64,000 nt of DNA from a virus, in IMG/VR virus record IMGVR_UViG_3300032315_000647, positions 1 to 64,000 of that record; one strand, written 5' to 3'. This document shows, one piece after another, positions 1 to 64,000 of the stretch. Position 1 is the stretch's first letter; every line of letters starts with the position of its first letter. The position numbers were made by a program, and so were the translations under genes. Below the pieces are notes generated by a model. That model saw only the letters and a program-made list of their open reading frames with translations, did no database searches and was not told the origin of the DNA.

Positions 1-27
1 ATACAGGTTCGAATCCTGTCCTGACTA
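1..27 (+). tRNA. 3' fragment of a tRNA gene (T-arm, acceptor strand, discriminator A); isotype not determinable
   Basis: ACAGG-TTCGAAT-CCTGT T-arm (3-19), then CCTGACT-A; followed by CTA rather than CCA; 5' part lies outside the window. Confidence 0.75.
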
Positions 28-40
28 CTAAAATTAAACC

Positions 41-163
41 ATGTTAAAACGAATTCATCAGTATTTGAATTGTATATTAAGACACCATAATAGAGAATAT
101 ACAGGAAACAATGGCATTCAAACAAGATGTAAAGATTGTGGCATGTTCCACAACATATTATAA
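41..163 (+). CDS. small Cys/His hypothetical protein (40 aa)
   Basis: Own translation MLKRIHQYLNCILRHH...RCKDCG; A-rich upstream region. Confidence 0.5.
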   Translation: MLKRIHQYLNCILRHHNREYTGNNGIQTRCKDCGMFHNIL

Positions 164-181
164 AACATTGTTAGGCTGTGT

Positions 182-349
182 ATGAAAAGCAAAAAAGTAC
201 AAGAGATGCTTGACCAAATGGAAAGAGATCCTTGGTATGTCAAGCTAAGACGTTGGTGGAATGTAAAGATATGGACATACAAATGTCTATCAAGGAAATA
301 TTGGGATAAGACACACAGCGGTTACATTTTTAAAAAAAGAGATTTATGA
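182..349 (+). CDS. hypothetical protein (55 aa)
   Basis: Own translation MKSKKVQEMLDQMERDPWYVKLRRWW... Confidence 0.5.
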   Translation: MKSKKVQEMLDQMERDPWYVKLRRWWNVKIWTYKCLSRKYWDKTHSGYIFKKRDL

Positions 350-668
350 AAGAGTTATATGATTTGGTTGTTTTGGTAGGATTTATCAATAATCTTGCAA
401 TATGTTTTGTAGGAATAATTTTGGAGAGACGAATCAATAATCTCAGAGATGATTTTAGAAATGAAATTAGAAACTTAAAAGACAAACAATGAAAATAATA
501 GAAACCAAAATAATATATAGTAGACGATACCAAGATTATGTAAAACTGCATATTTGTCTGTCTGAAGGTAATCCAGTGTTACATTATTTTATAGAGTTTC
601 AAAGTGCATTGTCAAAACTTTCAAGTCTTGAATTAAGACAATTATTAGATAATGAATAAAATAAAAAC

Positions 669-863
669 ATGACCCAAAGATTTATCCTTAAAGATGTTGT
701 TACCAATCTGTATTGGCACGGATTTTATACCTCAAAAAATTGGACTGACGATATTTTAGGATCTCACCTATTTTACGATAGGAGTTCGATAGAAGACTTT
801 ATACGTTACAATAATAGGGTGTCAGATGGTATGGTTCTTCAAGTAATTGAAATTTGGAAATAA
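669..863 (+). CDS. hypothetical protein
   Basis: ORF track; A-rich leader; co-oriented. Confidence 0.6.
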   Translation: MTQRFILKDVVTNLYWHGFYTSKNWTDDILGSHLFYDRSSIEDFIRYNNRVSDGMVLQVIEIWK

Positions 864-888
864 AAGACAAACAAACAAAAACCAGTAT

Positions 889-1188
889 ATGAACAATTTA
901 AATGGACCAGAAGTAATGCAAGAAGATGGACCTCGGACAGCTATGCTAGGAGATTTAAATGGACCCGAAGAAATTGGGCCTAAACAACGGAAAGAATCTA
1001 GGAATGAGACATTGAAAAATTGGGAAATCAACATTAAGTTCTTTAATGTAGGATGTGTAGTGAATGTAGGATGTCAGTCATTTGCTTTTGAGAGCGTAGA
1101 CAAAATGATGACAGAGCTTAAATTCTATGTTGAGAATCCTGATGAAGCTAGAGTGAAGTATCTTAAAATAAGAGAAGAACAGAAATAA
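889..1188 (+). CDS. hypothetical protein
   Basis: ATG at 889 within track ORF 847; internal LNGPE duplication. Confidence 0.6.
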   Translation: MNNLNGPEVMQEDGPRTAMLGDLNGPEEIGPKQRKESRNETLKNWEINIKFFNVGCVVNVGCQSFAFESVDKMMTELKFYVENPDEARVKYLKIREEQK

Positions 1189-1189
1189 C

Positions 1190-1474
1190 ATGTGGACATT
1201 CATTAAAAAGCTCCTACCAGCAAGAATAATAGTCAGAAGTTGGTATTGGGTGGAGATTGAAAATGATATGGAAGAAGAGCTGAAAGACATATTTTTTATG
1301 CTAGACATAGAAGATTATGAAACAGCTAAAGCATTCATTGCAGATTTTCATAAGAAATATGGTGTTATGAAGAAACCTTATTGGCTATATGAAATGCATT
1401 CTCAGATTTGTAGAGCAGAGGGAATGTTAGCTGTATTATCACATCCTTTAATAGAAGAAAACAATGAAGACTAA
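1190..1474 (+). CDS. hypothetical protein
   Basis: ORF track; tight packing. Confidence 0.6.
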   Translation: MWTFIKKLLPARIIVRSWYWVEIENDMEEELKDIFFMLDIEDYETAKAFIADFHKKYGVMKKPYWLYEMHSQICRAEGMLAVLSHPLIEENNED

Positions 1475-1814
1475 ATTTTTTACCTATTGTCAAAACAATA
1501 GTGGAGGAAGTTTTCACATATCAGAAAAAGAAGGAATAGGTCCATATGTTATTATAGAAGCTCTAGATGCTAGACACGCTAACTCAAGAGCTGAGGAAAT
1601 TGGACTCTATTTTGATGGATGTAGGGTAGGAACAGATTGTCCTTGTTGTGGAGATAGGTGGTATGAAGCTGATGAAAGTGATGGTCACAATGTCCCTATG
1701 ATATATGGAGAACCTGTAGAAAGTGTAGAAAAAAGCTGGTATAAAGAATATGTTTATATTCATTCTTTAGACAAAACATTCAAAAAAATAGAATTTTTAG
1801 AAAATGGCAAATAA
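1464..1814 (+). CDS. conserved phage protein (QNNSGG...DCPCCGDRW family, DUF7296-like)
   Basis: Motifs QNNSGGSF, GLYFDG, DCPCCGDRW. Confidence 0.7.
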   Translation: MKTKFFTYCQNNSGGSFHISEKEGIGPYVIIEALDARHANSRAEEIGLYFDGCRVGTDCPCCGDRWYEADESDGHNVPMIYGEPVESVEKSWYKEYVYIHSLDKTFKKIEFLENGK

Positions 1815-2013
1815 AGTATGGCATAAGATTGTTATTGCTACAGAAGAGCAAAATGTAGAAATCTATCCAACAGATGATTATGGTGGCATCATAGTGGAAA
1901 CTAAAGAACTGGATGATAAGACAGAAAGTTCACGAATGTATCTCAATGAGGATGAAATGGAAATGCTTATTCTCAAGATGAGAGAGATGATGAACTATGT
2001 AAAAGAGAAATAA
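1804..2013 (+). CDS. hypothetical protein
   Basis: ORF track; overlaps neighbours. Confidence 0.6.
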   Translation: MANKVWHKIVIATEEQNVEIYPTDDYGGIIVETKELDDKTESSRMYLNEDEMEMLILKMREMMNYVKEK

Positions 2014-2231
2014 TGCTAATAAGTAAGGAAACTCTAGAAGGACTTCGTATTGGAGAACTTACAGACGAGCAATTGGATGAAGCAATTAATCATTACAAGA
2101 TGTTAGAAAAGCTTCTTGATGTTCATGGAGATAAATATTTTCTTGTTTGGAAGGATGTCTATTATGAATTAATGAGACTTAAGAGTTATAAAGCATCTAG
2201 AAATGGAAGAAAAAGCAATACTAAAGTTTAA
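2013..2231 (+). CDS. hypothetical protein
   Basis: TAATG coupling with the upstream gene. Confidence 0.6.
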   Translation: MLISKETLEGLRIGELTDEQLDEAINHYKMLEKLLDVHGDKYFLVWKDVYYELMRLKSYKASRNGRKSNTKV

Positions 2232-2397
2232 TGGTGGATTATTAGCAATTCTATGCTCTAAATGTAGCGTAATCATCAAAACAGGCAAGGATTTTACAGA
2301 ACAAGAGAAGCTATTTGTAAAAGGGGAGGTGCTACTACCTCCCCAATACTGTGAAAAATGTATATATGAAAGTAGAAATCTCATGGAACAAAATTGA
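2203..2397 (+). CDS. small Zn-finger-like hypothetical protein
   Basis: KFNGG..AILCSKC...YCEKC. Confidence 0.6.
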   Translation: MEEKAILKFNGGLLAILCSKCSVIIKTGKDFTEQEKLFVKGEVLLPPQYCEKCIYESRNLMEQN

Positions 2398-2517
2398 TGA
2401 CTGGTGGCTTGCTGTAGGAATATCACTGACAAAATATAATTATAGTGATCGGTATGTTCTTACACTAGAATTCTTGGTTTTCTCTGTTTATTTCAGATTT
2501 AAAATAAAATAAGAGCT

Positions 2518-2742
2518 ATGACATATGTATGTGAAGTGTTTTACAAGTTTGTTTATGTCGATTCTGAAGGAAAAGATGGTTCTCAAAGCAAATGGTTCTC
2601 AAATCGTGAAGGTATGTGGCCTGAAGCACATGAGAAAGCAAGAGAATATTCAAAATTCCTTCAGAAACAAGGCTATAAGGTGACGCATACAGAATTGTTG
2701 CACACATCCCATTACAAAATAAAAGATGATGAATTATGGTGA
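2518..2742 (+). CDS. hypothetical protein
   Basis: ORF track. Confidence 0.55.
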   Translation: MTYVCEVFYKFVYVDSEGKDGSQSKWFSNREGMWPEAHEKAREYSKFLQKQGYKVTHTELLHTSHYKIKDDELW

Positions 2743-2951
2743 ATACAATATTTAAGAAACATGTAGAGAGATATGAGGCTGGTAATGCTGGTTCCTCTTT
2801 ATGGCAAACATGGAAAGTGGTTGCTGATTTGGGGGATGGACTGTATAGCTGTGTTCGTGTAGACAGCACATATGATCCTATGGGTGCAGCTAGCCCTCAG
2901 AAACGTACATTTAAAGAGAAAGATATTCTCAAATATCTACAAAACAAATAA
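2736..2951 (+). CDS. hypothetical protein
   Basis: ORF track. Confidence 0.55.
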   Translation: MVNTIFKKHVERYEAGNAGSSLWQTWKVVADLGDGLYSCVRVDSTYDPMGAASPQKRTFKEKDILKYLQNK

Positions 2952-2956
2952 TCGTT

Positions 2957-3385
2957 ATGCACGAATATGTAGAATTGGTACTAAAGAGCTACATGCCCAA
3001 ACAATTAGAGGTGGGTATGTGGTTTATTAGTGATGATAGACAAGTTTGGGCTCTTGATAAAGTTCCTTTAAAGAGTATAGAGGAGTTTGTTGTCACAAAT
3101 GGTGCACCTGTAGAGCCCTATCTCATCTATGAAGAACAGGTGATAGCCACTCCTGATGAGATAGGATGGTTTGATGATGGTCCAGAATTTGACAATCTCA
3201 GAGATTTACAAGTGGATGACATTAATTTCATCAATGATGAATTTGTTGGATTTGTAGATATTGAGGTGGATGAACAGAGACATTCTGAAGGTGAACTTGT
3301 ACCAATTATGTACGATGGGAAGGTGGTAATATGCTTTCCTGGAACGTATGATGAAGAAGAAGAAGAAGAAGAAGATAACAATTAA
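2957..3385 (+). CDS. acidic hypothetical protein with poly-Glu tail
   Basis: ORF track; (GAA)n run near the 3' end. Confidence 0.65.
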   Translation: MHEYVELVLKSYMPKQLEVGMWFISDDRQVWALDKVPLKSIEEFVVTNGAPVEPYLIYEEQVIATPDEIGWFDDGPEFDNLRDLQVDDINFINDEFVGFVDIEVDEQRHSEGELVPIMYDGKVVICFPGTYDEEEEEEEDNN

Positions 3386-3396
3386 AGACTAATCAC

Positions 3397-3597
3397 ATGA
3401 ACCTGTTTGAGAACATTACAATCGAAAGACTGCAACAAATTGAAGAAGAAAGAGAAGCAACACAATTTGATCCTGAATTTCAAAGATGGATAAAAGAGCT
3501 CAATGTTAGTAAGATGTATGTTAATAAGGATGGGATAATCAATGCAAGAAACATGATGCAAGATTATTCAATAGCAAAAACTTACAAATTGAGATAA
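3397..3597 (+). CDS. hypothetical protein
   Basis: ORF track. Confidence 0.55.
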   Translation: MNLFENITIERLQQIEEEREATQFDPEFQRWIKELNVSKMYVNKDGIINARNMMQDYSIAKTYKLR

Positions 3598-3665
3598 ACG
3601 ACAAGAACATTTTCCATTAGTTAAAGTACAATCAAAAGTCAAAGCACAATTAACGTTTAAAGCAC

Positions 3666-4427
3666 ATGAAAAAGAAGAACGAATCTTACAAGAACACATT
3701 GCAAATTAAATGGTTGGGTAACAATGCAAAACTCACTTTCAGCTATTTGGCTGGTATCAACCGTCCCATCTATCCTGCACAGGTGACTAAACTTGCTGAG
3801 TCAATTAATAAAATGGGTGTGATTCGTCCTGTTGTTATTGCAGAGATTGACTTTATCACTGGTAAGAAGACAAAATACATTATTGATGGTCAACACCTGT
3901 TCAATGCCTTGATTAGAAATAATATGGAAATCCCATATGTCACTATTGTCATCAAGGATAAGAAAGACTTAGTTGAAACTATTGCTAAACTCAACGCATC
4001 TTCTAAGAACTGGTCATTATTAGACTATGTTACAGCTTGGGGTTCGCTGAATCCAGACTATGTTAAACTCAATCATTATTTCCAAGTGTATGATTTGGAT
4101 ATGGGTTTCTTGACAGCTGTACTCAGTGATATCACCACCGATGGTGGTAATATAACTAAGAAAATTAAAAACGGTGAGTTTAGAATCATCAATGAAAAAG
4201 AGAATGTAAAACTTCTCGATCAACTAACCGATGTTCTCAAGATAGTTCGACGTATGAACAGACGTGAAAACATATACTTGTGTAGAGAATACATAAAGTT
4301 TGCCAAGGGTTGTGCTAAGTATAATCATGATAGATTCATGAAAAACTTAGCCAGGAACAAAAATAAATTTGTTCTTGCCACGCAAGAAGAAGGTATGTTG
4401 AAAAAGTTATTTAGTAATCTTTTATAA
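3666..4427 (+). CDS. ParB/Srx-like N-terminal domain protein
   Basis: V..LAESI..MG.IRPVVI...YIIDGQH.F.AL signature. Confidence 0.75.
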   Translation: MKKKNESYKNTLQIKWLGNNAKLTFSYLAGINRPIYPAQVTKLAESINKMGVIRPVVIAEIDFITGKKTKYIIDGQHLFNALIRNNMEIPYVTIVIKDKKDLVETIAKLNASSKNWSLLDYVTAWGSLNPDYVKLNHYFQVYDLDMGFLTAVLSDITTDGGNITKKIKNGEFRIINEKENVKLLDQLTDVLKIVRRMNRRENIYLCREYIKFAKGCAKYNHDRFMKNLARNKNKFVLATQEEGMLKKLFSNLL

Positions 4428-4438
4428 ACCAATGAGTT

Positions 4439-4648
4439 ATGACAGCCACACTTGTTTATCGCTCCTCTTGGAGCCCATGTAGACCCTCAGTGTACACTGA
4501 TGATTGCGAGAATCCAAATGTGAACAAGTTAATTGATGCTATTTTCAAACGAAAATCTACAAACAGATTGGTGTTTGAGAATAACAAAATGTATTATTGT
4601 CCTTCTGATGACTACAAAAAAGTTGTTAGACTGCGTAAGATAAGGTAA
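4439..4648 (+). CDS. hypothetical protein
   Basis: ORF track; AAACCAA upstream. Confidence 0.55.
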   Translation: MTATLVYRSSWSPCRPSVYTDDCENPNVNKLIDAIFKRKSTNRLVFENNKMYYCPSDDYKKVVRLRKIR

Positions 4649-4691
4649 ATTTGATGTCCCCACATCTCTCTAATGATAGGTGTGGGGATTT
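4623..4691 (+). promoter_or_regulatory. Bacteroidota-type promoter followed by a GC-rich hairpin
   Basis: TTG(4623)-N20-TAAATTTG(4646-4653); stem TCCCCACATCT/AGGTGTGGGGA 4657-4688 followed by TTT. Confidence 0.5.
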
Positions 4692-4703
4692 AAACCTTTA
4701 CAT

Positions 4704-4934
4704 ATGGCAAAAGATAAATGCATCTTATGTGGTGCTGAGACACCTTATGATGAAGAAACTCATGTTCATTCACGAAATGGTTATATTGAAGGAGCTGGAC
4801 AGCTTTGTAAGAATTGTAGCAACGGTAGTAATATTGTTGTTCCCTCATCTTTTATTGAGCATATTCCAAATGATCAAGAGTTAGGCGAAACTATTAGAAC
4901 TATTTATTTCACAAAGACAATTAAAAATGTCTAA
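4704..4934 (+). CDS. Zn-finger hypothetical protein
   Basis: ATG 4704; CILC...YIEGAGQLCKNC; C-terminal PNDQELG..IR motif. Confidence 0.65.
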   Translation: MAKDKCILCGAETPYDEETHVHSRNGYIEGAGQLCKNCSNGSNIVVPSSFIEHIPNDQELGETIRTIYFTKTIKNV

Positions 4935-4956
4935 AAAGAACAAAAAGAAGTGATTT

Positions 4957-5133
4957 ATGCCTGATATATCTATGTGCCCAGGAAATGATTGTCCTCTAAA
5001 GGAAGAATGTTACAGACATAAAGCTACACCCAGCGAATATCAGTCCTATTTTGTAGAGGCTCCATATGATAGCTTCAATAAGGATTGTGATTTCTTTTGG
5101 AGAATTGAGAAAAAGAATAAAACTGAAGAATAA
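4957..5133 (+). CDS. small Cys-rich phage protein (58 aa)
   Basis: Own translation MPDISMCPGNDCPLKEECYRH...; TAATG coupled to the polymerase. Confidence 0.65.
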   Translation: MPDISMCPGNDCPLKEECYRHKATPSEYQSYFVEAPYDSFNKDCDFFWRIEKKNKTEE

Positions 5134-7097
5134 TGGACAATGTAATCATCTATGACATAGAAACCATGAAAGAATTCTTTCTTGTTGGTGCATATATTCC
5201 TAAAACAGGAGTATATTATGAATTCAGCATCAACAAATGGGAGAATCAAATAGACAGTTTCATCAAGTTTGCAGAACAACATTCTGACTACTATTGGGTG
5301 GGCTATAACAATCTCAGGTTTGACTCTCAGGTGGTAGAATGGGTGATGCGTAATCATGAAAACTGGCATGAGCTTTCTGGTCTAGATATTACAACCAAAA
5401 TTTATCAGAAGTCTCAGGATGTTATTGATGATGCTAATCATGATGTGTTTCCTGAATATAGAGAAACAGACTTGTCTCTCAAACAGATAGACCTCTTCAG
5501 GATTCACCATTTCGATAATAAGAATCGTAGGGTGAGCTTGAAGAGACTAGAATTTGAGATGGACTTAGAGAATATTGAGGAGATGCCTATTCATCACTCT
5601 AAACTAGATTTGACACGAGAGGAGATTGTTGTTACACAGCAATATTGTCAGAATGATGTTTTAGCCACTTATCAATTTTATCTTGTCACTATTGGGGAAA
5701 CAAATCATCCTTTATATAAAGGAAATAACCAAATAGAGCTCAGACAGGATATAGAAGCAGAGTTTGGTATTCCTTGTCTCAACTATTCAGATAGTAAGAT
5801 AGGGGATGAGATGATTAAGAAGTTCTATTGTCAAGAGAAGAACTTAGACTACAAGGATCTTCCTAAGAAGGGAAAGTTTAAAAAGAGCATATCTGTTAGA
5901 AGCTGTATTGCTGATTATGTTACATTTCAAACTCCTGAGTTAAATAGCTTCCTTCAGAAGATAAAGAAAATGTCCTTAGGCATGCAAGATGATTTCAAAG
6001 AGGAGTTACATTTCTATGATAATGTATATTCCTTTATGAAAGGTGGTTTGCATACAGAGAACAAGCCTGAGATATTTGAAGCTGATGATGAGTATTTGAT
6101 TATTGATTGGGATGTGTCTAGCTATTATCCAGCCATCATCATTAACAATGGACGCTATCCTTCTCACCTAGGTAGAGAGTTTCTTCGTGGATATACAACA
6201 ATGTTTGAGAAACGATTGGAACTCAAACCTTTAGCTAAGAAGGATAAGAAAATCAAGGGTATTGTTGGTGCTCTAAAGCTTGCAGTTAATAGTGTTTACG
6301 GTAAGAGTTCTGACATGCAGAGTTGGATTTATGACAGACAGCTCACTATGTTCACCACTATTACAGGAGAACTCAGCTTGATGATGCTTATTGAGGCATA
6401 CGAACTCAAAGGTATTCATGTTATATCCGCTAACACAGATGGTGTCACTATTAGAATTAAGAAGGAAAATCTTCATCTAATGGATGCTGTTAATGAATGG
6501 TGGATGGAGCTCACAAAATATGAGCTAGAACGCACTGATTACCAGAAGATTGTGTTTTCCACTGTAAATGACTATATTGCAATAAAAACTGATGGAGAAG
6601 TTAAGAAGAAAGGTGATTTCCTCACGGATTTTGAGCTTCATAAAAACAAGTCAGCAAGGATTGTACCATTGGCTCTTGAACAATATTTTGTTCATAATAT
6701 ACCTGTTGACCATACTATTAGGAGTCATAATAATATCTTTGACTTCTGCCTAAGACAGAAAGCTAGTAAAGATTTCCATTATGAAGGATGGAATAGAGCT
6801 AGAGGTGAGAAAACTGTCTACAATAAGCTCATCAGGTATTATGTAAGCAACACAGGAGAGAAGCTTCTCAAGGTGAAGAATGCTGATAGTGAGTCTACAG
6901 CTCCAGATGTTTCTCAAGTGGAAGCAGGAGAATGGGTGTGCACTGTCTGTAACAACTTAAGAAAAGATGATCATCCTATAGGTGGTGTAAATCTGGACTA
7001 TTATTGTGAGAAAGCAGAGAGAATTATTAGGAAAATTCAAACAAAAGGTAAGAAATCAAAAATTAACGTCAATCCAAATCAACTATCGCTATGGTGA
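5133..7097 (+). CDS. polB: family B DNA polymerase with 3'-5' exonuclease (crAss-like)
   Basis: YDIET (ExoI), GYNNLRFD (ExoII), YCQNDV (ExoIII), DVSSYYP, KLAVNSVYGK, ANTDG. Confidence 0.93.
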   Translation: MDNVIIYDIETMKEFFLVGAYIPKTGVYYEFSINKWENQIDSFIKFAEQHSDYYWVGYNNLRFDSQVVEWVMRNHENWHELSGLDITTKIYQKSQDVIDDANHDVFPEYRETDLSLKQIDLFRIHHFDNKNRRVSLKRLEFEMDLENIEEMPIHHSKLDLTREEIVVTQQYCQNDVLATYQFYLVTIGETNHPLYKGNNQIELRQDIEAEFGIPCLNYSDSKIGDEMIKKFYCQEKNLDYKDLPKKGKFKKSISVRSCIADYVTFQTPELNSFLQKIKKMSLGMQDDFKEELHFYDNVYSFMKGGLHTENKPEIFEADDEYLIIDWDVSSYYPAIIINNGRYPSHLGREFLRGYTTMFEKRLELKPLAKKDKKIKGIVGALKLAVNSVYGKSSDMQSWIYDRQLTMFTTITGELSLMMLIEAYELKGIHVISANTDGVTIRIKKENLHLMDAVNEWWMELTKYELERTDYQKIVFSTVNDYIAIKTDGEVKKKGDFLTDFELHKNKSARIVPLALEQYFVHNIPVDHTIRSHNNIFDFCLRQKASKDFHYEGWNRARGEKTVYNKLIRYYVSNTGEKLLKVKNADSESTAPDVSQVEAGEWVCTVCNNLRKDDHPIGGVNLDYYCEKAERIIRKIQTKGKKSKINVNPNQLSLW

Positions 7098-7513
7098 AGC
7101 TACTATTTCTAGCAATGACAATTGTTCCTACAAAAAGTGATGTATGGAGTGAAATAAAGAATTCAGGTGTTAAGCATCCAAAAGTGGTATTTGCTCAAGC
7201 AATCATTGAATCAGGAGGATTCAAGAGTGTGTTATCAAAGGATTGTAACAATCTCTTTGGAATGCGCGTTCCTAAGAAGAGGCAAACATTAGCTGTAAAG
7301 AAATGTAAACATAAATCTGGTTTTGCAAAGTTTGACAGTTGGCAAGAGAGTGTGTACGATTATCTACTCTATCAGAAAAATGTTCTCAAGAATAAGGGAA
7401 AGATGACTGATGAGCAATATCTTAGATATATTTCAACATCATATGCACAAAATCCAGAATATGTCTATCTGATTACTAAAACAATGAAGAAATATTCAAA
7501 ACTAACATTATGA
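7091..7513 (+). CDS. glucosaminidase (GH73/FlgJ-like) peptidoglycan hydrolase
   Basis: AQAIIESG, NNLFGM, F.SWQESV.DY, YA..PEY. Confidence 0.85.
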   Translation: MVKLLFLAMTIVPTKSDVWSEIKNSGVKHPKVVFAQAIIESGGFKSVLSKDCNNLFGMRVPKKRQTLAVKKCKHKSGFAKFDSWQESVYDYLLYQKNVLKNKGKMTDEQYLRYISTSYAQNPEYVYLITKTMKKYSKLTL

Positions 7514-7941
7514 CTATTAAAAAAGGAGACAAATATCTAGATCATCTAGGTAATTCATGTTTTATTAGTTACATGAGACTAGATGTTGTAAAGCTTACAT
7601 ATCCTTTAGACAATGGCAGAATAGATGTTTGGAAAAAGGATGATTTCATTGCTAATGTAAACAGGCTTGCATTTGTTAAACAAAAGAATGAGCCTGTTAC
7701 AAGAGAGAACGTTGGTACCCATCTTGTAGAATATCAGTTGAGCTTAGTGGGCAAAACTATGGAAGACGCTAAACAAGATGGTAAGTGGTATGATAATATC
7801 ACTATGACATCAAGACAACATGAAATGTTCAAGTCTTATGCAATTCCTCTCATAAGGAAGATATTTAAATGCAACAAGAAAAGAGCTGAGACAACATTTG
7901 CTTGGTTTGATTTAGCTCAAGGACTTAGGGTTAAAGACTGA
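7510..7941 (+). CDS. hypothetical protein
   Basis: ORF track; ATGA coupling. Confidence 0.65.
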   Translation: MTIKKGDKYLDHLGNSCFISYMRLDVVKLTYPLDNGRIDVWKKDDFIANVNRLAFVKQKNEPVTRENVGTHLVEYQLSLVGKTMEDAKQDGKWYDNITMTSRQHEMFKSYAIPLIRKIFKCNKKRAETTFAWFDLAQGLRVKD

Positions 7942-8204
7942 TATATGGAAGCTTTAGTTTATGTCCTAGTGATATTATTAGCTATATTCTACGGAATTCT
8001 TTCTTACAATATGGTGAATGGTCCTTCTGAAGAAGAAGAGATAGATGATCCCACCACTACATGCTGGCATGATGATGATCATCATCCAGACCAACCTATT
8101 TAGCCATGAGCAAATATGAGAATAATGCAAAGATTACATTCTTTGGATGGGTTGGTTTAATCATCGCATTAGTAATTAGTTTTTTTCTATCCCACTGTTA
8201 ATTT

Positions 8205-8483
8205 ATGAGTAGAAATTTGTATTACTTGATTGATACCGAAGGATGGTATAGAAGCGTTGTGTACATACTTGGAGAACCTTGGAGCACAAAACACACTGTT
8301 GACACCAGTGCTGTTAGGTACACACATGAAGAGATGCTCAGAGCAAAAGAATATCTGAGAAACAGAAAAGTTAAGGTTAATGAAATGAAAATTCATGGCG
8401 AAAGGAAGTTTGATAGATTTGGTAACAGGACAGATGTTGGTAAAAAGACCAAGAATTCTGTCAAAAAATCACAATCGAAATAG
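8205..8483 (+). CDS. hypothetical protein
   Basis: ORF track. Confidence 0.5.
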   Translation: MSRNLYYLIDTEGWYRSVVYILGEPWSTKHTVDTSAVRYTHEEMLRAKEYLRNRKVKVNEMKIHGERKFDRFGNRTDVGKKTKNSVKKSQSK

Positions 8484-8580
8484 AAACCGATTTCCTTCTT
8501 ACAGCAATTGGCTTAAATGGGGAATGCATAAAAAACCTATTGTATTATATGAATCTAAAAATAACGCCACATCACTTTGA
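8395..8580 (+). CDS. small basic hypothetical protein
   Basis: ORF track; overlaps neighbours. Confidence 0.4.
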   Translation: MAKGSLIDLVTGQMLVKRPRILSKNHNRNRNRFPSYSNWLKWGMHKKPIVLYESKNNATSL

Positions 8581-9172
8581 AGAGCTTATTAAAAAGGGTT
8601 ATTCTTTAGATGCTGTGTTTCTATTGAAGTTGATAGAGCAGCAGCTAGATATTCAACCTCTCTGTGAAGGGAGTATGAAAATAGCTGCTCTCTATCAAAC
8701 TTTAGTGAGAAAAGGACTCATATCTGATAGTGATAAGATAACCACAGAAGGTAATCAGCTTCTCAAGTTTATTGACACTAAAGAGGAAACAAAGATTTTA
8801 AAACGTAAACCTGCCACCACAGAATTTGAAGAGTGGTGGAAAGCATATCCAGGTACTGACACATTTACTCACAAGGGTAAGAAATTCACAGGTGCTAGAA
8901 GTCTGAGACAGAATAAAGAAGAATGTAGAATCAAGTTTGATAAGATTCTTCTAGAGGGAGAATATACAGCAGCTCAGCTAATAGAAGCTTTGAATTTTGA
9001 CATCCTTCAGAAGAAAGAAAGTTCTGTTAAGACTAACAGCAATAAGGTGACATATATGCAGAACTCCCTCACCTACCTAAACCAAAGAAGCTTTGAACCA
9101 TTCATTGAACTCATTAAAGAGGGAGCTGTAATACAAGAAACCTTCAAACCATCTGATGGTACAGACATTTAA
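8549..9172 (+). CDS. putative winged-helix replication initiator/replisome-organiser-like protein
   Basis: wHTH-like N-terminus (LVRKGLI...KITTEG); FEEWWKAYP and YMQNSLTYLNQRSFE motifs. Confidence 0.55.
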   Translation: MNLKITPHHFEELIKKGYSLDAVFLLKLIEQQLDIQPLCEGSMKIAALYQTLVRKGLISDSDKITTEGNQLLKFIDTKEETKILKRKPATTEFEEWWKAYPGTDTFTHKGKKFTGARSLRQNKEECRIKFDKILLEGEYTAAQLIEALNFDILQKKESSVKTNSNKVTYMQNSLTYLNQRSFEPFIELIKEGAVIQETFKPSDGTDI

Positions 9173-9349
9173 CTTTTCAAACATGAAAAATGGACAACAG
9201 AATAATAACAAAACTTATAAGAGAGGTGATAATTCTCATCTGTCTATCAGTGGCTATAGTTTACGCACTGATTTATGTTATTGATTTCCTAACTGGATTA
9301 TACAAATTATACAGTTTCTAATGAAACACAATCTAATTAAAACAATAAC

Positions 9350-10060
9350 ATGAAAAACGTACATTTATTACCTACGGATAAACTTATAAAATCTGCTGGG
9401 GATTTAGTTAAAGACAAATATGGTAGTATTCATATTTTCACCAAAAATGATGGTAAGGAGTATGGAAAAACTACCACTAAATTAAACATCTACATCACTG
9501 ATAATTCAGAAATTAAAGAAGGAAATTATGTAGTTGTCGATTGTTCAGAAATAGAAATAGAAGAAGTAAGACTTGTAATAGGTTATTACAACGAACAATT
9601 CCTTTTTGATGATAGAGGTCAAATACACATGGATTATTGTAAAAAAGTCATTCTGACAACCGACCAAGACTTAATCAAAGATGGCGTACAAGCTATTGAC
9701 TATGAATTCTTACAATGGTTTGTTAAGAATCCAAGTTGTGAGTGGGTTGAGGTTATGCCTATCGGTTTTGAAGATAGGGATGATTATTTAATCATGATCC
9801 CACAAGAAGAACCTAAACAAGAAACACTTGAAGAAGCTGCTGAAATATTTTATTCTGAACAGTCAAAAGCTTACGAAGATGCAACAGAACCTATGTTTGA
9901 TAATTCAAGATATTTAGTTGCAGGTTTTATTGAAGGTGCTAATTGGCAAGCTGAAAGAATGTATAGTGAAAAAGAAGTGATTGCAATAGTTGAAAAAAGT
10001 AGAGAAACAGGATTAACTGCTGAATACTTACTTTTAACTGACCAATTTAAAAAGAAGTAA
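9350..10060 (+). CDS. hypothetical phage protein (MKNVHLLPTDK...EPKQETLEEAAE type)
   Basis: ORF track; modular motifs recalled from Bacteroidota phages. Confidence 0.7.
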   Translation: MKNVHLLPTDKLIKSAGDLVKDKYGSIHIFTKNDGKEYGKTTTKLNIYITDNSEIKEGNYVVVDCSEIEIEEVRLVIGYYNEQFLFDDRGQIHMDYCKKVILTTDQDLIKDGVQAIDYEFLQWFVKNPSCEWVEVMPIGFEDRDDYLIMIPQEEPKQETLEEAAEIFYSEQSKAYEDATEPMFDNSRYLVAGFIEGANWQAERMYSEKEVIAIVEKSRETGLTAEYLLLTDQFKKK

Positions 10061-10061
10061 C

Positions 10062-10457
10062 ATGAAACTAATAAACAAAGATGTATATGAGCATTATTGT
10101 TCATTGGAAATGTTGCAACTGCTCTATGATAAAGGTATGAGATATCGTGAATGGACAGATGGTGCATTTACACATAACTCATTAGCTGAACATAGGTTCA
10201 ACCAAGGTGATGTGTCTCATCTAAAGGACACTGTCACACATCAAATTGTTGTTGAGTGGTTGAGGGTTAATCACAGTATATGGATTTATACTTCTTCTCA
10301 TGAGGTAGATAAGTGGTGTTACCACATAGGAAAAACAATAGCAGGTAAAATTAGTCCAAAAGTTTGCGAAAATGGTTTTTTCGGTTTAGATGATTATGAC
10401 ACTCCACAAGAAGCGACGGAAGCTGGAATCCTTTACGTTTTAAATAATTTGATATGA
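10062..10457 (+). CDS. hypothetical protein
   Basis: ORF track. Confidence 0.65.
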   Translation: MKLINKDVYEHYCSLEMLQLLYDKGMRYREWTDGAFTHNSLAEHRFNQGDVSHLKDTVTHQIVVEWLRVNHSIWIYTSSHEVDKWCYHIGKTIAGKISPKVCENGFFGLDDYDTPQEATEAGILYVLNNLI

Positions 10458-10660
10458 CACAAAAAGAAATAAATCCTGAAGACTATTCCTCAATAAGCAA
10501 CAAGTGGATAGACGATAGGATAGAAGAACTACAACGAATAGCTAACACAAGAATAGAGCCATTTGTTGAAGGTAAGTATGTAGGACAGCTTAGACTGCTT
10601 AAAGAACTAAAAGAGCAGCTTATTCCATTAACAAAACTTTATAATCAAGAAGAATTATGA
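10454..10660 (+). CDS. hypothetical protein (MTQ-start array)
   Basis: ORF track; ATGA coupling. Confidence 0.6.
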   Translation: MTQKEINPEDYSSISNKWIDDRIEELQRIANTRIEPFVEGKYVGQLRLLKELKEQLIPLTKLYNQEEL

Positions 10661-10761
10661 CACAGGAGGAAAAACAACAACTTATAATAGTTTTGGTATT
10701 AATAGGAATACCATTCTCAGCTTTAGTTTATGCTTTATTAACAAACCTTCAGGTATGTTAA
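10657..10761 (+). CDS. small membrane protein (34 aa, MTQ-start array)
   Basis: Own translation MTQEEKQQLIIVLVLIGIPFSALVYALLTNLQVC. Confidence 0.5.
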   Translation: MTQEEKQQLIIVLVLIGIPFSALVYALLTNLQVC

Positions 10762-10775
10762 AAAACAAACAAAAT

Positions 10776-11090
10776 ATGACACAAGAAGAATTTATGGAAA
10801 GAAATGAGTTCTTAGAAATGGATGGACTTTTTTGGGAGAGTGGAACTCATGAATGGTTCCATGACAGAAGCTCTACCCAATATGCACAAAAGAAATCTGT
10901 TCTTTCGGGAACAGGAGAAGTAGATGATGCTTTAAACGTGGCTTGTTTTGTAGTGAGGAACAAGCAAACTGGGGAATATGACAGAGTTATGATGGATGTG
11001 AAATCTAATGAAGTCATATATGAAACCAAACAATTAGAAGATTTGGGATATCATATAGATTCATTAAAAGTTAAAAAAAGATTTGAGTGA
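10776..11090 (+). CDS. hypothetical protein (MTQ-start array)
   Basis: ATG 10776 within track ORF 10755. Confidence 0.6.
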   Translation: MTQEEFMERNEFLEMDGLFWESGTHEWFHDRSSTQYAQKKSVLSGTGEVDDALNVACFVVRNKQTGEYDRVMMDVKSNEVIYETKQLEDLGYHIDSLKVKKRFE

Positions 11091-11115
11091 AGTTTGGAAA
11101 ATAATACAACTAATT

Positions 11116-11481
11116 ATGACACAAGAAGAAACACAAGAACGCAACAAGCAGATTGCGTTGATGCTTGGTTGGAAAGAAGCTACATTAGAATACAAACTAA
11201 AATGGTGTTCTGTTAAAACAGAAGAAAGGCTAAACAGAATAAACCCAGAATACGTTCCAGTTTTAATGAAGGAAAAGGAAGAACCTCTTTTTGAAAGTTC
11301 TTTAAAATGGCATTCAGATTGGAATTGGCTAATGGAAGCAGTTCAATTTTTATATAAACACTTTGAAAGTAAAGAAAGGAGTTGGACTTCAATTGAGAGG
11401 TATCCGCTTTATACAGATATTGAAACTGTTTTTGTTTTAGTATGTGATTTTGCTAAACATTATAACGAAGGAAAATTATGA
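11116..11481 (+). CDS. hypothetical protein (HSDWNWLM motif; MTQ-start array)
   Basis: ATG 11116; N..IA..LG and HSDWNWLMEAV motifs. Confidence 0.65.
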   Translation: MTQEETQERNKQIALMLGWKEATLEYKLKWCSVKTEERLNRINPEYVPVLMKEKEEPLFESSLKWHSDWNWLMEAVQFLYKHFESKERSWTSIERYPLYTDIETVFVLVCDFAKHYNEGKL

Positions 11482-11765
11482 CACAAAAAGAATTTAACGA
11501 GAAATACAAACAATACATACCTAAGGGTTGGTACGGATTATCATTTGACATTCCAGAGGTGACAATCTATCTTGATGGTGTGATGCAAGACCTCATCACC
11601 ATGCCTGAGTTTGAGCTGAAACAGATTAAACTGAAGTATAATATGGCAAGGTTCTATTTTAATACTAGTTGGGAACAGAAGCATTTGGAACTTGCTTTGC
11701 AAGCTCGTATTGAATATAAGATTAACGAAATAGTAAAAAAGATAGACGATGATGCTAAGTCATGA
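11478..11765 (+). CDS. hypothetical protein (MTQ-start array)
   Basis: ORF track; PKGW...QIKLKY..RFY motif. Confidence 0.65.
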   Translation: MTQKEFNEKYKQYIPKGWYGLSFDIPEVTIYLDGVMQDLITMPEFELKQIKLKYNMARFYFNTSWEQKHLELALQARIEYKINEIVKKIDDDAKS

Positions 11766-11958
11766 AGAAGAAGCTTTTGAATTAGTAGTTCTGTTCCAAG
11801 ATAAGAGTAATGGAATAAGAAAAGAATTGGCTAAGAAACATGCAATAATGGCAGCCAGTCTAATTAAAGAAGAGGTGTTGAAAGTGGTGAGTGAGGAAGA
11901 CTCTACTGTTCATGCCATCTATTGGGATAGAGTGATTGATAAAATACAAAAACTGTAA
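11749..11958 (+). CDS. hypothetical protein
   Basis: ORF track; resembles the next gene (AKK.A...W..V...I.KL). Confidence 0.6.
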   Translation: MMLSHEEEAFELVVLFQDKSNGIRKELAKKHAIMAASLIKEEVLKVVSEEDSTVHAIYWDRVIDKIQKL

Positions 11959-11960
11959 TT

Positions 11961-12227
11961 ATGACACCGAAAGAAAAGGCAGAAGAGTTAGTATCAAGAT
12001 TTATTGTTCATACTAACCTGTTTAATCCTGATAATCCAAATAACAACGGATGGGAAAAGGATATTGATTCTGCTAAAAAATGTGCATTAATAGCAGTGGA
12101 TGAGATATTAAACGATTTGAAGGAATCACTTGAAATAGCAGAAGGTTTACATCCACATGCTAAAGGTCTTATTTCAGGTTCTTTAGTAGCTTGGCAGAAG
12201 GTAAAAACTGAAATAGAAAAGCTATGA
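11961..12227 (+). CDS. hypothetical protein (MTPKEKAEEL...AKKCALIAVDEI type)
   Basis: ORF track; recurrent phage family motif. Confidence 0.65.
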   Translation: MTPKEKAEELVSRFIVHTNLFNPDNPNNNGWEKDIDSAKKCALIAVDEILNDLKESLEIAEGLHPHAKGLISGSLVAWQKVKTEIEKL

Positions 12228-12406
12228 AAGAAGAAAAATACTTTCTTGATTTTAGCAAAACCATTAGAAAATGCATCATTATGTACGAAGTGAAGGGAAG
12301 TGTTCACAGCCCTATAATGTACATTAAAAAACCAAAATGGAGATCGGAAGAGGAATTTGTTGAATTTGTTAAGTCATTACAAATATATATAACGAAAAAG
12401 CCATGA
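12224..12406 (+). CDS. hypothetical protein
   Basis: ATGA coupling. Confidence 0.55.
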   Translation: MKEEKYFLDFSKTIRKCIIMYEVKGSVHSPIMYIKKPKWRSEEEFVEFVKSLQIYITKKP

Positions 12407-12750
12407 AAGACTTTATCCCATACAAAGAAGCAGTAGCAGTTAAGAAACTTGGGTTTAATGAACCTTGTTTCAGATTTCAAAATAATATATCACATACTAT
12501 TGAAGAAAGGGGATGGCTAAATTGGAATTATGTTGAAAAATTTATTTCATTACCACTATTCTCACAAGCATTTAGATTTTTTCGTGAGAAGTATAATTTA
12601 CATTCATATATTGAAGGTGCATATCCTTGGTTCAGATTCTATATAAACTCTGAAGATGATAGATGGGAAGGTCATAAAGAAATGACTTACGAAGAAGCAG
12701 AACTTGCTTGTCTTCGTAAACTTATTGAAATAGTAAAACAAAAACAATGA
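12403..12750 (+). CDS. hypothetical protein (LGFNEPC...TYEEAELACL type)
   Basis: ORF track; recurrent phage family motif. Confidence 0.65.
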   Translation: MKDFIPYKEAVAVKKLGFNEPCFRFQNNISHTIEERGWLNWNYVEKFISLPLFSQAFRFFREKYNLHSYIEGAYPWFRFYINSEDDRWEGHKEMTYEEAELACLRKLIEIVKQKQ

Positions 12751-12989
12751 ACTTATACAGATATAGAGTGGTGGAGAGAACTATCACCACTATAATAGCA
12801 GGCAATTCTACTGAGCGTATTGAGTATTATGTACAGCAATCTCTGTTAGGTGTTATGTGGGTGGATATGGTTGATAAACATTCTATTCCGTATTATTGGG
12901 CTTATCCACAAGGTGCTATTGAGCACTACAATAACCTCACCAAGAAACAAACAACAAAAGACAAAGTGGTTCATCCAATAAAACAATAA
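12747..12989 (+). CDS. hypothetical protein
   Basis: ATGA coupling. Confidence 0.55.
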   Translation: MNLYRYRVVERTITTIIAGNSTERIEYYVQQSLLGVMWVDMVDKHSIPYYWAYPQGAIEHYNNLTKKQTTKDKVVHPIKQ

Positions 12990-12993
12990 CACC

Positions 12994-13233
12994 ATGACAC
13001 AACAAACAAAGGGCAATGACCCAATATCTGCAACACAAGAATACCATAGTAAAAATTTTGGTGTCGTTCTTGCAAAAACAGGCTTAACAAAAAGAGAATA
13101 TTTCGCAGCAATGGCTATGCAAGGTATATGTGGGAATAGTAGTCTTGCCGAAATATCATCCTATAATTCATTTGCTGAATGGTCGGTTCAACAAGCCGAC
13201 GCATTAATCGAAGCACTAAATAAAGAGAAATAA
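12994..13233 (+). CDS. conserved phage protein (GLTKREYFAAMAMQG family)
   Basis: GLTKREYFAAMAMQG...ADALIEAL. Confidence 0.7.
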   Translation: MTQQTKGNDPISATQEYHSKNFGVVLAKTGLTKREYFAAMAMQGICGNSSLAEISSYNSFAEWSVQQADALIEALNKEK

Positions 13234-13234
13234 C

Positions 13235-13327
13235 ATGACGGAAGAAACATTAACAATCGTAGTAAAATTTCTTATTGGGTTTGTCTTTGGATTTTTATTA
13301 GGAACAGCATTGTTTAAAAAGAAATAA
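13235..13327 (+). CDS. small membrane protein (30 aa)
   Basis: Own translation MTEETLTIVVKFLIGFVFGFLLGTALFKKK. Confidence 0.45.
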   Translation: MTEETLTIVVKFLIGFVFGFLLGTALFKKK

Positions 13328-13328
13328 C

Positions 13329-13553
13329 ATGACACAACAAACGGCAGTTGACTGGTTGGTGCAGCAGTTAAAAACAATATATGATATAGATATTGAACGG
13401 CTATCTGTAACCGATAAAGCCAAACAAATGGAGGAAGAGCAGCATAAAAATACTTGGTTTGACTCTACTCTCCAATTTGATAATTCCGCAGGAATAGTCT
13501 TTACAAGTGGTTTTGAACAATACTACAACGAAACTTATGGAGGTAATAAATGA
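13329..13553 (+). CDS. hypothetical protein (QTAVDWL...EQYYNETY family)
   Basis: ORF track; paralog of 13692. Confidence 0.65.
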   Translation: MTQQTAVDWLVQQLKTIYDIDIERLSVTDKAKQMEEEQHKNTWFDSTLQFDNSAGIVFTSGFEQYYNETYGGNK

Positions 13554-13691
13554 AATGCCAACACGAAAATTGCACAAGAGACGCAAAAATTAAAAACCTA
13601 GAATACCATCCTGATAAATGGTTGTGTACTTTTCACGCTAATAAAGCAAAAGTTGCTGGTAGAATAAATCAGAAGATAAACAAAAAAAAGT

Positions 13692-13973
13692 ATGGAAAAA
13701 CAGACAGCAACTGATTGGTTAGCTGAAAAGTATAACTACATAACATGGATGAGAAATAGAGACGAAATGTCGGCTGAAACAGCTGATATATTAAGAGCTC
13801 AGTATATAGAAGAAGCTAATCAAATGCATAAAGAGCAAACTAAAGCAGCTTACAACAAAGGTTATCAAGACGGAGAAATTGATAGTCTTGATGCGAAGGA
13901 TGGTGATGTTCAATATTTTGAGGATGCTGAAAATTATTACACCGAAACTTTTGGCAAAGAGAATATCGTCTAA
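13692..13973 (+). CDS. hypothetical protein (QTATDWL...ENYYTETF family)
   Basis: ORF track; paralog of 13329. Confidence 0.65.
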   Translation: MEKQTATDWLAEKYNYITWMRNRDEMSAETADILRAQYIEEANQMHKEQTKAAYNKGYQDGEIDSLDAKDGDVQYFEDAENYYTETFGKENIV

Positions 13974-14012
13974 TTACACGATGATTTGAAATTATCGCCT
14001 AAATACACTATA

Positions 14013-14450
14013 ATGAAAAAGTTAACTAGCGAGCAGCAACTAATTTTGGATGTTGTAATGAAACATTCAGAATTCACAAAAGAGGAAATTTGCAGTGCAA
14101 GTAGAGATTCAGCATTGATTAAGACAAAGCATCTTTTGATGTATCTTTACAGAGAATGTCTTGGGATGTCTTTAGTGAACATAGGAAACATTATGCAATC
14201 TGGTGATCTTACATATCACCATTCAACCATTTTAACTGGTTGTAGAAGAGCAAAAGATAGATTGCGTGAGAAGGATACAGCTTTCTGCTACCTTCATAAC
14301 AAAGTGGTGCAGGACCTTATAAATCATGGAATTGGGTTTAAGAAAGAGGGTGAGTCTCTCATCATACGCTATCCAAAAGGATATCGCATCCATGATGTTG
14401 TAAAAGTGTTGATGAGTAATTTTAAAGAATTGAATTATGAATTTGTATGA
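14013..14450 (+). CDS. DnaA C-terminal (domain IV) HTH-like DNA-binding protein
   Basis: SR...IKTKHLLMYLYRE.LGMSLVNIG......HHSTIL matches the DnaA domain IV pattern. Confidence 0.7.
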   Translation: MKKLTSEQQLILDVVMKHSEFTKEEICSASRDSALIKTKHLLMYLYRECLGMSLVNIGNIMQSGDLTYHHSTILTGCRRAKDRLREKDTAFCYLHNKVVQDLINHGIGFKKEGESLIIRYPKGYRIHDVVKVLMSNFKELNYEFV

Positions 14451-15511
14451 GTTTTGAACTACTTAAACATGAGGTTGAGTTAGGACTGGATGGTCGTAAT
14501 AGTGGTATTCCTATGGGTTTTAATAGACTCAATAGGTATATTGGCATACGTAGAGGTGTTTATTTTTTGGTGGGTGGTTTAACAGGTTCTGGTAAGACAT
14601 CCTTTATAGATGATGCATTTGTTTTGAACCCTTTTGACTGGTATATCAGTCATAAAGACCCAAAATTGAAGTTACGACTGATTTATCGTTCAATGGAGAG
14701 GTCTAGAACCTATAAACTTGCTAAATGGGTGAGTAGGAAGATATTCATTGACCAGGGAGTAATCATTCCTGTAAGTAAACTTCTTGGTTGGACCGAAAGG
14801 CTTACGAAGGATGAGCATGATCTGTTTCTGATGTATGAAGACTATATTGGACAAATGGATGATGTCATCACTATTATTGATGGACCAGAGAATGCTGTAG
14901 GTATTGCTAAAGAATTAAAGGCGCATGCTCTGAAAAATGGGCGCATTGAGCAGATAGATGAGTATAATAAGCGCTACATTCCTAATAATGAGAATGAGAT
15001 TACAATTGTCATTATTGACCACATTGGTTTGTTGAAAACCACTAAGGATCAATCCACTAAGAAACAGGCTATTGATAAGATGAGTGATGAGCTCAGATAT
15101 GCTCGTGACTTTTATGGATATACGCCTGTTGCGGTGAGTCAGTTCAATCGTGATATTAGTAATCCAATAAGGATTAAGAATGGTGATGTTGAGCCTCAAT
15201 TGGAAGATTTTGCTGATAGTTCACAAACTCAAAATGATGCTGATGTGGTGTTAGCTCTATTTGATCCTATGCGTTATAAAGTGCCTGATCCTAGTGGATA
15301 TGCATTAGATAAGCTGAAAGATGAGTTTGGTGCTAAGTATTTTAGGAGTTTAAGACTGATTAAGAATTCCTATGGGGAAGATGATGTTCGTATTGGTTTA
15401 GGCTTTATGGGCCAGATTGGTATGTTCAAGGAGCTTAAGAAGAGAAAAGACATGACAGATAATGATTATGAATCAGTTACAAACAAATCCTACTTTTTAA
15501 ACAATAAATAA
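14447..15511 (+). CDS. dnaB: DnaB-like replicative helicase
   Basis: GGLTGSGKTS, SME, VIIDHIGL, VSQFNR, DSSQTQNDADVV, IKNSYG. Confidence 0.88.
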   Translation: MSFELLKHEVELGLDGRNSGIPMGFNRLNRYIGIRRGVYFLVGGLTGSGKTSFIDDAFVLNPFDWYISHKDPKLKLRLIYRSMERSRTYKLAKWVSRKIFIDQGVIIPVSKLLGWTERLTKDEHDLFLMYEDYIGQMDDVITIIDGPENAVGIAKELKAHALKNGRIEQIDEYNKRYIPNNENEITIVIIDHIGLLKTTKDQSTKKQAIDKMSDELRYARDFYGYTPVAVSQFNRDISNPIRIKNGDVEPQLEDFADSSQTQNDADVVLALFDPMRYKVPDPSGYALDKLKDEFGAKYFRSLRLIKNSYGEDDVRIGLGFMGQIGMFKELKKRKDMTDNDYESVTNKSYFLNNK

Positions 15512-15514
15512 TTT

Positions 15515-15697
15515 ATGAATTTTAAATTCTTTTCTACTGTTCCTAATGAGAAAGATCTATTTTGGCAGATTATTCTATTTCCAAACATCACTATTCTTAG
15601 GAGTCCAAATCCTCTTGACAGATATACAGCTATAAATTTTGAATGGCTCTTCTGGAGCTTTACAATTGTTTCAAATGACAAGAAAAGAGTATATTAA
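15515..15697 (+). CDS. hypothetical protein
   Basis: ORF track. Confidence 0.5.
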   Translation: MNFKFFSTVPNEKDLFWQIILFPNITILRSPNPLDRYTAINFEWLFWSFTIVSNDKKRVY

Positions 15698-15926
15698 TCA
15701 TAGGGGTGGTAATCTAGGATTGATTATTTACGAGTATTACAAAGAGAAAGCTAGTGTAAATGTTGTTCCTGATATGAACATGTTTCTAATGTATCTCAAT
15801 ATGTGGTGTGCACAAAAAGGGACGGGATTAGGACATTTATATCAAGTTGCTGTACAATATTATGATGCAAAGTTTAATATAACTACAGTGATAGGAAGGG
15901 ATAACGAGTTTATTATGTGTGTATGA
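15675..15926 (+). CDS. hypothetical protein
   Basis: ATG 15675 within track ORF 15639. Confidence 0.55.
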   Translation: MTRKEYINHRGGNLGLIIYEYYKEKASVNVVPDMNMFLMYLNMWCAQKGTGLGHLYQVAVQYYDAKFNITTVIGRDNEFIMCV

Positions 15927-17002
15927 CACTAAGAGACAAACGACAGCAAGAGTTTGCTGATCAATGGATAAATGCTGGTAAGTTTGGTATTCTGAATCTA
16001 TGTCCCAGGTTTGGAAAGATTCGCACCACCATCAACATTCTCAAAAAGCTTAAGCCTAAGAGTATTCTTATTGCCTATCCAGATAATAAGATTAAAGACT
16101 CTTGGATGGCTGATTTTGAAGAGATGGGGTATGTGAATGATAATATCACTTACACTACGCATCTATCTTTACATAAGCACAAAGAGGATAGTTTTGATTT
16201 CGTTGTAATAGATGAAATACATCTCCTCTCTGAGGCTCAAATAGAGGCAGCTAGAGAGCTTATTGAGAATAATGAGAATGTATTAGGGCTCACAGGTACA
16301 CTGTCTAGATGGACAGAGGAAACGCTAGAGAGCGAGCTTGATTTGCGTGTGATAGCACACTATCCAATCAGTCTTGCTATTGAGGAAGGTGTTATTGTGG
16401 ATTATGAAATAATTGTAAAACTGGTTCCTTTAGATGACAAAACGAAGCAAAACTTTAAAGGTAAACTTCGTACAGAGAAGAAACAGTTTGATGCTATTAC
16501 ATGGGCCATTAATCAGTCTGAGAGAGAAGGTAGAAATACAATGTTTCTCAGGCTAGCCAGGATGAGGATTATACAAAACAGTATTGCTAAACTTGAATAC
16601 ACCAAGAGAATATTACAACAGTATAAGGATGAACGTATTTTAGTTTTCTGTGGTGTCACCAAGATAGCTGACTCATTAGGTATTCCTTCATATCACAGTA
16701 AGAAAGGAGAGAAGGATATGTTTGATAAGTTTGCTGCTGGTGAGGGATTGAATCACATGGCTGTAGTGAAGATTGGTAACACAGGGGTTACATACAAACC
16801 TCTTAACAAGGTGGTGATCAATTATTTTGACAGCAATGCAGAGAATCTTGCACAGAAGATTAATAGATGCATGGCTATGGAATATAATAATCCTGATAAG
16901 AAAGCCAACATTTACATTATTTGTACGACTGAGGATGCTGAAAAGAAATGGTTGAAAAAAGCGTTAGAGTTCTTTGACAATAGCAAGATAAAATTTGCTT
17001 AA
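15923..17002 (+). CDS. superfamily 2 (DExH) helicase, ResIII/UvsW-like
   Basis: LRDKRQ Q-motif, PRFGKI, VVIDEIH, LGLTGT, ILVFC, QKINR. Confidence 0.8.
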   Translation: MTLRDKRQQEFADQWINAGKFGILNLCPRFGKIRTTINILKKLKPKSILIAYPDNKIKDSWMADFEEMGYVNDNITYTTHLSLHKHKEDSFDFVVIDEIHLLSEAQIEAARELIENNENVLGLTGTLSRWTEETLESELDLRVIAHYPISLAIEEGVIVDYEIIVKLVPLDDKTKQNFKGKLRTEKKQFDAITWAINQSEREGRNTMFLRLARMRIIQNSIAKLEYTKRILQQYKDERILVFCGVTKIADSLGIPSYHSKKGEKDMFDKFAAGEGLNHMAVVKIGNTGVTYKPLNKVVINYFDSNAENLAQKINRCMAMEYNNPDKKANIYIICTTEDAEKKWLKKALEFFDNSKIKFA

Positions 17003-17025
17003 TGAGTAGGAATTTTGTATCTTTA
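16994..17025 (+). promoter_or_regulatory. Bacteroidota primary-sigma-type promoter
   Basis: TTTG-N20-TATCTTTA (one mismatch to TAnnTTTG). Confidence 0.55.
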
Positions 17026-17053
17026 CAATCCTTCATTAACTAAATTAAAGCAC

Positions 17054-17725
17054 ATGTCAAGTAAACTCATCGCAATTGTTGGTCAAACAGGTACAGGAAA
17101 GTCCACATCTATTAAACATCTAGATCCTAAGGAAACGTACATTATTAATGTAGCAAAGAAAGAGCTTCCTTTCAAAGGAGCAGACAAGTTGTACAACACA
17201 GAGAATAAGAATTACAAAGAGATTGATGATGCAAACGAGATTACACGTTTGTTGAAAACACTCTCAGAGAAAGCGCCTCACATCAAGAATATCGTAATTG
17301 AGGACAGTAATTACATTATGGGTTTCAATCTCATGGCTAAAGCTACAGAAGTGGGTTTCACAAAATTCACTCTTATGGCTAGAGACATGGTGGATTTGTT
17401 CAAAGCAACACGTTTATTGCGTGATGATCTGAAAATCTTCTATTTCACACATCCTGAAATCATTGAGGATGGTGGCGAAATTATTGGATATAAGATCAAG
17501 ACCGCTGGTAAAATGATTGATAACCAGATTGGACTAGAAGGTTTGTTCACTATATGTCTGTACACACATGTTGAAGAAGCAAAAGATGGTGTGTGTAGCT
17601 ATTATTTTGTAACAAACAGGTTCAAAAAGTATCCTGCAAAGAGCCCAGATGGTATGTTTGAGGAGATTAAAATCCCTAACAACTTGAAGGTTGTAGCAGA
17701 GAAAATAGATGAGTATTATAAGTAA
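17054..17725 (+). CDS. AAA-family ATPase (Sak4/AAA_24-like)
   Basis: GQTGTGKSTS Walker A; IVIED Walker B; KTAGKMID; AKSPDGMF. Confidence 0.8.
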   Translation: MSSKLIAIVGQTGTGKSTSIKHLDPKETYIINVAKKELPFKGADKLYNTENKNYKEIDDANEITRLLKTLSEKAPHIKNIVIEDSNYIMGFNLMAKATEVGFTKFTLMARDMVDLFKATRLLRDDLKIFYFTHPEIIEDGGEIIGYKIKTAGKMIDNQIGLEGLFTICLYTHVEEAKDGVCSYYFVTNRFKKYPAKSPDGMFEEIKIPNNLKVVAEKIDEYYK

Positions 17726-17763
17726 ACAACAACAAACGTTCATTAACAGTTAAATTCAAAACC

Positions 17764-18627
17764 ATGATTCAAGGTAATCAGAGAGAGCAAAAGCAAACAC
17801 AGGACTTTTCAAAGAAGGTAGGATTGTTTGAAGCAGAAGTTGTAGCAATCAATCCAACAGCACAAGAGTACAAGGAAATTCTAGACATTGAACTTCCTTC
17901 AGAAAGTAAAGCAACAGAATATCTTGGTAAGAGCAGAGATGGTAACACCTATTTGCGTGTTGATGTATGGCTCAAAGAAGTTAAGAATGGTGACAAACTG
18001 AAAGTGTCATTCTTCTTGGAGGATAAAGAGCGTGAGAATAAGGATGGTAGCAAAAAGCAGTATATCAATAATATTGGTAGGTGTGCTTGGGCAGATGATC
18101 CCAACAACTTGGCTGAGTGGTTCTCAAAACGTGACTATCGTGTAGCTTATGTAGGTGAGGAAGAACTGTATGAATTCCTTCGCACATGGTTGGGCAAACT
18201 TGACTATATGAAGGATGATTCTGTTCTTCAGGCTGATTGGAAGAAGCTCATGAGAGGTAATGTTAGCGAACTGAAGTCTCAAGTGGAAGGTGCATATTGC
18301 ACAAACATTGGAGCTCTTGCTACAATCATCATGAAAGAGAAAGATGGTGAGCATAAGGAGTATCAGGGTGTGTATAATAAGGCATTCTTGCCAGCTTATG
18401 CTCTCAAGAACTTCCGTCTCATCAACTATAATGATGTCACTGTACAAACCACTCTTCGCAATAAAAAGCTTAAGGAGCTCAAGCCTCATGAGCGTTTTGT
18501 AGTGAATGTAAGTGGTGAATATGGATGCCGTGATTATTACATTCTTCGTGATATCAAGGACTATAATGCAAATGATAATCTCGTAGCGTCTGATGCAGCT
18601 ATTGCTGATGATGATGGTGGTTATTAA
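17764..18627 (+). CDS. putative single-stranded DNA-binding protein
   Basis: Lies between the AAA ATPase and primase; VVAINP motif; acidic tail with terminal aromatic residue (ADDDGGY). Confidence 0.5.
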   Translation: MIQGNQREQKQTQDFSKKVGLFEAEVVAINPTAQEYKEILDIELPSESKATEYLGKSRDGNTYLRVDVWLKEVKNGDKLKVSFFLEDKERENKDGSKKQYINNIGRCAWADDPNNLAEWFSKRDYRVAYVGEEELYEFLRTWLGKLDYMKDDSVLQADWKKLMRGNVSELKSQVEGAYCTNIGALATIIMKEKDGEHKEYQGVYNKAFLPAYALKNFRLINYNDVTVQTTLRNKKLKELKPHERFVVNVSGEYGCRDYYILRDIKDYNANDNLVASDAAIADDDGGY

Positions 18628-18644
18628 TTAATGTATAAAACCTA

Positions 18645-18683
18645 AAATAACCCCTCATCAGAATTTCTGGTGGGGGGTTATTT
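18645..18683 (+). terminator. intrinsic terminator
   Basis: AAATAACCCCTCATCAGA / TCTGGTGGGGGGTTATTT inverted repeat. Confidence 0.7.
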
Positions 18684-18696
18684 ATATCAGCTATAT

Positions 18697-19701
18697 ATGA
18701 TTCAAGGTGATGTTAAGGTGAGATTAACTCCAAAAGCTGTATTGAATAAAGTATCAGAGTATGATATATTTAGGTTTTACATGCCAGATAAGTCTTGGAA
18801 GATAAATCATGTGACACTATCTCCCTTCAGAAATGAAAACAATCCTTCTTTCTTAATAGGCAGTAGAAGTGGTTATCTCACATTCATAGATTTTGCTGAC
18901 ACTAGCAAACGTGGAGACTGCTTTACGTTTGTAAAGATGTTATTCAATCTGAATAGTATGGATGATGTCCTTAGGATGATTGATAAAGACTTTGGACTAG
19001 GATTTCTACCAGGAACTTCTACAGAGAGATATAAATCCATTCAAAAGGAATATAAACAACCAGAAGAATTAGGTAAGAGATATTCTTTGATTCAGGTGAT
19101 AACTAGAAGATTCAATAATGATGAACTAGCTTATTGGAACAACTATCATCAAAGCTTAGATGATCTAAGAGCTAATAATGTTTACGCTATAAAGGATTTG
19201 TATTTCAACAAAAAGAGATTTCCTCTAAAGGAAACAGATTTGAGATTTGGCTATCTGTATGATGGTCATTGGAAGATATATAGACCTTTTGCTGACAAGA
19301 AGAATAAATGGGTGCCTAATAATGTTCCTATTACAACAATGGATGGTAAAGAGGATATTGTAAATTGTAATGTAGCATTCATTAACAAGAGCAAGAAGGA
19401 TTATATGGTGATGAAAAAAATATTTCCTTGTTGTTGTGCTGTCCAGAATGAGGGTGTAGCATGTTTCTCTCATGAGAATGTTGAATATCTGAAAGCCAAT
19501 TCTGATAGGCAAATATTGAGCTTTGATGCAGATGATGTAGGTGTTAGGAATAGTCAAATGATAACAAAGATGTTTGATTTTGAATATGCTAACGTTCCAC
19601 GTAAGTATTTGACAGAAGGAATCAAAGATTGGGCTGATTTAGTTAAAGCACATGGATATAATGTTATTGAAAACTATCTAAAAGAAAAACAACTATTATG
19701 A
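18697..19701 (+). CDS. DNA primase (degenerate CHC2 plus TOPRIM, crAss-type)
   Basis: SPFR.E.NPSF...DF...GD.FTFV; WKIYRP; KSKKD; FDAD..G; KDWAD. Confidence 0.8.
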   Translation: MIQGDVKVRLTPKAVLNKVSEYDIFRFYMPDKSWKINHVTLSPFRNENNPSFLIGSRSGYLTFIDFADTSKRGDCFTFVKMLFNLNSMDDVLRMIDKDFGLGFLPGTSTERYKSIQKEYKQPEELGKRYSLIQVITRRFNNDELAYWNNYHQSLDDLRANNVYAIKDLYFNKKRFPLKETDLRFGYLYDGHWKIYRPFADKKNKWVPNNVPITTMDGKEDIVNCNVAFINKSKKDYMVMKKIFPCCCAVQNEGVACFSHENVEYLKANSDRQILSFDADDVGVRNSQMITKMFDFEYANVPRKYLTEGIKDWADLVKAHGYNVIENYLKEKQLL

Positions 19702-19874
19702 CACTAGCAGATTTGACAAAATGGGTGAAAGAAGAAACTATTAAACATCCAGAGCACAAAGAAGAAATAATTGATCTGTACCAACTTTGTATAGATGAGA
19801 TTGCAGATGGTGGATCAGCTTTTAATGAAATTCATCTTTGTAAAGAATCAATTGAACAATTAATAAATGGCTGA
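19698..19874 (+). CDS. hypothetical protein (58 aa)
   Basis: Own translation MTLADLTKWVKEE...YQLCIDEIADGGS; ATGA coupling. Confidence 0.55.
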   Translation: MTLADLTKWVKEETIKHPEHKEEIIDLYQLCIDEIADGGSAFNEIHLCKESIEQLING

Positions 19875-20031
19875 ACTGGATGATTTAATAGGAGAAATAT
19901 CTCTCCATGCAGAATGGCTTAGCACTACAGAAGGAGATGAAGTAGAATGTATCTCCATAGAGAATCTAGAAGGTATATTGAGTAATTATTTTAACAAAAC
20001 AATAAAAATCAACACAGATGGCGAACTCTAA
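19867..20031 (+). CDS. hypothetical protein (54 aa)
   Basis: Own translation MAELDDLIGEISLHAEWLST... Confidence 0.5.
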   Translation: MAELDDLIGEISLHAEWLSTTEGDEVECISIENLEGILSNYFNKTIKINTDGEL

Positions 20032-20824
20032 AGACACGTACAATGTAACAAAGGACATTTTATTGAAAGCAGAAGTTCCTCAACAGACACGCACGTACAA
20101 GCCTATTTCACACCAACAGCTTATGGACCTGACATTAGAGAGCATACACAATGCAGGATTTGAGCTTGAAGTGGAAACATATTCTGCAGCAATGGAGGGT
20201 AGTATTGCTAATGGTAGGTACACTATTAAGAATGTAGCTGATAGTGAAATGCAATTACAGATTGGTTGGCAGAATAGCTACAATAAGTCTCTCAGTTTGA
20301 AATTTGCTATTGGTACACGTATTATTGTTTGTTCTAATGGTTGTGTATCAGGAGATTATGGTGCCTTTAAGAAGAAGCATCAGGGTGAGGTGCAAACATT
20401 CACTCCTAATGCCATCACTGAATATATCAAACAAGCTGGTGATGCATTCCAAAAGATGCAGAATGAGCGTGAGATGATGAAAGAAAGAGAAGTGACTAAG
20501 CGTGTAGCAGCTGAACTCATAGGAAGGATGATTGTAGAAGAGGAAATCATTGAGAGCTCACAGCTGAACATCATCAGGAGTCAGATGCATAAGCCTTCTT
20601 TTGATTACGGTGCTCCAGGTAGTATGTGGGAACTCTATCAGCACACCACTTATGCTATGAAAGAGACACATCCCTCCCTTTGGATGAATAGACACATTAA
20701 CGCTCATACGTTCTTTGTGAATGCTGCAGGGATTATTGTTAATAGTCCTATAACCATCACATCTCCCACTGTAAGTGTTGGTGGAGAGATTGAACGTTTT
20801 ACACAACTTAAAATGGAATTCTAA
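20018..20824 (+). CDS. DUF932 domain protein
   Basis: YKPISH, NSYNKS, RIIVCSNG, KKH, SMWELY..TT. Confidence 0.8.
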   Translation: MANSKDTYNVTKDILLKAEVPQQTRTYKPISHQQLMDLTLESIHNAGFELEVETYSAAMEGSIANGRYTIKNVADSEMQLQIGWQNSYNKSLSLKFAIGTRIIVCSNGCVSGDYGAFKKKHQGEVQTFTPNAITEYIKQAGDAFQKMQNEREMMKEREVTKRVAAELIGRMIVEEEIIESSQLNIIRSQMHKPSFDYGAPGSMWELYQHTTYAMKETHPSLWMNRHINAHTFFVNAAGIIVNSPITITSPTVSVGGEIERFTQLKMEF

Positions 20825-20825
20825 T

Positions 20826-21539
20826 ATGAATTGGGAGAAATTCAAAGATCAGTTTCATGAGAGTTGGCATGCTAAAATGCAACCTTTTATAGAGAGCAAG
20901 GAGTGTGATGGGATATATGAATTTCTCAAGAAAGAATCAAGGAGGGGCAAGATGATTGCCCCTCTTTCTTCTAACACTTTCAGAGCATTCAAAGAAACTC
21001 CTTTTGATAATATAAAGGTGGTGATGATGGGCATGTGTCCCTATCACACAGCTAAGTTTGGAACATGTGTGGCTGATGGATTACTAATGGGCTGCTCCAT
21101 TACAAATAGTTTACAACCCTCTTTAGAAAAGTTTTATGAAGGATTGAAACAAGAACTCAAGCCAGATTACAAGTTTGATGAAACACCTGATGTATCCTAT
21201 CTAGCTAAGCAAGGAGTGCTGATGCTTAATGCTGCTCTCACTACAGAGATTAACAAAGCAGGATCACACATTGCTCTATGGGAACCTTTCACAAAATACC
21301 TATTTGAAGAGGTGTTGGATATTACAGGTGCTCCTGTTGTATTTCTAGGTAAGGATGCTGCTAAGTATCAACGATATGTACAACCATTTACATGGTCTTT
21401 TACATTGAGTCACCCAGCAAGCGCAGCGTATAAACAATCTGACTGGGATACAGAGGGTGTGTTCACTAAGGTGAACAAGATAATTAAGGATAGTAACAAC
21501 GAAACAATCAATTGGCTTTACGAATTACCACCTTTCTAA
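20826..21539 (+). CDS. ung: uracil-DNA glycosylase family 1-like protein (atypical active site)
   Basis: FRAF..TP...IKVV..G..PYH, ADGL, PSL, QGVLMLNAALT, H..LWEPFT, HP. Confidence 0.85.
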   Translation: MNWEKFKDQFHESWHAKMQPFIESKECDGIYEFLKKESRRGKMIAPLSSNTFRAFKETPFDNIKVVMMGMCPYHTAKFGTCVADGLLMGCSITNSLQPSLEKFYEGLKQELKPDYKFDETPDVSYLAKQGVLMLNAALTTEINKAGSHIALWEPFTKYLFEEVLDITGAPVVFLGKDAAKYQRYVQPFTWSFTLSHPASAAYKQSDWDTEGVFTKVNKIIKDSNNETINWLYELPPF

Positions 21540-21550
21540 AACAAACATTT

Positions 21551-21865
21551 ATGGAAATTAATGTATCAGAATTACAAGTGGGAGATGAGTTTCTCTTTGC
21601 TTCAAATGGAACTATCACTAGAGCTAAGGTGATTAGACCTATAAAGGTTAAGAAAAATCAACCTGAGTACAATCCGAGAAATGTTATTTATTACGCATCA
21701 GTAAAATGTAAAGTGGCTGTTGAAGATGCAAGTTACACTTATACATTCCGTGGTTCAATACGCACAGTTACAAAAACAAAGTGTAACGCTTCAGATAAAT
21801 TCACTGTAGAGAAATTTATTAATCTGAATTATAAAAATCTTTGGCTTGTTAAAAGAGATGACTAA
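21551..21865 (+). CDS. hypothetical protein
   Basis: ATG 21551 within track ORF 21512. Confidence 0.6.
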   Translation: MEINVSELQVGDEFLFASNGTITRAKVIRPIKVKKNQPEYNPRNVIYYASVKCKVAVEDASYTYTFRGSIRTVTKTKCNASDKFTVEKFINLNYKNLWLVKRDD

Positions 21866-22257
21866 TGAAAATAAGACATGGCGGTGAATTAGAGATTGGT
21901 GATTTTATAGCAGTGGGTGATGGTATTCATCTATCCTTCGGATGGTATAGAGGGACTGGTAGAAACACTGTTCAGTTCTACCATTATAAAACGCCAGGAA
22001 TAGTGTATGGTGATTGGGAAGATGCTGTAGCTGATCCTCAACGACATAATGGTAATTATTATAGAAAACTTAGAGAAAGAGGTTTTTCTTCAAAAGCTCT
22101 AGGTGTATGTTATGTGTATGGAGAAGGCATTAGCGATAAAGGATCCCGTGTAATAAAACTAGAAAATCCAGAGAGCATATTCACAGAGCAAGACGACCTA
22201 GAAGCATATCGTAAATCAAAAGAAGCATTGTTAACTATCAAATTTCCAGTAAAATGA
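21865..22257 (+). CDS. hypothetical protein
   Basis: TAATG coupling. Confidence 0.6.
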   Translation: MKIRHGGELEIGDFIAVGDGIHLSFGWYRGTGRNTVQFYHYKTPGIVYGDWEDAVADPQRHNGNYYRKLRERGFSSKALGVCYVYGEGISDKGSRVIKLENPESIFTEQDDLEAYRKSKEALLTIKFPVK

Positions 22258-24551
22258 TCTTAGAAAAACAGAAAGAAGCACTTGTTCACCAAGATGGTGA
22301 AGCATCAGAGTCTATTGGTATGTCTCTTGATCTTGATTCAGCACAGGTGCTGATGCAGATGTTGAGCAAAAACTTGTATTCAGATGCAATTGGTTCCACT
22401 ATTCGTGAGTGTGCATCAAATGCTTTGGACAGTCACAGAAGAGCAGGAGTTGATAAACCTATTGTTGTCAGTTTGCAGACAACAGGTAGTTACACTTATG
22501 AGTTTAGTGTAGAGGACTTTGGATTAGGTTTGGATGCTGATGATGTAAAGAACATCATTAGTAAGTATGGTAAGTCCACTAAACGCAATAGCTCTACAGA
22601 GCTGGGCATGATGGGGTTAGGTTTTAAAGCCCCACTAGCATACACATCAAGTTTCTATTTTGTCTGTCGTAAGGATGGAATAGAACGTAAATACATGATG
22701 TATGAAGGAGAGGATGTCAACACTATTGACCTTCTTTATGAAACTCCTACAGATCAGCCCAATGGTGTAAAGGTTATCATTCCTGTGGGCTATAGTGACA
22801 GGCGTGAATTTATGAACAAGATTAAGGAACAGCTGGCATATTTTGAGAATGTGTATTTCAATGTTGAAGGAATTGATAATTCTTTTAACATTGTACGCCA
22901 TGAATATTTCCAGTTCTCTCCTCTTGCTAGTGATAAAAGTTTGCACATCTGTCTGGATAATGTCTACTATCCTATAGACTTTGGTAAACTTGGTATTGAT
23001 CGTATATCTCTTCCTGTTGGTTTGAGGTTTAGTTTGACAGATGGTATATTCCCCACTCCAAACAGAGAGTCTATTCGATATACACAAGAGGCTAAAGATG
23101 TGATAATCAATCGTCTGAAGGAAGCGTCTAACTATTTCATTGAGAAATACAATGAGACAGTTACAGAAACAGATGATATTCATGTTATTGTTACATATTA
23201 TGAGAGTACTTGTCGCAATCTGAAAATTGGTGGATCTTCATGGGATGTGCATCCTTTGGCTAAGTTCTCAAACATTCCTGTAGCTGAGCCTAAGTTTAAG
23301 GGTGTGCAACTTCTTGATATGGCTCGTATTGCTAAGGTGGGTAATTATATTCTTGGTGAATATGACACAAGGTTCATTCTCAAGAATAATACAATTCGTG
23401 ACACCAAACATTATCATTTCAATTCAGTAAGTATCAGGAGGTTGCCTGAAAAGGTGTATGTGTTTACATCAGATAAGGTTAGTGGACTGAAAAAGGACTA
23501 TCTGAAGAGTTTACATCCCTACTCTAGAAAGGAAGTGGCTATTGTAAAGAAGAATAAACCATTTAAATTGTCTAATAAAACAGGAGATTATGACAATTAT
23601 GTGAATATTCTTGCACTTAAAAGACATCCTAAGAGTGGATGGAGACAACGCATTCAGGAGTTTCAACTGATATTGGAAAGTGTTACAAAGCAATTTGTCA
23701 ATCTTGATGAACTTGAAGTTCCACAGAGCTTTATTGATTCAAGGAAGAAACAAAGAGCAGCTGCTATAGCATCTACTGGAAAAGAGAGACGTATAAAGCT
23801 GAAAGGAGAAATCATCTGCAAACAGGCTGAGCATTTGGAACGTTGGGTGGATGGTAAGAGTTGTAAATGGGTGAGTACAACATATGATATGTCCAAGTTT
23901 CACCAGAATAAGTTTATTTTGGTGTATGGTAAGCAGGAAGATGCTGAAAAAATGGACAAGTGGTACAAACCTGGACGTGAACACAACATTAAGTTTGCAA
24001 TTCTTAGCGATCGTGAACTTAAGGTGGTGAGCGGAATACAATTACATAACTTTATATCCTTCAATGATTTTATGAAAGGAAAGACCAAGCCTTTTCAAAG
24101 AATAGCTACAGCTTGTATTATTAATAAGTTGAAAGATGAGTTTCCGTATGTCTTCCGTGCTGGAGAATCGTTGAAGACCATTTCTTTTGATTTATCAAAT
24201 AAGATTGACACTCTTGCAGACTATCATCGTAATAATTTCAAGAATATTGATGATGAGTTTAGAAATGGAATTGTTGAGCATGCAAAAGAAATCAATGCTT
24301 TTGACCCAGAAATCTATGTTATTTACAAACAAGTTGAAGAAATATGTAGAAAGTTCCCGTTCCTGAATGCACTTATGGAGGACATGAGAGGATATGACAC
24401 TTCTAGAACTAATATCCTCAAGCAAGCACTTGTAGATCTATTCAAATATCACAAGCATAGAATAGATTGGAAGAATTATAACATACGTTTGAATGAAGAT
24501 CTTCCTTTAGAACAAGAATTGAAAGAGGAAACTGTTGAAGAATTAATCTAA
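22254..24551 (+). CDS. rIIA: rIIA-like protein (GHKL/HATPase N-terminal domain)
   Basis: LYSD...IRE.ASNALDSH, VEDFGLGL, YGKSTK, G.MGLGFKAPLAY, PTPNRESI. Confidence 0.85.
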   Translation: MILEKQKEALVHQDGEASESIGMSLDLDSAQVLMQMLSKNLYSDAIGSTIRECASNALDSHRRAGVDKPIVVSLQTTGSYTYEFSVEDFGLGLDADDVKNIISKYGKSTKRNSSTELGMMGLGFKAPLAYTSSFYFVCRKDGIERKYMMYEGEDVNTIDLLYETPTDQPNGVKVIIPVGYSDRREFMNKIKEQLAYFENVYFNVEGIDNSFNIVRHEYFQFSPLASDKSLHICLDNVYYPIDFGKLGIDRISLPVGLRFSLTDGIFPTPNRESIRYTQEAKDVIINRLKEASNYFIEKYNETVTETDDIHVIVTYYESTCRNLKIGGSSWDVHPLAKFSNIPVAEPKFKGVQLLDMARIAKVGNYILGEYDTRFILKNNTIRDTKHYHFNSVSIRRLPEKVYVFTSDKVSGLKKDYLKSLHPYSRKEVAIVKKNKPFKLSNKTGDYDNYVNILALKRHPKSGWRQRIQEFQLILESVTKQFVNLDELEVPQSFIDSRKKQRAAAIASTGKERRIKLKGEIICKQAEHLERWVDGKSCKWVSTTYDMSKFHQNKFILVYGKQEDAEKMDKWYKPGREHNIKFAILSDRELKVVSGIQLHNFISFNDFMKGKTKPFQRIATACIINKLKDEFPYVFRAGESLKTISFDLSNKIDTLADYHRNNFKNIDDEFRNGIVEHAKEINAFDPEIYVIYKQVEEICRKFPFLNALMEDMRGYDTSRTNILKQALVDLFKYHKHRIDWKNYNIRLNEDLPLEQELKEETVEELI

Positions 24552-24571
24552 AAAACTTAAACAAAAGAACA

Positions 24572-25936
24572 ATGAGCATTTTTAGCCTGAATTGGTTTAA
24601 ATCCAAGAAAAGAACAGAAGTATCTATTGAAGAGAAGATAGACAGTCTGAACAATCAAGTGAATAATACAACCCCTCCTGCAAAGGAGGTGGTTGTTGCT
24701 AAGCATTATAGGAAAGTGAAGCTTGTGAATAATGTCCTCACTGTTGTGTTTAACGATGGGGCTGTTATTTCTAAGCCTAATGCAACAGTGGAAGATTTCA
24801 CTAATGTTCGCAACTCAACATCTGAAAAACAGATTATGGCAATAGTTGCAACAGAGGAGATTTATGAACAAAGGAAGAAGGAGATACATGAGGCTCAAAG
24901 AGCCACTGCTCTTCGTAATGGCATTCAAATTCTTGCTAATTTAGATGATTTTGTATTGGATGGCAATTCTGTCTATCTGAAAGGAATCAATCGTACACTT
25001 CCTCAGCTTTTAGTTGAAGAATTTGTTGGTATTGTAGATGGGTATATTCCAGGTGAGCATTTGCAAGATGCTTTGAATGAAGATGAGCAGTATCAATCTC
25101 TTAAGCGTTTCTTTATGTGGTGCTGTTTGAATCCTCGTGCTGAAGTGGCTGATAAGCTTTACAACTTCCTTAGGAAGAATAGCTTTAAGATTAATAAGCA
25201 GGGTTTCTTTGTTGCACTGAGGAATGTTGTCACTGTTAGTGAGGATACAGAACTGGTTCAGTTTGTCAGCAATGCCTATAACAAGGTGAAAGCTGTATGG
25301 AAGAAGAATCCTTCTCATTTCCGTGTAGTGATGAACGATGAAGGTGTGTACAGTATGGAAAAGACCACTAACACTGATTCTAAAGGAACAATTGTTGGTA
25401 ATCTGGACACTCTGTATGCAGATATGCCAAACATGAAAGGTAATCGTTTTACAGATGATTATACACGCACATTTGATATTCGTGTGGGTAAGCCTGTAAA
25501 CATGAATCCTGGTGAATGTCGTTGGAATACAGATGATTGTGGAGCAGAGGGTTTGCATTTCACAGCTGATGAGATTCACTATGTAGGATGCGGTGATCAG
25601 TCTGTACTGGTACTCATCAATCCTATGAAGGTTGTGGGTATTGGTGAGACCAAAGGTAGATGCTGGGAATATCTTCCAATCATGACTGTTCCTCGTGATG
25701 AGGCTACAGAGATTCTGCATGATTTGGATTTTGACACAATGCAGCTTGATGAAAGTTATGCTGTACGTGAACTTGAAGGTCTTGCAGATAAGGCTAAGGA
25801 TGGTTTTGTTTATGAATCCACTAAGCATGAGTTCAATCTTCCTCATATATCCACTAAAGAAATTGAGAACATCGTTTCTTCTTTGGATAAAATGAAGAGT
25901 GAAATTAGTTCTAGGGTTCAGATGATTGCTGATTGA
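24572..25936 (+). CDS. rIIB: rIIB-like protein
   Basis: Follows rIIA; LNP......LYNFL, G.FVALRNV, GLH, VLINPMKVV, KGRCWEY. Confidence 0.8.
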   Translation: MSIFSLNWFKSKKRTEVSIEEKIDSLNNQVNNTTPPAKEVVVAKHYRKVKLVNNVLTVVFNDGAVISKPNATVEDFTNVRNSTSEKQIMAIVATEEIYEQRKKEIHEAQRATALRNGIQILANLDDFVLDGNSVYLKGINRTLPQLLVEEFVGIVDGYIPGEHLQDALNEDEQYQSLKRFFMWCCLNPRAEVADKLYNFLRKNSFKINKQGFFVALRNVVTVSEDTELVQFVSNAYNKVKAVWKKNPSHFRVVMNDEGVYSMEKTTNTDSKGTIVGNLDTLYADMPNMKGNRFTDDYTRTFDIRVGKPVNMNPGECRWNTDDCGAEGLHFTADEIHYVGCGDQSVLVLINPMKVVGIGETKGRCWEYLPIMTVPRDEATEILHDLDFDTMQLDESYAVRELEGLADKAKDGFVYESTKHEFNLPHISTKEIENIVSSLDKMKSEISSRVQMIAD

Positions 25937-25943
25937 TAAATAA

Positions 25944-25990
25944 GAGGGGCTGTCCTAAATTTTTACTATTTTTGTGACAGCCCCCTTTTT
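25944..25990 (+). terminator. intrinsic terminator with a TATTTTTG box in the loop
   Basis: GGGGCTGTC / GACAGCCCC followed by a T-run. Confidence 0.75.
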
Positions 25991-25998
25991 ATAACTAT

Positions 25999-26409
25999 AT
26001 GGCAATCAAGAAGAAACGAGCAACTAGAAAACCAAGAGTTGCTAAGACGAGGAACAGTGGAACAATGACAGAAAGTGCTTTCTGGTCATTCATTCGCAGT
26101 GCACTAAGACAGAAGAGCAGATGGTGGAAACCTATAATGGAATGTAAATTAGCTGCACGAAGAGAATATAATGGGTCATTAAAGAGGCAAAAGTGGGAGT
26201 ATTTGTGTAATGAATGTAACAAATGGTTCCCTGAGAAGAAGATTAACGTAGACCATATTGTTCCTGCAGGTGCATTAAATTGTGCAGCTGATTTGCCAGC
26301 TTTTGTAGAAAGACTATTCTGTGAGGTGGATAATCTTCAAGTGCTTTGTGAAGGATGTCACAATGAAAAAACAAAATTAGAAAAGGATGGAAAAACAAGA
26401 AGAGATTAA
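25999..26409 (+). CDS. HNH endonuclease family protein
   Basis: FIRSALR..SRWW; CNEC; VDHIVPAG; NLQVLCEGCH..KT. Confidence 0.8.
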   Translation: MAIKKKRATRKPRVAKTRNSGTMTESAFWSFIRSALRQKSRWWKPIMECKLAARREYNGSLKRQKWEYLCNECNKWFPEKKINVDHIVPAGALNCAADLPAFVERLFCEVDNLQVLCEGCHNEKTKLEKDGKTRRD

Positions 26410-26635
26410 TCAGATAGTGATTAATAAAGAAGCCTCTTTTGTAGAGGTGTGGCATGAGGGCTATATAGAATCTAATGGAGAGCGTCATTACTTTTGGCTT
26501 ATTGATCCTCAAGGTGTAGATCCTAGAGGTAATGAATATGCTCCAGAGGTGAGATGGTTCTTTGCAAGGGTTCCTAGAGAAGTGAGAGCAATGCATAATT
26601 CTATTATTGAAGCTTTTAAACAAACCAAGAAATGA
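26387..26635 (+). CDS. hypothetical protein
   Basis: ORF track. Confidence 0.6.
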   Translation: MEKQEEINQIVINKEASFVEVWHEGYIESNGERHYFWLIDPQGVDPRGNEYAPEVRWFFARVPREVRAMHNSIIEAFKQTKK

Positions 26636-27678
26636 TTACAGGAACAGCAAAAACAGAAGCTATCTATCGGGCTAACATGCTTGATAGTTCGTCTAGCTTG
26701 AAAGAGTTTAGTTTAGACAGGAAGAAGTATTACAGGAAGTATGTCCTGGGTGAGCAAGTGGATGATAAGGATACACAAGCTGCCACTACAGGAAGAGTGG
26801 TAGAAACACTGCTACTAGAGCCTGAGGAGTTTGATAATAAGTTCTATATGTCTGCATGTGCTTCAGCTCCTACAGGACTGATGCTTGCATTTGTAGAAGC
26901 GTTGTATAGCTTCACTAAACAAGCAACTGATGATGATGGAAATGTGACTAGAGACTTTGAAGCTATATCAAAAGATGCTTACGTAGAAAGTGGATTCAAG
27001 ATTAAATACGATGCTGTAATTGCTAAGTTTGCAGGATCTGATGCTGAAATCTATTACAATGAGATTAGGAAGGTGAGGACTCAAAACCTCACTGTCATAA
27101 CAGCTGAAGATGTAACCAATGCTGAAAGGATTGTAGAAGAACTTCGTACCAATCCTGTTACAAAGGATGTAGTTAATCTTGTAAGCAGTAAGAGGTATAG
27201 CGTTTTCCATCAGATGCAAGTGGAAGGATATGTGGTGAACAATCACATGTTCAAGAGCATGATGGATAAGGTGGTAGTTGATCACGAAGAGCAAACTATT
27301 CAGGTGTATGACCTAAAGTGCACATGGAGTGTAGAGAACTTTGTTGAAGAATACTATCTCTATCGTAGAGCATACATTCAAGCCTATTTGTATTTCCATG
27401 CAGCTAAGCATTTTGGAATTGAGAATCTTGAATTGAATGATTATAAAGTGTTACCTCCCAAGTTCATTGTATGTGATAGCATAAACTATTACAATCCTCT
27501 TATATATACATTGAGTTACGATGATTTGGATGATATATACAAAGGATTTACATACAAGAATAGAGAATATAGGGGAGTGCGACTTATGATTGAGGACCTT
27601 AAATGGGCAATTGCAAACAACACTTGGAACATTTCTAGAGAGAATAGTGAGAATCAAGGACTTGTAAAAATATTTTGA
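26632..27678 (+). CDS. PD-(D/E)XK exonuclease (RecB/RecE-like)
   Basis: SSSSLKEF, GRVVE.LLLEPE.F, KSMMDKVVVD, VYDLK, Y.QAYLY. Confidence 0.75.
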   Translation: MITGTAKTEAIYRANMLDSSSSLKEFSLDRKKYYRKYVLGEQVDDKDTQAATTGRVVETLLLEPEEFDNKFYMSACASAPTGLMLAFVEALYSFTKQATDDDGNVTRDFEAISKDAYVESGFKIKYDAVIAKFAGSDAEIYYNEIRKVRTQNLTVITAEDVTNAERIVEELRTNPVTKDVVNLVSSKRYSVFHQMQVEGYVVNNHMFKSMMDKVVVDHEEQTIQVYDLKCTWSVENFVEEYYLYRRAYIQAYLYFHAAKHFGIENLELNDYKVLPPKFIVCDSINYYNPLIYTLSYDDLDDIYKGFTYKNREYRGVRLMIEDLKWAIANNTWNISRENSENQGLVKIF

Positions 27679-28244
27679 TGGAGTTGAAGAAGACAATTAC
27701 TAGCATTTTTATGGTACCAACGCTTAAGATTCCTAAAGAAGCGTTAAAGAGTAATGGATTTATTAATGGTTATGTGAAGGATGTAGGCAGAGATGTGCAA
27801 TATGAAGGATGCATCTATCTGCTATTCCAACCTAAAAACCTAGATAAGTTCAGAGAGTTTTTGATGGATGAGTATGAAAGAACAAAGTCTGTGATAGATG
27901 ATTATGACTATCCAGATGGATATGTGGTTATAGTTTACAAGCTAGATAGTAAGTTTTCTAAAGATTTTAATCTCATTAAGAAGGGTAAGTATTCCAAAAC
28001 TTCTATAGAATTCCAGAATCTGTTTCCCAAGGTGGTGAAGATTAATAAGAATGGTGCACAGAGAGATGAAATCAGTCTTCAATATCGTGTGTTTAATAGA
28101 ACAGAGGATCTTGTGAGGTTCTGGGAAGATAGACTAGGTGTAGAGTTTGATGATAATCAGGAAGTGTGGCATATATTTGAGGAACAGAATGAGATATTGA
28201 ACATTCAAAAAATTAAAGAAGATGTCCAATCGGGAATTGTTTAA
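27678..28244 (+). CDS. conserved crAss-like hypothetical protein
   Basis: T.TSIF..P, FINGY, IYLLF.P, GKYSKTS. Confidence 0.65.
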   Translation: MELKKTITSIFMVPTLKIPKEALKSNGFINGYVKDVGRDVQYEGCIYLLFQPKNLDKFREFLMDEYERTKSVIDDYDYPDGYVVIVYKLDSKFSKDFNLIKKGKYSKTSIEFQNLFPKVVKINKNGAQRDEISLQYRVFNRTEDLVRFWEDRLGVEFDDNQEVWHIFEEQNEILNIQKIKEDVQSGIV

Positions 28245-28422
28245 TAAAATGAGTGAATTATATTCACCACAAAAGATGATAGAGTTTGCAGAGATGTTAC
28301 TATCTATGTATAACATTCTTATGAATGAAGAAATGACCTCTGAGGAGCGTCTTCTAGATCTTCAATATGATCACTACTGGTGGACTGAAAGAATTGAAAT
28401 CCTTAAATCTGCAACAGAATGA
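28222..28422 (+). CDS. hypothetical protein
   Basis: ORF track. Confidence 0.55.
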   Translation: MSNRELFNKMSELYSPQKMIEFAEMLLSMYNILMNEEMTSEERLLDLQYDHYWWTERIEILKSATE

Positions 28423-28814
28423 TTACCAATGAGTTGTTACAAAACCATCCTTTTGCTACAGAAGTTGTGAGAGAATGGTTTATAGAAAAGATGCAAAAGT
28501 CTTTTGTTAGCTCAGATGTTCCTGAAGACTTTAAAGAAATGATGAGGAAACAAGGGCTTCCTGATGAGAAGCTAATAAAAATGTTTCAAAACAGTCCTAG
28601 GGTGTTATTTGATGTGTTTGATGAAAACGGCATTAGAATTAACATTGTCTATGATTATTTCAAGGAGATGTTTAAATGGGGCATTAACAGCTTTACATCT
28701 GAAGAACGTTATCCCTCAAGAATAGAGGCTGAACATGCTAGTGTTAAAGTTGCATTTGCTACATTAGAGGATAAACTATTGTGTATTCGTGACACAAACA
28801 AATTAAATGCTTGA
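28419..28814 (+). CDS. hypothetical protein
   Basis: ATGA coupling. Confidence 0.6.
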   Translation: MITNELLQNHPFATEVVREWFIEKMQKSFVSSDVPEDFKEMMRKQGLPDEKLIKMFQNSPRVLFDVFDENGIRINIVYDYFKEMFKWGINSFTSEERYPSRIEAEHASVKVAFATLEDKLLCIRDTNKLNA

Positions 28815-29259
28815 GTTTCAACATCCTATTCCTGTAGTGGTTGAAGGAGACAAAAATGGATATGCCATTTATGTCACAAACAGCGGTACATTTGAGAATG
28901 ATGTATGGTGTGTAACTCTCTGTGATGGAGGACACGTTAGACATTATACATCAGATCAGGTGAAGATTTATGCAAACGCTACATTTGAAATTAAAAAACC
29001 AGACATTATGACAGATGAAATTGTTGAACAAGTGGTTCAAAAGTTTAAACAAAGAAGTTCTGTAGGAATCAATAAGTATGGAACCACTCTTCATGATAAC
29101 AATCATGATAACTATCTTCTACATTTGCAACAAGAGTTACAAGATGCTACATTGTACATTGAAAAACTTATGACGCAAAATGCAGAAATAACAAATTTAG
29201 TTAACACCATACCAGATAACGAATCGCTTGGTGCTAAAATAAGAAGTTTGGTTAGTTAG
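28807..29259 (+). CDS. two-domain protein with a C-terminal all-alpha NTP-pyrophosphatase-like domain
   Basis: RS.VGINKYGTTL...HLQQELQDA.LYIEK. Confidence 0.6.
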   Translation: MLEFQHPIPVVVEGDKNGYAIYVTNSGTFENDVWCVTLCDGGHVRHYTSDQVKIYANATFEIKKPDIMTDEIVEQVVQKFKQRSSVGINKYGTTLHDNNHDNYLLHLQQELQDATLYIEKLMTQNAEITNLVNTIPDNESLGAKIRSLVS

Positions 29260-29273
29260 AATTATTGTTTTCT

Positions 29274-29321
29274 TTTGGAGGATAAGGGGTTGCAGACTAT
29301 ATTTGCAATCCCTTATTTTTT
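29274..29321 (+). promoter_or_regulatory. composite terminator and Bacteroidota promoter upstream of nrdJ
   Basis: TTTG(29274)-N20-TATATTTG(29298) overlapping the hairpin ATAAGGGGTTGCA/TGCAATCCCTTAT plus T-run. Confidence 0.7.
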
Positions 29322-29344
29322 CACCCCTAAAAGATTATAGCATT

Positions 29345-31436
<2,092 letters not shown>

Positions 31437-31454
31437 TTTATGGGTTAATAATGC

Positions 31455-31488
31455 ACCCCTGGTGTGTCTACACTGGGGGTTTTCTTTT
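31455..31488 (+). terminator. intrinsic terminator
   Basis: ACCCCTGGTG / CACTGGGGGT followed by TTTCTTTT. Confidence 0.75.
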
Positions 31489-31517
31489 GTTAACCTCCTT
31501 AAAATTTTGTAAATTTG
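31486..31517 (+). promoter_or_regulatory. Bacteroidota promoter for recA
   Basis: TTTG-N20-TAAATTTG. Confidence 0.7.
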
Positions 31518-31533
31518 AAAACAATAACTACAT

Positions 31534-32571
31534 ATGGCAAAGCAAAAATCTGAAAGCTCTGGAAAGGGTAAGTTGCAAGACACACTTGACAAATTGAATA
31601 AAGCTTATGGTGTAAACACTGTGCTTGCACTAGACTCAAAAACAAATGGTGATTATGATGTAATTAGCACTGGGTCAATTGGATTTGACTACATCACTCT
31701 AGGAGTGGGTGGATTTGTAAAAGGCAGGCTCTATGAACTTATGGGATGGGAGGGTACAGGTAAGTCTACCATCTGTGGTCATGCAACTGCTGAGTGTCAG
31801 AAGAAAGGAGGCACTGTTTTGTATATAGATGGTGAGCATGCTGTTGATAAGAACTATTTCCAAGTCTTGGGTGTAGACACTGAGAAGTTGTTGATTTCTC
31901 AACCTAGTTGTGGTGAGGAAGGGTTTAACATTGCTATTGAAATGATCAACACTGGAGAGATTGATTTGGTGATTATTGACAGTGATAGCAGCTTGATTCC
32001 TAAGAAGGTGCTTGATGGTGAGGTGGGTGATAGTTCTATTGGTAAAAAGGCTGTATTGAATAGCAATGCCTATCCTAAGCTTAAGACAGCTCTATCTGCA
32101 AAAGATGTATGTGTTATAGTGATTAGTCAATATCGTGAGAAGATTGGTGTGATGTTTGGCAATCCTACAACAACACAAGGTGGTCATGCTCTTAAGTTTT
32201 ATTCTGATATTCGTGTAGAAGTGAGTAGATCTTTGGCTAAAGAAGGAGATGTCACTTATGGCAATCTTACAAAAGTGAAGGCTACAAAGAATAAACTCAA
32301 TCCTCCTTATCGTGTAGCAAGTTTTGACATTGTTTATGGTGAAGGGATTGACAAAGTGGCAGAAGTGATGGAGCTTGGTAATGAATATGAGGTGCTTAAA
32401 AAGTGGGGTCAAACTGTCACATTCAATGAAACCAAATATGATTTGGAAGATTTCAAAAGGATGTTGTTGGACAATCCAGAGTTTTACGATGCTATTAAAC
32501 AATCAATTGTTAACAAAATAAAGAATATAGATGTCAAAGTTATTGAAGATTCAGTTCAAGAAAATTTATGA
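31534..32571 (+). CDS. recA: RecA recombinase
   Basis: ISTGS, GR.YEL.G.EGTGKST, YIDGEHA.D, SQ.REKIGVMFGNP.TT.GG.ALKFYS, KNK..PPYR. Confidence 0.93.
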   Translation: MAKQKSESSGKGKLQDTLDKLNKAYGVNTVLALDSKTNGDYDVISTGSIGFDYITLGVGGFVKGRLYELMGWEGTGKSTICGHATAECQKKGGTVLYIDGEHAVDKNYFQVLGVDTEKLLISQPSCGEEGFNIAIEMINTGEIDLVIIDSDSSLIPKKVLDGEVGDSSIGKKAVLNSNAYPKLKTALSAKDVCVIVISQYREKIGVMFGNPTTTQGGHALKFYSDIRVEVSRSLAKEGDVTYGNLTKVKATKNKLNPPYRVASFDIVYGEGIDKVAEVMELGNEYEVLKKWGQTVTFNETKYDLEDFKRMLLDNPEFYDAIKQSIVNKIKNIDVKVIEDSVQENL

Positions 32572-32980
32572 GCAATCTAAACTACCTGTTAAGGGTAGTT
32601 TAGGTGCTGCAGCTTATGATGCATACGCACACAGCATCACATTTGAAAAGAATAACACTGTTGTCATAGGGCTAGGATTTGCCACAGCTATTCCTATTGG
32701 CTATAAAGGAATGGTTGTTCCTAGGAGCGGATTTACAAAGATGCCCTGGGTAATGAATAACAATGTGGGAGTGATAGATAGTGACTATCGTGGAGAGTGG
32801 ATGATGAAAATAAAACCTTTACACGGAAGTATATCAGAAACTCCTCTTCCTTTCAGTGTTGGTGATAGGTGCTGTCAGATATACTTTGAAGAAGTGTTGG
32901 ACGTAGAATTTGAAGAAGTGAAATATCTTCCTGAAACAGATCGTGGAGAAGGAGGCTTCGGTAGTACGGGGGTGTCTTAA
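32531..32980 (+). CDS. dut: dUTPase (trimeric)
   Basis: AAYD, PRSG, GVIDSDYRGE, GDRCCQ, RGEGGFGSTG. Confidence 0.93.
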   Translation: MSKLLKIQFKKIYEQSKLPVKGSLGAAAYDAYAHSITFEKNNTVVIGLGFATAIPIGYKGMVVPRSGFTKMPWVMNNNVGVIDSDYRGEWMMKIKPLHGSISETPLPFSVGDRCCQIYFEEVLDVEFEEVKYLPETDRGEGGFGSTGVS

Positions 32981-33008
32981 TAATTTTACATTATTTTCCG
33001 TTTATTTT

Positions 33009-33040
33009 TTTGGAAATGTCAAATAATCTTTTTACATTTG
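33009..33040 (+). promoter_or_regulatory. Bacteroidota promoter of the HNH cassette
   Basis: TTTG-N20-TACATTTG. Confidence 0.7.
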
Positions 33041-33054
33041 CCAAAATCTATGAT

Positions 33055-33687
33055 ATGAATGTAAAAATAGGCTCTCAAGTAGGTAACTGGGAGGTTACTT
33101 CTGAGAAGTATAAAAAGGACGGAATTTATGTAAATGACTGCATTTGTATCTGTGGAACAGCTAGACCTGTACCAACGTGGAGTTTAAACAATTCAAAATC
33201 AAAAGGTTGTGGATGTACTAATGTAAAAGGGCGATTCAAAGCTAAATGTGTTGGAGACCTATCAGCTTCATATTATACTAGCTTTAAACACAACAGAAAA
33301 GCTAAAGAAATTGAGTTTTCTGATGATTTAAGCATGGAGCATCTATGGTACTTGTATGAACAACAAGGAGGCAGATGTGCAATATCAGGAATACCGATCT
33401 CTTTAAATCCTCAATGGTCTCAACAGAATAAAGGAAGACCTACAAAGATAGTACAAACTGCATCTATTGATAGAATTGATAACTCCAAGGGATATGTTGT
33501 AGGCAATGTTCAATGGGTACATAAAGATATAAATTATATGAGAGGTGGTCTATCTATCATGGAGTTTATAATCTTTTGCAGACAAGTGGTAAAACACAAC
33601 ACTAACGTTAATCTTAGTGAAATTAATTTTGATGAAGTAACGTTCTCTGGAAAGAGAAAATACTTCGGATCTACAGGTAAAAACTAA
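33055..33687 (+). CDS. free-standing HNH-type homing endonuclease
   Basis: CICICG...SKGCGC N-terminus; QQGGRCAISG; SIDRIDNSKGY..GNVQWVHKDIN.M. Confidence 0.85.
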   Translation: MNVKIGSQVGNWEVTSEKYKKDGIYVNDCICICGTARPVPTWSLNNSKSKGCGCTNVKGRFKAKCVGDLSASYYTSFKHNRKAKEIEFSDDLSMEHLWYLYEQQGGRCAISGIPISLNPQWSQQNKGRPTKIVQTASIDRIDNSKGYVVGNVQWVHKDINYMRGGLSIMEFIIFCRQVVKHNTNVNLSEINFDEVTFSGKRKYFGSTGKN

Positions 33688-33691
33688 CAAC

Positions 33692-33919
33692 ATGGCTAAG
33701 TTGATAGTATCATTAGAAGAGGAGAATACAAGTTTGTTTTCTAAGCAATATCTCAGCCTTCCAGAGCTTCATGAAGAAATTGAGAATAAGTTAGAGGGTC
33801 TGAAGGTGATGGATAAGAGAAAGAAGAGAGAGATACAGAAAGCAAAGGATGATGTCAACTTTCTGATTAAAATGTATAATGCCAAGGCTAAGTTTAAGAC
33901 TTATGATATTGTAAAATAA
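33692..33919 (+). CDS. hypothetical protein
   Basis: ORF track. Confidence 0.6.
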   Translation: MAKLIVSLEEENTSLFSKQYLSLPELHEEIENKLEGLKVMDKRKKREIQKAKDDVNFLIKMYNAKAKFKTYDIVK

Positions 33920-33938
33920 AAACCTCCAAAAGTGTAAA

Positions 33939-34349
33939 ATGAGCACATGCCCCACATGTGGAGCAAAGTGTGAAGGATCACATTGTTTCAGGCACAAGCC
34001 AAGAAAACCACTACCTAAAACGTCCAGTAGATTTGTTAAAAAACAGGACAATTCTCGGAATATTTCCGAAATGAGAGACTTCTTCTTACAAGTTTGGAGG
34101 AGACGTTCTCATCATTCTGAAGTGAGTGGTAAATATTTAGGGTCTGAACCTTTGACAGTGTTCTTTCATCACATCCTTCCTAAGGAAAAATATCCTCAAG
34201 CTGCGCTAGATGAAGAAAACATCATACTTTTGACATTAGAAGAGCACGATCAAGTGGAGATGGATGTATATAGATATGAAGAAGTTAACACTAGACGTAA
34301 TGTTTTAAAACTGAAATATGAACCCACCGAAAAGAGAATACAAGAATGA
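33939..34349 (+). CDS. NinG/HNH-like nuclease
   Basis: CPTC...C..H; SEVSG; FHHILPK.KYP....DEENIILL...EH. Confidence 0.65.
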   Translation: MSTCPTCGAKCEGSHCFRHKPRKPLPKTSSRFVKKQDNSRNISEMRDFFLQVWRRRSHHSEVSGKYLGSEPLTVFFHHILPKEKYPQAALDEENIILLTLEEHDQVEMDVYRYEEVNTRRNVLKLKYEPTEKRIQE

Positions 34350-34974
34350 CATTAAGTATAAAGTCACTCTTAACGATGAACAAAAAGAGGCTAAGAGACT
34401 CATCATTGAGAACCAGATAGTGATCATCACTGGTAGGGCAGGAAGTGGTAAGTCTCTTGTTGGTGCACAGTGCGCTCTTGACTTCTTGTTTAAGAAGCAG
34501 TGTGAGAAGATTTTTGTCACAAGAGCCACTATTGAGGTGGGTAATAGTTTAGGTTATCTTCCTGGTGGTATAGATGAAAAATTCAATCCTTATCTAGAAG
34601 CATTTCAAGAGAACCTTCTAAAGTGTCATGATCCACTGAAAATTCAAGAGCTCATTGCTGCAAAAAAGATTCTCACCTATCCTGTACAATTCATCAGAGG
34701 TAAAACTATTGATGATTTACTTATTGTAGAGGAGGCTCAGAACTTATCTAAAGCACAGATGTTGGCTATTCTTACACGCCTTGGTAAGACAGGAAAGATT
34801 ATTATCAACGGAGATTTGGAACAAACAGATATTCGTGATAATGGCATGAACGGACTATCGTATGTAATTGAGATGTCCAAAAGAATAGCTGATATCAAAT
34901 GGATTAAGCTGAAGGAAAATCACAGAAGTGACTTAGTTGGTAAAATATTGGATTATGAATATTCAAAGAACTAG
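34318..34974 (+). CDS. phoH: PhoH-like ATPase
   Basis: GRAGSGKS, VTR, LGYLPG..DEK..PY, FIRGKT, EEAQN, LTRLG, GD..Q.D, HRS. Confidence 0.92.
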   Translation: MNPPKREYKNDIKYKVTLNDEQKEAKRLIIENQIVIITGRAGSGKSLVGAQCALDFLFKKQCEKIFVTRATIEVGNSLGYLPGGIDEKFNPYLEAFQENLLKCHDPLKIQELIAAKKILTYPVQFIRGKTIDDLLIVEEAQNLSKAQMLAILTRLGKTGKIIINGDLEQTDIRDNGMNGLSYVIEMSKRIADIKWIKLKENHRSDLVGKILDYEYSKN

Positions 34975-34976
34975 TT

Positions 34977-35321
34977 ATGGAATTGTATAATTACAAAGCC
35001 ACTGTATTGAGAATACTTGATGGTGACACCATAGAACTCAATATAGATCTTGGATTTACAGTTCATTGGAAATCTACATGCAGGTTCTATGGAATAAACA
35101 CTCCTGAGCTAAAAAGCAAAGACGCTCAAGAGAGAAAAAGAGCAAAAGAGGCAAGAGACTTTACAAGTGAATGTCTTCCTATAGGAGCTTCAGTGATTGT
35201 GAAAAGTAAAGAGCTGGATAAGTATGGAAGACCTCTTGTGGATTTGTATTACGGAGAAGATAACATTCATTTAAATCAGCTTCTATTAGACAAGAAGCTT
35301 GCAAACATTCTTAATTATTAA
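34977..35321 (+). CDS. thermonuclease (SNase-like)
   Basis: RILDGDTI...DLGF, R.YGINTPE, DKYGR.L. Confidence 0.88.
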   Translation: MELYNYKATVLRILDGDTIELNIDLGFTVHWKSTCRFYGINTPELKSKDAQERKRAKEARDFTSECLPIGASVIVKSKELDKYGRPLVDLYYGEDNIHLNQLLLDKKLANILNY

Positions 35322-35334
35322 ACCAATAGAGTTT

Positions 35335-35685
35335 ATGACAGTAGAACAAGTGGCTCAAGTGGCTCACGAAATCAACATGGCTTATTGCCAAGCAATTGGT
35401 GATAATAGTCAACCAACGTGGGAAGATGCTCCTGAATGGCAAAAAAGTTCAGCAATTAAAGGTGTAGAGTTTCATCTAGCAAATCCAGATGCTGGTCCAG
35501 ACGCATCTCATGTAAGTTGGATGAAGCAAAAAACAGAGGAAGGCTGGAAATATGGCCCCATAAAGGATGCAGAAAAAAAAGAACATCCTTGTTATGTTCC
35601 TTATGAAGAACTTCCAACAGAGCAGAAAGCAAAAGATTATTTGTTTAAGCAAATAGTACATTCATTAAAAAACCAAATAGTATGA
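35335..35685 (+). CDS. RyR-domain protein
   Basis: H.SWM..K..EGWKYGP.KD.EKKEHPC.VPYEELP.EQKAKD. Confidence 0.8.
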   Translation: MTVEQVAQVAHEINMAYCQAIGDNSQPTWEDAPEWQKSSAIKGVEFHLANPDAGPDASHVSWMKQKTEEGWKYGPIKDAEKKEHPCYVPYEELPTEQKAKDYLFKQIVHSLKNQIV

Positions 35686-35984
35686 GCAATCAATTTTTCT
35701 ACACTCGTAAAGAGTTGAAGAGCGGTACACCTGAGAATCCTGTGTACAATGTGTTTCGTGATAGCTTCAATGTGAACAAGGTGATACGCACCGTAGCTAT
35801 TGAAGATGGTAGAGTGATGGTGCTTCTGGATGATTTGCATGAGCGTGCACAAGATGTACCTGACATGGATGCTAAGACTAATAAGATTAAGGGGTATAAG
35901 CGTCAAAGGAACACCTTCCAGAGTGAGATATATTTGGAGGGAGAGGATGTCGAAAGGTTTTACATAACAACATCTATTAATTAA
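35682..35984 (+). CDS. hypothetical protein
   Basis: ORF track; coupled at both ends. Confidence 0.65.
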   Translation: MSNQFFYTRKELKSGTPENPVYNVFRDSFNVNKVIRTVAIEDGRVMVLLDDLHERAQDVPDMDAKTNKIKGYKRQRNTFQSEIYLEGEDVERFYITTSIN

Positions 35985-36979
35985 TGAGACCTATTTTCTT
36001 CTACTGGGATGGTGGGATAAGCAATAGTAGGATGAAAGTCTTACAAGATTGTATGTATTCTACAAGAGTGCACAATCCTGAATGTCCTATTGTATTAGTG
36101 AGCAATAGTATATCAAGCAGTTCGTTTGATGACACTTATAGAATAAGTGTTATGAAATGGGACAGATCATTGATAATGCAATCTCCATTTCCAAAGGATA
36201 AGATTGATCTCTATCTGGATGGTGATAGGTGTATTACAGGTTATAGAGAGCTTTCTGATTTAATAAGATTGGCAGTTCTTTATAGATATGGTGGTTCCTA
36301 CATAGATACAGACGATCTTTGCATCAAACCTATTCCAGTAGAAGAAAATATTATTTGTCGTTCGTACGATCCTCACACTGCACATTACAATCTCGTAACT
36401 CCTGAAGATTGTATTCCTGGAGTGTACAGAGAAATACGTGGGTATGATCACATCAACTTCTTTCCAAGAAACGACTGTTGGTTAAACTTTGTACCAAAGC
36501 ATCCTTTGATACGTGATATATTAAGCAACCCTAAACTAAATGGGATAAACAAACCTGTTTATATTGGGGACGGATTCTCATGGCAATCTCTTACATTAGA
36601 GGCATGTATGAAATACATCATGCACATAAATGACATATTCAGAACATCTCTTACACTTCTCTATCTATTTGAGGATTTTGTGTCAGCAAGTTCTTTCTGG
36701 GACAGGTGTCATCATGGAGGAGAAATGTGTGATTTGTACAATGAAATATTTCCTGATCTTAAGGAATATGAATGGGGATTCTATAAGTGCACTAAAGACG
36801 TAGCAGAGAGATTCCTAGAAACAGTGATAGACAAATATCCTCATCTGTCACACATGTGGCTTCATAGAAAGGATGAGAATCCAGAATGGATGTTAGAAGA
36901 CCTAGATGCTGAAGGTAAGTATGCTGTATCTACATGGATTTATAAAATTCAAAAAGACAAAATAAAGAGCTATATATGA
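35984..36979 (+). CDS. glycosyltransferase, GT32/DXD sugar-binding family
   Basis: IFFYW; SDLIRLAVLYRYGGSYIDTD. Confidence 0.85.
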   Translation: MRPIFFYWDGGISNSRMKVLQDCMYSTRVHNPECPIVLVSNSISSSSFDDTYRISVMKWDRSLIMQSPFPKDKIDLYLDGDRCITGYRELSDLIRLAVLYRYGGSYIDTDDLCIKPIPVEENIICRSYDPHTAHYNLVTPEDCIPGVYREIRGYDHINFFPRNDCWLNFVPKHPLIRDILSNPKLNGINKPVYIGDGFSWQSLTLEACMKYIMHINDIFRTSLTLLYLFEDFVSASSFWDRCHHGGEMCDLYNEIFPDLKEYEWGFYKCTKDVAERFLETVIDKYPHLSHMWLHRKDENPEWMLEDLDAEGKYAVSTWIYKIQKDKIKSYI

Positions 36980-37668
36980 TTTCCGTATTGACACTAACAT
37001 ACAAGAGACCTCATCTTTTAGAAGAAGCTATTGAATCATTTCTTAGACAATACACCACTCATCCAAAGGAAATGGTTATCATAAACGATAACAAAGATGT
37101 AGACTATGTTTACAATCATCCTGATGTAACAATCATCAATTGTAAAGAAAGGTTCTCATCTGTATCTAAAAAACTTCAATGGGGATTTAGTCAGTGTAAG
37201 TATGATTACATTTACAGACTGGACGATGATGATTTGTTAACAGAAAATGGGTTACAGAAAGCTTGTGATTACATCATCAACAATCCAGGATATGATATAT
37301 ACAGAGCTTCTGGTTTCTATTTCTTTGTGAATAATAAACTAGATGGGTGGACAACTAGTATCAATAATGGAAACATCTATAGCAAAAGCTTTGTTGAAAG
37401 AATTGAGTTTCCTGATACATGTATAGGAGAAGATGCAGACATCACGTTCCATAAAGGAGGAACTTGGTGGGAACCAAAAGAGAAAGATGCAACAATGATC
37501 TACCGTTGGGGAATGGGAACACTTCACATATCAGGGATGGGGAATCAACCTAATGACATCATCTTAAACAAGGCTGATAAAGTGTTAGACAATAGAGTGG
37601 GTACAATAACGCTACATCCAAAGTTTTTATCAGATTATTATGAACAAATAAAAAAAGCCCCTATTTAG
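36976..37668 (+). CDS. glycosyltransferase family 2
   Basis: ISVL..TYKRP.LLEEAIESFLRQ, EMVIIND, YIYRLDDDD, GED. Confidence 0.88.
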   Translation: MISVLTLTYKRPHLLEEAIESFLRQYTTHPKEMVIINDNKDVDYVYNHPDVTIINCKERFSSVSKKLQWGFSQCKYDYIYRLDDDDLLTENGLQKACDYIINNPGYDIYRASGFYFFVNNKLDGWTTSINNGNIYSKSFVERIEFPDTCIGEDADITFHKGGTWWEPKEKDATMIYRWGMGTLHISGMGNQPNDIILNKADKVLDNRVGTITLHPKFLSDYYEQIKKAPI

Positions 37669-37681
37669 AGGCTTTTCTTTT
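37650..37681. terminator. bidirectional terminator at the convergence of the early and late gene blocks
   Basis: A-run AAAAGCC...GGCTTTT T-run. Confidence 0.65.
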
Positions 37682-37758
37682 ATATTGCTTCCAAAGAATA
37701 GCTGTTCTAGACCAACTATTCACCCTGTTGTGCATCGTTGAGAGGCATGTGAAGCTAA

Positions 37759-37896
37759 TTATTTAGAAAGTCTTTTCTGTTTCATAGGCCATTGAGGACT
37801 CTTGAGTCTGAGTTTCGTATCAGCCTCTTTCATATAATTGTCCTTTGGTCTAGGATTGTTCACCTTTGGAGCCTTTCTTGGTTTGCCACTTTTCAT
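37759..37896 (-). CDS. small basic protein (45 aa)
   Basis: Own translation MKSGKPRKAPKVNNPRPKDNYMKE...; TAATG coupled. Confidence 0.6.
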   Translation of the reverse strand: MKSGKPRKAPKVNNPRPKDNYMKEADTKLRLKSPQWPMKQKRLSK

Positions 37897-38288
37897 TAGC
37901 AACCATTTTTACACTTCTTCATACCACCTTTACCACTAGTGTTCTTACCAATAGTGCGACCATAAGTAGACAAACGAGTGGATGTGCTACTCTTAGAAGG
38001 AGAAAGAGTTGCTCCATTACGAGCTTTCTTAATCTTACCACCTTTACGCATACCTCCTACTTCAGGAACTTCGGGTCTCAGTTTAGCCATATTCTTCTGG
38101 AGATATTCTTTACCACGTTCTGAACGAGTTGCTCTTTCTACTACTCTTTTAGTGACACGTTCAGCCCTATCAGGATTCTTAGCACTCAACCTACCAATCC
38201 TTTTAAGTTGCCCACGCCTAAGGTAAACCTTCTTACCACCTTGAGCCTTTTCACCATCAGCTCCGCTTTTAGCAGCAGTCTTTTTCAT
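37896..38288 (-). CDS. Lys/Arg-rich protein with KxGGK-type motifs
   Basis: ORF track; KAQGGKK, MRKGGKIKKARNG. Confidence 0.7.
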   Translation of the reverse strand: MKKTAAKSGADGEKAQGGKKVYLRRGQLKRIGRLSAKNPDRAERVTKRVVERATRSERGKEYLQKNMAKLRPEVPEVGGMRKGGKIKKARNGATLSPSKSSTSTRLSTYGRTIGKNTSGKGGMKKCKNGC

Positions 38289-38296
38289 TGTATATA

Positions 38297-38629
38297 TTAT
38301 TTAGATTTTTTTAGTTTACCACCATTCTTAATGACACCACGTCCTTTAAGAACATCAGCACGAGTCACTTTACCATCTCCTGTGAGATCAGGAAAGCTCT
38401 TTCCAGACTTAGCTTTCATTATACCACCACTCTTCATTTTCTTCTTAGGAGCAGGTTTAGCTTTGGCTTTAGTTTTATTATAAGTGCTAGGCCCTACCAC
38501 ATCTTGCAAAGCAGATCTAGGAATCATTTTACCAGGAAACATCTCACTAGGAACAGAATCTACAGCAGCCTTTTTCTTTGCAGGGCTCATTATCTTAGTT
38601 CCTTTCTGAGCCTTCTTAATTGTTTTCAT
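38297..38629 (-). CDS. Lys-rich protein with an EF-hand/dockerin-like loop
   Basis: DLTGDGKVTRAD; MKSGG and KNGGK motifs. Confidence 0.7.
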   Translation of the reverse strand: MKTIKKAQKGTKIMSPAKKKAAVDSVPSEMFPGKMIPRSALQDVVGPSTYNKTKAKAKPAPKKKMKSGGIMKAKSGKSFPDLTGDGKVTRADVLKGRGVIKNGGKLKKSK

Positions 38630-38650
38630 TACTATCTATAATTTTAATTG

Positions 38651-38932
38651 TTAACAATTCCATTTACGAAGAGACTTATTAATCCTGCTGTTGGGATCAT
38701 TAGCAGTTTTAGCAGAGGTGAGGCGCTTCTTCATACCAGACATTCTAGCACAAAATGATTTACGTCTACTAGCAGCTTTACTTCCTGGTTTAAGTTTGGA
38801 AGGTTTAGTAGTGACAGCAGTTTTGAGTTTGGATCCAGGGTTAGCTTTTCTATAGGAAGCAACACCTTTAGCATTCAATCCTCCAGAAGGATTCTTACCC
38901 TCTTTTCTTTGCCAAGCTGGACTCTTTGCCAT
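38651..38932 (-). CDS. DUF6321-like basic phage protein
   Basis: AWQRKEGKNPSGGLNAKG, RRKSFCARM, DPNSRINKSLRKWNC. Confidence 0.75.
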   Translation of the reverse strand: MAKSPAWQRKEGKNPSGGLNAKGVASYRKANPGSKLKTAVTTKPSKLKPGSKAASRRKSFCARMSGMKKRLTSAKTANDPNSRINKSLRKWNC

Positions 38933-38934
38933 AT

Positions 38935-39093
38935 CTATTTCTTTTTAGCTTTAGCCATCTTCTTGAATGTCTTAGCAAGAGCCTTAGCTCTTCCTGTACA
39001 TCCAGGCTTTGTAATAGGGGTACATTTACCTTCAGTTCCTCTACGTTTAATAGAGGCTGTGGCTTTCTGTATCCACTTTTTGTCTGTAGCCAT
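38935..39093 (-). CDS. small basic protein (52 aa)
   Basis: Own translation MATDKKWIQKATASIKRRGTEGKCTPITKPGCTGRAKALAKTFKKM... Confidence 0.65.
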   Translation of the reverse strand: MATDKKWIQKATASIKRRGTEGKCTPITKPGCTGRAKALAKTFKKMAKAKKK

Positions 39094-39095
39094 GA

Positions 39096-39242
39096 CTATT
39101 TCTTTTTAACCTTTCCACCCTTTTTCATATTACCAAGAGTGCGTTCTTGCACCTTTGTCCAAGCACCCTTGGGATCAACCATAGGGGCTTTCTTGGTGGT
39201 TTTTGTTACACCACCAGCTTGTGCCTTTTTTAACTTTGCCAT
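39096..39242 (-). CDS. small basic protein (48 aa)
   Basis: Own translation MAKLKKAQAGG...MKKGGKVKKK. Confidence 0.65.
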   Translation of the reverse strand: MAKLKKAQAGGVTKTTKKAPMVDPKGAWTKVQERTLGNMKKGGKVKKK

Positions 39243-39472
39243 TATGCTTCAGTTTTCAGGAGTTCGTCCTTGCTGTTAGTAAGGAAGTTTTTAGCCAAAT
39301 AAGCAACAGCTGCCTTACCAGCAACAACAGCAATATCCAGAAGTTGCTGTACAGTGGGAAGAGAACCTGCATCAAGAATAGTGTAAATGCCTTGTGTAAT
39401 AACAAGCAGTACAGCTACAACAATACCGTTAGACAGATCCTTAAAATTCAGATTGAGAAAACCGCTTTTCAT
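39242..39472 (-). CDS. small membrane protein, possible holin
   Basis: Two hydrophobic segments; DL..G.VVAV; AYLAKNFLT. Confidence 0.6.
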   Translation of the reverse strand: MKSGFLNLNFKDLSNGIVVAVLLVITQGIYTILDAGSLPTVQQLLDIAVVAGKAAVAYLAKNFLTNSKDELLKTEA

Positions 39473-39484
39473 ATATTATAGTTT

Positions 39485-39652
39485 TTATTTACCTTTTGCC
39501 TTTATCTTACGCTCCTGTTTGAGCATAGCTGCTGTAGGCTTTTTACCAGACTTACCAGCAGCTTTGTTTTTCTTAGCTGCTGCACGAATGTTATCCCAAA
39601 GTCCTCTTTGAGAAACACTTCCGTCAGCACGCTTCATCATTTGTTTTGCCAT
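39485..39652 (-). CDS. small basic protein (55 aa)
   Basis: Own translation MAKQMMKRADGSVSQRGLWDNIRA...KKPTAAMLKQERKIK. Confidence 0.65.
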   Translation of the reverse strand: MAKQMMKRADGSVSQRGLWDNIRAAAKKNKAAGKSGKKPTAAMLKQERKIKAKGK

Positions 39653-39658
39653 AACACA

Positions 39659-39904
39659 TTATTTAGACATGCTAAGAACTCTAGGTTCTTCAGCAGTTTC
39701 TTTAACAATACCAGCTTCTACAGCTGATGCAAGAGCACGTTCAACAGCTTGATTTGCTTCACTAATCTGAAGAATACGTGCAGCTTCTTCTGTGCTTAAT
39801 ATAGAACGAAATGCATTTAAAATCATACCGAATTCAGAACCTGTCAATTCAAACTTGTCTTGAGGAGTCCATGTGTACCTTTTACTTGGATCATAAGATG
39901 CCAT
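39659..39904 (-). CDS. hypothetical protein
   Basis: ORF track; has its own promoter. Confidence 0.65.
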   Translation of the reverse strand: MASYDPSKRYTWTPQDKFELTGSEFGMILNAFRSILSTEEAARILQISEANQAVERALASAVEAGIVKETAEEPRVLSMSK

Positions 39905-39909
39905 AAAAT

Positions 39910-40233
39910 TTATTTTTTGGTTTGAACAAAATTATGTATAGGACTTGAATCTACCAAATTTATTTCAAAGGCTATTGTTGCAGACGTTTTGATACTCTTA
40001 GACAAGTTGAGCTTTATATGGAAGATGTTATGTAGTTTGAGTATTTCTTCCAATAGCATTGGGTTATATTTAGGAAGACTAGGTACTAGTCTAAAGTGAT
40101 ATGAAGTTGGTGTTTTGGTTATCTCAAGAGTGCTTAGTTCATCTACAGAGTCAATCACTCCCTCTAGATGTGCAAAATAAACCATTTCATTATCGGGCAT
40201 CACTTCAGGGAAGAACCTCTTGTTGACAACCAT
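39910..40233 (-). CDS. hypothetical protein
   Basis: ORF track; TAATG coupled. Confidence 0.6.
   Translation of the reverse strand: MVVNKRFFPEVMPDNEMVYFAHLEGVIDSVDELSTLEITKTPTSYHFRLVPSLPKYNPMLLEEILKLHNIFHIKLNLSKSIKTSATIAFEINLVDSSPIHNFVQTKK
39927..39958 (-). promoter_or_regulatory. Bacteroidota promoter
   Basis: Minus strand TTTG-N20-TAATTTTG. Confidence 0.6.
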
Positions 40234-40637
40234 TAGGATAGAGTTAGTAGATATTTTGTTTTAGCTGCTTCTCCACTTAGCGCATCAGCTAAATTAGCTA
40301 TATCGTGATAGCTGTTTGATTCAGCATATCTTTTTAAGTTACTAGAGAAGTCCATAAGTGCTGTGACAACTGAATTAGAGTCTGCACTACTCAATGCTTC
40401 TATTGTATATACACCAGGACGCTTACCTGTATAACCCATAAGCTTTTCTATCACACCATCTTTAAAGTCATGTACATAATCATACAATCCTCCAAGAGCT
40501 TGATGCTCAGCATAACTCTTTGTCTGCCAATGCAATAGATGTAGTTGCTCATGGAAATATGTAAGCTTCCCAGCTATTGTTTCCAAGTTTAGTTCTCCTG
40601 ATTTCATCATCTCTTCAGGGAATAATGATTTTGCCAT
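40233..40637 (-). CDS. ferritin/Dps-like protein (DUF5856-type)
   Basis: QLHLLHWQTKSYAEHQALG.LYD......D..IE..MG; KTKYLLTL. Confidence 0.8.
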   Translation of the reverse strand: MAKSLFPEEMMKSGELNLETIAGKLTYFHEQLHLLHWQTKSYAEHQALGGLYDYVHDFKDGVIEKLMGYTGKRPGVYTIEALSSADSNSVVTALMDFSSNLKRYAESNSYHDIANLADALSGEAAKTKYLLTLS

Positions 40638-40651
40638 GTTGTTTGGTTTTA

Positions 40652-40924
40652 TTATCCAGGACTAGTTGTTGTTGTAGTTGTAGTAACAGGTCTAGTTGTT
40701 GTTGTGGTAGTTGTGCTAGTAGAAGTGCTAGTAGTAGTAGTTGTACTTGTGCTACTAGTAGATGTTGTAGTTGTTGTTGGATTACAACACTCATAAGCAT
40801 CAATTTCCTCCCAGTTACCTACAGCAGGCTTAAACCTATTGAGGATTAAACTACCAGAGATTACACGACCTGTACCATCATAACGTACAAATGCTTTTAA
40901 CGGTCTTTTATTTATACTTGCCAT
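40652..40924 (-). CDS. small protein with a mucin-like poly-Thr/Ser tail (paralog of 40937)
   Basis: KRPLKAFVRYDGTGR...KP.VGNW.EI.AYECCNP followed by about 40 aa of T/S. Confidence 0.8.
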   Translation of the reverse strand: MASINKRPLKAFVRYDGTGRVISGSLILNRFKPAVGNWEEIDAYECCNPTTTTTSTSSTSTTTTTSTSTSTTTTTTTRPVTTTTTTTSPG

Positions 40925-40936
40925 ATTATATTAGTT

Positions 40937-41212
40937 TTAAAGGGCTGTTGTAGTTGTGGTGGTAGTGGTTAGTTCTGCAGTGGTTGTGGTAGTAGTGGTA
41001 GTAGGAGTTCTAGTAGTACTAGTTGTAGTAGTAGTAGGTACACCTGTGGTGGTAGTAGTGGTAGTAGGATTGCAGCACTCATATGCTGGTATCTCTACCC
41101 AATTACCAACCTTAGGTTTCTTTCTTCTTAGAATCAGGCTGCTAGGAACGATTCTCCCAGTACCATCAAAGCGTACATAAGCTTTGAGAGGGCGTTTGTC
41201 AATTGATGCCAT
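40937..41212 (-). CDS. small protein with a mucin-like poly-Thr tail (paralog of 40652)
   Basis: KRPLKAYVRFDGTGR...YECCNP followed by poly-Thr. Confidence 0.8.
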   Translation of the reverse strand: MASIDKRPLKAYVRFDGTGRIVPSSLILRRKKPKVGNWVEIPAYECCNPTTTTTTTGVPTTTTTSTTRTPTTTTTTTTAELTTTTTTTTAL

Positions 41213-41214
41213 GA

Positions 41215-42231
41215 TTAGTAATTTAAATTATACTTGTTAAATAATGTTTTCAGTTCATTTGCGTAATACCATGTGCATCTTTTCTTGGAATTCTCATCAT
41301 TTAGAATAACATCTAAATGAGGATCTTTTGAAGGATCTGCACCTGTATGATATTTACCTTTATAGAAACAGTTATAACCATCCATAAAGGTGTTTACAAT
41401 TCCTGCATTATGAAGAATAGGATGAGTTTCTAGTTTTTCCACCATGTCAGGACTCCAACTAAATCCCATTTCAGGAATAATCTTTACATCCTTTCCTCTC
41501 ACCCAAAGATTCCAAAGAACTGCCCACATATCTGCACACCAACTTTGAAATCCTTTATTCTCATTTTCAAAATACAACTTGTTTATATGCTGTAGATATC
41601 TCCTAATCAGTATGCAATCATTCATCACCTTGCTCCAAAAGTCTGCATCTATATTCTTAAGGAGATATTGAGCTCCACCACTATCATCATTCTTTCCCTC
41701 AGCTTCCTCTCTACTAATACCAATTACGCTACCTATCTCAGCAAGGATGTCTCTTGTTTTGTATTCATCAAGTTTTTCAGGAAGTACATCCCTCACCTTG
41801 CTATCAAAATAGGAAGCTCCAATGTAGCTCACTGTATCAGAAACATAACAAACATCATCATTAATAAACTGTTGAACATCAAACTTTTCTGTAAAAAGAA
41901 TGTCTGAGTCACAGTAGAATATAGCTTGGTTGCTTAATTCAGGATGTTCTCTCCAGTGTCTCCATAATGTATAAGGTCGTAACACTGGAATATACACACC
42001 TAATTGTGAACTAATTTGATGTTCATCTTTGTAAAAATGAAACTCAGCTTCTGGATATAAGTCCACTATCTGTTTCCAATTCTCATTCTTCTCTCTAAAG
42101 TTGGGAGTGAACACTAGAACAATTGCTTTGTCTGATTCATTCCTTTTCTTCAGACTTTCCAACCACAGATGCACTTGCCATGTGTAATAAGTGTCATCTG
42201 GCTGAACGCATACATACTTCAGATCCTTCAT
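41215..42231 (-). CDS. GT-A fold glycosyltransferase resembling peptidyl-Ser/Hyp O-glycosyltransferases (GT95/GT96-like)
   Basis: YYTWQ, YIPVLRPY, FYCDSDILF (DxD), GGAQY, WCADMWA, ILHNAG. Confidence 0.65.
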   Translation of the reverse strand: MKDLKYVCVQPDDTYYTWQVHLWLESLKKRNESDKAIVLVFTPNFREKNENWKQIVDLYPEAEFHFYKDEHQISSQLGVYIPVLRPYTLWRHWREHPELSNQAIFYCDSDILFTEKFDVQQFINDDVCYVSDTVSYIGASYFDSKVRDVLPEKLDEYKTRDILAEIGSVIGISREEAEGKNDDSGGAQYLLKNIDADFWSKVMNDCILIRRYLQHINKLYFENENKGFQSWCADMWAVLWNLWVRGKDVKIIPEMGFSWSPDMVEKLETHPILHNAGIVNTFMDGYNCFYKGKYHTGADPSKDPHLDVILNDENSKKRCTWYYANELKTLFNKYNLNY

Positions 42232-42251
42232 AATGTAGTTTATTGGTTTAT

Positions 42252-42295
42252 AAAAAATTTGCGAAAGATAGCGTTTTTCACTACTTTTCGCAAAA
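42252..42295 (-). promoter_or_regulatory. composite terminator and promoter upstream of the GT gene
   Basis: Minus strand hairpin TTTGCGAAAAGTAG/CTATCTTTCGCAAA plus T6, containing TTTG-N20-TATCTTTC. Confidence 0.6.
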
Positions 42296-42442
42296 TTAAG
42301 GTGTTATTGTGGTGGTGGTTGTGGTGGTGAAGTTACCATTTGCTTGAGCTAGTTGACCAGAGATTTTCTCTAGCTGCTTACTAATTTGCCACAACAGATT
42401 CTCTGTAGTGCCCCAACCTATTCCTCTAGATGGTATTGGCAT
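42296..42442 (-). CDS. 48-aa protein with an IPSRxIGW module and poly-Thr tail (not in ORF track)
   Basis: Own translation MPIPSRGIGWGTTENLLWQISKQLEKISGQLAQANGNFTTTTTTTITP; N-terminus paralogous to 42457. Confidence 0.8.
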   Translation of the reverse strand: MPIPSRGIGWGTTENLLWQISKQLEKISGQLAQANGNFTTTTTTTITP

Positions 42443-42456
42443 TATCTTATATTTTA

Positions 42457-43041
42457 TTATCCAACATTAAATATGGAAAGGTTAACAGATGGAGATGCAG
42501 GTCTAGTTGGATTACTTCCTGCAGCAGTTGGTAAAAGTCTCATACCAGTGGCTTGTGACCACCAATAAAACTTAAGATATTGTCCAGCAGTCAATGGGAT
42601 TGTATCTGTTATTTTTGCAAGTGTCTGATCATTTTGTGCTCCAGTGGTAGTGAATGTAAATGCTGAATTAGGCACAATTACATCATTAACCGTATACCAA
42701 ACAGTTACATTATAATTTGATGCACCACCTGTAAATGCAAGTTGAAGACCAAGACTTAAAAAGTAAGTTCCTGCATTAATAACATCTATTCTATTACTAG
42801 TCAATGTAAACCCATTAGCAATTTGTGTTGAATTAATTAACACCTGATTAGCTGTGGTTGCTCCACCATTTGTTTGTAAGGTGGTATCAAAAAAGGTTGC
42901 AGAATAAAGACTAACTTTTGATGCAGCAATGTTGTCGTTAAGGGTACAGAGCTGACAGCTAGCTTGCTCCATTTGCTTAGCAATCTGCCACAACAGGTTG
43001 TCCTGTGTGCTCCAACCGATCTGTCTTGATGGAATAGCCAT
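42457..43041 (-). CDS. putative virion decoration protein with an IPSRxIGW module and a C1q/BclA-like beta domain
   Basis: F.DTT.QT, NAGTY......QL, VW...N...VPNSA, L.AGQY, P.SPSV. Confidence 0.6.
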   Translation of the reverse strand: MAIPSRQIGWSTQDNLLWQIAKQMEQASCQLCTLNDNIAASKVSLYSATFFDTTLQTNGGATTANQVLINSTQIANGFTLTSNRIDVINAGTYFLSLGLQLAFTGGASNYNVTVWYTVNDVIVPNSAFTFTTTGAQNDQTLAKITDTIPLTAGQYLKFYWWSQATGMRLLPTAAGSNPTRPASPSVNLSIFNVG

Positions 43042-43133
43042 AAGTAAACAAAACTATGATGTTTATAATAAAAAACAATGAACCTTAGTAAATTGTAATA
43101 ACGAAATAGGTTAAGCAACTCTAACTAAACTTA

Positions 43134-43259
43134 TTAGCCTTGACCTCTATACTTAGACATGGGTTTATCTTTAGGACCCTTTCTCTTAGAAGCCTTTCCA
43201 TTCTTTCTTCTACCAAATGTAATCTTGTGTGATTCACTTGATCCTTTACCCTTTGCCAT
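43134..43259 (-). CDS. small basic protein ending YRGQG (41 aa)
   Basis: Own translation MAKGKGSSESHKITFGRRK...KYRGQG; TAATG coupled to the endolysin. Confidence 0.65.
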   Translation of the reverse strand: MAKGKGSSESHKITFGRRKNGKASKRKGPKDKPMSKYRGQG

Positions 43260-43678
43260 TATATTGATTTTAATTGGAAATGCATACCGTCCTTTCTAGC
43301 CCATGTGCCTCCCCAATCAAATCCATTGTCTGTGAAGCATTTAACAAATCCTGCACTGAGTTTTGGAGTTTGATTGAGACCGTTTTCAAAAGCGTTTACA
43401 TCTATGGCTATTCCCCAACTATGTAAACTCATGGAAGAAAGTCCACGTTTCTTACGAATGTTGAAACAACCATCCCAGGTTTTAAGTTCTTTTACATGCC
43501 CTGTAGCTATCAGAGCTTTGAAAGCCTTGGACAGAGGTAATACTAAATCTTTATTACAATATATCTTCTTAGGAATTACACCTATCTCTAGTTCTGTAGG
43601 AACATCCCACAGGATTAAATGTGGGTTGGAGTTTGAAGGTTGTCCGTATTTCTTAAGTGCCTGTGCTGATGATACCAT
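43259..43678 (-). CDS. endolysin, M15 family Zn peptidase
   Basis: GCFNIR, SLHSWGIAIDVN, FDWGG.W...DGMHFQ. Confidence 0.88.
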   Translation of the reverse strand: MVSSAQALKKYGQPSNSNPHLILWDVPTELEIGVIPKKIYCNKDLVLPLSKAFKALIATGHVKELKTWDGCFNIRKKRGLSSMSLHSWGIAIDVNAFENGLNQTPKLSAGFVKCFTDNGFDWGGTWARKDGMHFQLKSI

Positions 43679-43681
43679 TTA

Positions 43682-44290
43682 TCATTTGAATTTAAGTTTC
43701 CAATAAGCATTCACACCATACATAGCATCTCCGTATGTGTTTATTCCAAAGGATCCTCCAATCATAAAGTCATTCTTTGTCTTTAGGATGCCTCCCACTC
43801 CAATCTGATGGTAGTTGAGGTTTGTTTGTAAAATGCCTCCTAAATATATCTGACTGGTTTTTCTCTCAGGCATCATTACTGTTTCAGTGATGGTGGGATA
43901 TTTAATGTTTAGTAGAGTGGATCTTCCTACTAACATATTATTCTGAACAGTGTCAATAATTTTTACATACCCATTGGTGTCAATTCTGATTGTATCATGG
44001 AATATGTTCATTGCGAGCAGTTTGTTTACCACTTCATAATACTGAGCTACGAGTTTTGAATAGTTTGTATCTGGTATGTAATTGTTCTGGATGATTGTAG
44101 TGTCATTAGAAGAAATAGATTCAGTGAATTGAGGCGTAGAGTATATAACTGTATCCTTTTCTATCCAAACTGTGTCTCTTTTTGTGATTGGTTCATCAAT
44201 TGTCTGGGGCTTTCTCCACCTATCAAGGAGAAGAAGAATTACCACGATGAGTATTAGAATCCCAATTATGTTATTCTTTAAGAATTTCAT
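43682..44290 (-). CDS. N-terminally anchored lysis-associated protein (spanin-like)
   Basis: N-terminal TM, DTVW/DTVI repeats, amphipathic beta C-terminus; lies between the holin-like gene and the endolysin. Confidence 0.55.
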   Translation of the reverse strand: MKFLKNNIIGILILIVVILLLLDRWRKPQTIDEPITKRDTVWIEKDTVIYSTPQFTESISSNDTTIIQNNYIPDTNYSKLVAQYYEVVNKLLAMNIFHDTIRIDTNGYVKIIDTVQNNMLVGRSTLLNIKYPTITETVMMPERKTSQIYLGGILQTNLNYHQIGVGGILKTKNDFMIGGSFGINTYGDAMYGVNAYWKLKFK

Positions 44291-44607
44291 GCTTTTATAT
44301 TAGCATAGATACCACTTATGTACTGACCAAGTAGTAAAAGTCCTCCTAAGATAGCAATCACCCAATACACCTTTTTTTTAAACTCCTCATGTCCTTCCAC
44401 CTTCTTTTCCAAATCTTGGATTTTCTTTTTCAGAACATCAATGTCACTAACAAACCCTCCAGTTTTTGTCAGGGGGTTGCCTAAGATAGCATCCACTACC
44501 TGTGTTAACTTCGTATCTATGGATACAATCTTTTCCTCCATGTCATACAGACGCTGGTCCATACTTTTAAGTTCGCCTTTTACTTGTTCTTCAAAAAGAT
44601 TCTCCAT
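44287..44607 (-). CDS. coiled-coil protein with a C-terminal TM, putative holin/antiholin
   Basis: ATG 44607; heptad pattern; AILGN...GG; C-terminal VYWVIAILGGLLLLG. Confidence 0.55.
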   Translation of the reverse strand: MENLFEEQVKGELKSMDQRLYDMEEKIVSIDTKLTQVVDAILGNPLTKTGGFVSDIDVLKKKIQDLEKKVEGHEEFKKKVYWVIAILGGLLLLGQYISGIYANIKA

Positions 44608-44643
44608 AATATTGGTATCTATCACATGGATGATGAAAGATTT

Positions 44644-44691
44644 AAAAAAAAAAAACACGCCAATCCCTCTCCGAAACAGGAATCAGCGTGT
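44644..44691 (-). terminator. strong intrinsic terminator just upstream of the lysis cassette
   Basis: ACACGCTGATTCCT-GTTTCGGAG-AGGGATTGGCGTGT followed by T11 on the minus strand. Confidence 0.75.
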
Positions 44692-44723
44692 ATATAGTTT
44701 TTTGACAGAGTAGTGTCTGTGTG

Positions 44724-44755
44724 CAAACCTATGTAATTCTTTTGAAACTACCAAA
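44724..44755 (-). promoter_or_regulatory. Bacteroidota promoter facing the lysis genes
   Basis: TTTG-N20-TAGGTTTG. Confidence 0.65.
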
Positions 44756-44773
44756 TATTTTTTTATACCTTTG
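44741..44773 (+). promoter_or_regulatory. Bacteroidota promoter for the multidomain GT operon
   Basis: TTTG-N21-TACCTTTG. Confidence 0.7.
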
Positions 44774-44793
44774 TAACAGAAAACCAAACAGTT

Positions 44794-47700
44794 ATGCCTA
44801 ATAGTTATACATTCTTTAAAGCTGAAATTAGACAGTGGTTTATTGATAATATTCCTTCTGATACAAGGATTTTAGATGTTGGTCCTGGTCAAGGCACTTA
44901 TTCAGATTTACTTAGAGATCTTGGATATAGAATAGATGCTGTTGAGATATGGGCTCCCTATGTAGAACAGTTTAACCTCAGGGCCAAATATGATAATGTT
45001 TATGTAAAAGACATATTGAACTTTAATGTTAGCTCTTACGACTTTATTATTCTGGGAGATGTATTAGAACACATTCCTACAGAAGATGCTCAGGAACTTC
45101 TTACCAAGTTCGATTTGATGGAAAAGAGATTCATGGTTGCTGTTCCTTACATGATGCCTCAAGATGGAGCAGAATACGGGAATGAGCATGAAACTCATCA
45201 TCAGGAAGACCTTACGCCAGATGTAATGTTAGAACGTTATCCAGGACTAGAGAAACTTTATGATAATCAGTGGTATGGATATTATGTAAACGTTGACACT
45301 AGGTTTGAGAAAGCCTATGTTTTATATGCTACAGAGAGTTATAAAGACACTGTACAAGCATGTGTTTATTCTATAAAAGCATATAGTAAGATTCCTATAA
45401 TTGTTTACATGCTCAACTCAGATGAAGAGATCAATGGAGCTGTTACAATAAGTTGGGACTGCAAAGTTAAAAATGTTCCTCAGCAGAAGTATATCAATAG
45501 AGATGACAGAGATATATACAACATACTGATACAAAGACCAGCTATTGTAAAAGATGCTCTTAAATATGCTAAAACTGTAGCATATGTGGATAGTGATAGT
45601 GTAGCCACTAGGTTTGTAGATAGAATGTTTGATCTCTATCCTACTAAATCTACTCATCCATATTTTACAGAAGGTATTTATGAATGGATGCATCACAATG
45701 GTAGAGGAGGTGCTGAAAGTATGGATGATCTAAGTACAACGTTAGAGCATCCAGCTTGTGAGTTGTTTGGTGTAAACCAGTATGTTAGAAAGAAATACGT
45801 ACAGACAGGATATTTTGTAGCTGGACAATGGTGTAAAACATTCTTAGAAGAGTGGCAGTGGATGTGTAATCATCCTAAGGTTGTAAAAAATCCACAATAC
45901 TATGCCCCTTATCATGAAGAAACTATAGTTAATGTCCTCCTTTGGAAGTATGATGTAAATGATGGGCTTCCATACATATACATCAATGGGTCTTTGGACG
46001 TAGTGAATAGCTCAGAGTTTACAGGACAAAAAGAACACATAGGACATTTCATCGCCACTCCTGCAGAAAAGAAAGACCTGTTGTTCTATCATGGAGAAAA
46101 AGATCCTCTTACAATGTACAGAATGTTGGAACGTATGAAGAATAGACCTAATATATTGTTTCTAGCTCCTCATCTATCTACAGGTGGTATGCCAGCTTTC
46201 TTGTTAAAGAGAATAAAGGCATTGATGCAATTCACTGATGTAGAAATAGTTGTTGTGGAATATGCCAATCATAGCGATGATTATGTGGTCCAGAAGAACC
46301 AGATAAGAAACTTAGTGAAGTATTTCTATACACTAGGTGAGAACAAGATGGAAGTGATAGACATTATCAAAAAACATGGAATAGATGTAGTGCACATTGA
46401 TGAGATGGTAGAAGATGGTTGGAATAATTGGCCAGAAGAACTTAGGGAAGCTTTGTATGTAGATGACAGAGCTTGGAGAGTAGTGGAGACATGTCATAAT
46501 ATTGTATTCAATCCAGATATTGAAAAGCGCTATCACCCAGATGCATATGCATTCTGTACTCCCCATCACTTGAAAACATTTGCTAACATGCCTTCTAGAA
46601 AGGAAGTGATTGAGTTTCCTATAGAAAGGAAGGATGATATAGCTCTCAATTTTGGTAAAGGTTATCATGTATTGAATGTAGGACTATGGACCCCTGGCAA
46701 AAACCAAGGAGAAGCTGTAGAGCTGGCTAAACAAATGCCAGATGTACAGTTTCACTTTGTAGGTAATCAGGCTGGTAACTTCCAACACTATTGGGAACCA
46801 ATCATGAAAGATCTTCCTTCTAATGTGCATGTGTGGGGAGAGCGTGATGATGTAGGTAGCTTTATGAAAGGATGTGATGTCTTCATGTTCAACAGTACAT
46901 TTGAGTGTAATCCGTTGGTAATTAGGGAAGCTATAGGATATGGTAAACCAATTCTTGCAAGAAATCTTCCTCAGTATGGAGATATGTTCACTAAGTATAT
47001 TACACATCTAGAGCCTGATAGGATGAAAGAGCAATTGTATGACTTATTGAAAAATGATACCACTTACACTATTCCTGAGAATCAAACAGAGGAATTTGGT
47101 AAGCGTCACTTACAGTTATATCAGGAAGTTGTAAGTAATGGTTGTCAAACTGACGTTGAAAACATTACAATTGCTCATTATTTTGTTCATGAACCTTTCT
47201 TGGAAATAACAGGAAACTCTGATAGTAAGTTTACAGTGAAATATTTTGATGAGAGTGGTAAGTGTTATTATGATAATGTAATAGGAATTAATAGTTGGGT
47301 GAGAATCAACAGAAGATGGTTTACTAGATGGACAATAAAAATATGGAAGGATGAAGAGATGTATTATGAATACACTCTTAATTACGAGAATCAACGTGTT
47401 TATATATCCTTTGATAGTAAATCGTTAGGAGATACAATAGCATGGATGCCTTATGTTCTTAAGTTTAAGAAGAAACATAACTGTCATGTTATAGTGAGCA
47501 CATTCAAGAACTTCCTCTTTAAAGATGTCTACCCAGAACTTGAATTTGTAGATCCTGGTTCAAGAGTAGATAATATTTTTGGAATGTACACATTAGGTTG
47601 GTTTTATAATCCAGATAAAGAACCTGAACTTTGTAACACTATTCCTCTTCAGAAAGCAGCATCTAACATCTTAGGTGTTGATTATCAGGAACTCAAACCA

Positions 47701-48216
47701 CGGATAGCATTTACACCTAGTAACAAATTATATGATAAATTTGTTACAATAGCTACTAATTCCACAGCTGCTTGTAAGTTTTGGACTAAGGAAGGATGGC
47801 AAGAAGTTATTAATTTTCTCCACGAGAAGGGATATAAAGTGATAAATGTATCTATAGAAAGGAACTCATTTGACAACTGTGAGCAACTAGAAGATACATC
47901 TATGGAGAACACTATGAATACTATTCATCATAGTGAGTTTTTCATAGGACTTTCTAGTGGTTTGAGTTGGTTAGCCTGGGCTCTGGATAAGAAAGTGGTT
48001 ATGATAAGTAACTTTACAGAAGCTGATCATGAGTTCCAATGTATCAGGGTGAGTAAAAAGGATGTGTGTAATGGATGTTGGAATAAATCACACAACAGAT
48101 TCAATCCAGGAGATTGGTATTGGTGCCCTGAACATAAAGGAACAGACAGACAATTTGAATGTCACACATCAATAACAGCTAGTGATGTTATTAATCAAAT
48201 ACAACATTTGTTATGA
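44794..48216 (+). CDS. multidomain enzyme: SAM methyltransferase, GT-A, GT4, and autotransporter O-heptosyltransferase (TibC/AAH-like)
   Basis: ILDVGPGQG; YVDSDSV; APHLSTGGMP, KNQ and ECNPLVIREA; SKSLGDTIAW, FFIGLSSGLSWLAWAL, CNGCWN..WCPEH..FEC. Confidence 0.85.
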   Translation: MPNSYTFFKAEIRQWFIDNIPSDTRILDVGPGQGTYSDLLRDLGYRIDAVEIWAPYVEQFNLRAKYDNVYVKDILNFNVSSYDFIILGDVLEHIPTEDAQELLTKFDLMEKRFMVAVPYMMPQDGAEYGNEHETHHQEDLTPDVMLERYPGLEKLYDNQWYGYYVNVDTRFEKAYVLYATESYKDTVQACVYSIKAYSKIPIIVYMLNSDEEINGAVTISWDCKVKNVPQQKYINRDDRDIYNILIQRPAIVKDALKYAKTVAYVDSDSVATRFVDRMFDLYPTKSTHPYFTEGIYEWMHHNGRGGAESMDDLSTTLEHPACELFGVNQYVRKKYVQTGYFVAGQWCKTFLEEWQWMCNHPKVVKNPQYYAPYHEETIVNVLLWKYDVNDGLPYIYINGSLDVVNSSEFTGQKEHIGHFIATPAEKKDLLFYHGEKDPLTMYRMLERMKNRPNILFLAPHLSTGGMPAFLLKRIKALMQFTDVEIVVVEYANHSDDYVVQKNQIRNLVKYFYTLGENKMEVIDIIKKHGIDVVHIDEMVEDGWNNWPEELREALYVDDRAWRVVETCHNIVFNPDIEKRYHPDAYAFCTPHHLKTFANMPSRKEVIEFPIERKDDIALNFGKGYHVLNVGLWTPGKNQGEAVELAKQMPDVQFHFVGNQAGNFQHYWEPIMKDLPSNVHVWGERDDVGSFMKGCDVFMFNSTFECNPLVIREAIGYGKPILARNLPQYGDMFTKYITHLEPDRMKEQLYDLLKNDTTYTIPENQTEEFGKRHLQLYQEVVSNGCQTDVENITIAHYFVHEPFLEITGNSDSKFTVKYFDESGKCYYDNVIGINSWVRINRRWFTRWTIKIWKDEEMYYEYTLNYENQRVYISFDSKSLGDTIAWMPYVLKFKKKHNCHVIVSTFKNFLFKDVYPELEFVDPGSRVDNIFGMYTLGWFYNPDKEPELCNTIPLQKAASNILGVDYQELKPRIAFTPSNKLYDKFVTIATNSTAACKFWTKEGWQEVINFLHEKGYKVINVSIERNSFDNCEQLEDTSMENTMNTIHHSEFFIGLSSGLSWLAWALDKKVVMISNFTEADHEFQCIRVSKKDVCNGCWNKSHNRFNPGDWYWCPEHKGTDRQFECHTSITASDVINQIQHLL

Positions 48217-48881
48217 GAGAGTTTCTATGGGAACCTGAATGTTATCCAGGATTTAGAGAGCATGTAGAAAAAGAAATCTTTGTAGATAGAATCTATGAGA
48301 GATATTTTGAGGTTGAGAAAGGGGATGTTGTGTTCGATGTTGGTGCTAGTCTAGGACCATTCACCTATTCAATACTTGAAAAACAACCTTCTCATGTCTT
48401 TGCATTTGAACCAAGCTTTGAGGAATATAAGACGTTAGTGTTGAACACTCGTAAAGGACCTGTTACACATATTAACAAGGGTGTATCAAATCATATTGGA
48501 GAATTCAATTTTGAATATGTGTTCAGTGTTGGTGAGAATGAAATACAGTATTCAACCACCTTCAAAAAAGTGATTGATGATTACAATATTCAAAAGATAG
48601 ACTTTCTAAAAACAGATTGTGAAGGAGGAGAATATGATATATTCAATCTGGAAAACCTTATTTGGATTAAACAGAATGTCAGAAAGATTGCTGGTGAGTG
48701 GCATTTAGGAACTCCAGAATTGAAAGATAAGTTCAGAGTGTTTAGAGACACCTATCTTAGGATGTTTCCTAATTTTAAGATTAGATCTTTCAATGGATTC
48801 AATGTTGAAGAAAATCTTTGGACAGAACCATTTATTGAAGTGTTCACTGAACTCATCATCTATATTGATAATAGGCACTAA
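48213..48881 (+). CDS. FkbM family methyltransferase
   Basis: VVFDVGASLG.F, VFAFEP, IDFLKTDCEGGEY, EWH. Confidence 0.88.
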   Translation: MREFLWEPECYPGFREHVEKEIFVDRIYERYFEVEKGDVVFDVGASLGPFTYSILEKQPSHVFAFEPSFEEYKTLVLNTRKGPVTHINKGVSNHIGEFNFEYVFSVGENEIQYSTTFKKVIDDYNIQKIDFLKTDCEGGEYDIFNLENLIWIKQNVRKIAGEWHLGTPELKDKFRVFRDTYLRMFPNFKIRSFNGFNVEENLWTEPFIEVFTELIIYIDNRH

Positions 48882-49320
48882 TCTTTTTGTAAACAAAATT
48901 GTTTACTAAGTGTAAACAATACTGTATAGGTAGGGAGGATGTATCAATATGTAGAACATCCTCCCCCTCTATTGGTTTTTCAAAATCTTTAACTTGATAA
49001 TCTTCTTTTTCTCTATCTTCTTCATAAGTCAAATAGATCCAAGAAACATCACTTGTTAAAGTTCTTAAATAGTCTCTGGCTTCCTTATAAGGATAGACAA
49101 GTGATAGGATTACATTCTTTCCTGTACTATTTAGGAAGTGGGCTATATCACTAGCCCTGTTCAGGTTCTTGATTCTTCCTTCTCTAGAATAGTCTTTGTT
49201 TGCAAACAATTCTCTCAAAGCATCACCATCTATATTCACATATGTACTATCGTTAGCCAATATCTGACTTGCTAATGTGGTTTTTCCACTACCAGGTTGT
49301 CCAAATAGTACGATTATCAT
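48856..49320 (-). CDS. cysC: adenylyl-sulfate (APS) kinase
   Basis: G.PGSGKTTLA, IDGD..R, DYSREGR..N, VI.SLV.PY...R, FE.P. Confidence 0.85.
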   Translation of the reverse strand: MIIVLFGQPGSGKTTLASQILANDSTYVNIDGDALRELFANKDYSREGRIKNLNRASDIAHFLNSTGKNVILSLVYPYKEARDYLRTLTSDVSWIYLTYEEDREKEDYQVKDFEKPIEGEDVLHIDTSSLPIQYCLHLVNNFVYKKISAYYQYR

Positions 49321-50132
49321 TTGTAGTTGAATCTATTAAAATACCATTGAAAGTTATCTTTTATCCATTTACAAACGTCAGCTCCTAATATTTTTTGAGC
49401 ATCGCTTCTTAAAGGTTCCACTTTCTTTCTAATTGTATGATCTCCAAAGATTCCATGAATTTCATCATCTTCCTGTGTCACTTGCTCTACATTATCAAAA
49501 TCATGAATGAAGTCTTCAATTCCAAGATATTGATATAACTGTGTCATTGTTGTCTGTGGATAGAGACACAAGTCTTCATACTTTATAAAATGAATATGTT
49601 TATCAATTCCTTGTCTGAATATTTCATTTAGTCTTTCAATTGCAAGTCCTACAGGAGGACCTGCTAACCATGCATCAATTCTTTTTGGTGTGGTAGTTCC
49701 TTGACCTGTTGTCCAGTTGAGAATCTTATCTTGCTTATCAGGATGTTTCCTAAAGTTTTTCTCCATGCTACAGAAGATATCTCGTAAGTCTCTTACCATA
49801 CAAACTATCTTAGGTTGAGGATATACAAAGTTGAGAAAATCATAATGTATTCCCCATCCTCTAGACTTGTCTAGAATATATCTTTTGTCTGTAATTGCAT
49901 TGTAATATCCTTTAAGACCTTCATGACAAAAGCCTTTAAAAGCTTCCTTCATAATAGCAGGATCTTGAGCTTTGAACTCACCGCTGTCTGTGTAATTAGA
50001 TCTTGCTGCATAAATCAGTTCAAGTACACCGCTGGTAGGAGTACAATAAAAATCAGGTCTCTGTGCAACAATGTTTTGCAAAAGAGTGCTACCAGTTCTT
50101 GGAAGTGAACTCTGAAAGAATATTTTCTCCAT
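49317..50132 (-). CDS. PAPS-dependent sulfotransferase
   Basis: LPRTGSTLL (5'-PSB), DKSR, VRD.RD...S (3'-PB), KYEDL. Confidence 0.88.
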   Translation of the reverse strand: MEKIFFQSSLPRTGSTLLQNIVAQRPDFYCTPTSGVLELIYAARSNYTDSGEFKAQDPAIMKEAFKGFCHEGLKGYYNAITDKRYILDKSRGWGIHYDFLNFVYPQPKIVCMVRDLRDIFCSMEKNFRKHPDKQDKILNWTTGQGTTTPKRIDAWLAGPPVGLAIERLNEIFRQGIDKHIHFIKYEDLCLYPQTTMTQLYQYLGIEDFIHDFDNVEQVTQEDDEIHGIFGDHTIRKKVEPLRSDAQKILGADVCKWIKDNFQWYFNRFNYK

Positions 50133-51014
50133 TTAGTTGGTTTTGAGAGATTCAATTATCTCTTCAGCATTGAATATCTCTGTTTCATTATTATATGGAA
50201 ACTCTACTGGGTTTCCTACAATATTAAACTTCTGTAGGTAACTACCTCTTAAGTCAGGTTCTATAGTGAAAGGATTTGCAAGAATATTATGATTCCAATC
50301 ATATCCAAACACTGTAGGACTATTCACTATCCAACACACTGTTGAAGGAAGTTTATATGCAGCAGCTGTATGTTGAGCAAAGCTATCCATGAATAACCTC
50401 TTATCACTTCTTTCAATAACAGCAGCAATCTCTCTAAAGGTAGCAGTTAAAGTGGTTGTATGTGGAATAAAAGGTTGATTCTCTCTTCTAATTTGCATTA
50501 TAAAATAATCATCCTTCAGAGCATTAACAACATCTTGTGCCACTCCAAATGGAATATCTCTAGACCAACTATATAAAACATCTTGATTCTCAGCTCCTCC
50601 ATTAGTTTGAATAATCAATAGAGGCTTGTCAATATTGAAGTTACGAAGATAGAATTCTCTTTCTCTCTGTGTAATAAACAACTCAGGAGCTTCCCCATCA
50701 TAAGAAAGACCATACATCTCACACCATATTTTAATAAGATGCTCCTCACAATAGAGATGTTTTTTCTCTAGATAAGGATCTTGTAAAAAAAAGTGTTCTG
50801 TAAGTTTATCCTCAATAAAGTCTTTATAGAAATAAGATGTTTCACCAAAGTGTAGTATCCTGTCTATATTAGGGTTACCTCTAAAAACATCAGGAAATCC
50901 AGAAACAACAATCAACAGATGATTTGGATATTTCTTTTTAATAGCAGAGCATACAGCTGTTGCCATAATACTCTTTCCTATTCCTCCGTTAATCTGGAAG
51001 ATTATACGCTTCAT
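50133..51014 (-). CDS. GT9 (ADP-heptose transferase-like) glycosyltransferase
   Basis: GGIGK.IMATAV..AIKK.YP, NPNID, FMDSFAQH.AAA...PSTV.W, FGY..N. Confidence 0.8.
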   Translation of the reverse strand: MKRIIFQINGGIGKSIMATAVCSAIKKKYPNHLLIVVSGFPDVFRGNPNIDRILHFGETSYFYKDFIEDKLTEHFFLQDPYLEKKHLYCEEHLIKIWCEMYGLSYDGEAPELFITQREREFYLRNFNIDKPLLIIQTNGGAENQDVLYSWSRDIPFGVAQDVVNALKDDYFIMQIRRENQPFIPHTTTLTATFREIAAVIERSDKRLFMDSFAQHTAAAYKLPSTVCWIVNSPTVFGYDWNHNILANPFTIEPDLRGSYLQKFNIVGNPVEFPYNNETEIFNAEEIIESLKTN

Positions 51015-51033
51015 GTAGAAATTATTGGTTTTA

Positions 51034-51041
51034 CAAATTTA
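51034..51041 (-). promoter_or_regulatory. -7 promoter box for the GT9-sulfotransferase-cysC operon
   Basis: TAAATTTG followed by AAACCAA; no clear -33 box. Confidence 0.45.
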
Positions 51042-51048
51042 CAAAATA

Positions 51049-51396
51049 TTATACAGTTATAATATCTGGACGATTTACAAATTCTACAACTTGCGTACCA
51101 ACAGTATTTGCAATTGCTGTTAAAACTACACTATCATCTTCACCCCAATCAGAAAGCTGTTCTTGTGTAAGAACAATATATTGTTCATACACCACATTAA
51201 ATGGTGGTAATGCTGGATCTGCAGGGGTACCTCCGTTATTAAATATTCCAAATACCACTCTAAAATTAGTAGACTCTCCTCCTAAAATATATGGACGAGC
51301 ATAGGCACTCATATATTCAGCATCAACAACTTTAAATTCAAATGCTGAAGTTTGAAATACAATTTTTCCTGTAGGATTGATCTTAGCAAATAACAT
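51049..51396 (-). CDS. hypothetical protein, possible fibre assembly/accessory factor
   Basis: ORF track; L..WG.DD motif; downstream of the fibre genes. Confidence 0.6.
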   Translation of the reverse strand: MLFAKINPTGKIVFQTSAFEFKVVDAEYMSAYARPYILGGESTNFRVVFGIFNNGGTPADPALPPFNVVYEQYIVLTQEQLSDWGEDDSVVLTAIANTVGTQVVEFVNRPDIITV

Positions 51397-51407
51397 AGTT
51401 TATGTTT

Positions 51408-52112
51408 TTAAATGATTCCAATACTAAACCTATTCTTAAATACATTGAAATTTTGTAACTCCTCATCAGGAGTTAGTGCTCTAGTATAAAAAAGAGCAGT
51501 TCCAATCCTTCCTCTTAGCTGAACACTACTTCCATTACTATTACGATTAATCATCCAAGCATTAGTGAAATTGACAGTTCCTAAGGATCCGTATGTGTTC
51601 GTAATCCTACTAGTATTATTTATTCTAATTGACATAGATAAAGTGGATGTGTCTCTCACTCCTGATACAAAATTCCAAACGTTTTGAGTTAATGTAGCGC
51701 TTGCAGACCTTCCACCACCGTCTGATACCATAGTGATATTACTAGGAGCAGTTGTTGTTAATCCAAATGTGTTCCCACCACTATTACTTGATGTAAATAG
51801 TCCAGCATTGTCATATTGTCCTTCTGTGTACATTATAACAACTTGCATAGTTAATCCTGAAAGACCAGTGTAAGATGCTGCACTGTTTATATTGAATACA
51901 GAAGAGAAAGGTGAGAAGTCACTGAAGTATATACCATTAAAAACATTGGGATAGAACGTAAATGTACCATTCATTGTGGCATCATAACCACTAATCAAAT
52001 CTTTCCAAGTTGTTCCTGTTCCTCCATAAGACCTTGTTTGGGCAGCATCGTACCACAATGCTAGTCCATTAGTAACCACTGGTATTCCTGAACTTGCTGC
52101 TATACCAAGCAT
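51408..52112 (-). CDS. LamG/concanavalin A-like lectin domain virion protein
   Basis: VTNGL.L.YDA....SY.GTGTTW.DL; W.FV.GV; G.IG....YTRALT.DE..QNFN. Confidence 0.8.
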   Translation of the reverse strand: MLGIAASSGIPVVTNGLALWYDAAQTRSYGGTGTTWKDLISGYDATMNGTFTFYPNVFNGIYFSDFSPFSSVFNINSAASYTGLSGLTMQVVIMYTEGQYDNAGLFTSSNSGGNTFGLTTTAPSNITMVSDGGGRSASATLTQNVWNFVSGVRDTSTLSMSIRINNTSRITNTYGSLGTVNFTNAWMINRNSNGSSVQLRGRIGTALFYTRALTPDEELQNFNVFKNRFSIGII

Positions 52113-52121
52113 TTTTAAGTT

Positions 52122-55100
52122 TTAAGCTGTTAAGTTACCAATTAAATACCATTCGTCAGTAGCCACCTTCATAAGTGTTACAGCACCATATTGGGCATTG
52201 AGCTTACGCCAACTGTTAGCGCTTCGCAAAGTTACGCCAGCACAAGCACAAACAGTAGTTTGACCAGCACCATATTGCGTAACATTCAAACAAGTACCAA
52301 TTGGGAAAGCCACTTGACTACATGCTGGAACACATATGTTGTTTGCAGCTCCGACATTCATTTCAACCGTCTTACCAGAATCAGCCAAAACTAATGCATA
52401 AGAAGCAGCTTGTCTATTGAACTGTGTCAGTCCATTAAGTTTACCACAAGAACAAACGTTATTGAAATATGCTGTACAAGCATCAAGACCAGTGAGTCCA
52501 CAGCCCATAACAATTGTATAATTGTTACAAGCTAAACTGCTCTGACCAAATGCTAAGGATCCACAACAGAATGCCTTGTTTGATTGTCCTCCTATAATAG
52601 CACTACTTCTACCAAGAGCACAGTTGTCAAATCCTCCTCCTACACTAGCATAAACACCTGATGCAGAGTTAGCACTACCTCCTGCTACAGTTGCATAAGT
52701 GCCTGCAATATTAACTGCACCCCCACCGACAGTACCGTAGTTTGAACACACACAATTTCGTGATCCACCTCCAACTGTTGCTGCTACAGCTGAACCAGCA
52801 AATGGACATATTAATCTATTTCTGTCTCCACCACCAATAGATCCAAAAGGTGTGTTGACATCTATTATATTACAAAAACCTCCACTTATTACCGAACAAC
52901 AGCTGTTCAGTATATTACAATTACCTCCTCCTATTGTACTATGTACTACATTACAAAGCTTATTTGAAGATCCTCCAACAATAGCTGAATAATATCCACC
53001 GTCAATTGCATTAGTACATCCTGATCCTATTAATGAAAATTGTCCAAAAAGCATTGAGTTGCCCTGACCTGAACTTATTCCAGAACCATTACTGTAAGTT
53101 GATATAGTATTACCATAACCGCCTGATATTACTGATTGACCAGAGAAATTTAATATTAAGTTAAGACTACCTCCTCCAACAGTTGAATCAGTTGAATTAA
53201 TACTGACACAATTTCCACTACCTCCTGAGATTGTTGAATAGTATCCTGAGGCTGTGTTATTACATCCTCCACTAACAGTGGCATAATTTCCTGTAGTGGT
53301 GTTGAGTTGACCACAACGAACACTAGAACCAGTCCCTGCACCAAGTATAATTACAGGCGCACTTCCTGAAAATGATGTACCAGAACTTCCAGAAGTTCCA
53401 GACGTACCAGCCCCTCCAGTAACACCGCTTGTTCCACTAGTTCCACTAGTTCCAGTTCCACCATTAACTCCAGAAGTACCTGATGTACCGTTATTACCAT
53501 TAACTCCAGAGGTACCGCTAGTACCTCTAGTACCTGATGTTCCAGACGTACCTGAAGAACCAGCAGCACCATTAACTCCACTGGTTCCACTCGTACCACT
53601 TGTACCTGCTGCACCAGTTCCACCATTTACACCAGATGTACCTGAAGTTCCTGAAGAACCTGCTGCACCGTTGATTCCTGACGTACCACTAGTTCCATTG
53701 TTACCATTAACACCGCTAGTACCAGATGTTCCATTTACACCAGAGGTTCCAGACGTTCCATTATTACCGTTCACTCCAGAAGTTCCACTTGTTCCCCTAG
53801 TGCCCGATGTTCCTGATGTACCACTTGTTCCAGCAACACCGTTAACACCACTTGTACCTGAAGTGCCAGAACTACCTGCTACACCGTTAACTCCTGAAGT
53901 GCCAGAAGTACCACTGCTTCCAGCTGCACCATTTACTCCTGATGTTCCGCTTGTTCCTGAACTGCCAGCAGCTCCATTAACACCACTAGTCCCACTAGTA
54001 CCATTTACACCCGAAGTACCTGATGTGCCAGCTGCGCCATTCACACCAGACGTTCCACTTGTTCCGTTAACACCTGAAGTTCCTGAAGTTCCGTTCACTC
54101 CACTAGTTCCAGAAGTTCCGTTATTTCCATTCACCCCAGATGTACCAGAGGTTCCTCGTGTACCTGATGTACCAGAAGTCCCTGTTGTACCACTAGTTCC
54201 AGATGTACCAGATGACCCTGCTGCACCGTTAACACCTGATGTACCGCTAGTACCTGATGATCCTGCAGCTCCGTTAGCTCCACTAGTGCCACTTGTTCCA
54301 GATGTTCCATTCACTCCACTTGTACCACTAGTCCCAGAGGTGCCATTATTTCCGTTAACACCAGAGGTCCCAGAAGTCCCTGTAGTACCAGAGGTTCCAC
54401 TAGTACCAGATATACCTGACGTACCGCTACTACCATTTGCACCAGAAGTTCCAGATGTGCCATTCACACCTGAAGTACCGCTCGTTCCTGAAGTGCCGTT
54501 AGCTCCAGATGTCCCAGAGGTTCCATTTATACCAGAAGTTCCGCTAGTTCCATTGTTACCAGAAGTACCAGACGTACCTGTAGTTCCACTAGTGCCAGAC
54601 GTACCATTAATCCCTGAAGTACCACTTGTACCATTAATGCCACTAGTCCCTGATGTACCATTGATTCCACTGGTTCCTGAAGTACCATTGACACCAGAGG
54701 TTCCATTTGTACCGTTGATTCCACTAGTGCCACTCGTTCCTCTAGTTCCACTAGTTCCTGATGTTCCACTAGTTCCATTCACTCCAGAGCTACCCGAAGT
54801 GCCTGTGGTACCACTTGTACCTGAGGTTCCATTGATTCCTGAACTACCAGAAGTACCGTTCACTCCAGACGTACCGCTCGTACCATTAACTCCACTCGTA
54901 CCACTCGTTCCTGATGTGCCAGCTAAGCCTGAAGTACCACTAGTTCCATTAATTCCAGATGTGCCTGATGTACCAGTTGTACCACTAGTGCCATTTAAGC
55001 CTGAAGTTCCAGATGTTCCGTTCGTTCCATTAATTCCAGAAGACCCACTGGTTCCACTTGTGCCATTTATTCCTGACGTGCCACTTGTACCTGAAGAACC

Positions 55101-57527
55101 ATTATTACCAGAAGTGCCACTTGTACCATTTATCCCAGAGCTACCAGATGTCCCACTTGTTCCTGTAACACCACTAGTTCCAGATGTACCGTTTGCGCCT
55201 GAGGTTCCACTTGTTCCATTAGTTCCATTTGCACCTGAAGACCCACTAGAGCCAGATGTTCCGCTGGTTCCATTAGCCCCACTGCTTCCAGAGGTACCGC
55301 TAGTTCCTGTGGTGCCTGAAGTTCCACTGCTACCAGATATTCCACTAGAACCCGAAGTTCCAGAACTTCCACTTGAACCAGATGTACCATTAGTGCCATT
55401 ATTTCCATTAACACCACTAGTTCCACTTGTTCCATTTGCGCCTGACGATCCACTACTTCCACTAGTTCCTGAAGTCCCATTTATTCCTGACGTACCGTTA
55501 GTTCCAGATAAACCTGATGTTCCACTCGTACCTGTGCTGCCTGAAGTTCCAGAGGTACCGTTTATACCAGAGGTCCCACTAGTTCCGTTAATTCCAGATG
55601 AGCCAGAACTGCCAGATGTACCGTTGATTCCAGATGTACCAGACGTTCCGTTTATACCTGAACTACCTGCTGTTCCTGAAGATCCACTAGATCCAGAACT
55701 ACCGTTTGTTCCACTAACACCACTTGTACCTGAGCTACCGTTTGAACCAGAAGTTCCTGATGTCCCATTATTACCGCTAGTTCCAGAGGAACCAGATAAT
55801 CCTGAAGTTCCACTACTACCTGATGAACCACTTGTTCCTGATGTTCCAGGTAAACCATTATTACCTGAAGTTCCACTTGAACCTGAAGTTCCTGAGGTTC
55901 CAGAAGAACCGCTCGTCCCTGTTATACCTGAAGAACCAGATGTTCCTGAAACTCCACTAGTCCCTGAAGACCCACTTATACCAGACGTACCATTAGTTCC
56001 GTTACTACCAGATGTACCAGAAGTTCCGTTGTTTCCTGAAGTTCCACTTGACCCACTGGTTCCAGAACTACCATTTATTCCAGAACTGCCAGATGTTCCA
56101 TTTATTCCTGAGCTTCCGCTCGATCCTGAGGTACCATTTATTCCACTAGTACCAGACGTGCCATTCAATCCTGATGAACCTGAACTACCAGACGTACCAC
56201 TTGTACCATTAGTTCCTGAACTACCTGAGGATCCATTAGTCCCATTTATACCTGAGCTACCACTTGAACCAGATGATCCACTAGTGCCTGAAGTGCCGTT
56301 GTTACCACTCGTGCCAGATGAACCGTTTATTCCTGATGTACCTGAGGTTCCATTAGAACCACTTGTTCCTGAACTTCCACTAGTTCCTGCAGTTCCTGGT
56401 AAACCACTACTTCCACTTGATCCACTTGTTCCTGACAAACCAGATGTACCAGATGTACCATTGGAACCTGAAGAACCACTAGTTCCTGCTGTACCATTAA
56501 TTCCAGATGTCCCACTAGACCCTGAACTACCGCTCGTACCAGCACTACCGTTTATTCCACTTGAACCAGAAGTTCCATTTATACCCGAAGATCCTGATGA
56601 TCCATTAGTACCAGATATTCCACTGCTACCAGATGTACCATTGAGCCCACTTGTTCCAGAGCTACCAGATGTTCCTGAGGTTCCATTACCACCTGAGGTG
56701 CCACTTGATCCGCTAGTGCCAGAGGTTCCTGAAGTGCCACTAGTTCCTGATCCTCCACCACCTGTTATTACCACTTGAGCATCACCACCTCCCAAATCAT
56801 TCACTGTAGCACCTGAGAATGTAATTTTGTCAACGTTAGTCACTGTGGTTGTGCCATCAGTCACTTCAACTATTGAAGATGTCCCACTGCTACCAGAGGT
56901 GCCAGAGGTGCCTCTTGTTCCTGAACTACCTGAACTGCCTGAACTTCCATTTGTGCCTGATACTCCACTTGATCCTGATGTTCCATTGCTACCTGACACA
57001 CCACTAGACCCTGAGGTTCCGTTACTACCTTGTATTCCGCTTATTCCAGAGGATCCAGAAGATCCAGATGTACCATTAGAACCACTCAATCCAGAAGTTC
57101 CTGAACTTCCAGATGTTCCAGCTGTTCCTGATATACCAGAGCTTCCACTAGTGCCGTTAGACCCTGATGTTCCTGATGTTCCTGAGCTACCGCTAGTGCC
57201 TGAACGTCCAGAGGATCCTGATGTACCACTACTTCCTGAACCACCTGATCCTGAACCACCTGATTCACAAACAGCCTCTAGTTTTTGTAATATTACCTCA
57301 AGATTATCATTTGTTCTAATCCCTGTACAGATTAAATTGGGTCCTTCATAGAAGACACAAGTTGCGTTCAATATGACAGGGCATGGCTTTATGGAACACA
57401 GCACTGTAGGTGTTGTGGGTATATTTATAGGAGGGCAGTAAATAGGAACATGGATACTACCAGAAGTACCAGAGGATCCACTAGATCCTGAACCACCATA
57501 AGATAATATAGAAGGTAGTACGTTCAT
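52122..57527 (-). CDS. very long tail/head fibre: Cys-rich N-domain, about 1250 aa of Gly-X-Ser/Thr triplets, beta-helix head, C-terminal adaptor domain
   Basis: Gly at every third residue (GTS/GSS/GIN/GVN); S/T-V/I-S/G-GG-x-x-N repeats; ends TDEWYLIGNL. Confidence 0.85.
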   Translation of the reverse strand: MNVLPSILSYGGSGSSGSSGTSGSIHVPIYCPPINIPTTPTVLCSIKPCPVILNATCVFYEGPNLICTGIRTNDNLEVILQKLEAVCESGGSGSGGSGSSGTSGSSGRSGTSGSSGTSGTSGSNGTSGSSGISGTAGTSGSSGTSGLSGSNGTSGSSGSSGISGIQGSNGTSGSSGVSGSNGTSGSSGVSGTNGSSGSSGSSGTRGTSGTSGSSGTSSIVEVTDGTTTVTNVDKITFSGATVNDLGGGDAQVVITGGGGSGTSGTSGTSGTSGSSGTSGGNGTSGTSGSSGTSGLNGTSGSSGISGTNGSSGSSGINGTSGSSGINGSAGTSGSSGSSGTSGINGTAGTSGSSGSNGTSGTSGLSGTSGSSGSSGLPGTAGTSGSSGTSGSNGTSGTSGINGSSGTSGNNGTSGTSGSSGSSGSSGINGTNGSSGSSGTNGTSGTSGSSGSSGLNGTSGTSGINGTSGSSGSSGINGTSGSSGINGSSGTSGSSGTSGNNGTSGTSGSNGTNGTSGISGSSGTSGVSGTSGSSGITGTSGSSGTSGTSGSSGTSGNNGLPGTSGTSGSSGSSGTSGLSGSSGTSGNNGTSGTSGSNGSSGTSGVSGTNGSSGSSGSSGTAGSSGINGTSGTSGINGTSGSSGSSGINGTSGTSGINGTSGTSGSTGTSGTSGLSGTNGTSGINGTSGTSGSSGSSGANGTSGTSGVNGNNGTNGTSGSSGSSGTSGSSGISGSSGTSGTTGTSGTSGSSGANGTSGTSGSSGSSGANGTNGTSGTSGANGTSGTSGVTGTSGTSGSSGINGTSGTSGNNGSSGTSGTSGINGTSGTSGSSGINGTNGTSGTSGLNGTSGTTGTSGTSGINGTSGTSGLAGTSGTSGTSGVNGTSGTSGVNGTSGSSGINGTSGTSGTTGTSGSSGVNGTSGTSGTSGTRGTSGTSGINGTNGTSGVNGTSGTSGINGTSGTSGINGTSGTSGINGTSGTSGTTGTSGTSGNNGTSGTSGINGTSGTSGANGTSGTSGTSGVNGTSGTSGANGSSGTSGISGTSGTSGTTGTSGTSGVNGNNGTSGTSGTSGVNGTSGTSGTSGANGAAGSSGTSGTSGVNGAAGSSGTSGTSGTTGTSGTSGTRGTSGTSGVNGNNGTSGTSGVNGTSGTSGVNGTSGTSGVNGAAGTSGTSGVNGTSGTSGVNGAAGSSGTSGTSGVNGAAGSSGTSGTSGVNGVAGSSGTSGTSGVNGVAGTSGTSGTSGTRGTSGTSGVNGNNGTSGTSGVNGTSGTSGVNGNNGTSGTSGINGAAGSSGTSGTSGVNGGTGAAGTSGTSGTSGVNGAAGSSGTSGTSGTRGTSGTSGVNGNNGTSGTSGVNGGTGTSGTSGTSGVTGGAGTSGTSGSSGTSFSGSAPVIILGAGTGSSVRCGQLNTTTGNYATVSGGCNNTASGYYSTISGGSGNCVSINSTDSTVGGGSLNLILNFSGQSVISGGYGNTISTYSNGSGISSGQGNSMLFGQFSLIGSGCTNAIDGGYYSAIVGGSSNKLCNVVHSTIGGGNCNILNSCCSVISGGFCNIIDVNTPFGSIGGGDRNRLICPFAGSAVAATVGGGSRNCVCSNYGTVGGGAVNIAGTYATVAGGSANSASGVYASVGGGFDNCALGRSSAIIGGQSNKAFCCGSLAFGQSSLACNNYTIVMGCGLTGLDACTAYFNNVCSCGKLNGLTQFNRQAASYALVLADSGKTVEMNVGAANNICVPACSQVAFPIGTCLNVTQYGAGQTTVCACAGVTLRSANSWRKLNAQYGAVTLMKVATDEWYLIGNLTA
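53372..57255 (-). repeat. 9-nt-period degenerate coding tandem repeat (Gly-Thr/Ser-Ser)
   Basis: Hundreds of GGN-ACN-(TCN/AGY) units, interrupted once at about 56760-56875. Confidence 0.9.
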
Positions 57528-57573
57528 AATTTGAGTGATGTATAATTTTTAATATATACGATGTATATATTAA

Positions 57574-57603
57574 CAAAATTATCTGTTAGTAATATATATT
57601 CAA
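57574..57603 (-). promoter_or_regulatory. Bacteroidota promoter for the fibre gene
   Basis: TTG-N19-TAATTTTG in an AT-rich intergenic gap. Confidence 0.5.
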
Positions 57604-57640
57604 TGACTTATGAAAAATTAAACTACATAATATAGCGATA

Positions 57641-60600
57641 TCATCTTCTACTTTCCTTCTGAATAGTAATGTCAAATTCTTTAGCGAATTCAGGATCCAG
57701 GATACCACCGTAGGTAAAGATAGATTTTGTGAAAGGAAACATCTTACCGAAATTCTTAATAGGTTGAGCTTTCTTTCTAACCTGTTCAACAGTGAGATCA
57801 GAATCTGATGTATCCACTCCAGTCATTTCCATCATAGCGTGATCAACAAATCTTCCCATGTCTGAGAATATACCAATCGCAGGGAACAGTGATCCACTAA
57901 GAATCTTTTGAAATTCAGCAGGATTGTAGAAGAACGAAAGCTCACTAATGAATTTATCAATTACACGAAGCTGATATCTATAAAAATTCTTACTAGCTCT
58001 ATCATCTTCATCATCAGGAGCAGCAAATCCTAAAGCAAACATTGCGCCAAACATAGACATGAGAATAGAAAGTTCCTTAACCTGGTTTCTGAGATTGATT
58101 CTAATCATGTCTATAAACTCATCTCTATCCATCTCCAAAGGTTTGCCTGTACGTTTTTCATACTTTTCAGCAAACTCTTCGTACATCTTATTCATCAATT
58201 CAACACCTTTATCATTGACAGCCAAGATGTTATAGATGTTAGTTGATCTGTCTCTTATAGATGTACCTAATACATAAGCAAAGAGTCTAATCCTACCAAT
58301 GTCATATTTCTGTCCTGTTGTTATTCCATCTTCTCCTATTTCTACAGAGAAGTCATCACTCACCTTTCTAAACTCTCCAAAACGTGTATCCACTAGTTTA
58401 GGAATCCAGTTTTTGAACACCATCATTGATTTTGTCCAGACACTCATTCCCATACGATTGAGATCACTATCTGAAAGTCCACCAGTAGCATTTCTTGATA
58501 TACGTCTGGTTAAGTTAGTAAGACGTTGAAGCTCATCTATATTAGATAAATCAAGACCAGGGATTACAAGTTTACCATTTTCAAGTTTCTTTGTAACACT
58601 TATGGCTTTGGTTTTCTTCAATTCTTCTATTTCTTCATTAATCTTTGAAGCCACTTCTTTATACTTTGAAGAAGAATCATACCTGTCTTTATACTTCCTT
58701 TTGACGAACTCACGAATGTTGACAATCTTTCCATTGTCTATCATTGTGTTATCAAGAAGAGTGAGGAATATAGACTTCTCAATGTGCTGTTCAGGATGCT
58801 TCATGAAGAAATATAGCATGTCTGAAAAGTTCTGTCTTGTGAGAACTGTTAAACCTGCCTCCTGAAGTTTGTCATACGTAGGATCATCTTTCAGAGGCAT
58901 AAATATATTCACAAGTTGAATAAACATTTCACGTTCTTCATCATTCTTGAACTTATTTCCAACAAGCTTTGTTTCATTAGCTAGCACTTCTCTAGCCTTG
59001 AAGTAGTTACCAGCTTGTGTAGCAATCTGTATGTTAGCACCAAATGCATTCACAGCACCAGAAACAAACTCAAGTCCAAGTGCTTTTAACTGAAATGCTC
59101 TGTTTGCAGCATCCATAGTTTTCACCAGAGATGTAGCAGAAGGATTCTCATCTATTTTGAACACCTCTCTATTGGCTACATTATTCACTGCACTCTTCAT
59201 AAAGTTCATCACCTTACCTACACCAAGTGGTGTGTCACTATCAGACAAGGGATACTTCTGTTCATATAGTAGTGCTCTAAGGAAGTCATTGAAGATTTTT
59301 GCATTACCCTCACTAGTAACTTCTCCTTTAGCCATTACCTTTGGTCCACGTTCATCGTAAACAACTTCACCAACATTATTTGTATTAAGATAGCCTTTGA
59401 AAGTTTCAATAGTTTTAACAAGCTGCAATTGATCCTCCACTTCAGAAAGATATTTGTACTTCTCCATGTGGTTGATGTACAATATCATATTCTTGAAGAT
59501 GTCCTCACTTACATCAGAATAGTCATTTGTACCATCTTCCTTACGAGTGAAGTCATACGTGTAGTATTTAGGAATTGCATTTTCCAATTCACCTGTTAAC
59601 TCGTTTATTTTTCCATATCCTACATCATCAGTTTGTATCTGTAGACTCTTACCAAAGTTCATTACAGCAGAGACATCAAAGTCCCATGCAAGACTTTCTG
59701 CCATTCCTTTCCTTATAAAAGGAAGGAATGTAGAAGCCACCTTATTACTAATATATCCAGACTCTTTAGCTTTATTATTCATCTCATTGATGAAGTTGTA
59801 AAGCTCAAACAGATCATTATCTTTTAGAAGTTCTTTATATTCTTCTGACTGCCATTTAGCTAGAGGATGTCTTTTAATAATGTAATTCTTCCAACCATTG
59901 AAATCTTTCCTATCAATATCCCATTTACGTTTTTCCTCAAGTATCATCTCATCCATTCTATCAGGATCATCATCATACAACTTTTTGATTCTTTCTATCT
60001 TCTTATCAAGCAGTTCTTTTGCTTCTTTCCTATATGCATCTACATCAATGTTATTTAACAACCAGTTTTTATCATGATTTCCTTCGAGTGCATTGTTATC
60101 TACACCTTCAAAGAATTCTTTCTTGAACTTGTATATTAGCTTGTTAACCGTTTTGTTTTTATCATCCTTCTGATAGATTTGTTGAACTAGTTTTCTAACA
60201 TCCCCACCTCTATCAACAAGTTTTTTACGAATAGCCATGAGTCTATCCACTTCACCAAGTGCATCTCTAGAGGCTCTTCCTTTTGCATTTGTGACAAGTT
60301 TGAACAACACTTCCAATGATGCCATAGGAAGTTCTGATATTCCTCTAAAGTTTGAAGACAAACCTTTTACAACAGCTTCAGCATTTAACAGTCCCTTTAC
60401 AAGATTTCGCTCACCTATGAATTTATCAGCAAACTTTCCAGACACCTCTCCAATTTGCTCTGCAGAAAGACGAATCTTTCTAGCTTCATCACTAATGTCT
60501 TTAAGTAGATTCTTGTTAAATGCAACACCCTCCTTAGCTTCTTCAGTGGTAGCATCTTTTTCCATTTGTTCATTATAGATGAGCTCACCGATTAAGTCAT

Positions 60601-62914
60601 CTATTCTACCAAATACAGTGGCAAACGCATTGTACTCTCGCATGTCTGCAGCCATTTCAGAGAGTTTCTCATCTGTAAAGTCTTCACCTTTTGTATTAGC
60701 GGGTCTATCCTTATAAATGGTGTTATAGTCATTGAGTATTCGTTGACCTTCTTTCTTCATCTCTTTAATTACATCTACAAGAGGAGCAATGTTGAGAGTT
60801 CCCTGGGCTGCACGAATTGCTTCCTTTAGAATGTTCAACCTATCACGTTTGAATTCACGCTCATCTTCATCTGTCACCACCTTCTTAGAAATCTGTTTGT
60901 AAGAAGCATTGAGTAGTGAGATGAGTTTATCAAGACGTTCAAAACCAGTGGTTTCTGTTTCTTCAGATACAGGAACCAAACGTAAGTCTTCAATCTCTTC
61001 TGTGTTTACAGATCCTATTGAAATTCCTGTAACCTTAACAGGAGATTTTTTATCTCTAGGATTTTCTTGTTTAATATCCATCAGAATAGGAATTGCCCTA
61101 TTCATCCCCATTTCTTTCACTCCATATCTATCACGAAGAATATCTTTATATCGTCCGAGCTGAACATTATATGCTCCTTGTTTATACCAAGCAACATCTT
61201 TAGCACCAGCAGCAACACTCATGAACTTCCAGTCAATGATATTACCTTTGCCATTCTCTTCTACAATCAACAAGTCTATTGTACCAGCTTCTTTCTCTTT
61301 AGGATCATATATAATCACCTCAGAGAACACAAGAGGATTCTTACCATCCTTTGAGAACTTAGCTATTAACTCAGTGTAATACTTCTCAAGTTTGTCATAT
61401 ATCTGTTCATCTACATCTGAAAGTTTTAATGTACGAGGTTCAGGATTTACCTTTCTTGTTCCATCAGAATTGAAATATCTTCCATGTATCTCTTCAAAAT
61501 ATCCATGCCCTTTAACACCAAACTCTCTTTTGAACTCATTGAATTTCTTCTCTTCTTCTGTAAAAGTCTTATCACCAAAACGTTGCCTATACCAAGCTTT
61601 TACACGATCAGTTACCCTTTTAGTAACACGTTGAAACGTACCATCAGGTTGCTTTACCTCATACCAGTTAGATGCTTCTTCAGTGTCTACCAAAAGAGGA
61701 TCAATAGATTTCTTATCTTCAACCTTCTTAATACTATCTTTTGTCTGAAGGATGCGTTGTTGTATTTCTTTTTGAGCATTAGAGATTTGATAATAAACTC
61801 CTTCTCCAACAAGTTCACCTTCAACACCTTCCTCTATAAGAGCAGCAGCTTCCTTGAACACATCAATGTTAGCTGCTTTATACATCCCTCTGAACCAATC
61901 AAGAATCTTCTGCCACCAGTTGTGTACAATGGTTCTGTTGGTCTCATTCATCAGTTCAGGGAATTCTGTAGTGCCCTGATTATTATTAATAATTAGTTCA
62001 GCAATCAGTTTATCAACAGCTTCTTTCTTAATCTTACGAATGTCTGGCTTTCCATTAGGAAGTTGATAAGCAGGATTGTTTTTGTATTGTTCAAATGTTT
62101 GTTTGTATATAGAAAATCTATCAATCTTGGATATCATTTCTGTAACTAGATTGGGATTCTTCTTCTCAATAATGGCTGTAGCTATGTGCACCATCTCTTC
62201 TGTAAGAGCAACATCCTCTTTACCCTCTGCAACAGCAATTATCCTACTTGTCAAATCAGCAATAGCATTAACACTATTTTCAACAGCAAGCTTTGTCCCT
62301 TTCAAATACTCAGAGAGATCCTTAACATCCACGCCCATTTTCTTCAAAAGCTCTTTCACTTTTGAAATAGTTTCTGGAGAAGCAATTGAGGAAGGCATTC
62401 CTTCCATTTGCATCATTGTCTGAGGAATAACCTCAAAGTAATCTCCTCTATCAACAGCTAAACCTTTATTTAATAAAGATTTCCAAACCCTATTTGCAGA
62501 ATTATTTATATCTTGTTTACCAAAAAATTCTGATTTTAAAGTTTTACCTTCTTTTGCTAATTTATTTGCAAGAGCTAAATAAACTTTTGTACCAAATCCT
62601 TTACCTTGAAATTCTTCATATAATTCTACTCCAGCCATTCCTATAGAAGAAGATATGTAACCTTCATTATCTACAGAAATAACTCCTGCATATCTACCAT
62701 TTATTTTAATAGGATAACTTGTTGCTTCTGGATTATCTGGATTAAATCTTGGGTTATCTAAAGTTAGATCAGGAGTTGAATCAAATAGTTCTTCCACTCC
62801 TTGTTTAATACCTTGCTGTTCCCTATCAACTTCTATCTCAGCCAATAAACGATTGCCCCCTGTTCTCTCAAGAGCAGCTTTGAATTCTGGGCTATTTGGA
62901 TTTATACATGCCAT
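57641..62914 (-). CDS. giant polyvalent virion/ejection-type protein with GNAT-like, degenerate zincin and PD-(D/E)XK domains
   Basis: EEFQGKGFGTKVY (GNAT motif A); EEMVH; E......AGTIDLL......IIDWKF...QL..Y; long helical C-terminal half. Confidence 0.65.
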   Translation of the reverse strand: MACINPNSPEFKAALERTGGNRLLAEIEVDREQQGIKQGVEELFDSTPDLTLDNPRFNPDNPEATSYPIKINGRYAGVISVDNEGYISSSIGMAGVELYEEFQGKGFGTKVYLALANKLAKEGKTLKSEFFGKQDINNSANRVWKSLLNKGLAVDRGDYFEVIPQTMMQMEGMPSSIASPETISKVKELLKKMGVDVKDLSEYLKGTKLAVENSVNAIADLTSRIIAVAEGKEDVALTEEMVHIATAIIEKKNPNLVTEMISKIDRFSIYKQTFEQYKNNPAYQLPNGKPDIRKIKKEAVDKLIAELIINNNQGTTEFPELMNETNRTIVHNWWQKILDWFRGMYKAANIDVFKEAAALIEEGVEGELVGEGVYYQISNAQKEIQQRILQTKDSIKKVEDKKSIDPLLVDTEEASNWYEVKQPDGTFQRVTKRVTDRVKAWYRQRFGDKTFTEEEKKFNEFKREFGVKGHGYFEEIHGRYFNSDGTRKVNPEPRTLKLSDVDEQIYDKLEKYYTELIAKFSKDGKNPLVFSEVIIYDPKEKEAGTIDLLIVEENGKGNIIDWKFMSVAAGAKDVAWYKQGAYNVQLGRYKDILRDRYGVKEMGMNRAIPILMDIKQENPRDKKSPVKVTGISIGSVNTEEIEDLRLVPVSEETETTGFERLDKLISLLNASYKQISKKVVTDEDEREFKRDRLNILKEAIRAAQGTLNIAPLVDVIKEMKKEGQRILNDYNTIYKDRPANTKGEDFTDEKLSEMAADMREYNAFATVFGRIDDLIGELIYNEQMEKDATTEEAKEGVAFNKNLLKDISDEARKIRLSAEQIGEVSGKFADKFIGERNLVKGLLNAEAVVKGLSSNFRGISELPMASLEVLFKLVTNAKGRASRDALGEVDRLMAIRKKLVDRGGDVRKLVQQIYQKDDKNKTVNKLIYKFKKEFFEGVDNNALEGNHDKNWLLNNIDVDAYRKEAKELLDKKIERIKKLYDDDPDRMDEMILEEKRKWDIDRKDFNGWKNYIIKRHPLAKWQSEEYKELLKDNDLFELYNFINEMNNKAKESGYISNKVASTFLPFIRKGMAESLAWDFDVSAVMNFGKSLQIQTDDVGYGKINELTGELENAIPKYYTYDFTRKEDGTNDYSDVSEDIFKNMILYINHMEKYKYLSEVEDQLQLVKTIETFKGYLNTNNVGEVVYDERGPKVMAKGEVTSEGNAKIFNDFLRALLYEQKYPLSDSDTPLGVGKVMNFMKSAVNNVANREVFKIDENPSATSLVKTMDAANRAFQLKALGLEFVSGAVNAFGANIQIATQAGNYFKAREVLANETKLVGNKFKNDEEREMFIQLVNIFMPLKDDPTYDKLQEAGLTVLTRQNFSDMLYFFMKHPEQHIEKSIFLTLLDNTMIDNGKIVNIREFVKRKYKDRYDSSSKYKEVASKINEEIEELKKTKAISVTKKLENGKLVIPGLDLSNIDELQRLTNLTRRISRNATGGLSDSDLNRMGMSVWTKSMMVFKNWIPKLVDTRFGEFRKVSDDFSVEIGEDGITTGQKYDIGRIRLFAYVLGTSIRDRSTNIYNILAVNDKGVELMNKMYEEFAEKYEKRTGKPLEMDRDEFIDMIRINLRNQVKELSILMSMFGAMFALGFAAPDDEDDRASKNFYRYQLRVIDKFISELSFFYNPAEFQKILSGSLFPAIGIFSDMGRFVDHAMMEMTGVDTSDSDLTVEQVRKKAQPIKNFGKMFPFTKSIFTYGGILDPEFAKEFDITIQKESRR

Positions 62915-62915
62915 A

Positions 62916-64000
62916 TCAATAACATTCTTTTAGTTTTTTAATTGCCATCTGTCCTTCCAAAGTAATACATTCCATTATCTCTCCAAGAGCCTCATCTTCT
63001 GTCATTTTGTATTTAGCACTATAGTTTTTGAGGATTTGCTTTTGCCTCTCAGGAGAGAATGCTTTTTCAAATGTCAAAGGAACTCTAGGAGCTGTAGGAG
63101 CTTGTTGTGTGGGAACTGACCTCTTATAACTCTTAGGATCTTGCAAGAACTTGCTGATGATTACATTATTATCAACATCCTCCACTTGTATAAATCCATT
63201 CTCAATTACAGACTTGTGATCAACATCATAGAACTCATTAGCTCTGAAGCTGTCTCCCCATGCATTTACAGCTTTGTAGACAAAGTATTTCTTACCCTCT
63301 TGATCGGAATGTTCTAGAGGTGTACCAGAATTATCATACACTTTCCTGAACAAACCTTTATTCATAAAAGAGAAGTCTCCAGCTTTACGCATTTTAGCCT
63401 TCTTATCCTTTATCACTTTATACAATTCAATACCTCTAGCGTTTGCTTGTTCTATTTCTTCCTTTGTAAGAAGATCATTTTCCTTCTCCCAGGTGTACAC
63501 TATGTAATCAAAACTTGCTTCTCTGTTGTTCTTAGAACGTGTAAGTACAGGAGGAATCTCTCCTTTGGCTACAGCATCTTGTACAGGATTAGGCAAGAAC
63601 TTCATTGATGGATTGTAATACTTCTTACCTGTTTTCTTTGATGTAATCAATGCTGCTTTCAAATAAGGAGTGATATCATCATTGTTCCAGTTGTTCCTTT
63701 CAAACACACCAAGCTTATAGAAGTCATCTAAGTTAGACAATCCTTCCAACTTGGAGAGAGTTGCGTTATAAATTTTCTCAAAGTCTTCATAAGGAATAAG
63801 AGATGTGAATGATATTGGAGAACTTGACAAACCGCTTTGAAGAATTGCTAAGGTGACAATTCTGTCATACAGAGGATTCTTATCATCTTTCAAACGATCT
63901 CTAAGTTCACGGAAGGCATATATCACATTGTTCTGATCATACACCTTGTTCTCTGCCATGTTCAGCTTAACGTTATTCACCCCACCTTTTGCAGCTCTCA
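62916..64000 (-). CDS. C-terminal part of another large virion-type protein (5' end outside the window)
   Basis: Frame stays open to the window edge; tandem with the 1757-aa protein, as for crAss-like giant proteins. Confidence 0.6.
   Translation of the reverse strand, partial: RAAKGGVNNVKLNMAENKVYDQNNVIYAFRELRDRLKDDKNPLYDRIVTLAILQSGLSSSPISFTSLIPYEDFEKIYNATLSKLEGLSNLDDFYKLGVFERNNWNNDDITPYLKAALITSKKTGKKYYNPSMKFLPNPVQDAVAKGEIPPVLTRSKNNREASFDYIVYTWEKENDLLTKEEIEQANARGIELYKVIKDKKAKMRKAGDFSFMNKGLFRKVYDNSGTPLEHSDQEGKKYFVYKAVNAWGDSFRANEFYDVDHKSVIENGFIQVEDVDNNVIISKFLQDPKSYKRSVPTQQAPTAPRVPLTFEKAFSPERQKQILKNYSAKYKMTEDEALGEIMECITLEGQMAIKKLKECY

Follow-up and report, generated by a model that had tools for sequence, protein, structure and literature searches.

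A 115-kb uncultured phage probably carries a cytoplasmic protein-glycosylation kit for use on its own particle proteins, as judged from the identity of the domains, the order of the genes and their co-occurrence, which are established below. Two of its enzymes, a 338-aa glycosyltransferase (GT338) and a four-enzyme fusion ending in a TibC-type domain, support protein, rather than polysaccharide or DNA, as the predicted substrate. GT338 and its poly-Thr partners are the only conserved core of the region, and the remaining enzymes are a variable accessory set.

Gene layout of the region

The 64,000-nt window covers part of the phage genome. Replication genes lie on the plus strand (early/middle arm), the fibre and other particle genes on the minus strand. 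No integrase was found among the genes scanned. The phage is taken to be of lytic type, and Bacteroidota as its hosts are no more than a lead. The region encodes seven glycosyltransferase domains, two methyltransferases, one kinase and one sulfotransferase, every element at the place given in the original prediction. That prediction had also put the enzymes among late genes, which does not hold for GT32 and GT2, whose genes stand at the end of the plus strand replication arm. GT2, GT4, GT9, GT32, FkbM and sulfotransferases are families typical of polysaccharide clusters.

GT338 and Thr-tailed mini-proteins

40652..40924, minus strand: 90-aa mini-protein, a conserved 47-aa N-terminal domain (N47) with ECCNP at its end, followed by a poly-Thr/Ser tail of 40 aa (translation)
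40937..41212, minus strand: 91-aa paralogue of the former with a poly-Thr tail, N-terminal domain 75% identical
41215..42231, minus strand: GT338, a 338-aa soluble GT-A glycosyltransferase of GT8-like (retaining) fold (phrog_4417, AF2 model)
42296..42442, minus strand: 48-aa mini-protein, N-terminal domain MPIPSRGIGW...LLWQISKQLE, then TTTTTTTITP (ORF list)
42457..43041, minus strand: 194-aa paralogue of the 48-aa protein, 63% identical across the first 35 residues

GT338 has no match in Pfam or NCBIfam, and it matches phrog_4417 at 4.9e-54 in a PHROG search. Its AF2 model (pLDDT 97.3) has a GT8-like fold, with matches (VIA Z) to glycogenin (14.6), LgtC (14.1), Skp1 alpha-GalT (14.0), UGGT (13.9) and GlyE (13.2). 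The DxD motif consists of D108 and D110, both invariant across 62 sequences. We propose GT338 as a candidate poly-Thr-directed protein O-glycosyltransferase, with the two N47 mini-proteins as candidate acceptors.

Three poly-Thr-tailed small proteins had been predicted and all are present, the third being the 48-aa ORF. Genome-wide, poly-Thr runs are confined to these three mini-proteins and to three particle-module proteins encoded outside the window. The latter are a 2112-aa virion protein, a 365-aa fibre and a 391-aa protein whose gene belongs to the capsid block, two genes away from that of the major capsid protein. In relatives, N47-type domains are joined either to a poly-Thr tail or to a poly-Thr linker followed by varied globular C-terminal domains. 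The 194-aa protein, which has no match in Pfam or PHROG, shares the N-terminal domain of the 48-aa protein, with a globular C-terminal domain replacing the Thr tail.

The enzyme and the Thr tracts occur together

We compared 80 related loci. In 79 of them GT338 has poly-Thr genes next to it in the same orientation, and the density of poly-Thr ORFs per 10 kb is 4.95 up to 2.5 kb from GT338 versus 0.08 farther away (about 60-fold); these counts are not independent because all 80 relatives belong to a single phage family. Independent lineages are some eight to ten in number. Homologues of the 90-aa protein stand immediately behind the GT338 gene in 77/80 loci, and those of the 91-aa protein, whose gene here starts 2 nt past the GT338 stop, are present in 78/80. 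The 48-aa protein has homologues immediately upstream of GT338 in 68/80 loci, and the 194-aa protein is found in 57/80.

The association extends to distant phages. Thr tracts are present on capsid or tail-tube proteins, or on neighbouring ones, in eleven cultured Bacillota and Bacteroidota phages that carry the enzyme (22-34% identical to GT338), the enzyme gene lying in the particle-gene module beside Thr-tailed proteins. Cultured phages with a GT338 homologue include:

phiFL1A: Thr-tailed head and tail-tube proteins
iLp84: Thr-tailed head, tail-tube and 125-aa proteins
1706: Thr-tailed tail tube
Semele: Thr-tailed gp074/075
phiCTP1: Thr-tailed portal, head and tail tube
VPE25: Thr-tailed tail tube
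Staphylococcus RQ1 and Chryseobacterium MA9V-3: enzyme beside Thr-tailed proteins
LP65 and SAC12B: Thr-rich repeats in adjoining genes

In bIL285, the gene adjoining the enzyme has no Thr tail, and a Thr tail is found 1.3 kb off. As a matched control, we compared tail-tube orthologues 50-60% identical to each other: those of phiFL1A and R3.3, where the enzyme is present, have poly-Thr C-terminal ends, versus 0/4 in phages without it (Javan47, 315.6, phiJL-1 and ATCC8014), R3.3, phiJL-1 and ATCC8014 being of one genus. Thr tails and the GT338-type enzyme are gained and lost together. GT338 points to a protein substrate because it is tied to virion poly-Thr tracts across many unrelated phages, and because orthologues in enzyme-free phages have no such tracts.

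These data bear on the possibility that the whole set modifies a host envelope polysaccharide (LPS, capsule or EPS), with the Thr/Ser-rich proteins as flexible linkers or spacers. Phage glycosyltransferases altering host serotype are well documented (PMC12619734), and GT338 homologues (27-33% identity) form the N-terminal domains of 480-830-aa proteins on Bacteroidota chromosomes with no Thr tracts nearby, so that the fold alone does not imply a protein acceptor. We nevertheless hold this reading to be quite improbable. In siphophages the GT338-type gene is located between the tail-tube and tail-chaperone genes, its presence follows that of the Thr tails, and the TibC-type domain comes from a family of protein-modifying enzymes. 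Moreover, the scanned genes include no integrase and every enzyme is soluble: no membrane segment was found in any of the eight enzyme proteins, whereas neighbouring lysis proteins do score as membrane proteins.

A four-enzyme fusion and a collagen-like fibre

44794..48216, plus strand: 1140-aa four-enzyme fusion (Pfam, NCBIfam, structure model)
aa 18-105 of the fusion: domain 1, SAM methyltransferase
about aa 170-450: domain 2, GT-A with DSD (model)
about aa 450-790: domain 3, GT4/GT-B (Pfam Glycos_transf_1)
aa 811-1138 (nt 47224-48216): domain 4, TibC/AAH-type protein O-heptosyltransferase
48213..48881, plus strand: FkbM-family SAM methyltransferase, 222 aa (Pfam Methyltransf_21, 34.9 bits)
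51408..52112, minus strand: 234-aa Laminin_G_3 (concanavalin-like) protein (Pfam, 32.3 bits)
52122..57527, minus strand: 1801-aa collagen-like fibre (Pfam Collagen, 535.8 bits)

Over its C-terminal 330 aa, the fusion matches TIGR04414, the TibC/AAH family model, at 276.8 bits, above the NCBIfam curated cut-off of 200, and aligns to TibC (PDB 4rb4) at E 2.3e-50 with the CxxC...WCP...FEC cysteines retained; this alignment sets in at TibC residue 61 and therefore covers the N-terminal beta-barrel only in part. All four iron-finger cysteines of the family are kept (PMC4358343). The middle part was modelled at pLDDT 84, and the GT-A fold matches LH3, GlyE, GT6 and UGGT. The FkbM gene start overlaps the fusion gene stop, and its product scores 56.3 bits against TIGR01444 (cut-off 37.7).

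The fibre, predicted as a GTS-repeat protein, is present, but its repeat is in fact a proline-poor collagen G-X-Y. It spans 1266 of the 1801 residues, with Thr at X and Ser/Asn at Y (GTS 198 times, GSS 77 times, Pro in 2/422 triplets), and is followed by a Gly/Ser/Asn-rich, Cys-rich C-terminal part. We propose this fibre as a candidate acceptor of the TibC-like domain. The adjoining gene encodes the 234-aa Laminin_G_3 protein, which probably serves in binding or in association with the fibre; its PHROG match is to 'virion structural protein' (1.2e-5).

Among 27 related genomes, the TibC-like domain is found in 21, fused or stand-alone. Collagen hits number 0-2 per genome in the 6 without it versus 1-38 in the others (Mann-Whitney p 2e-4, relatedness not corrected for). 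The fusion is taken to point to a protein substrate because its TibC/AAH-family domain lies above the curated cut-off and co-varies with collagen-like fibres.

The sulfation pair and the other accessory enzymes

48856..49320, minus strand: APS-kinase-like P-loop kinase, 154 aa, shortened lid (Pfam APS_kinase)
49317..50132, minus strand: PAPS-type sulfotransferase, 271 aa (Sulfotransfer_3)
50133..51014, minus strand: 293-aa protein, a lead to a GT9-like (heptosyltransferase-like) enzyme (Atlas neighbours)

The predicted APS kinase stands as a Pfam match (50.9 bits, cut-off 21.1), but it is short-lidded and its 62 bits at NCBIfam are below the cut-off of 127. Aligned to 2yvu, it retains GxxGSGKT, DGD, (Y/F)S/TREXR and SxVxPY. 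The sulfotransferase matches Sulfotransfer_3 (69.3 bits, cut-off 27) and Sulfotransfer_1 (41.4 bits), with a PRTGST loop and an RDLRDIFCS motif. Its best named match is the Nod-factor sulfotransferase NoeE and its nearest solved relatives are the tyrosine sulfotransferases TPST1/2, all weak matches. The acceptor may be a sugar or tyrosine; relatives of the enzyme occur in cyanophages. The GT9-like protein has no Pfam match and an RfaQ match at E 0.007 only; in the viral clusters that neighbour it in the Atlas, 26-46% of the members have PF01075 (TM 0.82). These three genes are the last ones on the strand bearing the fibre and other particle genes, the kinase gene being the final one of that arm here. 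The sulfotransferase and kinase genes occur in exactly the same 10/27 related genomes, and the GT9-like gene adjoins them in most related loci showing both.

35984..36979, plus strand: GT32-type GT-A glycosyltransferase with a DXD sugar-binding region, 331 aa (Pfam Gly_transf_sug)
36976..37668, plus strand: GT2 glycosyltransferase, 230 aa (Pfam Glycos_transf_2, 56.5 bits)

The GT32 product scores 45.3 bits for Gly_transf_sug (cut-off 23) and 27.1 bits for Caps_synth, and its stop is overlapped by the GT2 start. With flanks reaching 10 kb, GT32 has a homologue in 0/80 related loci and FkbM in 3/80; GT2 has an equivalent at the same position in 45/80, usually at about 30% identity. Both GT32 and GT2 may be part of the kit or have another target.

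That both adjoin replication genes would suit transferases glycosylating phage DNA bases to evade restriction, and DNA-hypermodifying transferases of phages are diverse, according to work cited in PMC12619734. This reading is extremely improbable. No thymidylate-synthase-like hydroxymethylase gene was found in the complete genome, hence no indication of a route to DNA sugars through hydroxymethyl bases, nor was any other base-modifying enzyme found among the early genes scanned. GT338 and the TibC-like domain are grouped with particle genes, and DNA would leave the sulfotransferase and the Thr tracts unexplained. Of the possible targets, host LPS or capsule, phage DNA and protein, these two enzymes point to the last.

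The patchy distribution of the accessory genes, as opposed to the fixed core pair, gives no support to the single ordered pathway of initiation, extension, methylation and sulfation originally predicted: GT338 goes with poly-Thr and the TibC-like domain with collagen, and GT32 and FkbM are missing from all or nearly all related loci within the 10-kb flanks. It also fits a division of labour, in which particle proteins are the targets of GT338 and perhaps of the TibC-like domain. The other transferases (GT32, GT2, GT4, the GT-A domain of the fusion and the GT9-like protein), the methylases and the sulfation pair would then, during infection, alter a glycan of the host or build a small glycoconjugate bearing sulfate or methyl groups, e.g. 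for a superinfection block or a pre-lysis change of the cell surface. The place of GT32 and GT2 in the replication arm, the polysaccharide-cluster character of the accessory families and the weak NoeE match would agree with this. We regard it as unlikely, however, given that the protein heptosyltransferase shares one polypeptide with three other domains, that fibre genes directly adjoin the GT9-like, sulfotransferase and kinase genes and share their strand, and that no flippase, polymerase or lipid-carrier priming transferase was found among the proteins scanned, the enzymes being without membrane segments.

Comparison with known systems

Virion glycosylation is already known from mycobacteriophages, which is a precedent. 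O-glycosylation of Che8, Corndog and Myrna virions (Freeman et al. 2023, Cell Host Microbe 31:1216, as cited in PMC12619734) is reported there at the C-terminal ends of subunits of the capsid and the tail tube. As described in that source, phage-encoded transferases modify the phage's own particle in the cytoplasm, as would be the case here. The enzyme family differs from GT338 (no actinophage is among 77 phage records with a GT338 homologue), the candidate acceptor here is a homopolymeric Thr tag, present also on dedicated mini-proteins and fibres, and a sulfation pair, methylases and a heptosyltransferase of TibC type are further elements of this phage.

TibC/AAH heptosyltransferases are soluble cytoplasmic enzymes that hyperglycosylate Ser of repetitive fibrous proteins, the autotransporters TibA/AIDA-I (PMC4358343). 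The phage-borne domain differs in being fused to three other enzymes; the phage has no autotransporter, and a collagen-like fibre is the likely acceptor. Giant viruses (Mimivirus, chloroviruses) glycosylate their fibrils and capsids with self-encoded enzymes (PMC4691112). Unlike them, this phage encodes no NTP_transferase-family sugar-nucleotide enzyme. Giant viruses infect eukaryotes, make their own sugar-nucleotides, and have their own transferases, methylases and collagen-like proteins, the particle being coated independently of host secretory pathways.

In streptococci, serine-rich-repeat adhesins are glycosylated by GtfA/B, Gtf3, GlyE and others, with soluble GT8-type GT-A enzymes decorating the long Ser/Thr repeats in the cytoplasm. 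Both GT-A domains, in GT338 and in the fusion, have GlyE among their fold matches, a likeness limited to the fold (Z 13, identity about 12%); this phage has neither a GtfA/B-type initiating pair nor an accessory Sec system, and the proposed products are particle proteins, not adhesins. The 1801-aa fibre presumably resembles BclA of Bacillus anthracis, a collagen-like exosporium glycoprotein with a proline-poor G-X-T type repeat, Thr O-glycans and a globular C-terminal domain, which forms surface filaments on the spore and is served by different transferases.

A model for glycosylation of the phage particle

In the mechanism that we favour, soluble GT338 would add a sugar to threonine runs, acting as portable acceptor tags on the two N47 mini-proteins, the 48-aa protein and the three particle-module proteins. 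In a first accessory set, the fusion and FkbM, the O-heptosyltransferase would most likely target Ser of the 1801-aa fibre or of its C-terminal repeat part, two further transferases would extend glycans, and O-methylation would be supplied. A second set, the GT9-like protein, sulfotransferase and APS-kinase-like protein, would add a sugar, then sulfate it (or tyrosine), with PAPS made from host APS; the phage genome does not encode ATP sulfurylase. The acceptors, sugars, order of steps and presence of the products in the particle are those that we infer from the genes. The suggested bait for SusC/SusD has nothing in its favour in these data. The glycan coat originally predicted is partly supported by comparison, through the links of GT338 to poly-Thr and of TibC to collagen. 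These links suggest that the phage glycosylates its own particle, and the benefit may be shielding, stiffening or adhesion.

Genome organization

The virus record is complete (114,745 bp, with a 32-bp terminal overlap), the window being its first 64 kb. A nucleotide search found no close cultured relative of the phage, and a search with its capsid protein returned a single distant cyanophage as the only match. The plus-strand arm (1-37.7 kb) carries replication and nucleotide genes, namely DNA polymerase, helicases, primase, RIIA/RIIB, ribonucleotide reductase, UvsX and PhoH. Particle genes run along the minus strand between about 108 and 37.9 kb and are listed here from high to low coordinates:

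105788-107815, minus strand, terminase, first of the particle genes
103206-105788, minus strand, portal
100215-101768, minus strand, major capsid protein
then, minus strand, fibre and large virion proteins, a 4256-aa ORF and a 1757-aa protein
52122-57527, minus strand, 1801-aa fibre
50133-51014, minus strand, GT9-like protein
49317-50132, minus strand, sulfotransferase
48856-49320, minus strand, APS-kinase-like protein
48213-48881, plus strand, FkbM methyltransferase
44794-48216, plus strand, 1140-aa fusion protein, forming an insert with the FkbM gene
then, minus strand, lysis genes
41215-42231, minus strand, GT338, a GT8-like transferase of 338 aa
40937-41212 and 40652-40924, minus strand, Thr-tailed mini-proteins of the N47 family

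The GT9-like, sulfotransferase and kinase genes, downstream of the fibre genes, abut or overlap (51014→50133, 50132→49317, 49320→48856), and 2 nt separate GT338 from the first N47 gene. A promoter and terminator scan of 37.5-52.5 kb gave no more sites than shuffled sequence, so that operon structure is read from gene spacing only; this tight spacing suggests co-expression with the neighbouring genes.

Several other features of the genome were recorded. The terminal overlap (window 1-32, genome 114714-114745) resembles a tRNA 3' end (GGTTCGAATCC T-arm), which indicates that the record was cut within a tRNA-like gene; in the window, ARAGORN detected no tRNA. Where the two arms meet, a strong hairpin flanked on each side by T-runs (37650-37679) resembles a two-way terminator. 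Next to the mini-protein operon, on its downstream side, the minus strand encodes at 37896-39652 seven small proteins (48-130 aa) that are very basic and rich in Lys and Gly (for example at 38935-39093, 39096-39242 and 39485-39652). Several are kept in relatives, a 93-aa one with up to 96% identity, and they may be DNA-condensing or internal particle proteins. In 69 of 80 relatives, as in the window, the mini-protein genes are immediately followed by the gene of a Dps/ferritin-like protein (40233-40637, minus strand; PHROG 'starvation-inducible regulator', 8e-15). Finally, the 1757-aa protein (57641-62914, minus strand), with weak GNAT and exonuclease-family matches, and the 4256-aa ORF that comes next (genome 62916-75686, minus strand) are both part of the particle-gene arm and could be enzymes packaged as cargo.

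A GT8-like transferase accompanied by poly-threonine proteins

GT338 matched no Pfam or NCBIfam family at E <= 0.01, and a PDB sequence search was empty at E <= 10. Its structural model, derived from a 62-sequence alignment (pLDDT 97.3), contains a GT-A domain whose fold best resembles that of GT8-type retaining enzymes, with glycogenin first (Z 14.6; 228 residues aligned at rmsd 3.6), followed by LgtC (14.1), Skp1 alpha-galactosyltransferase (14.0), UGGT (13.9) and GlyE (13.2). The DxD motif for metal and nucleotide sugar (D108 and D110) is invariant in the 62 sequences, which are 30-47% identical. Judging from the model, GT338 would be GT8-type by fold, and not a GT8 member by sequence, as Pfam Glyco_transf_8 gave no match.

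Downstream of GT338, each of the 80 related loci fetched carries one to four N47-family genes, whose products share a 47-aa N-domain (…LKAYVRFDGSGRIVAGSLILRRKKPKVGKW.EI.AYECCN). Their C-terminal part consists either of T7 blocks spaced by two to four residues, or of a Thr linker and a varied globular domain. Upstream of GT338, most loci encode a second family (N-domain IPSR.IGW…LLWQI.KQLE), again with a Thr tail or a globular domain; in the window, a 48-aa ORF at 42296-42442 is a third Thr-tailed protein. A Thr-run ORF lies at most 2.5 kb from the enzyme in 79 of the 80 loci, and the density of such ORFs is 4.95 per 10 kb near the enzyme versus 0.08 further off. These loci represent one phage family and are not independent, so that more distant carriers weigh more.

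Elsewhere in the phage's own genome, no paralogue of the mini-protein N-domains was found. Besides the three mini-proteins, Thr runs occur only in three proteins encoded outside the window:

391-aa protein, encoded among the capsid genes at two genes' distance from the major capsid gene, Thr run as C-terminal tail
365-aa fibre, with a Thr run
2112-aa virion protein, with a Thr run

The variants found after GT338 in eight loci (L004, L007, L010, L011, L020, L045, L051, L081) show that the N47 family is a cassette. As C-part it has a Thr tail, a Thr linker joined to small domains rich in Cys, or a domain of some 200 aa that ends in …LTQASVDHVLITLDNNGL.GGY.DLSGGTNAAPS. By its sequences, the cassette looks like a shared anchor to which interchangeable modules for display or binding are attached. 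In some relatives (L015:10005-10712, L046:10005-10412, L053:8509-9219, L054), GT338 is separated from the first N47 gene by an inserted homing endonuclease gene of GIY-YIG type (…IYIGVT…), which splits an otherwise fixed pair.

At least 286 relatives of GT338 were found in IMG/VR, many on contigs of 105-116 kb, and 16 loci with relatives in Bacteroidota genomes. The three closest of these 16, at 60-65% identity, lie on contigs that look like phage and had been binned into MAGs of Cytophagales, Saprospiraceae and Sediminibacterium; Thr genes are visible in two of the three. Ten homologues at 27-33% identity are N-domains of chromosomal Bacteroidota proteins of 480-830 aa (L105, L107-L115), and no Ser/Thr tract was found near any of them, indicating that the GT338 fold serves another purpose in cells too. 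Chromosomal proteins with this domain occur in Chitinophaga, Sphingobacterium, Mucilaginibacter, Ferruginibacter and others. As read from gene neighbourhoods, the predicted link with Thr tags is thus one that holds for the stand-alone phage form.

The association recurs in distant cultured phages

By tblastn, 77 cultured phage records contain a GT338 homologue (22-34% identity); their hosts belong to Enterococcus, Lactobacillus, Lactococcus, Staphylococcus, Clostridium, Arcanobacterium and Chryseobacterium. When IMG/VR was searched with two distant GT338 representatives, nothing was found. The lineage test covered 11 cultured phage records, four control records and the 16 genome loci. Runs of at least 5 Thr were present in particle-gene proteins of nine of the 11 cultured records (phiFL1A, iLp84, 1706, bIL285, Semele, phiCTP1, VPE25, RQ1, MA9V-3), usually as C-terminal tails of tail-tube and head proteins, and in these nine the enzyme gene often lies directly 3' of the tail-tube gene. 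In the remaining two, LP65 and SAC12B, the gene next to the enzyme encodes Thr-rich repeats.

For a matched control, we compared tail-tube orthologues 50-60% identical to that of phiFL1A. Where the enzyme is present, the tail-tube protein ends in poly-Thr (phiFL1A …TTTTTSTTTTTTSSTTTTTTTQASSK, R3.3 …SVTTTTTTSHA); where it is absent, in Javan47, 315.6, phiJL-1 and ATCC8014, the poly-Thr tail is absent as well. R3.3, phiJL-1 and ATCC8014 belong to the same genus.

Cellular location and donors

All eight enzyme proteins lack hydrophobic segments (highest 19-residue Kyte-Doolittle mean 1.26); the neighbouring lysis proteins reach 2.67 and 1.84. The genome lacks an NTP_transferase-family sugar-nucleotide enzyme and an ATP sulfurylase, so that sugar donors and APS would have to come from the host. 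Binning and homologue taxonomy give a Bacteroidota host as a lead. Three incomplete Bacteroidota MAGs holding related phage contigs contain GmhA-like and RfaE-like genes, a weak hint of an ADP-heptose donor; CysD and APS kinase were seen in only one of these incomplete MAGs.

An alternative is that the sugars are placed on phage DNA. No thymidylate-synthase-like enzyme is encoded in the genome, which makes the hydroxymethyl-base route to DNA sugars unlikely, and DNA modification was therefore rejected as the main explanation. We favour, with moderate confidence and on genomic grounds, a phage-encoded glycosylation of its own particle proteins that would take place in the cytoplasm, GT338 acting on the Thr tags.

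A TibC-type domain and a collagen-like fibre

Four catalytic domains were recognized in the fusion protein: a SAM methyltransferase at aa 18-105, a GT-A domain (invariant DSD, model pLDDT 84, matches to LH3, GlyE, GT6 and UGGT), a GT4 domain and a C-terminal domain of TibC/AAH type. The latter matches TIGR04414, 'autotransporter strand-loop-strand O-heptosyltransferase', over profile positions 27-373 of 374 (276.8 bits, cut-off 200), and aligns to TibC (PDB 4rb4) with E 2.3e-50. The TibC iron finger is held by Cys339, 342, 358 and 370 (PMC4358343), and all four cysteines are kept (CnGCW...WCP...FEC, versus CyGCW...WCP...FEC in TibC). The alignment starts at TibC residue 61, within the N-terminal beta-barrel needed for activity (TibC 1-97), and the segment before it in the fusion is the GT4 domain. 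Among 27 related genomes (86-116 kb), 21 encode a TibC-type domain above the cut-off, either as part of a fusion (705-1181 aa) or as a stand-alone protein (357-361 aa).

The fibre, originally described as a GTS-repeat protein, does carry this repeat (GTS 198 times, GSS 77 times, almost without proline), and its nature is corrected here to collagen-like: it matches Pfam Collagen with 535.8 bits, and three G-X-Y runs, the longest of 1128 aa, total 1266 aa. Collagen repeats are present in 24 of the 27 genomes. The six genomes without a TibC-type domain have 0, 0, 0, 1, 2 and 2 collagen matches, against 1-38 in the others (Mann-Whitney p 2e-4, a value with few independent events behind it, several of the six looking like one clade). 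No autotransporter family appeared among the Pfam matches of the proteins scanned. The TibC-type domain may modify the collagen-like fibre, a proposal from genome comparison to which we give slightly less than even weight.

The proposed sulfation pair and other accessory enzymes

The sulfotransferase matches Sulfotransfer_3 (69.3 bits, cut-off 27), and its translation contains both PAPS-binding motifs (5'-PSB PRTGST, 3'-PB RDLRDIFCS). Its nearest phage relatives (25-29% identity) are in the large Synechococcus phages S-SKS1, S-SCSM1 and S-SRM01 and in marine single-cell virus contigs; sulfotransferases of this type are thus not confined to the family studied here. The proposed APS kinase of 154 aa retains the motifs when compared with 2yvu (P-loop GQPGSGKT, IDGD, YSREGR and SLVYPYKEAR, for the pattern DGD, FSxExR, SxISPY). 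A full-length match was not obtained: only residues 1-105 align, the lid segment is shortened, and scores are below the curated cut-offs (62 bits versus 127 for NF004041, 45 versus 138.7 for TIGR00455). The two genes are found in the identical 10 of 27 genomes (Fisher p 1e-7, kinship among the genomes being ignored). They are close together in the related loci showing them, in most cases with the GT9-like gene alongside. Among solved structures, those nearest to the sulfotransferase are tyrosylprotein sulfotransferases (E 0.002, PAPS-binding half only). That the pair would act on a particle-bound glycan, and not on tyrosine or another target, strikes us as a rather doubtful proposal.

The 293-aa GT9-like protein had no Pfam match and a weak NCBIfam match to RfaQ (E 0.007), and its assignment is at the level of a lead. 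Within 10-kb flanks, the window's GT32 was not detected in the 80 related loci and FkbM is present in 3 of them; the site of the window's GT2 is often occupied by a GT2 gene, usually of about 30% identity.

Discussion

The original prediction was of an initiated, extended, methylated and sulfated glycan coat that the phage builds on its particle. Every enzyme that it named was recovered from the window. The coat itself is partly supported, by the co-occurrence of GT338 with Thr tags and of the TibC-type domain with collagen repeats; the accessory enzymes vary among relatives, and a single ordered pathway is less likely than a set of modules. The suggestion that the coat mimics polysaccharides bound by SusC/SusD, as bait for attachment, finds no support beyond the probable Bacteroidota host, itself a lead.

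The only phage precedent found is the glycosylation of mycobacteriophage virions (Freeman et al. 2023, as cited in PMC12619734). The present system would act in a similar way, with a phage transferase gene placed within the particle-gene module and S/T-rich C-terminal tails on major particle proteins. In contrast, a probably different enzyme family would be involved here, with no actinophage among the 77 GT338-matching records. The proposed acceptor in the window's phage is a homopolymeric Thr tag, with dedicated tag-bearing mini-proteins and extra enzyme modules. Autotransporter adhesins of proteobacteria are the known setting of the TibC/AAH family (PMC4358343). Its bacterial hallmarks are an ADP-heptose donor, Ser of the autotransporter beta-helix as acceptor and a dodecamer. 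The present domain is phage-borne and fused to other enzymes, with no autotransporter family among the Pfam matches of the proteins scanned. The literature searched yielded no report of sulfated phage particles, of a phage-encoded enzyme of TibC type or of a GT338-type enzyme paired with Thr tags.

A wider reading, which we hold to be possible rather than probable, is that a portable poly-threonine tag and a GT8-like transferase would form a code for coating virus particles with sugar, common to Bacillota and Bacteroidota phages. In the window's family, a TibC-type heptosyltransferase and a PAPS/sulfotransferase pair would extend it into methylated, sulfated glycans on collagen-like fibres. 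If this joint reading were true, the particle would be the first of any phage with a sulfated glycoprotein coat; two features would be new for phages according to the literature searched, namely a TibC/AAH-type protein heptosyltransferase linked to collagen-like fibres and a pair of genes dedicated to sulfation. As carriers of the core enzyme are in culture, the central claim is directly testable. Tag and enzyme would also make a two-part tool for cytoplasmic O-glycosylation. If the main reading is right, many phages, including well-studied ones of Enterococcus, Lactococcus, Lactobacillus and Staphylococcus, would tag particle proteins by a simple sequence, from which a single small enzyme makes a sugar coat. 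Consequences would follow for how stable phages are and how they adsorb, for their recognition by antibodies in phage therapy, and for the identification of particle proteins by mass spectrometry.

Follow-up and report, generated by a model that had tools for sequence, protein, structure and literature searches.

A soluble phage glycosyltransferase encoded among threonine-tailed proteins and its proposed role in O-glycosylation of virion proteins

An uncultured phage of Bacteroidota, with a complete genome of 114,745 bp (~115 kb), encodes a glycosyltransferase (GT) whose gene is flanked on both sides by small genes with runs of threonine. Does this enzyme modify the proteins encoded next to it, as an earlier note on this DNA proposed in describing an enzyme-plus-substrate cassette, and does it belong, as the same note suggested, with the plant HPAT (GT95) and GT96 enzymes? 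We addressed both questions in the window (the whole 64,000-nucleotide stretch analysed here), in the complete genome, and in homologs from other phages and bacteria. The reading frames at the center of the question are:

40652..40924, minus strand: 90-aa candidate acceptor with a 28-residue S/T run and a second Thr run; paralog of the 91-aa protein (66% identity)
40937..41212, minus strand: 91-aa candidate acceptor with a 48-aa conserved N-domain ending in ECCN, then four T7-T8 runs with short spacers
41215..42231, minus strand: soluble GT-A glycosyltransferase, 338 aa, with the DxD motif at D108-S-D110 (PHROG 4417, E 4.9e-54; AF2 pLDDT 96.9)
42296..42442, minus strand: 48-aa candidate acceptor, a 37-aa N-terminal segment followed by FTTTTTTTITP; the segment is in common with 42457..43041
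42457..43041, minus strand: 194-aa protein with the same N-terminal segment, a globular C-terminal part replacing the Thr tail; probable full-length relative of the 48-aa ORF

The earlier note had picked out four ordered motifs in the 338-aa protein, namely YYTWQ (residues 15-19), YIPVLRPY (80-87), CDSDILF (107-113), and WCADMWA (231-237). All four are present in the claimed order and fall on invariant or near-invariant columns of the family, and hence represent family signatures rather than chance matches. In an alignment of 50 homologs with identity down to 30%, Y80, D108, D110, and Q229 are invariant, while R85, Y106, and D234 are conserved at 90% or more; D108 and D110 are also invariant among 106 homologs. 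H274 and K291, both within an H-N-A-G...K segment, are invariant as well. The protein matched PHROG 4417, a phage family of unknown function, over nearly its full length (184 bits, residues 4-329 against profile positions 1-290 of 293). It matched no Pfam family at E<=1, Glyco_transf_8 (GT8) included, and no NCBIfam model, and a sequence search of the PDB returned nothing at E<=10. Its N-terminus (MKDLKYVCVQPDD) is devoid of a hydrophobic segment, and the first strand of the structural model spans residues 4-11. Some homologs are fused to GT2, GT6, GT29, and methyltransferase domains.

The AF2 model (pLDDT 96.9) has a Rossmann-like GT-A fold, in which a central strand (residues 103-106) is followed by D108-S-D110 in the DxD layout typical of GT-A enzymes. 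Fold comparison with the PDB yielded 105 chains at Z>=8, with GT-A enzymes in all of the top positions. The closest solved folds are retaining GT8-like enzymes, namely glycogenin (Z 14.6), Skp1 alpha-GalT, LgtC (Z 13.9), UGGT (GT24), and GlyE (Z 12.5), with best matches at Z 12.5-14.6, rmsd 3.7-4.0 Å over 216-243 residues, and Foldseek E-values from 3e-7 to 1e-5; sequence identity to these GT8/GT24-type proteins is only 9-15%. In BFVD, close matches were found solely to uncharacterized phage proteins (TM 0.83 and 0.70), after which TM falls to ~0.5 for viral proteins labelled as GT8. The phage enzyme shares with GT8-type enzymes and UGGT the DxD and a C-terminal His-containing motif, and several of these (glycogenin, Skp1 alpha-GalT, UGGT, GlyE) modify proteins or protein-linked glycans, GlyE acting in serine-rich-repeat adhesin glycosylation in the PsrP pathway. 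The likeness is nevertheless one of fold only, given that no Pfam GT8 match was obtained at E<=1. Based on these GT8-like fold neighbours, the enzyme would be expected to follow a retaining mechanism. D108, D110, and H274 are putative metal ligands.

That three neighbours of the enzyme gene carry terminal Thr runs, also described earlier, was borne out from the ORF sequences. Across the six frames of the complete genome, we counted 25 runs of at least six Thr, every one on the minus strand and all belonging to six ORFs with long Thr runs, three of which flank the enzyme gene. The other three encode larger proteins beyond the window, and two or more of these belong to the virion module; a 391-aa Thr-tailed protein of the structural module was modelled at a pLDDT of 48 from a shallow alignment. 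The Thr codons within the runs are a mixture of ACA, ACT, and ACC, which indicates that the runs are maintained at the protein level and excludes a simple DNA repeat. The start of the 40937-41212 gene lies 3 nt downstream of the enzyme's stop codon. A promoter and terminator scan of the 39.8-45 kb region gave matches no more numerous than in shuffled sequences.

A survey of gene neighbourhoods connected the enzyme family to poly-Thr proteins well beyond this phage. Among 80 IMG/VR relatives from the phage's own clade, almost all encode S/T-run ORFs a few bases downstream of the enzyme gene, and nearly all have a ~45-55-aa ORF with T7-10 upstream of it. A poly-Thr or Thr-rich gene also adjoins the homolog in Enterococcus phage phiFL1A (major tail protein), Lactobacillus phage Semele, Lactococcus phage 1706, iLp84, Chryseobacterium phage MA9V-3, Clostridium phage phiCTP1 (tail tube), Staphylococcus phage SA2, SAC12B, LP65, a 297-kb jumbo contig, and other IMG/VR clades; in Enterococcus phage vipetofem, a Thr-tailed tail protein is encoded five genes away rather than adjacent. 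By gene rank, poly-Thr was found in 13 of 40 immediate neighbours vs 3 of 50 genes at least five positions off. The lineages counted partly share ancestry, so that the truly independent associations number about a dozen, not hundreds, and the linked lineages are phages of Firmicutes and Bacteroidota.

Enzyme and tail also vary together. In phiFL1A, a search of all frames for runs of at least six Thr located them nowhere but at the C-terminal ends of two proteins, the major head and the major tail protein. The SPP1-type tail-tube orthologs of Javan47, 315.6, phiJL-1, and ATCC8014 (50-60% identical) are without the tail, and these phages are without the enzyme, whereas both the Thr tail and the enzyme are present in phiFL1A and in R3.3, which belongs to the genus of phiJL-1. 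Poly-Thr neighbours are missing from several homolog loci (L099-L103) and from most of those on bacterial chromosomes, and a search for viral contigs carrying one homolog (P0232) found none. Chromosomal homologs in Bacteroidota are encoded in an operon with an ABC exporter, HlyD, a GT, and a LanC-like gene, and one such locus includes an ORF rich in Cys, Ser, and Thr that has a double-glycine leader, suggesting that the substrates are peptides in that setting as well. With poly-Thr genes abutting homologs in many phage lineages and tail-tube Thr tails found only alongside the enzyme, the enzyme-plus-substrate idea is strongly supported by sequence comparison.

We consider it fairly probable that the 41215-42231 enzyme O-glycosylates the poly-Thr tags of virion proteins in the cytoplasm. 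As proposed, this soluble, metal-dependent enzyme, probably active in the host cytoplasm late in infection, would move a sugar from a nucleotide sugar to the Thr hydroxyls of poly-Thr tracts in phage proteins, so that Thr would be the acceptor and the Thr-tailed proteins would carry a glycan. The three small proteins adjoining the enzyme would serve as its immediate acceptors, with the Thr tracts of the three larger proteins elsewhere in the genome as further candidates. The term “mucin-type”, used in the earlier note, would apply to such glycosylation by analogy only. Other enzymes encoded in a putative glycan-modification island at 36-50 kb (GTs, methyltransferases, an APS kinase, and a sulfotransferase) may then extend and decorate the glycan:

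35984..37668, plus strand: two GT genes, of Gly_transf_sug (DXD) type (PF04488, E 1.5e-11) and GT2 (PF00535, E 4.2e-15)
44794..48216, plus strand: 1140-aa fusion of a methyltransferase, an unassigned region, a GT4-type domain, and an Aah/TibC-type protein O-heptosyltransferase (Pfam, TIGR04414)
48213..48881, plus strand: FkbM-family methyltransferase (TIGR01444, E 4.7e-15)
48856..49320, minus strand: APS-kinase-like P-loop kinase (PF01583, E 2.3e-13)
49317..50132, minus strand: sulfotransferase (PF13469, E 7.6e-19)

Pfam domains of the 1140-aa protein are Methyltransf_11/23, Glycos_transf_1, and Glyco_transf_9, and its residues 811-1138 match TIGR04414 at 276.8 bits against a cut-off of 200. 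Its unassigned second domain was considered as a possible paralog of the 338-aa enzyme and rejected (hhalign probability of 3.5% against the enzyme family). Aah and TibC perform cytoplasmic O-glycosylation of repeat-rich surface proteins, and such a domain lies only 2.6 kb from the phage enzyme, although it has a GT-B/GT9-like fold and is encoded by a separate gene.

This raises an alternative in which the Thr tracts are glycosylated and the 338-aa enzyme adds a later sugar, the initiator being some other enzyme, for instance one from the host or the Aah/TibC-like domain of the 1140-aa fusion. The phage does encode at least five further GT domains besides 41215-42231, including this protein O-heptosyltransferase-type one above its curated cut-off, and the fold neighbours GlyE, Skp1 alpha-GalT, and LgtC are themselves extending enzymes. 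We nevertheless judge this alternative unlikely, because Thr tails are present in phiFL1A, whose homolog is the sole annotated GT among 61 genes, and because the presence of tails follows the PHROG 4417 enzyme specifically.

It also seems improbable to us that the poly-Thr tracts are unmodified spacers adjacent to the enzyme through shared late expression alone, the enzyme having some other target (e.g., phage DNA, a small molecule, or a polymer of the host envelope). Thr/Pro-rich linkers are common among fibre-like proteins, some homolog loci are without poly-Thr neighbours, and in about half of the longer relatives of the 90-aa family a Thr run joins two domains. However, orthologous tail-tube proteins gain or lose their tails in step with the enzyme, and terminal tails with nothing after them cannot act as linkers. 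The enzyme also has no membrane segment, and its homologs form part of late structural operons and do not occupy lysogenic-conversion sites. DNA pentosylation, as in Shewanella phage Thanatos, was weighed as a rival too; the enzymes put forward for it in that phage are a UDP-xylose pyrophosphorylase and a glycosyltransferase-phosphotransferase protein of 561 aa.

The N-terminal parts of both small-ORF families are conserved among related IMG/VR contigs, which indicates real genes, and C46 and C47 are invariant in the alignment of the 90/91-aa family. The 48-aa ORF, found in 27 distinct versions in related contigs with T6-T10 after the segment every time, is 62% identical to 42457-43041 over 37 aa (E 3e-15); the latter, which matched neither Pfam nor PHROG, is probably its full-length relative, judging from this similarity. 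Searching the ESM-Atlas with the 49-aa N-domain returned only unnamed viral clusters (0.77-0.80). A role of the small Thr-tailed proteins as virion decoration proteins is plausible, as the N-domain of the 90-aa family also opens longer proteins carrying adhesin-like domains. That they are instead unexpressed remnants of longer modular proteins is very improbable: longer relatives do combine the same N-domain with C-terminal domains, and the 48-aa ORF does resemble residues 1-37 of the 194-aa protein next to it, but both short forms keep their length class and N-terminal sequence in dozens of contigs (enzymes 63-84% identical), where their start and stop codons are intact and they lie close to the enzyme gene.

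The proposed kinship with plant HPATs held up in part. The Pfam HPAT model, PF23452, did not match the 338-aa enzyme at E<=1 and gave no candidate over the entire phage genome, and the nearest solved folds are, as noted above, GT8/GT24-like. On the other hand, 3 of 155 distinct homologs matched PF23452, all under its gathering cut-off of 23.9 bits, the best being P0238 at 21.9 bits over model positions 9-230 of 307, with P0206 at 15.4 bits. Five Bacteroidota genomes bearing homologs contained no PF23452 match above the cut-off, and none of the proteins found in a search with P0238 had a plant name or a precomputed HPAT label. In the ESM-Atlas, an HPAT label is attached to 20 of the enzyme's 30 nearest named clusters; in the two clusters listed, the label covers 10% and 58% of members, and both are viral/bacterial, not plant. 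The link to plant HPATs, as judged from these sequence profiles and labels, thus appears real but weak. Plant HPATs are Golgi enzymes with a type II membrane anchor, whereas the phage enzyme is without one and its probable acceptor is Thr instead of hydroxyproline; similarity to HPAT1-3 takes the form of weak profile matches across most of the domain in some homologs. HPATs are predicted to be GT-A-like and act on peptides (PMC8476585), and their acceptors are runs of hydroxylated residues within extended extensin repeats (PMC8012813). For GT96, the other plant family considered, a novel fold is predicted (PMC8476585), unlike the clear GT-A fold of the phage enzyme.

We give hardly any credence to the enzyme being a true HPAT-type transferase that targets hydroxyproline at the Pro flanking the Thr runs (T7-x-A/K-P pattern): the weak profile matches of homologs, the Atlas labels, and the frequent Pro directly after a Thr run speak for it, but the enzyme itself falls outside the Pfam HPAT family, several tails are Pro-free (e.g., “...GVTTTTTTTTTTHHD” in 1706), and PF13640 (2OG-Fe(II) prolyl-hydroxylase-type) is absent from the complete 114,745-bp phage genome while control genomes were positive, although the host might supply a hydroxylase.

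Virus-encoded glycosylation of virion proteins is known from other systems. Chlorovirus PBCV-1 A64R is likewise a virus-encoded cytoplasmic GT-A enzyme for the virion's own (major capsid) protein, although this is a eukaryotic virus and A64R (Z 11.0) is not the closest fold match to the phage enzyme. Glycans in the PBCV-1 system are linked to Asn within atypical sequons. Mycobacteriophages (Che8 and relatives) use phage GTs to modify their own capsid proteins in the cytoplasm, which yields a glycan shield (Freeman et al. 2023, Cell Host Microbe 31:1216, via PMC11256854, PMC12582341). This shield changes antibody recognition (PMC11256854), and, within the literature consulted here, mycobacteriophages are the only phages whose particles have been experimentally shown to be glycosylated. 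The window phage and its comparators resemble the Che8 type in combining a phage-encoded GT with hydroxyl-rich tags on putative virion proteins, and the comparators tag major head and tail-tube proteins. They differ in having Bacteroidota or Firmicutes rather than Actinobacteria as hosts and a pure poly-Thr tag, in the small tag-only proteins that flank the enzyme gene of the window phage, and in the enzyme family, PHROG 4417, with glycosylation predicted from gene content. Our literature search found no paper connecting PHROG 4417 enzymes or HPAT-like enzymes with poly-Thr tails in phages.

We tentatively put forward, as quite possible, a broader reading in which PHROG 4417 comprises widespread poly-Thr-directed protein O-glycosyltransferases, distantly akin to the HPATs that modify extensins. 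Such an enzyme and a short, transferable poly-Thr tag would make up a portable “tag plus transferase” module coating virions of Firmicutes and Bacteroidota phages, including those of Enterococcus and Staphylococcus, while cellular relatives would glycosylate exported RiPP-like peptides. The virus particles of enzyme-bearing phages are probably sugar-coated, as far as gene content can tell. If so, a sugar coat would be a common feature of phages that infect lactic acid bacteria, enterococci, staphylococci, clostridia, and environmental Bacteroidota, and a peptide-acting transferase lineage regarded as plant/algal would gain a large viral and bacterial wing. A T6-T10 acceptor tag and one soluble enzyme would also make a glyco-engineering tool for proteins in bacteria, and a sugar coat may be relevant to phage therapy, through immune recognition and pharmacokinetics, and to the adherence of phages to surfaces.

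The enzyme, a 338-aa predicted glycosyltransferase, sits second in transcription order within a group of four co-oriented ORFs, an arrangement described in the earlier note and confirmed by the ORF listing.

Enzyme cassette and its upstream neighbour
42296-42442, minus strand: 48-aa ORF, first in transcription order
41215-42231, minus strand: enzyme, 338 aa, second
40937-41212, minus strand: 91-aa ORF, third, starting 3 nt past the enzyme stop
40652-40924, minus strand: 90-aa ORF, fourth
42457-43041: 194-aa ORF, just upstream of the 48-aa ORF

Six-frame translation of the 114,745-bp genome yielded 25 runs of at least six Thr, all 25 on the minus strand. These map to six ORFs with long Thr runs, of which three flank the enzyme, as had been described from the sequence, and Thr codons are mixed within the runs. 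Just downstream of the cassette, six small, very Lys-rich ORFs (48-130 aa) lie in a row (37896-39652, minus strand) and may encode DNA-binding or internal virion proteins.

The source record is a complete virus genome with direct terminal repeats and a G+C content of ~35%, whose first 64 kb, the window, encode a DNA polymerase, RIIA/RIIB, a ribonucleotide reductase, and a UvsX-like recombinase. The window also includes an 1801-aa collagen-repeat protein (52122-57527, minus strand; collagen triple-helix repeat match, E 5e-165) and, downstream of its gene past a 115-aa ORF, a 234-aa Laminin_G_3 (lectin-fold) protein (51408-52112). No isolated phage is close to this one; megablast of the 38-46 kb stretch returned zero matches, and the sole match to the major head protein was from a Leptolyngbya phage, at 25% identity. 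Enzyme matches in species-representative genomes were all in Bacteroidota (16 of 16), including a 112-kb contig binned with a Sediminibacterium MAG (enzyme 60% identical) and contigs of Cytophagales and Saprospiraceae MAGs, so that the host is probably a Bacteroidota bacterium. The clade is abundant: IMG/VR holds 286 stretches that encode enzyme relatives, and many of these lie on 105-116-kb contigs.

The enzyme matches PHROG 4417, a function-unknown family (E 4.9e-54); Pfam and NCBIfam scans matched no family, and a PDB sequence search gave no match. The four motifs named earlier (YYTWQ, YIPVLRPY, CDSDILF, and WCADMWA) are indeed present, in columns invariant or nearly so across an alignment of 50 sequences with identities as low as 30%. 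Y80, R85, D108, D110, Q229, and D234 are among these residues, and a further 106 homologs, more distant or fused, show the same conservation. The AlphaFold2 model built from the 50-sequence alignment has pLDDT 96.9 and pTM 0.93. In a structural search against representatives, a ranking that covers families other than GT95 and GT96 since the PDB results contain no structure of either, the top matches were glycogenin (Z 14.6), Skp1 alpha-galactosyltransferase (14.0), and LgtC (13.9), followed by WbbM (13.6), UGGT (13.3), GlyE of the pneumococcal serine-rich-repeat pathway (12.5), LARGE1 (12.4), and, lower, PBCV-1 A64R (11.0); Foldseek agreed. Among predicted viral structures, an uncultured-phage protein (TM 0.83/0.88) and Orf49 of Lactobacillus phage LP65 (0.70) were close, the next ones dropping to ~0.5 with GT8-labelled giant-virus proteins. 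These fold matches, together with the position of D108-x-D110 directly after the central strand of the model, identify the enzyme as a GT-A glycosyltransferase, in a family that stands apart and has the retaining GT8/GT24 enzymes as its nearest group. By analogy with this fold class, D108, D110, and H274 would be metal ligands and the mechanism would be retaining. Given that its sequence contains neither a membrane segment nor a signal peptide, the enzyme would be expected to act in the cytoplasm.

The earlier note had likened the enzyme to plant hydroxyproline O-arabinosyltransferases (HPAT; GT95, PF23452), a likeness that holds as weak, below-threshold matches in three of 155 distinct homologs scanned but not for the enzyme itself, which has no PF23452 match at E<=1. 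The best of these matches, in a homolog 33% identical to the enzyme (P0238), scored 21.9 bits, short of the 23.9-bit cut-off (E 1.3e-4; residues 9-242 aligned to positions 9-230 of the 307-position model). The model found nothing in the whole phage genome, nor any match over the cut-off in five Bacteroidota genomes carrying homologs. Among the 30 named ESM Atlas clusters nearest to the enzyme, 20 bear an HPAT label; in two of these 20, HPAT-labelled members make up 10% and 58%, and both are mainly viral and bacterial. The enzyme is thus likely a remote relative of the HPAT family rather than a member, and the label "plant family" is too narrow. The phage genome has no prolyl-hydroxylase-type domain and some Thr tails contain no Pro; the common denominator of the tails is Thr, not hydroxyproline.

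Across 80 same-clade IMG/VR loci (enzyme 63-84% identical), nearly all encode one or two ORFs with S/T runs, mostly starting 3-20 nt past the enzyme stop, and nearly all have a 44-57-aa ORF ending in T6-T10 ~25-35 nt upstream of the enzyme. This conservation shows that the small flanking ORFs are real, retained genes. The clade-wide linkage counts as one inheritance; loci from other lineages are listed below.

Thr-rich genes adjoining homologs in other phages
Enterococcus phiFL1A: major tail protein, C-terminal end GTTTTTSTTTTTTSSTTTTTTTQASSK
Lactobacillus Semele: two Thr-repeat proteins
Lactococcus 1706: tail protein ending T10-HHD
Lacticaseibacillus iLp84: Thr-repeat protein; also head and tail proteins ending T7-SK
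Chryseobacterium MA9V-3: gene with Thr tract
Clostridium phiCTP1: tail tube with Thr tract
Staphylococcus SA2: tail protein and poly-Thr ORF
L. brevis SAC12B: TTVKP repeats
LP65: TTTETQTQ repeats
297-kb jumbo contig and two further IMG/VR clades: gene with Thr tract

The proposed linkage of homologs to Thr-rich genes was thereby upheld in phages: poly-Thr occurred in 13 of 40 immediate neighbours, usually the upstream one, vs 3 of 50 genes at least five positions away. The Thr-tailed major tail protein of Enterococcus vipetofem is encoded five genes away from the homolog, not adjoining it, and at two loci the reading frame of a large Thr-run protein contains the enzyme match or overlaps with it. 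Within the 38.8-kb phiFL1A genome, searched in all frames, six or more consecutive Thr are confined to two C-termini, those of the major head protein and the major tail protein; of its 61 annotated genes, the homolog alone is GT-like. In Enterococcus phages phiFL1C (GQ478083.1) and phiFL2A (GQ478084.1/NC_013643.1), the match to the homolog is split in two, and the annotation gives either two genes or the tail-protein feature, which may reflect a frameshift or fusion. A unit of about seven Thr plus a two- or three-residue segment with Pro last (T7-VAP, T7-VKP, T5-KP) recurs at 40652-41212 and at three comparison loci (L085, L086, L088), in Bacteroidota and Firmicutes phages, and may reflect enzyme recognition.

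Many phages encode orthologs of the phiFL1A tail-tube protein, 50-60% identical to it. Those from four phages without the enzyme (Streptococcus Javan47 and 315.6, Lactobacillus phiJL-1, and ATCC8014) all stop just past a conserved RPGE..G.. segment and have no Thr run, and both from phages with it (phiFL1A and R3.3) run on into T6-T21 tails. R3.3 shares its genus with phiJL-1 and ATCC8014, and a profile search of five whole records confirmed the enzyme only in R3.3 (E 7.9e-78). Gain and loss of the Thr tag and of the transferase thus go together.

The 90-aa and 91-aa paralogs share a 48-aa N-domain (LKAyVRfDGtGR...PKVGnW.EI.AYECCN; C46 and C47 invariant) followed by modules of ~T7 + x-A-P. This N-domain also begins 99 longer proteins, about half of which have a Thr run directly after it and then further domains (LRR/LRR_5, DUF1566, Fib_succ_major, DUF285, ice-binding-like, Peptidase_S74) typical of fibres and adhesins. 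On our reading, therefore, the N-domain would serve as an anchor and the Thr run as its stalk; the 90/91-aa genes would be head-less minimal forms, with products located on the virion. The 48-aa ORF is 62% identical over 37 residues to the start of its 194-aa neighbour, apparently another case of a shared N-terminal segment, which continues into a Thr tail in one protein and into a globular part in the other. Thr tracts also occur in three proteins encoded outside the window.

Further Thr-tract proteins (coordinates of the whole genome, G000 C1)
83932-90270, minus strand: virion structural protein, 2112 aa, with ~550 residues of T7-x3 repeats
93882-94979, minus strand: 365-aa protein rich in Cys and in Thr tracts
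97141-98316 (L083:13241-14416), minus strand: 391-aa protein of the head-tail module, three genes from the major head gene

The 391-aa protein is highly conserved (79-89% identical among relatives), and all 80 relatives retain its fixed-length tail, C-x-TTTSTTTT-VWP-STTTTSTLIP; its AlphaFold2 model, from a shallow alignment, reached only pLDDT 48. The set of candidate acceptors is thus wider than the three mini-proteins.

Around the enzyme lie a GT32-type gene, a GT2 gene, an FkbM methyltransferase, and two larger features.

Sugar-modification features
44794-48216, plus strand: single 1140-aa protein joining a methyltransferase, an unassigned stretch that bears a DSDS motif, a domain of GT4 type, and one of Aah/TibC type
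48856-50132, minus strand: APS-kinase-like gene and sulfotransferase, overlapping by 4 nt, next to glycosyltransferase genes

The C-terminal Aah/TibC-type protein O-heptosyltransferase domain of the 1140-aa protein (276.8 bits vs a curated cut-off of 200) is unexpected in a phage, and the APS-kinase-like and sulfotransferase pair may sulfate a glycan or protein. The gene content of this island fits a built-up, methylated, perhaps sulfated glycan; in the source phage, its chain may be started by ORF 41215-42231 or by another enzyme.

Chromosomal homologs, among them those of Chitinophaga, Sphingobacterium, and Mucilaginibacter, are fusions of 480-830 aa, and in Bacteroidota the enzyme is joined to a second GT domain. 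Most of these loci have no poly-Thr neighbour, which shows that linkage to poly-Thr characterizes the phages rather than the whole family. In Chitinophaga niastensis (L207:36-5824), the homolog lies among ABC exporter, HlyD-type, and LanC-like genes, an operon that may be a glycosylated RiPP or bacteriocin cluster, and a Ferruginibacter MAG (L210:407-649) encodes an 81-aa ORF with a double-glycine leader end (...LKNVLGG) and a Cys/Ser/Thr-rich core. The RiPP-like appearance of these loci suggests that the wider enzyme family acts on peptides. No description of a module of poly-Thr tag and transferase was found in the literature searched; the closest known system is mycobacteriophage virion glycosylation (PMC11256854, PMC12582341). 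Overall, the enzyme-plus-substrate cassette envisaged in the earlier note has strong comparative support from linkage and co-variation, but its candidate acceptors extend beyond the three mini-proteins, and we consider it reasonably probable that the predicted enzyme glycosylates poly-Thr tracts.
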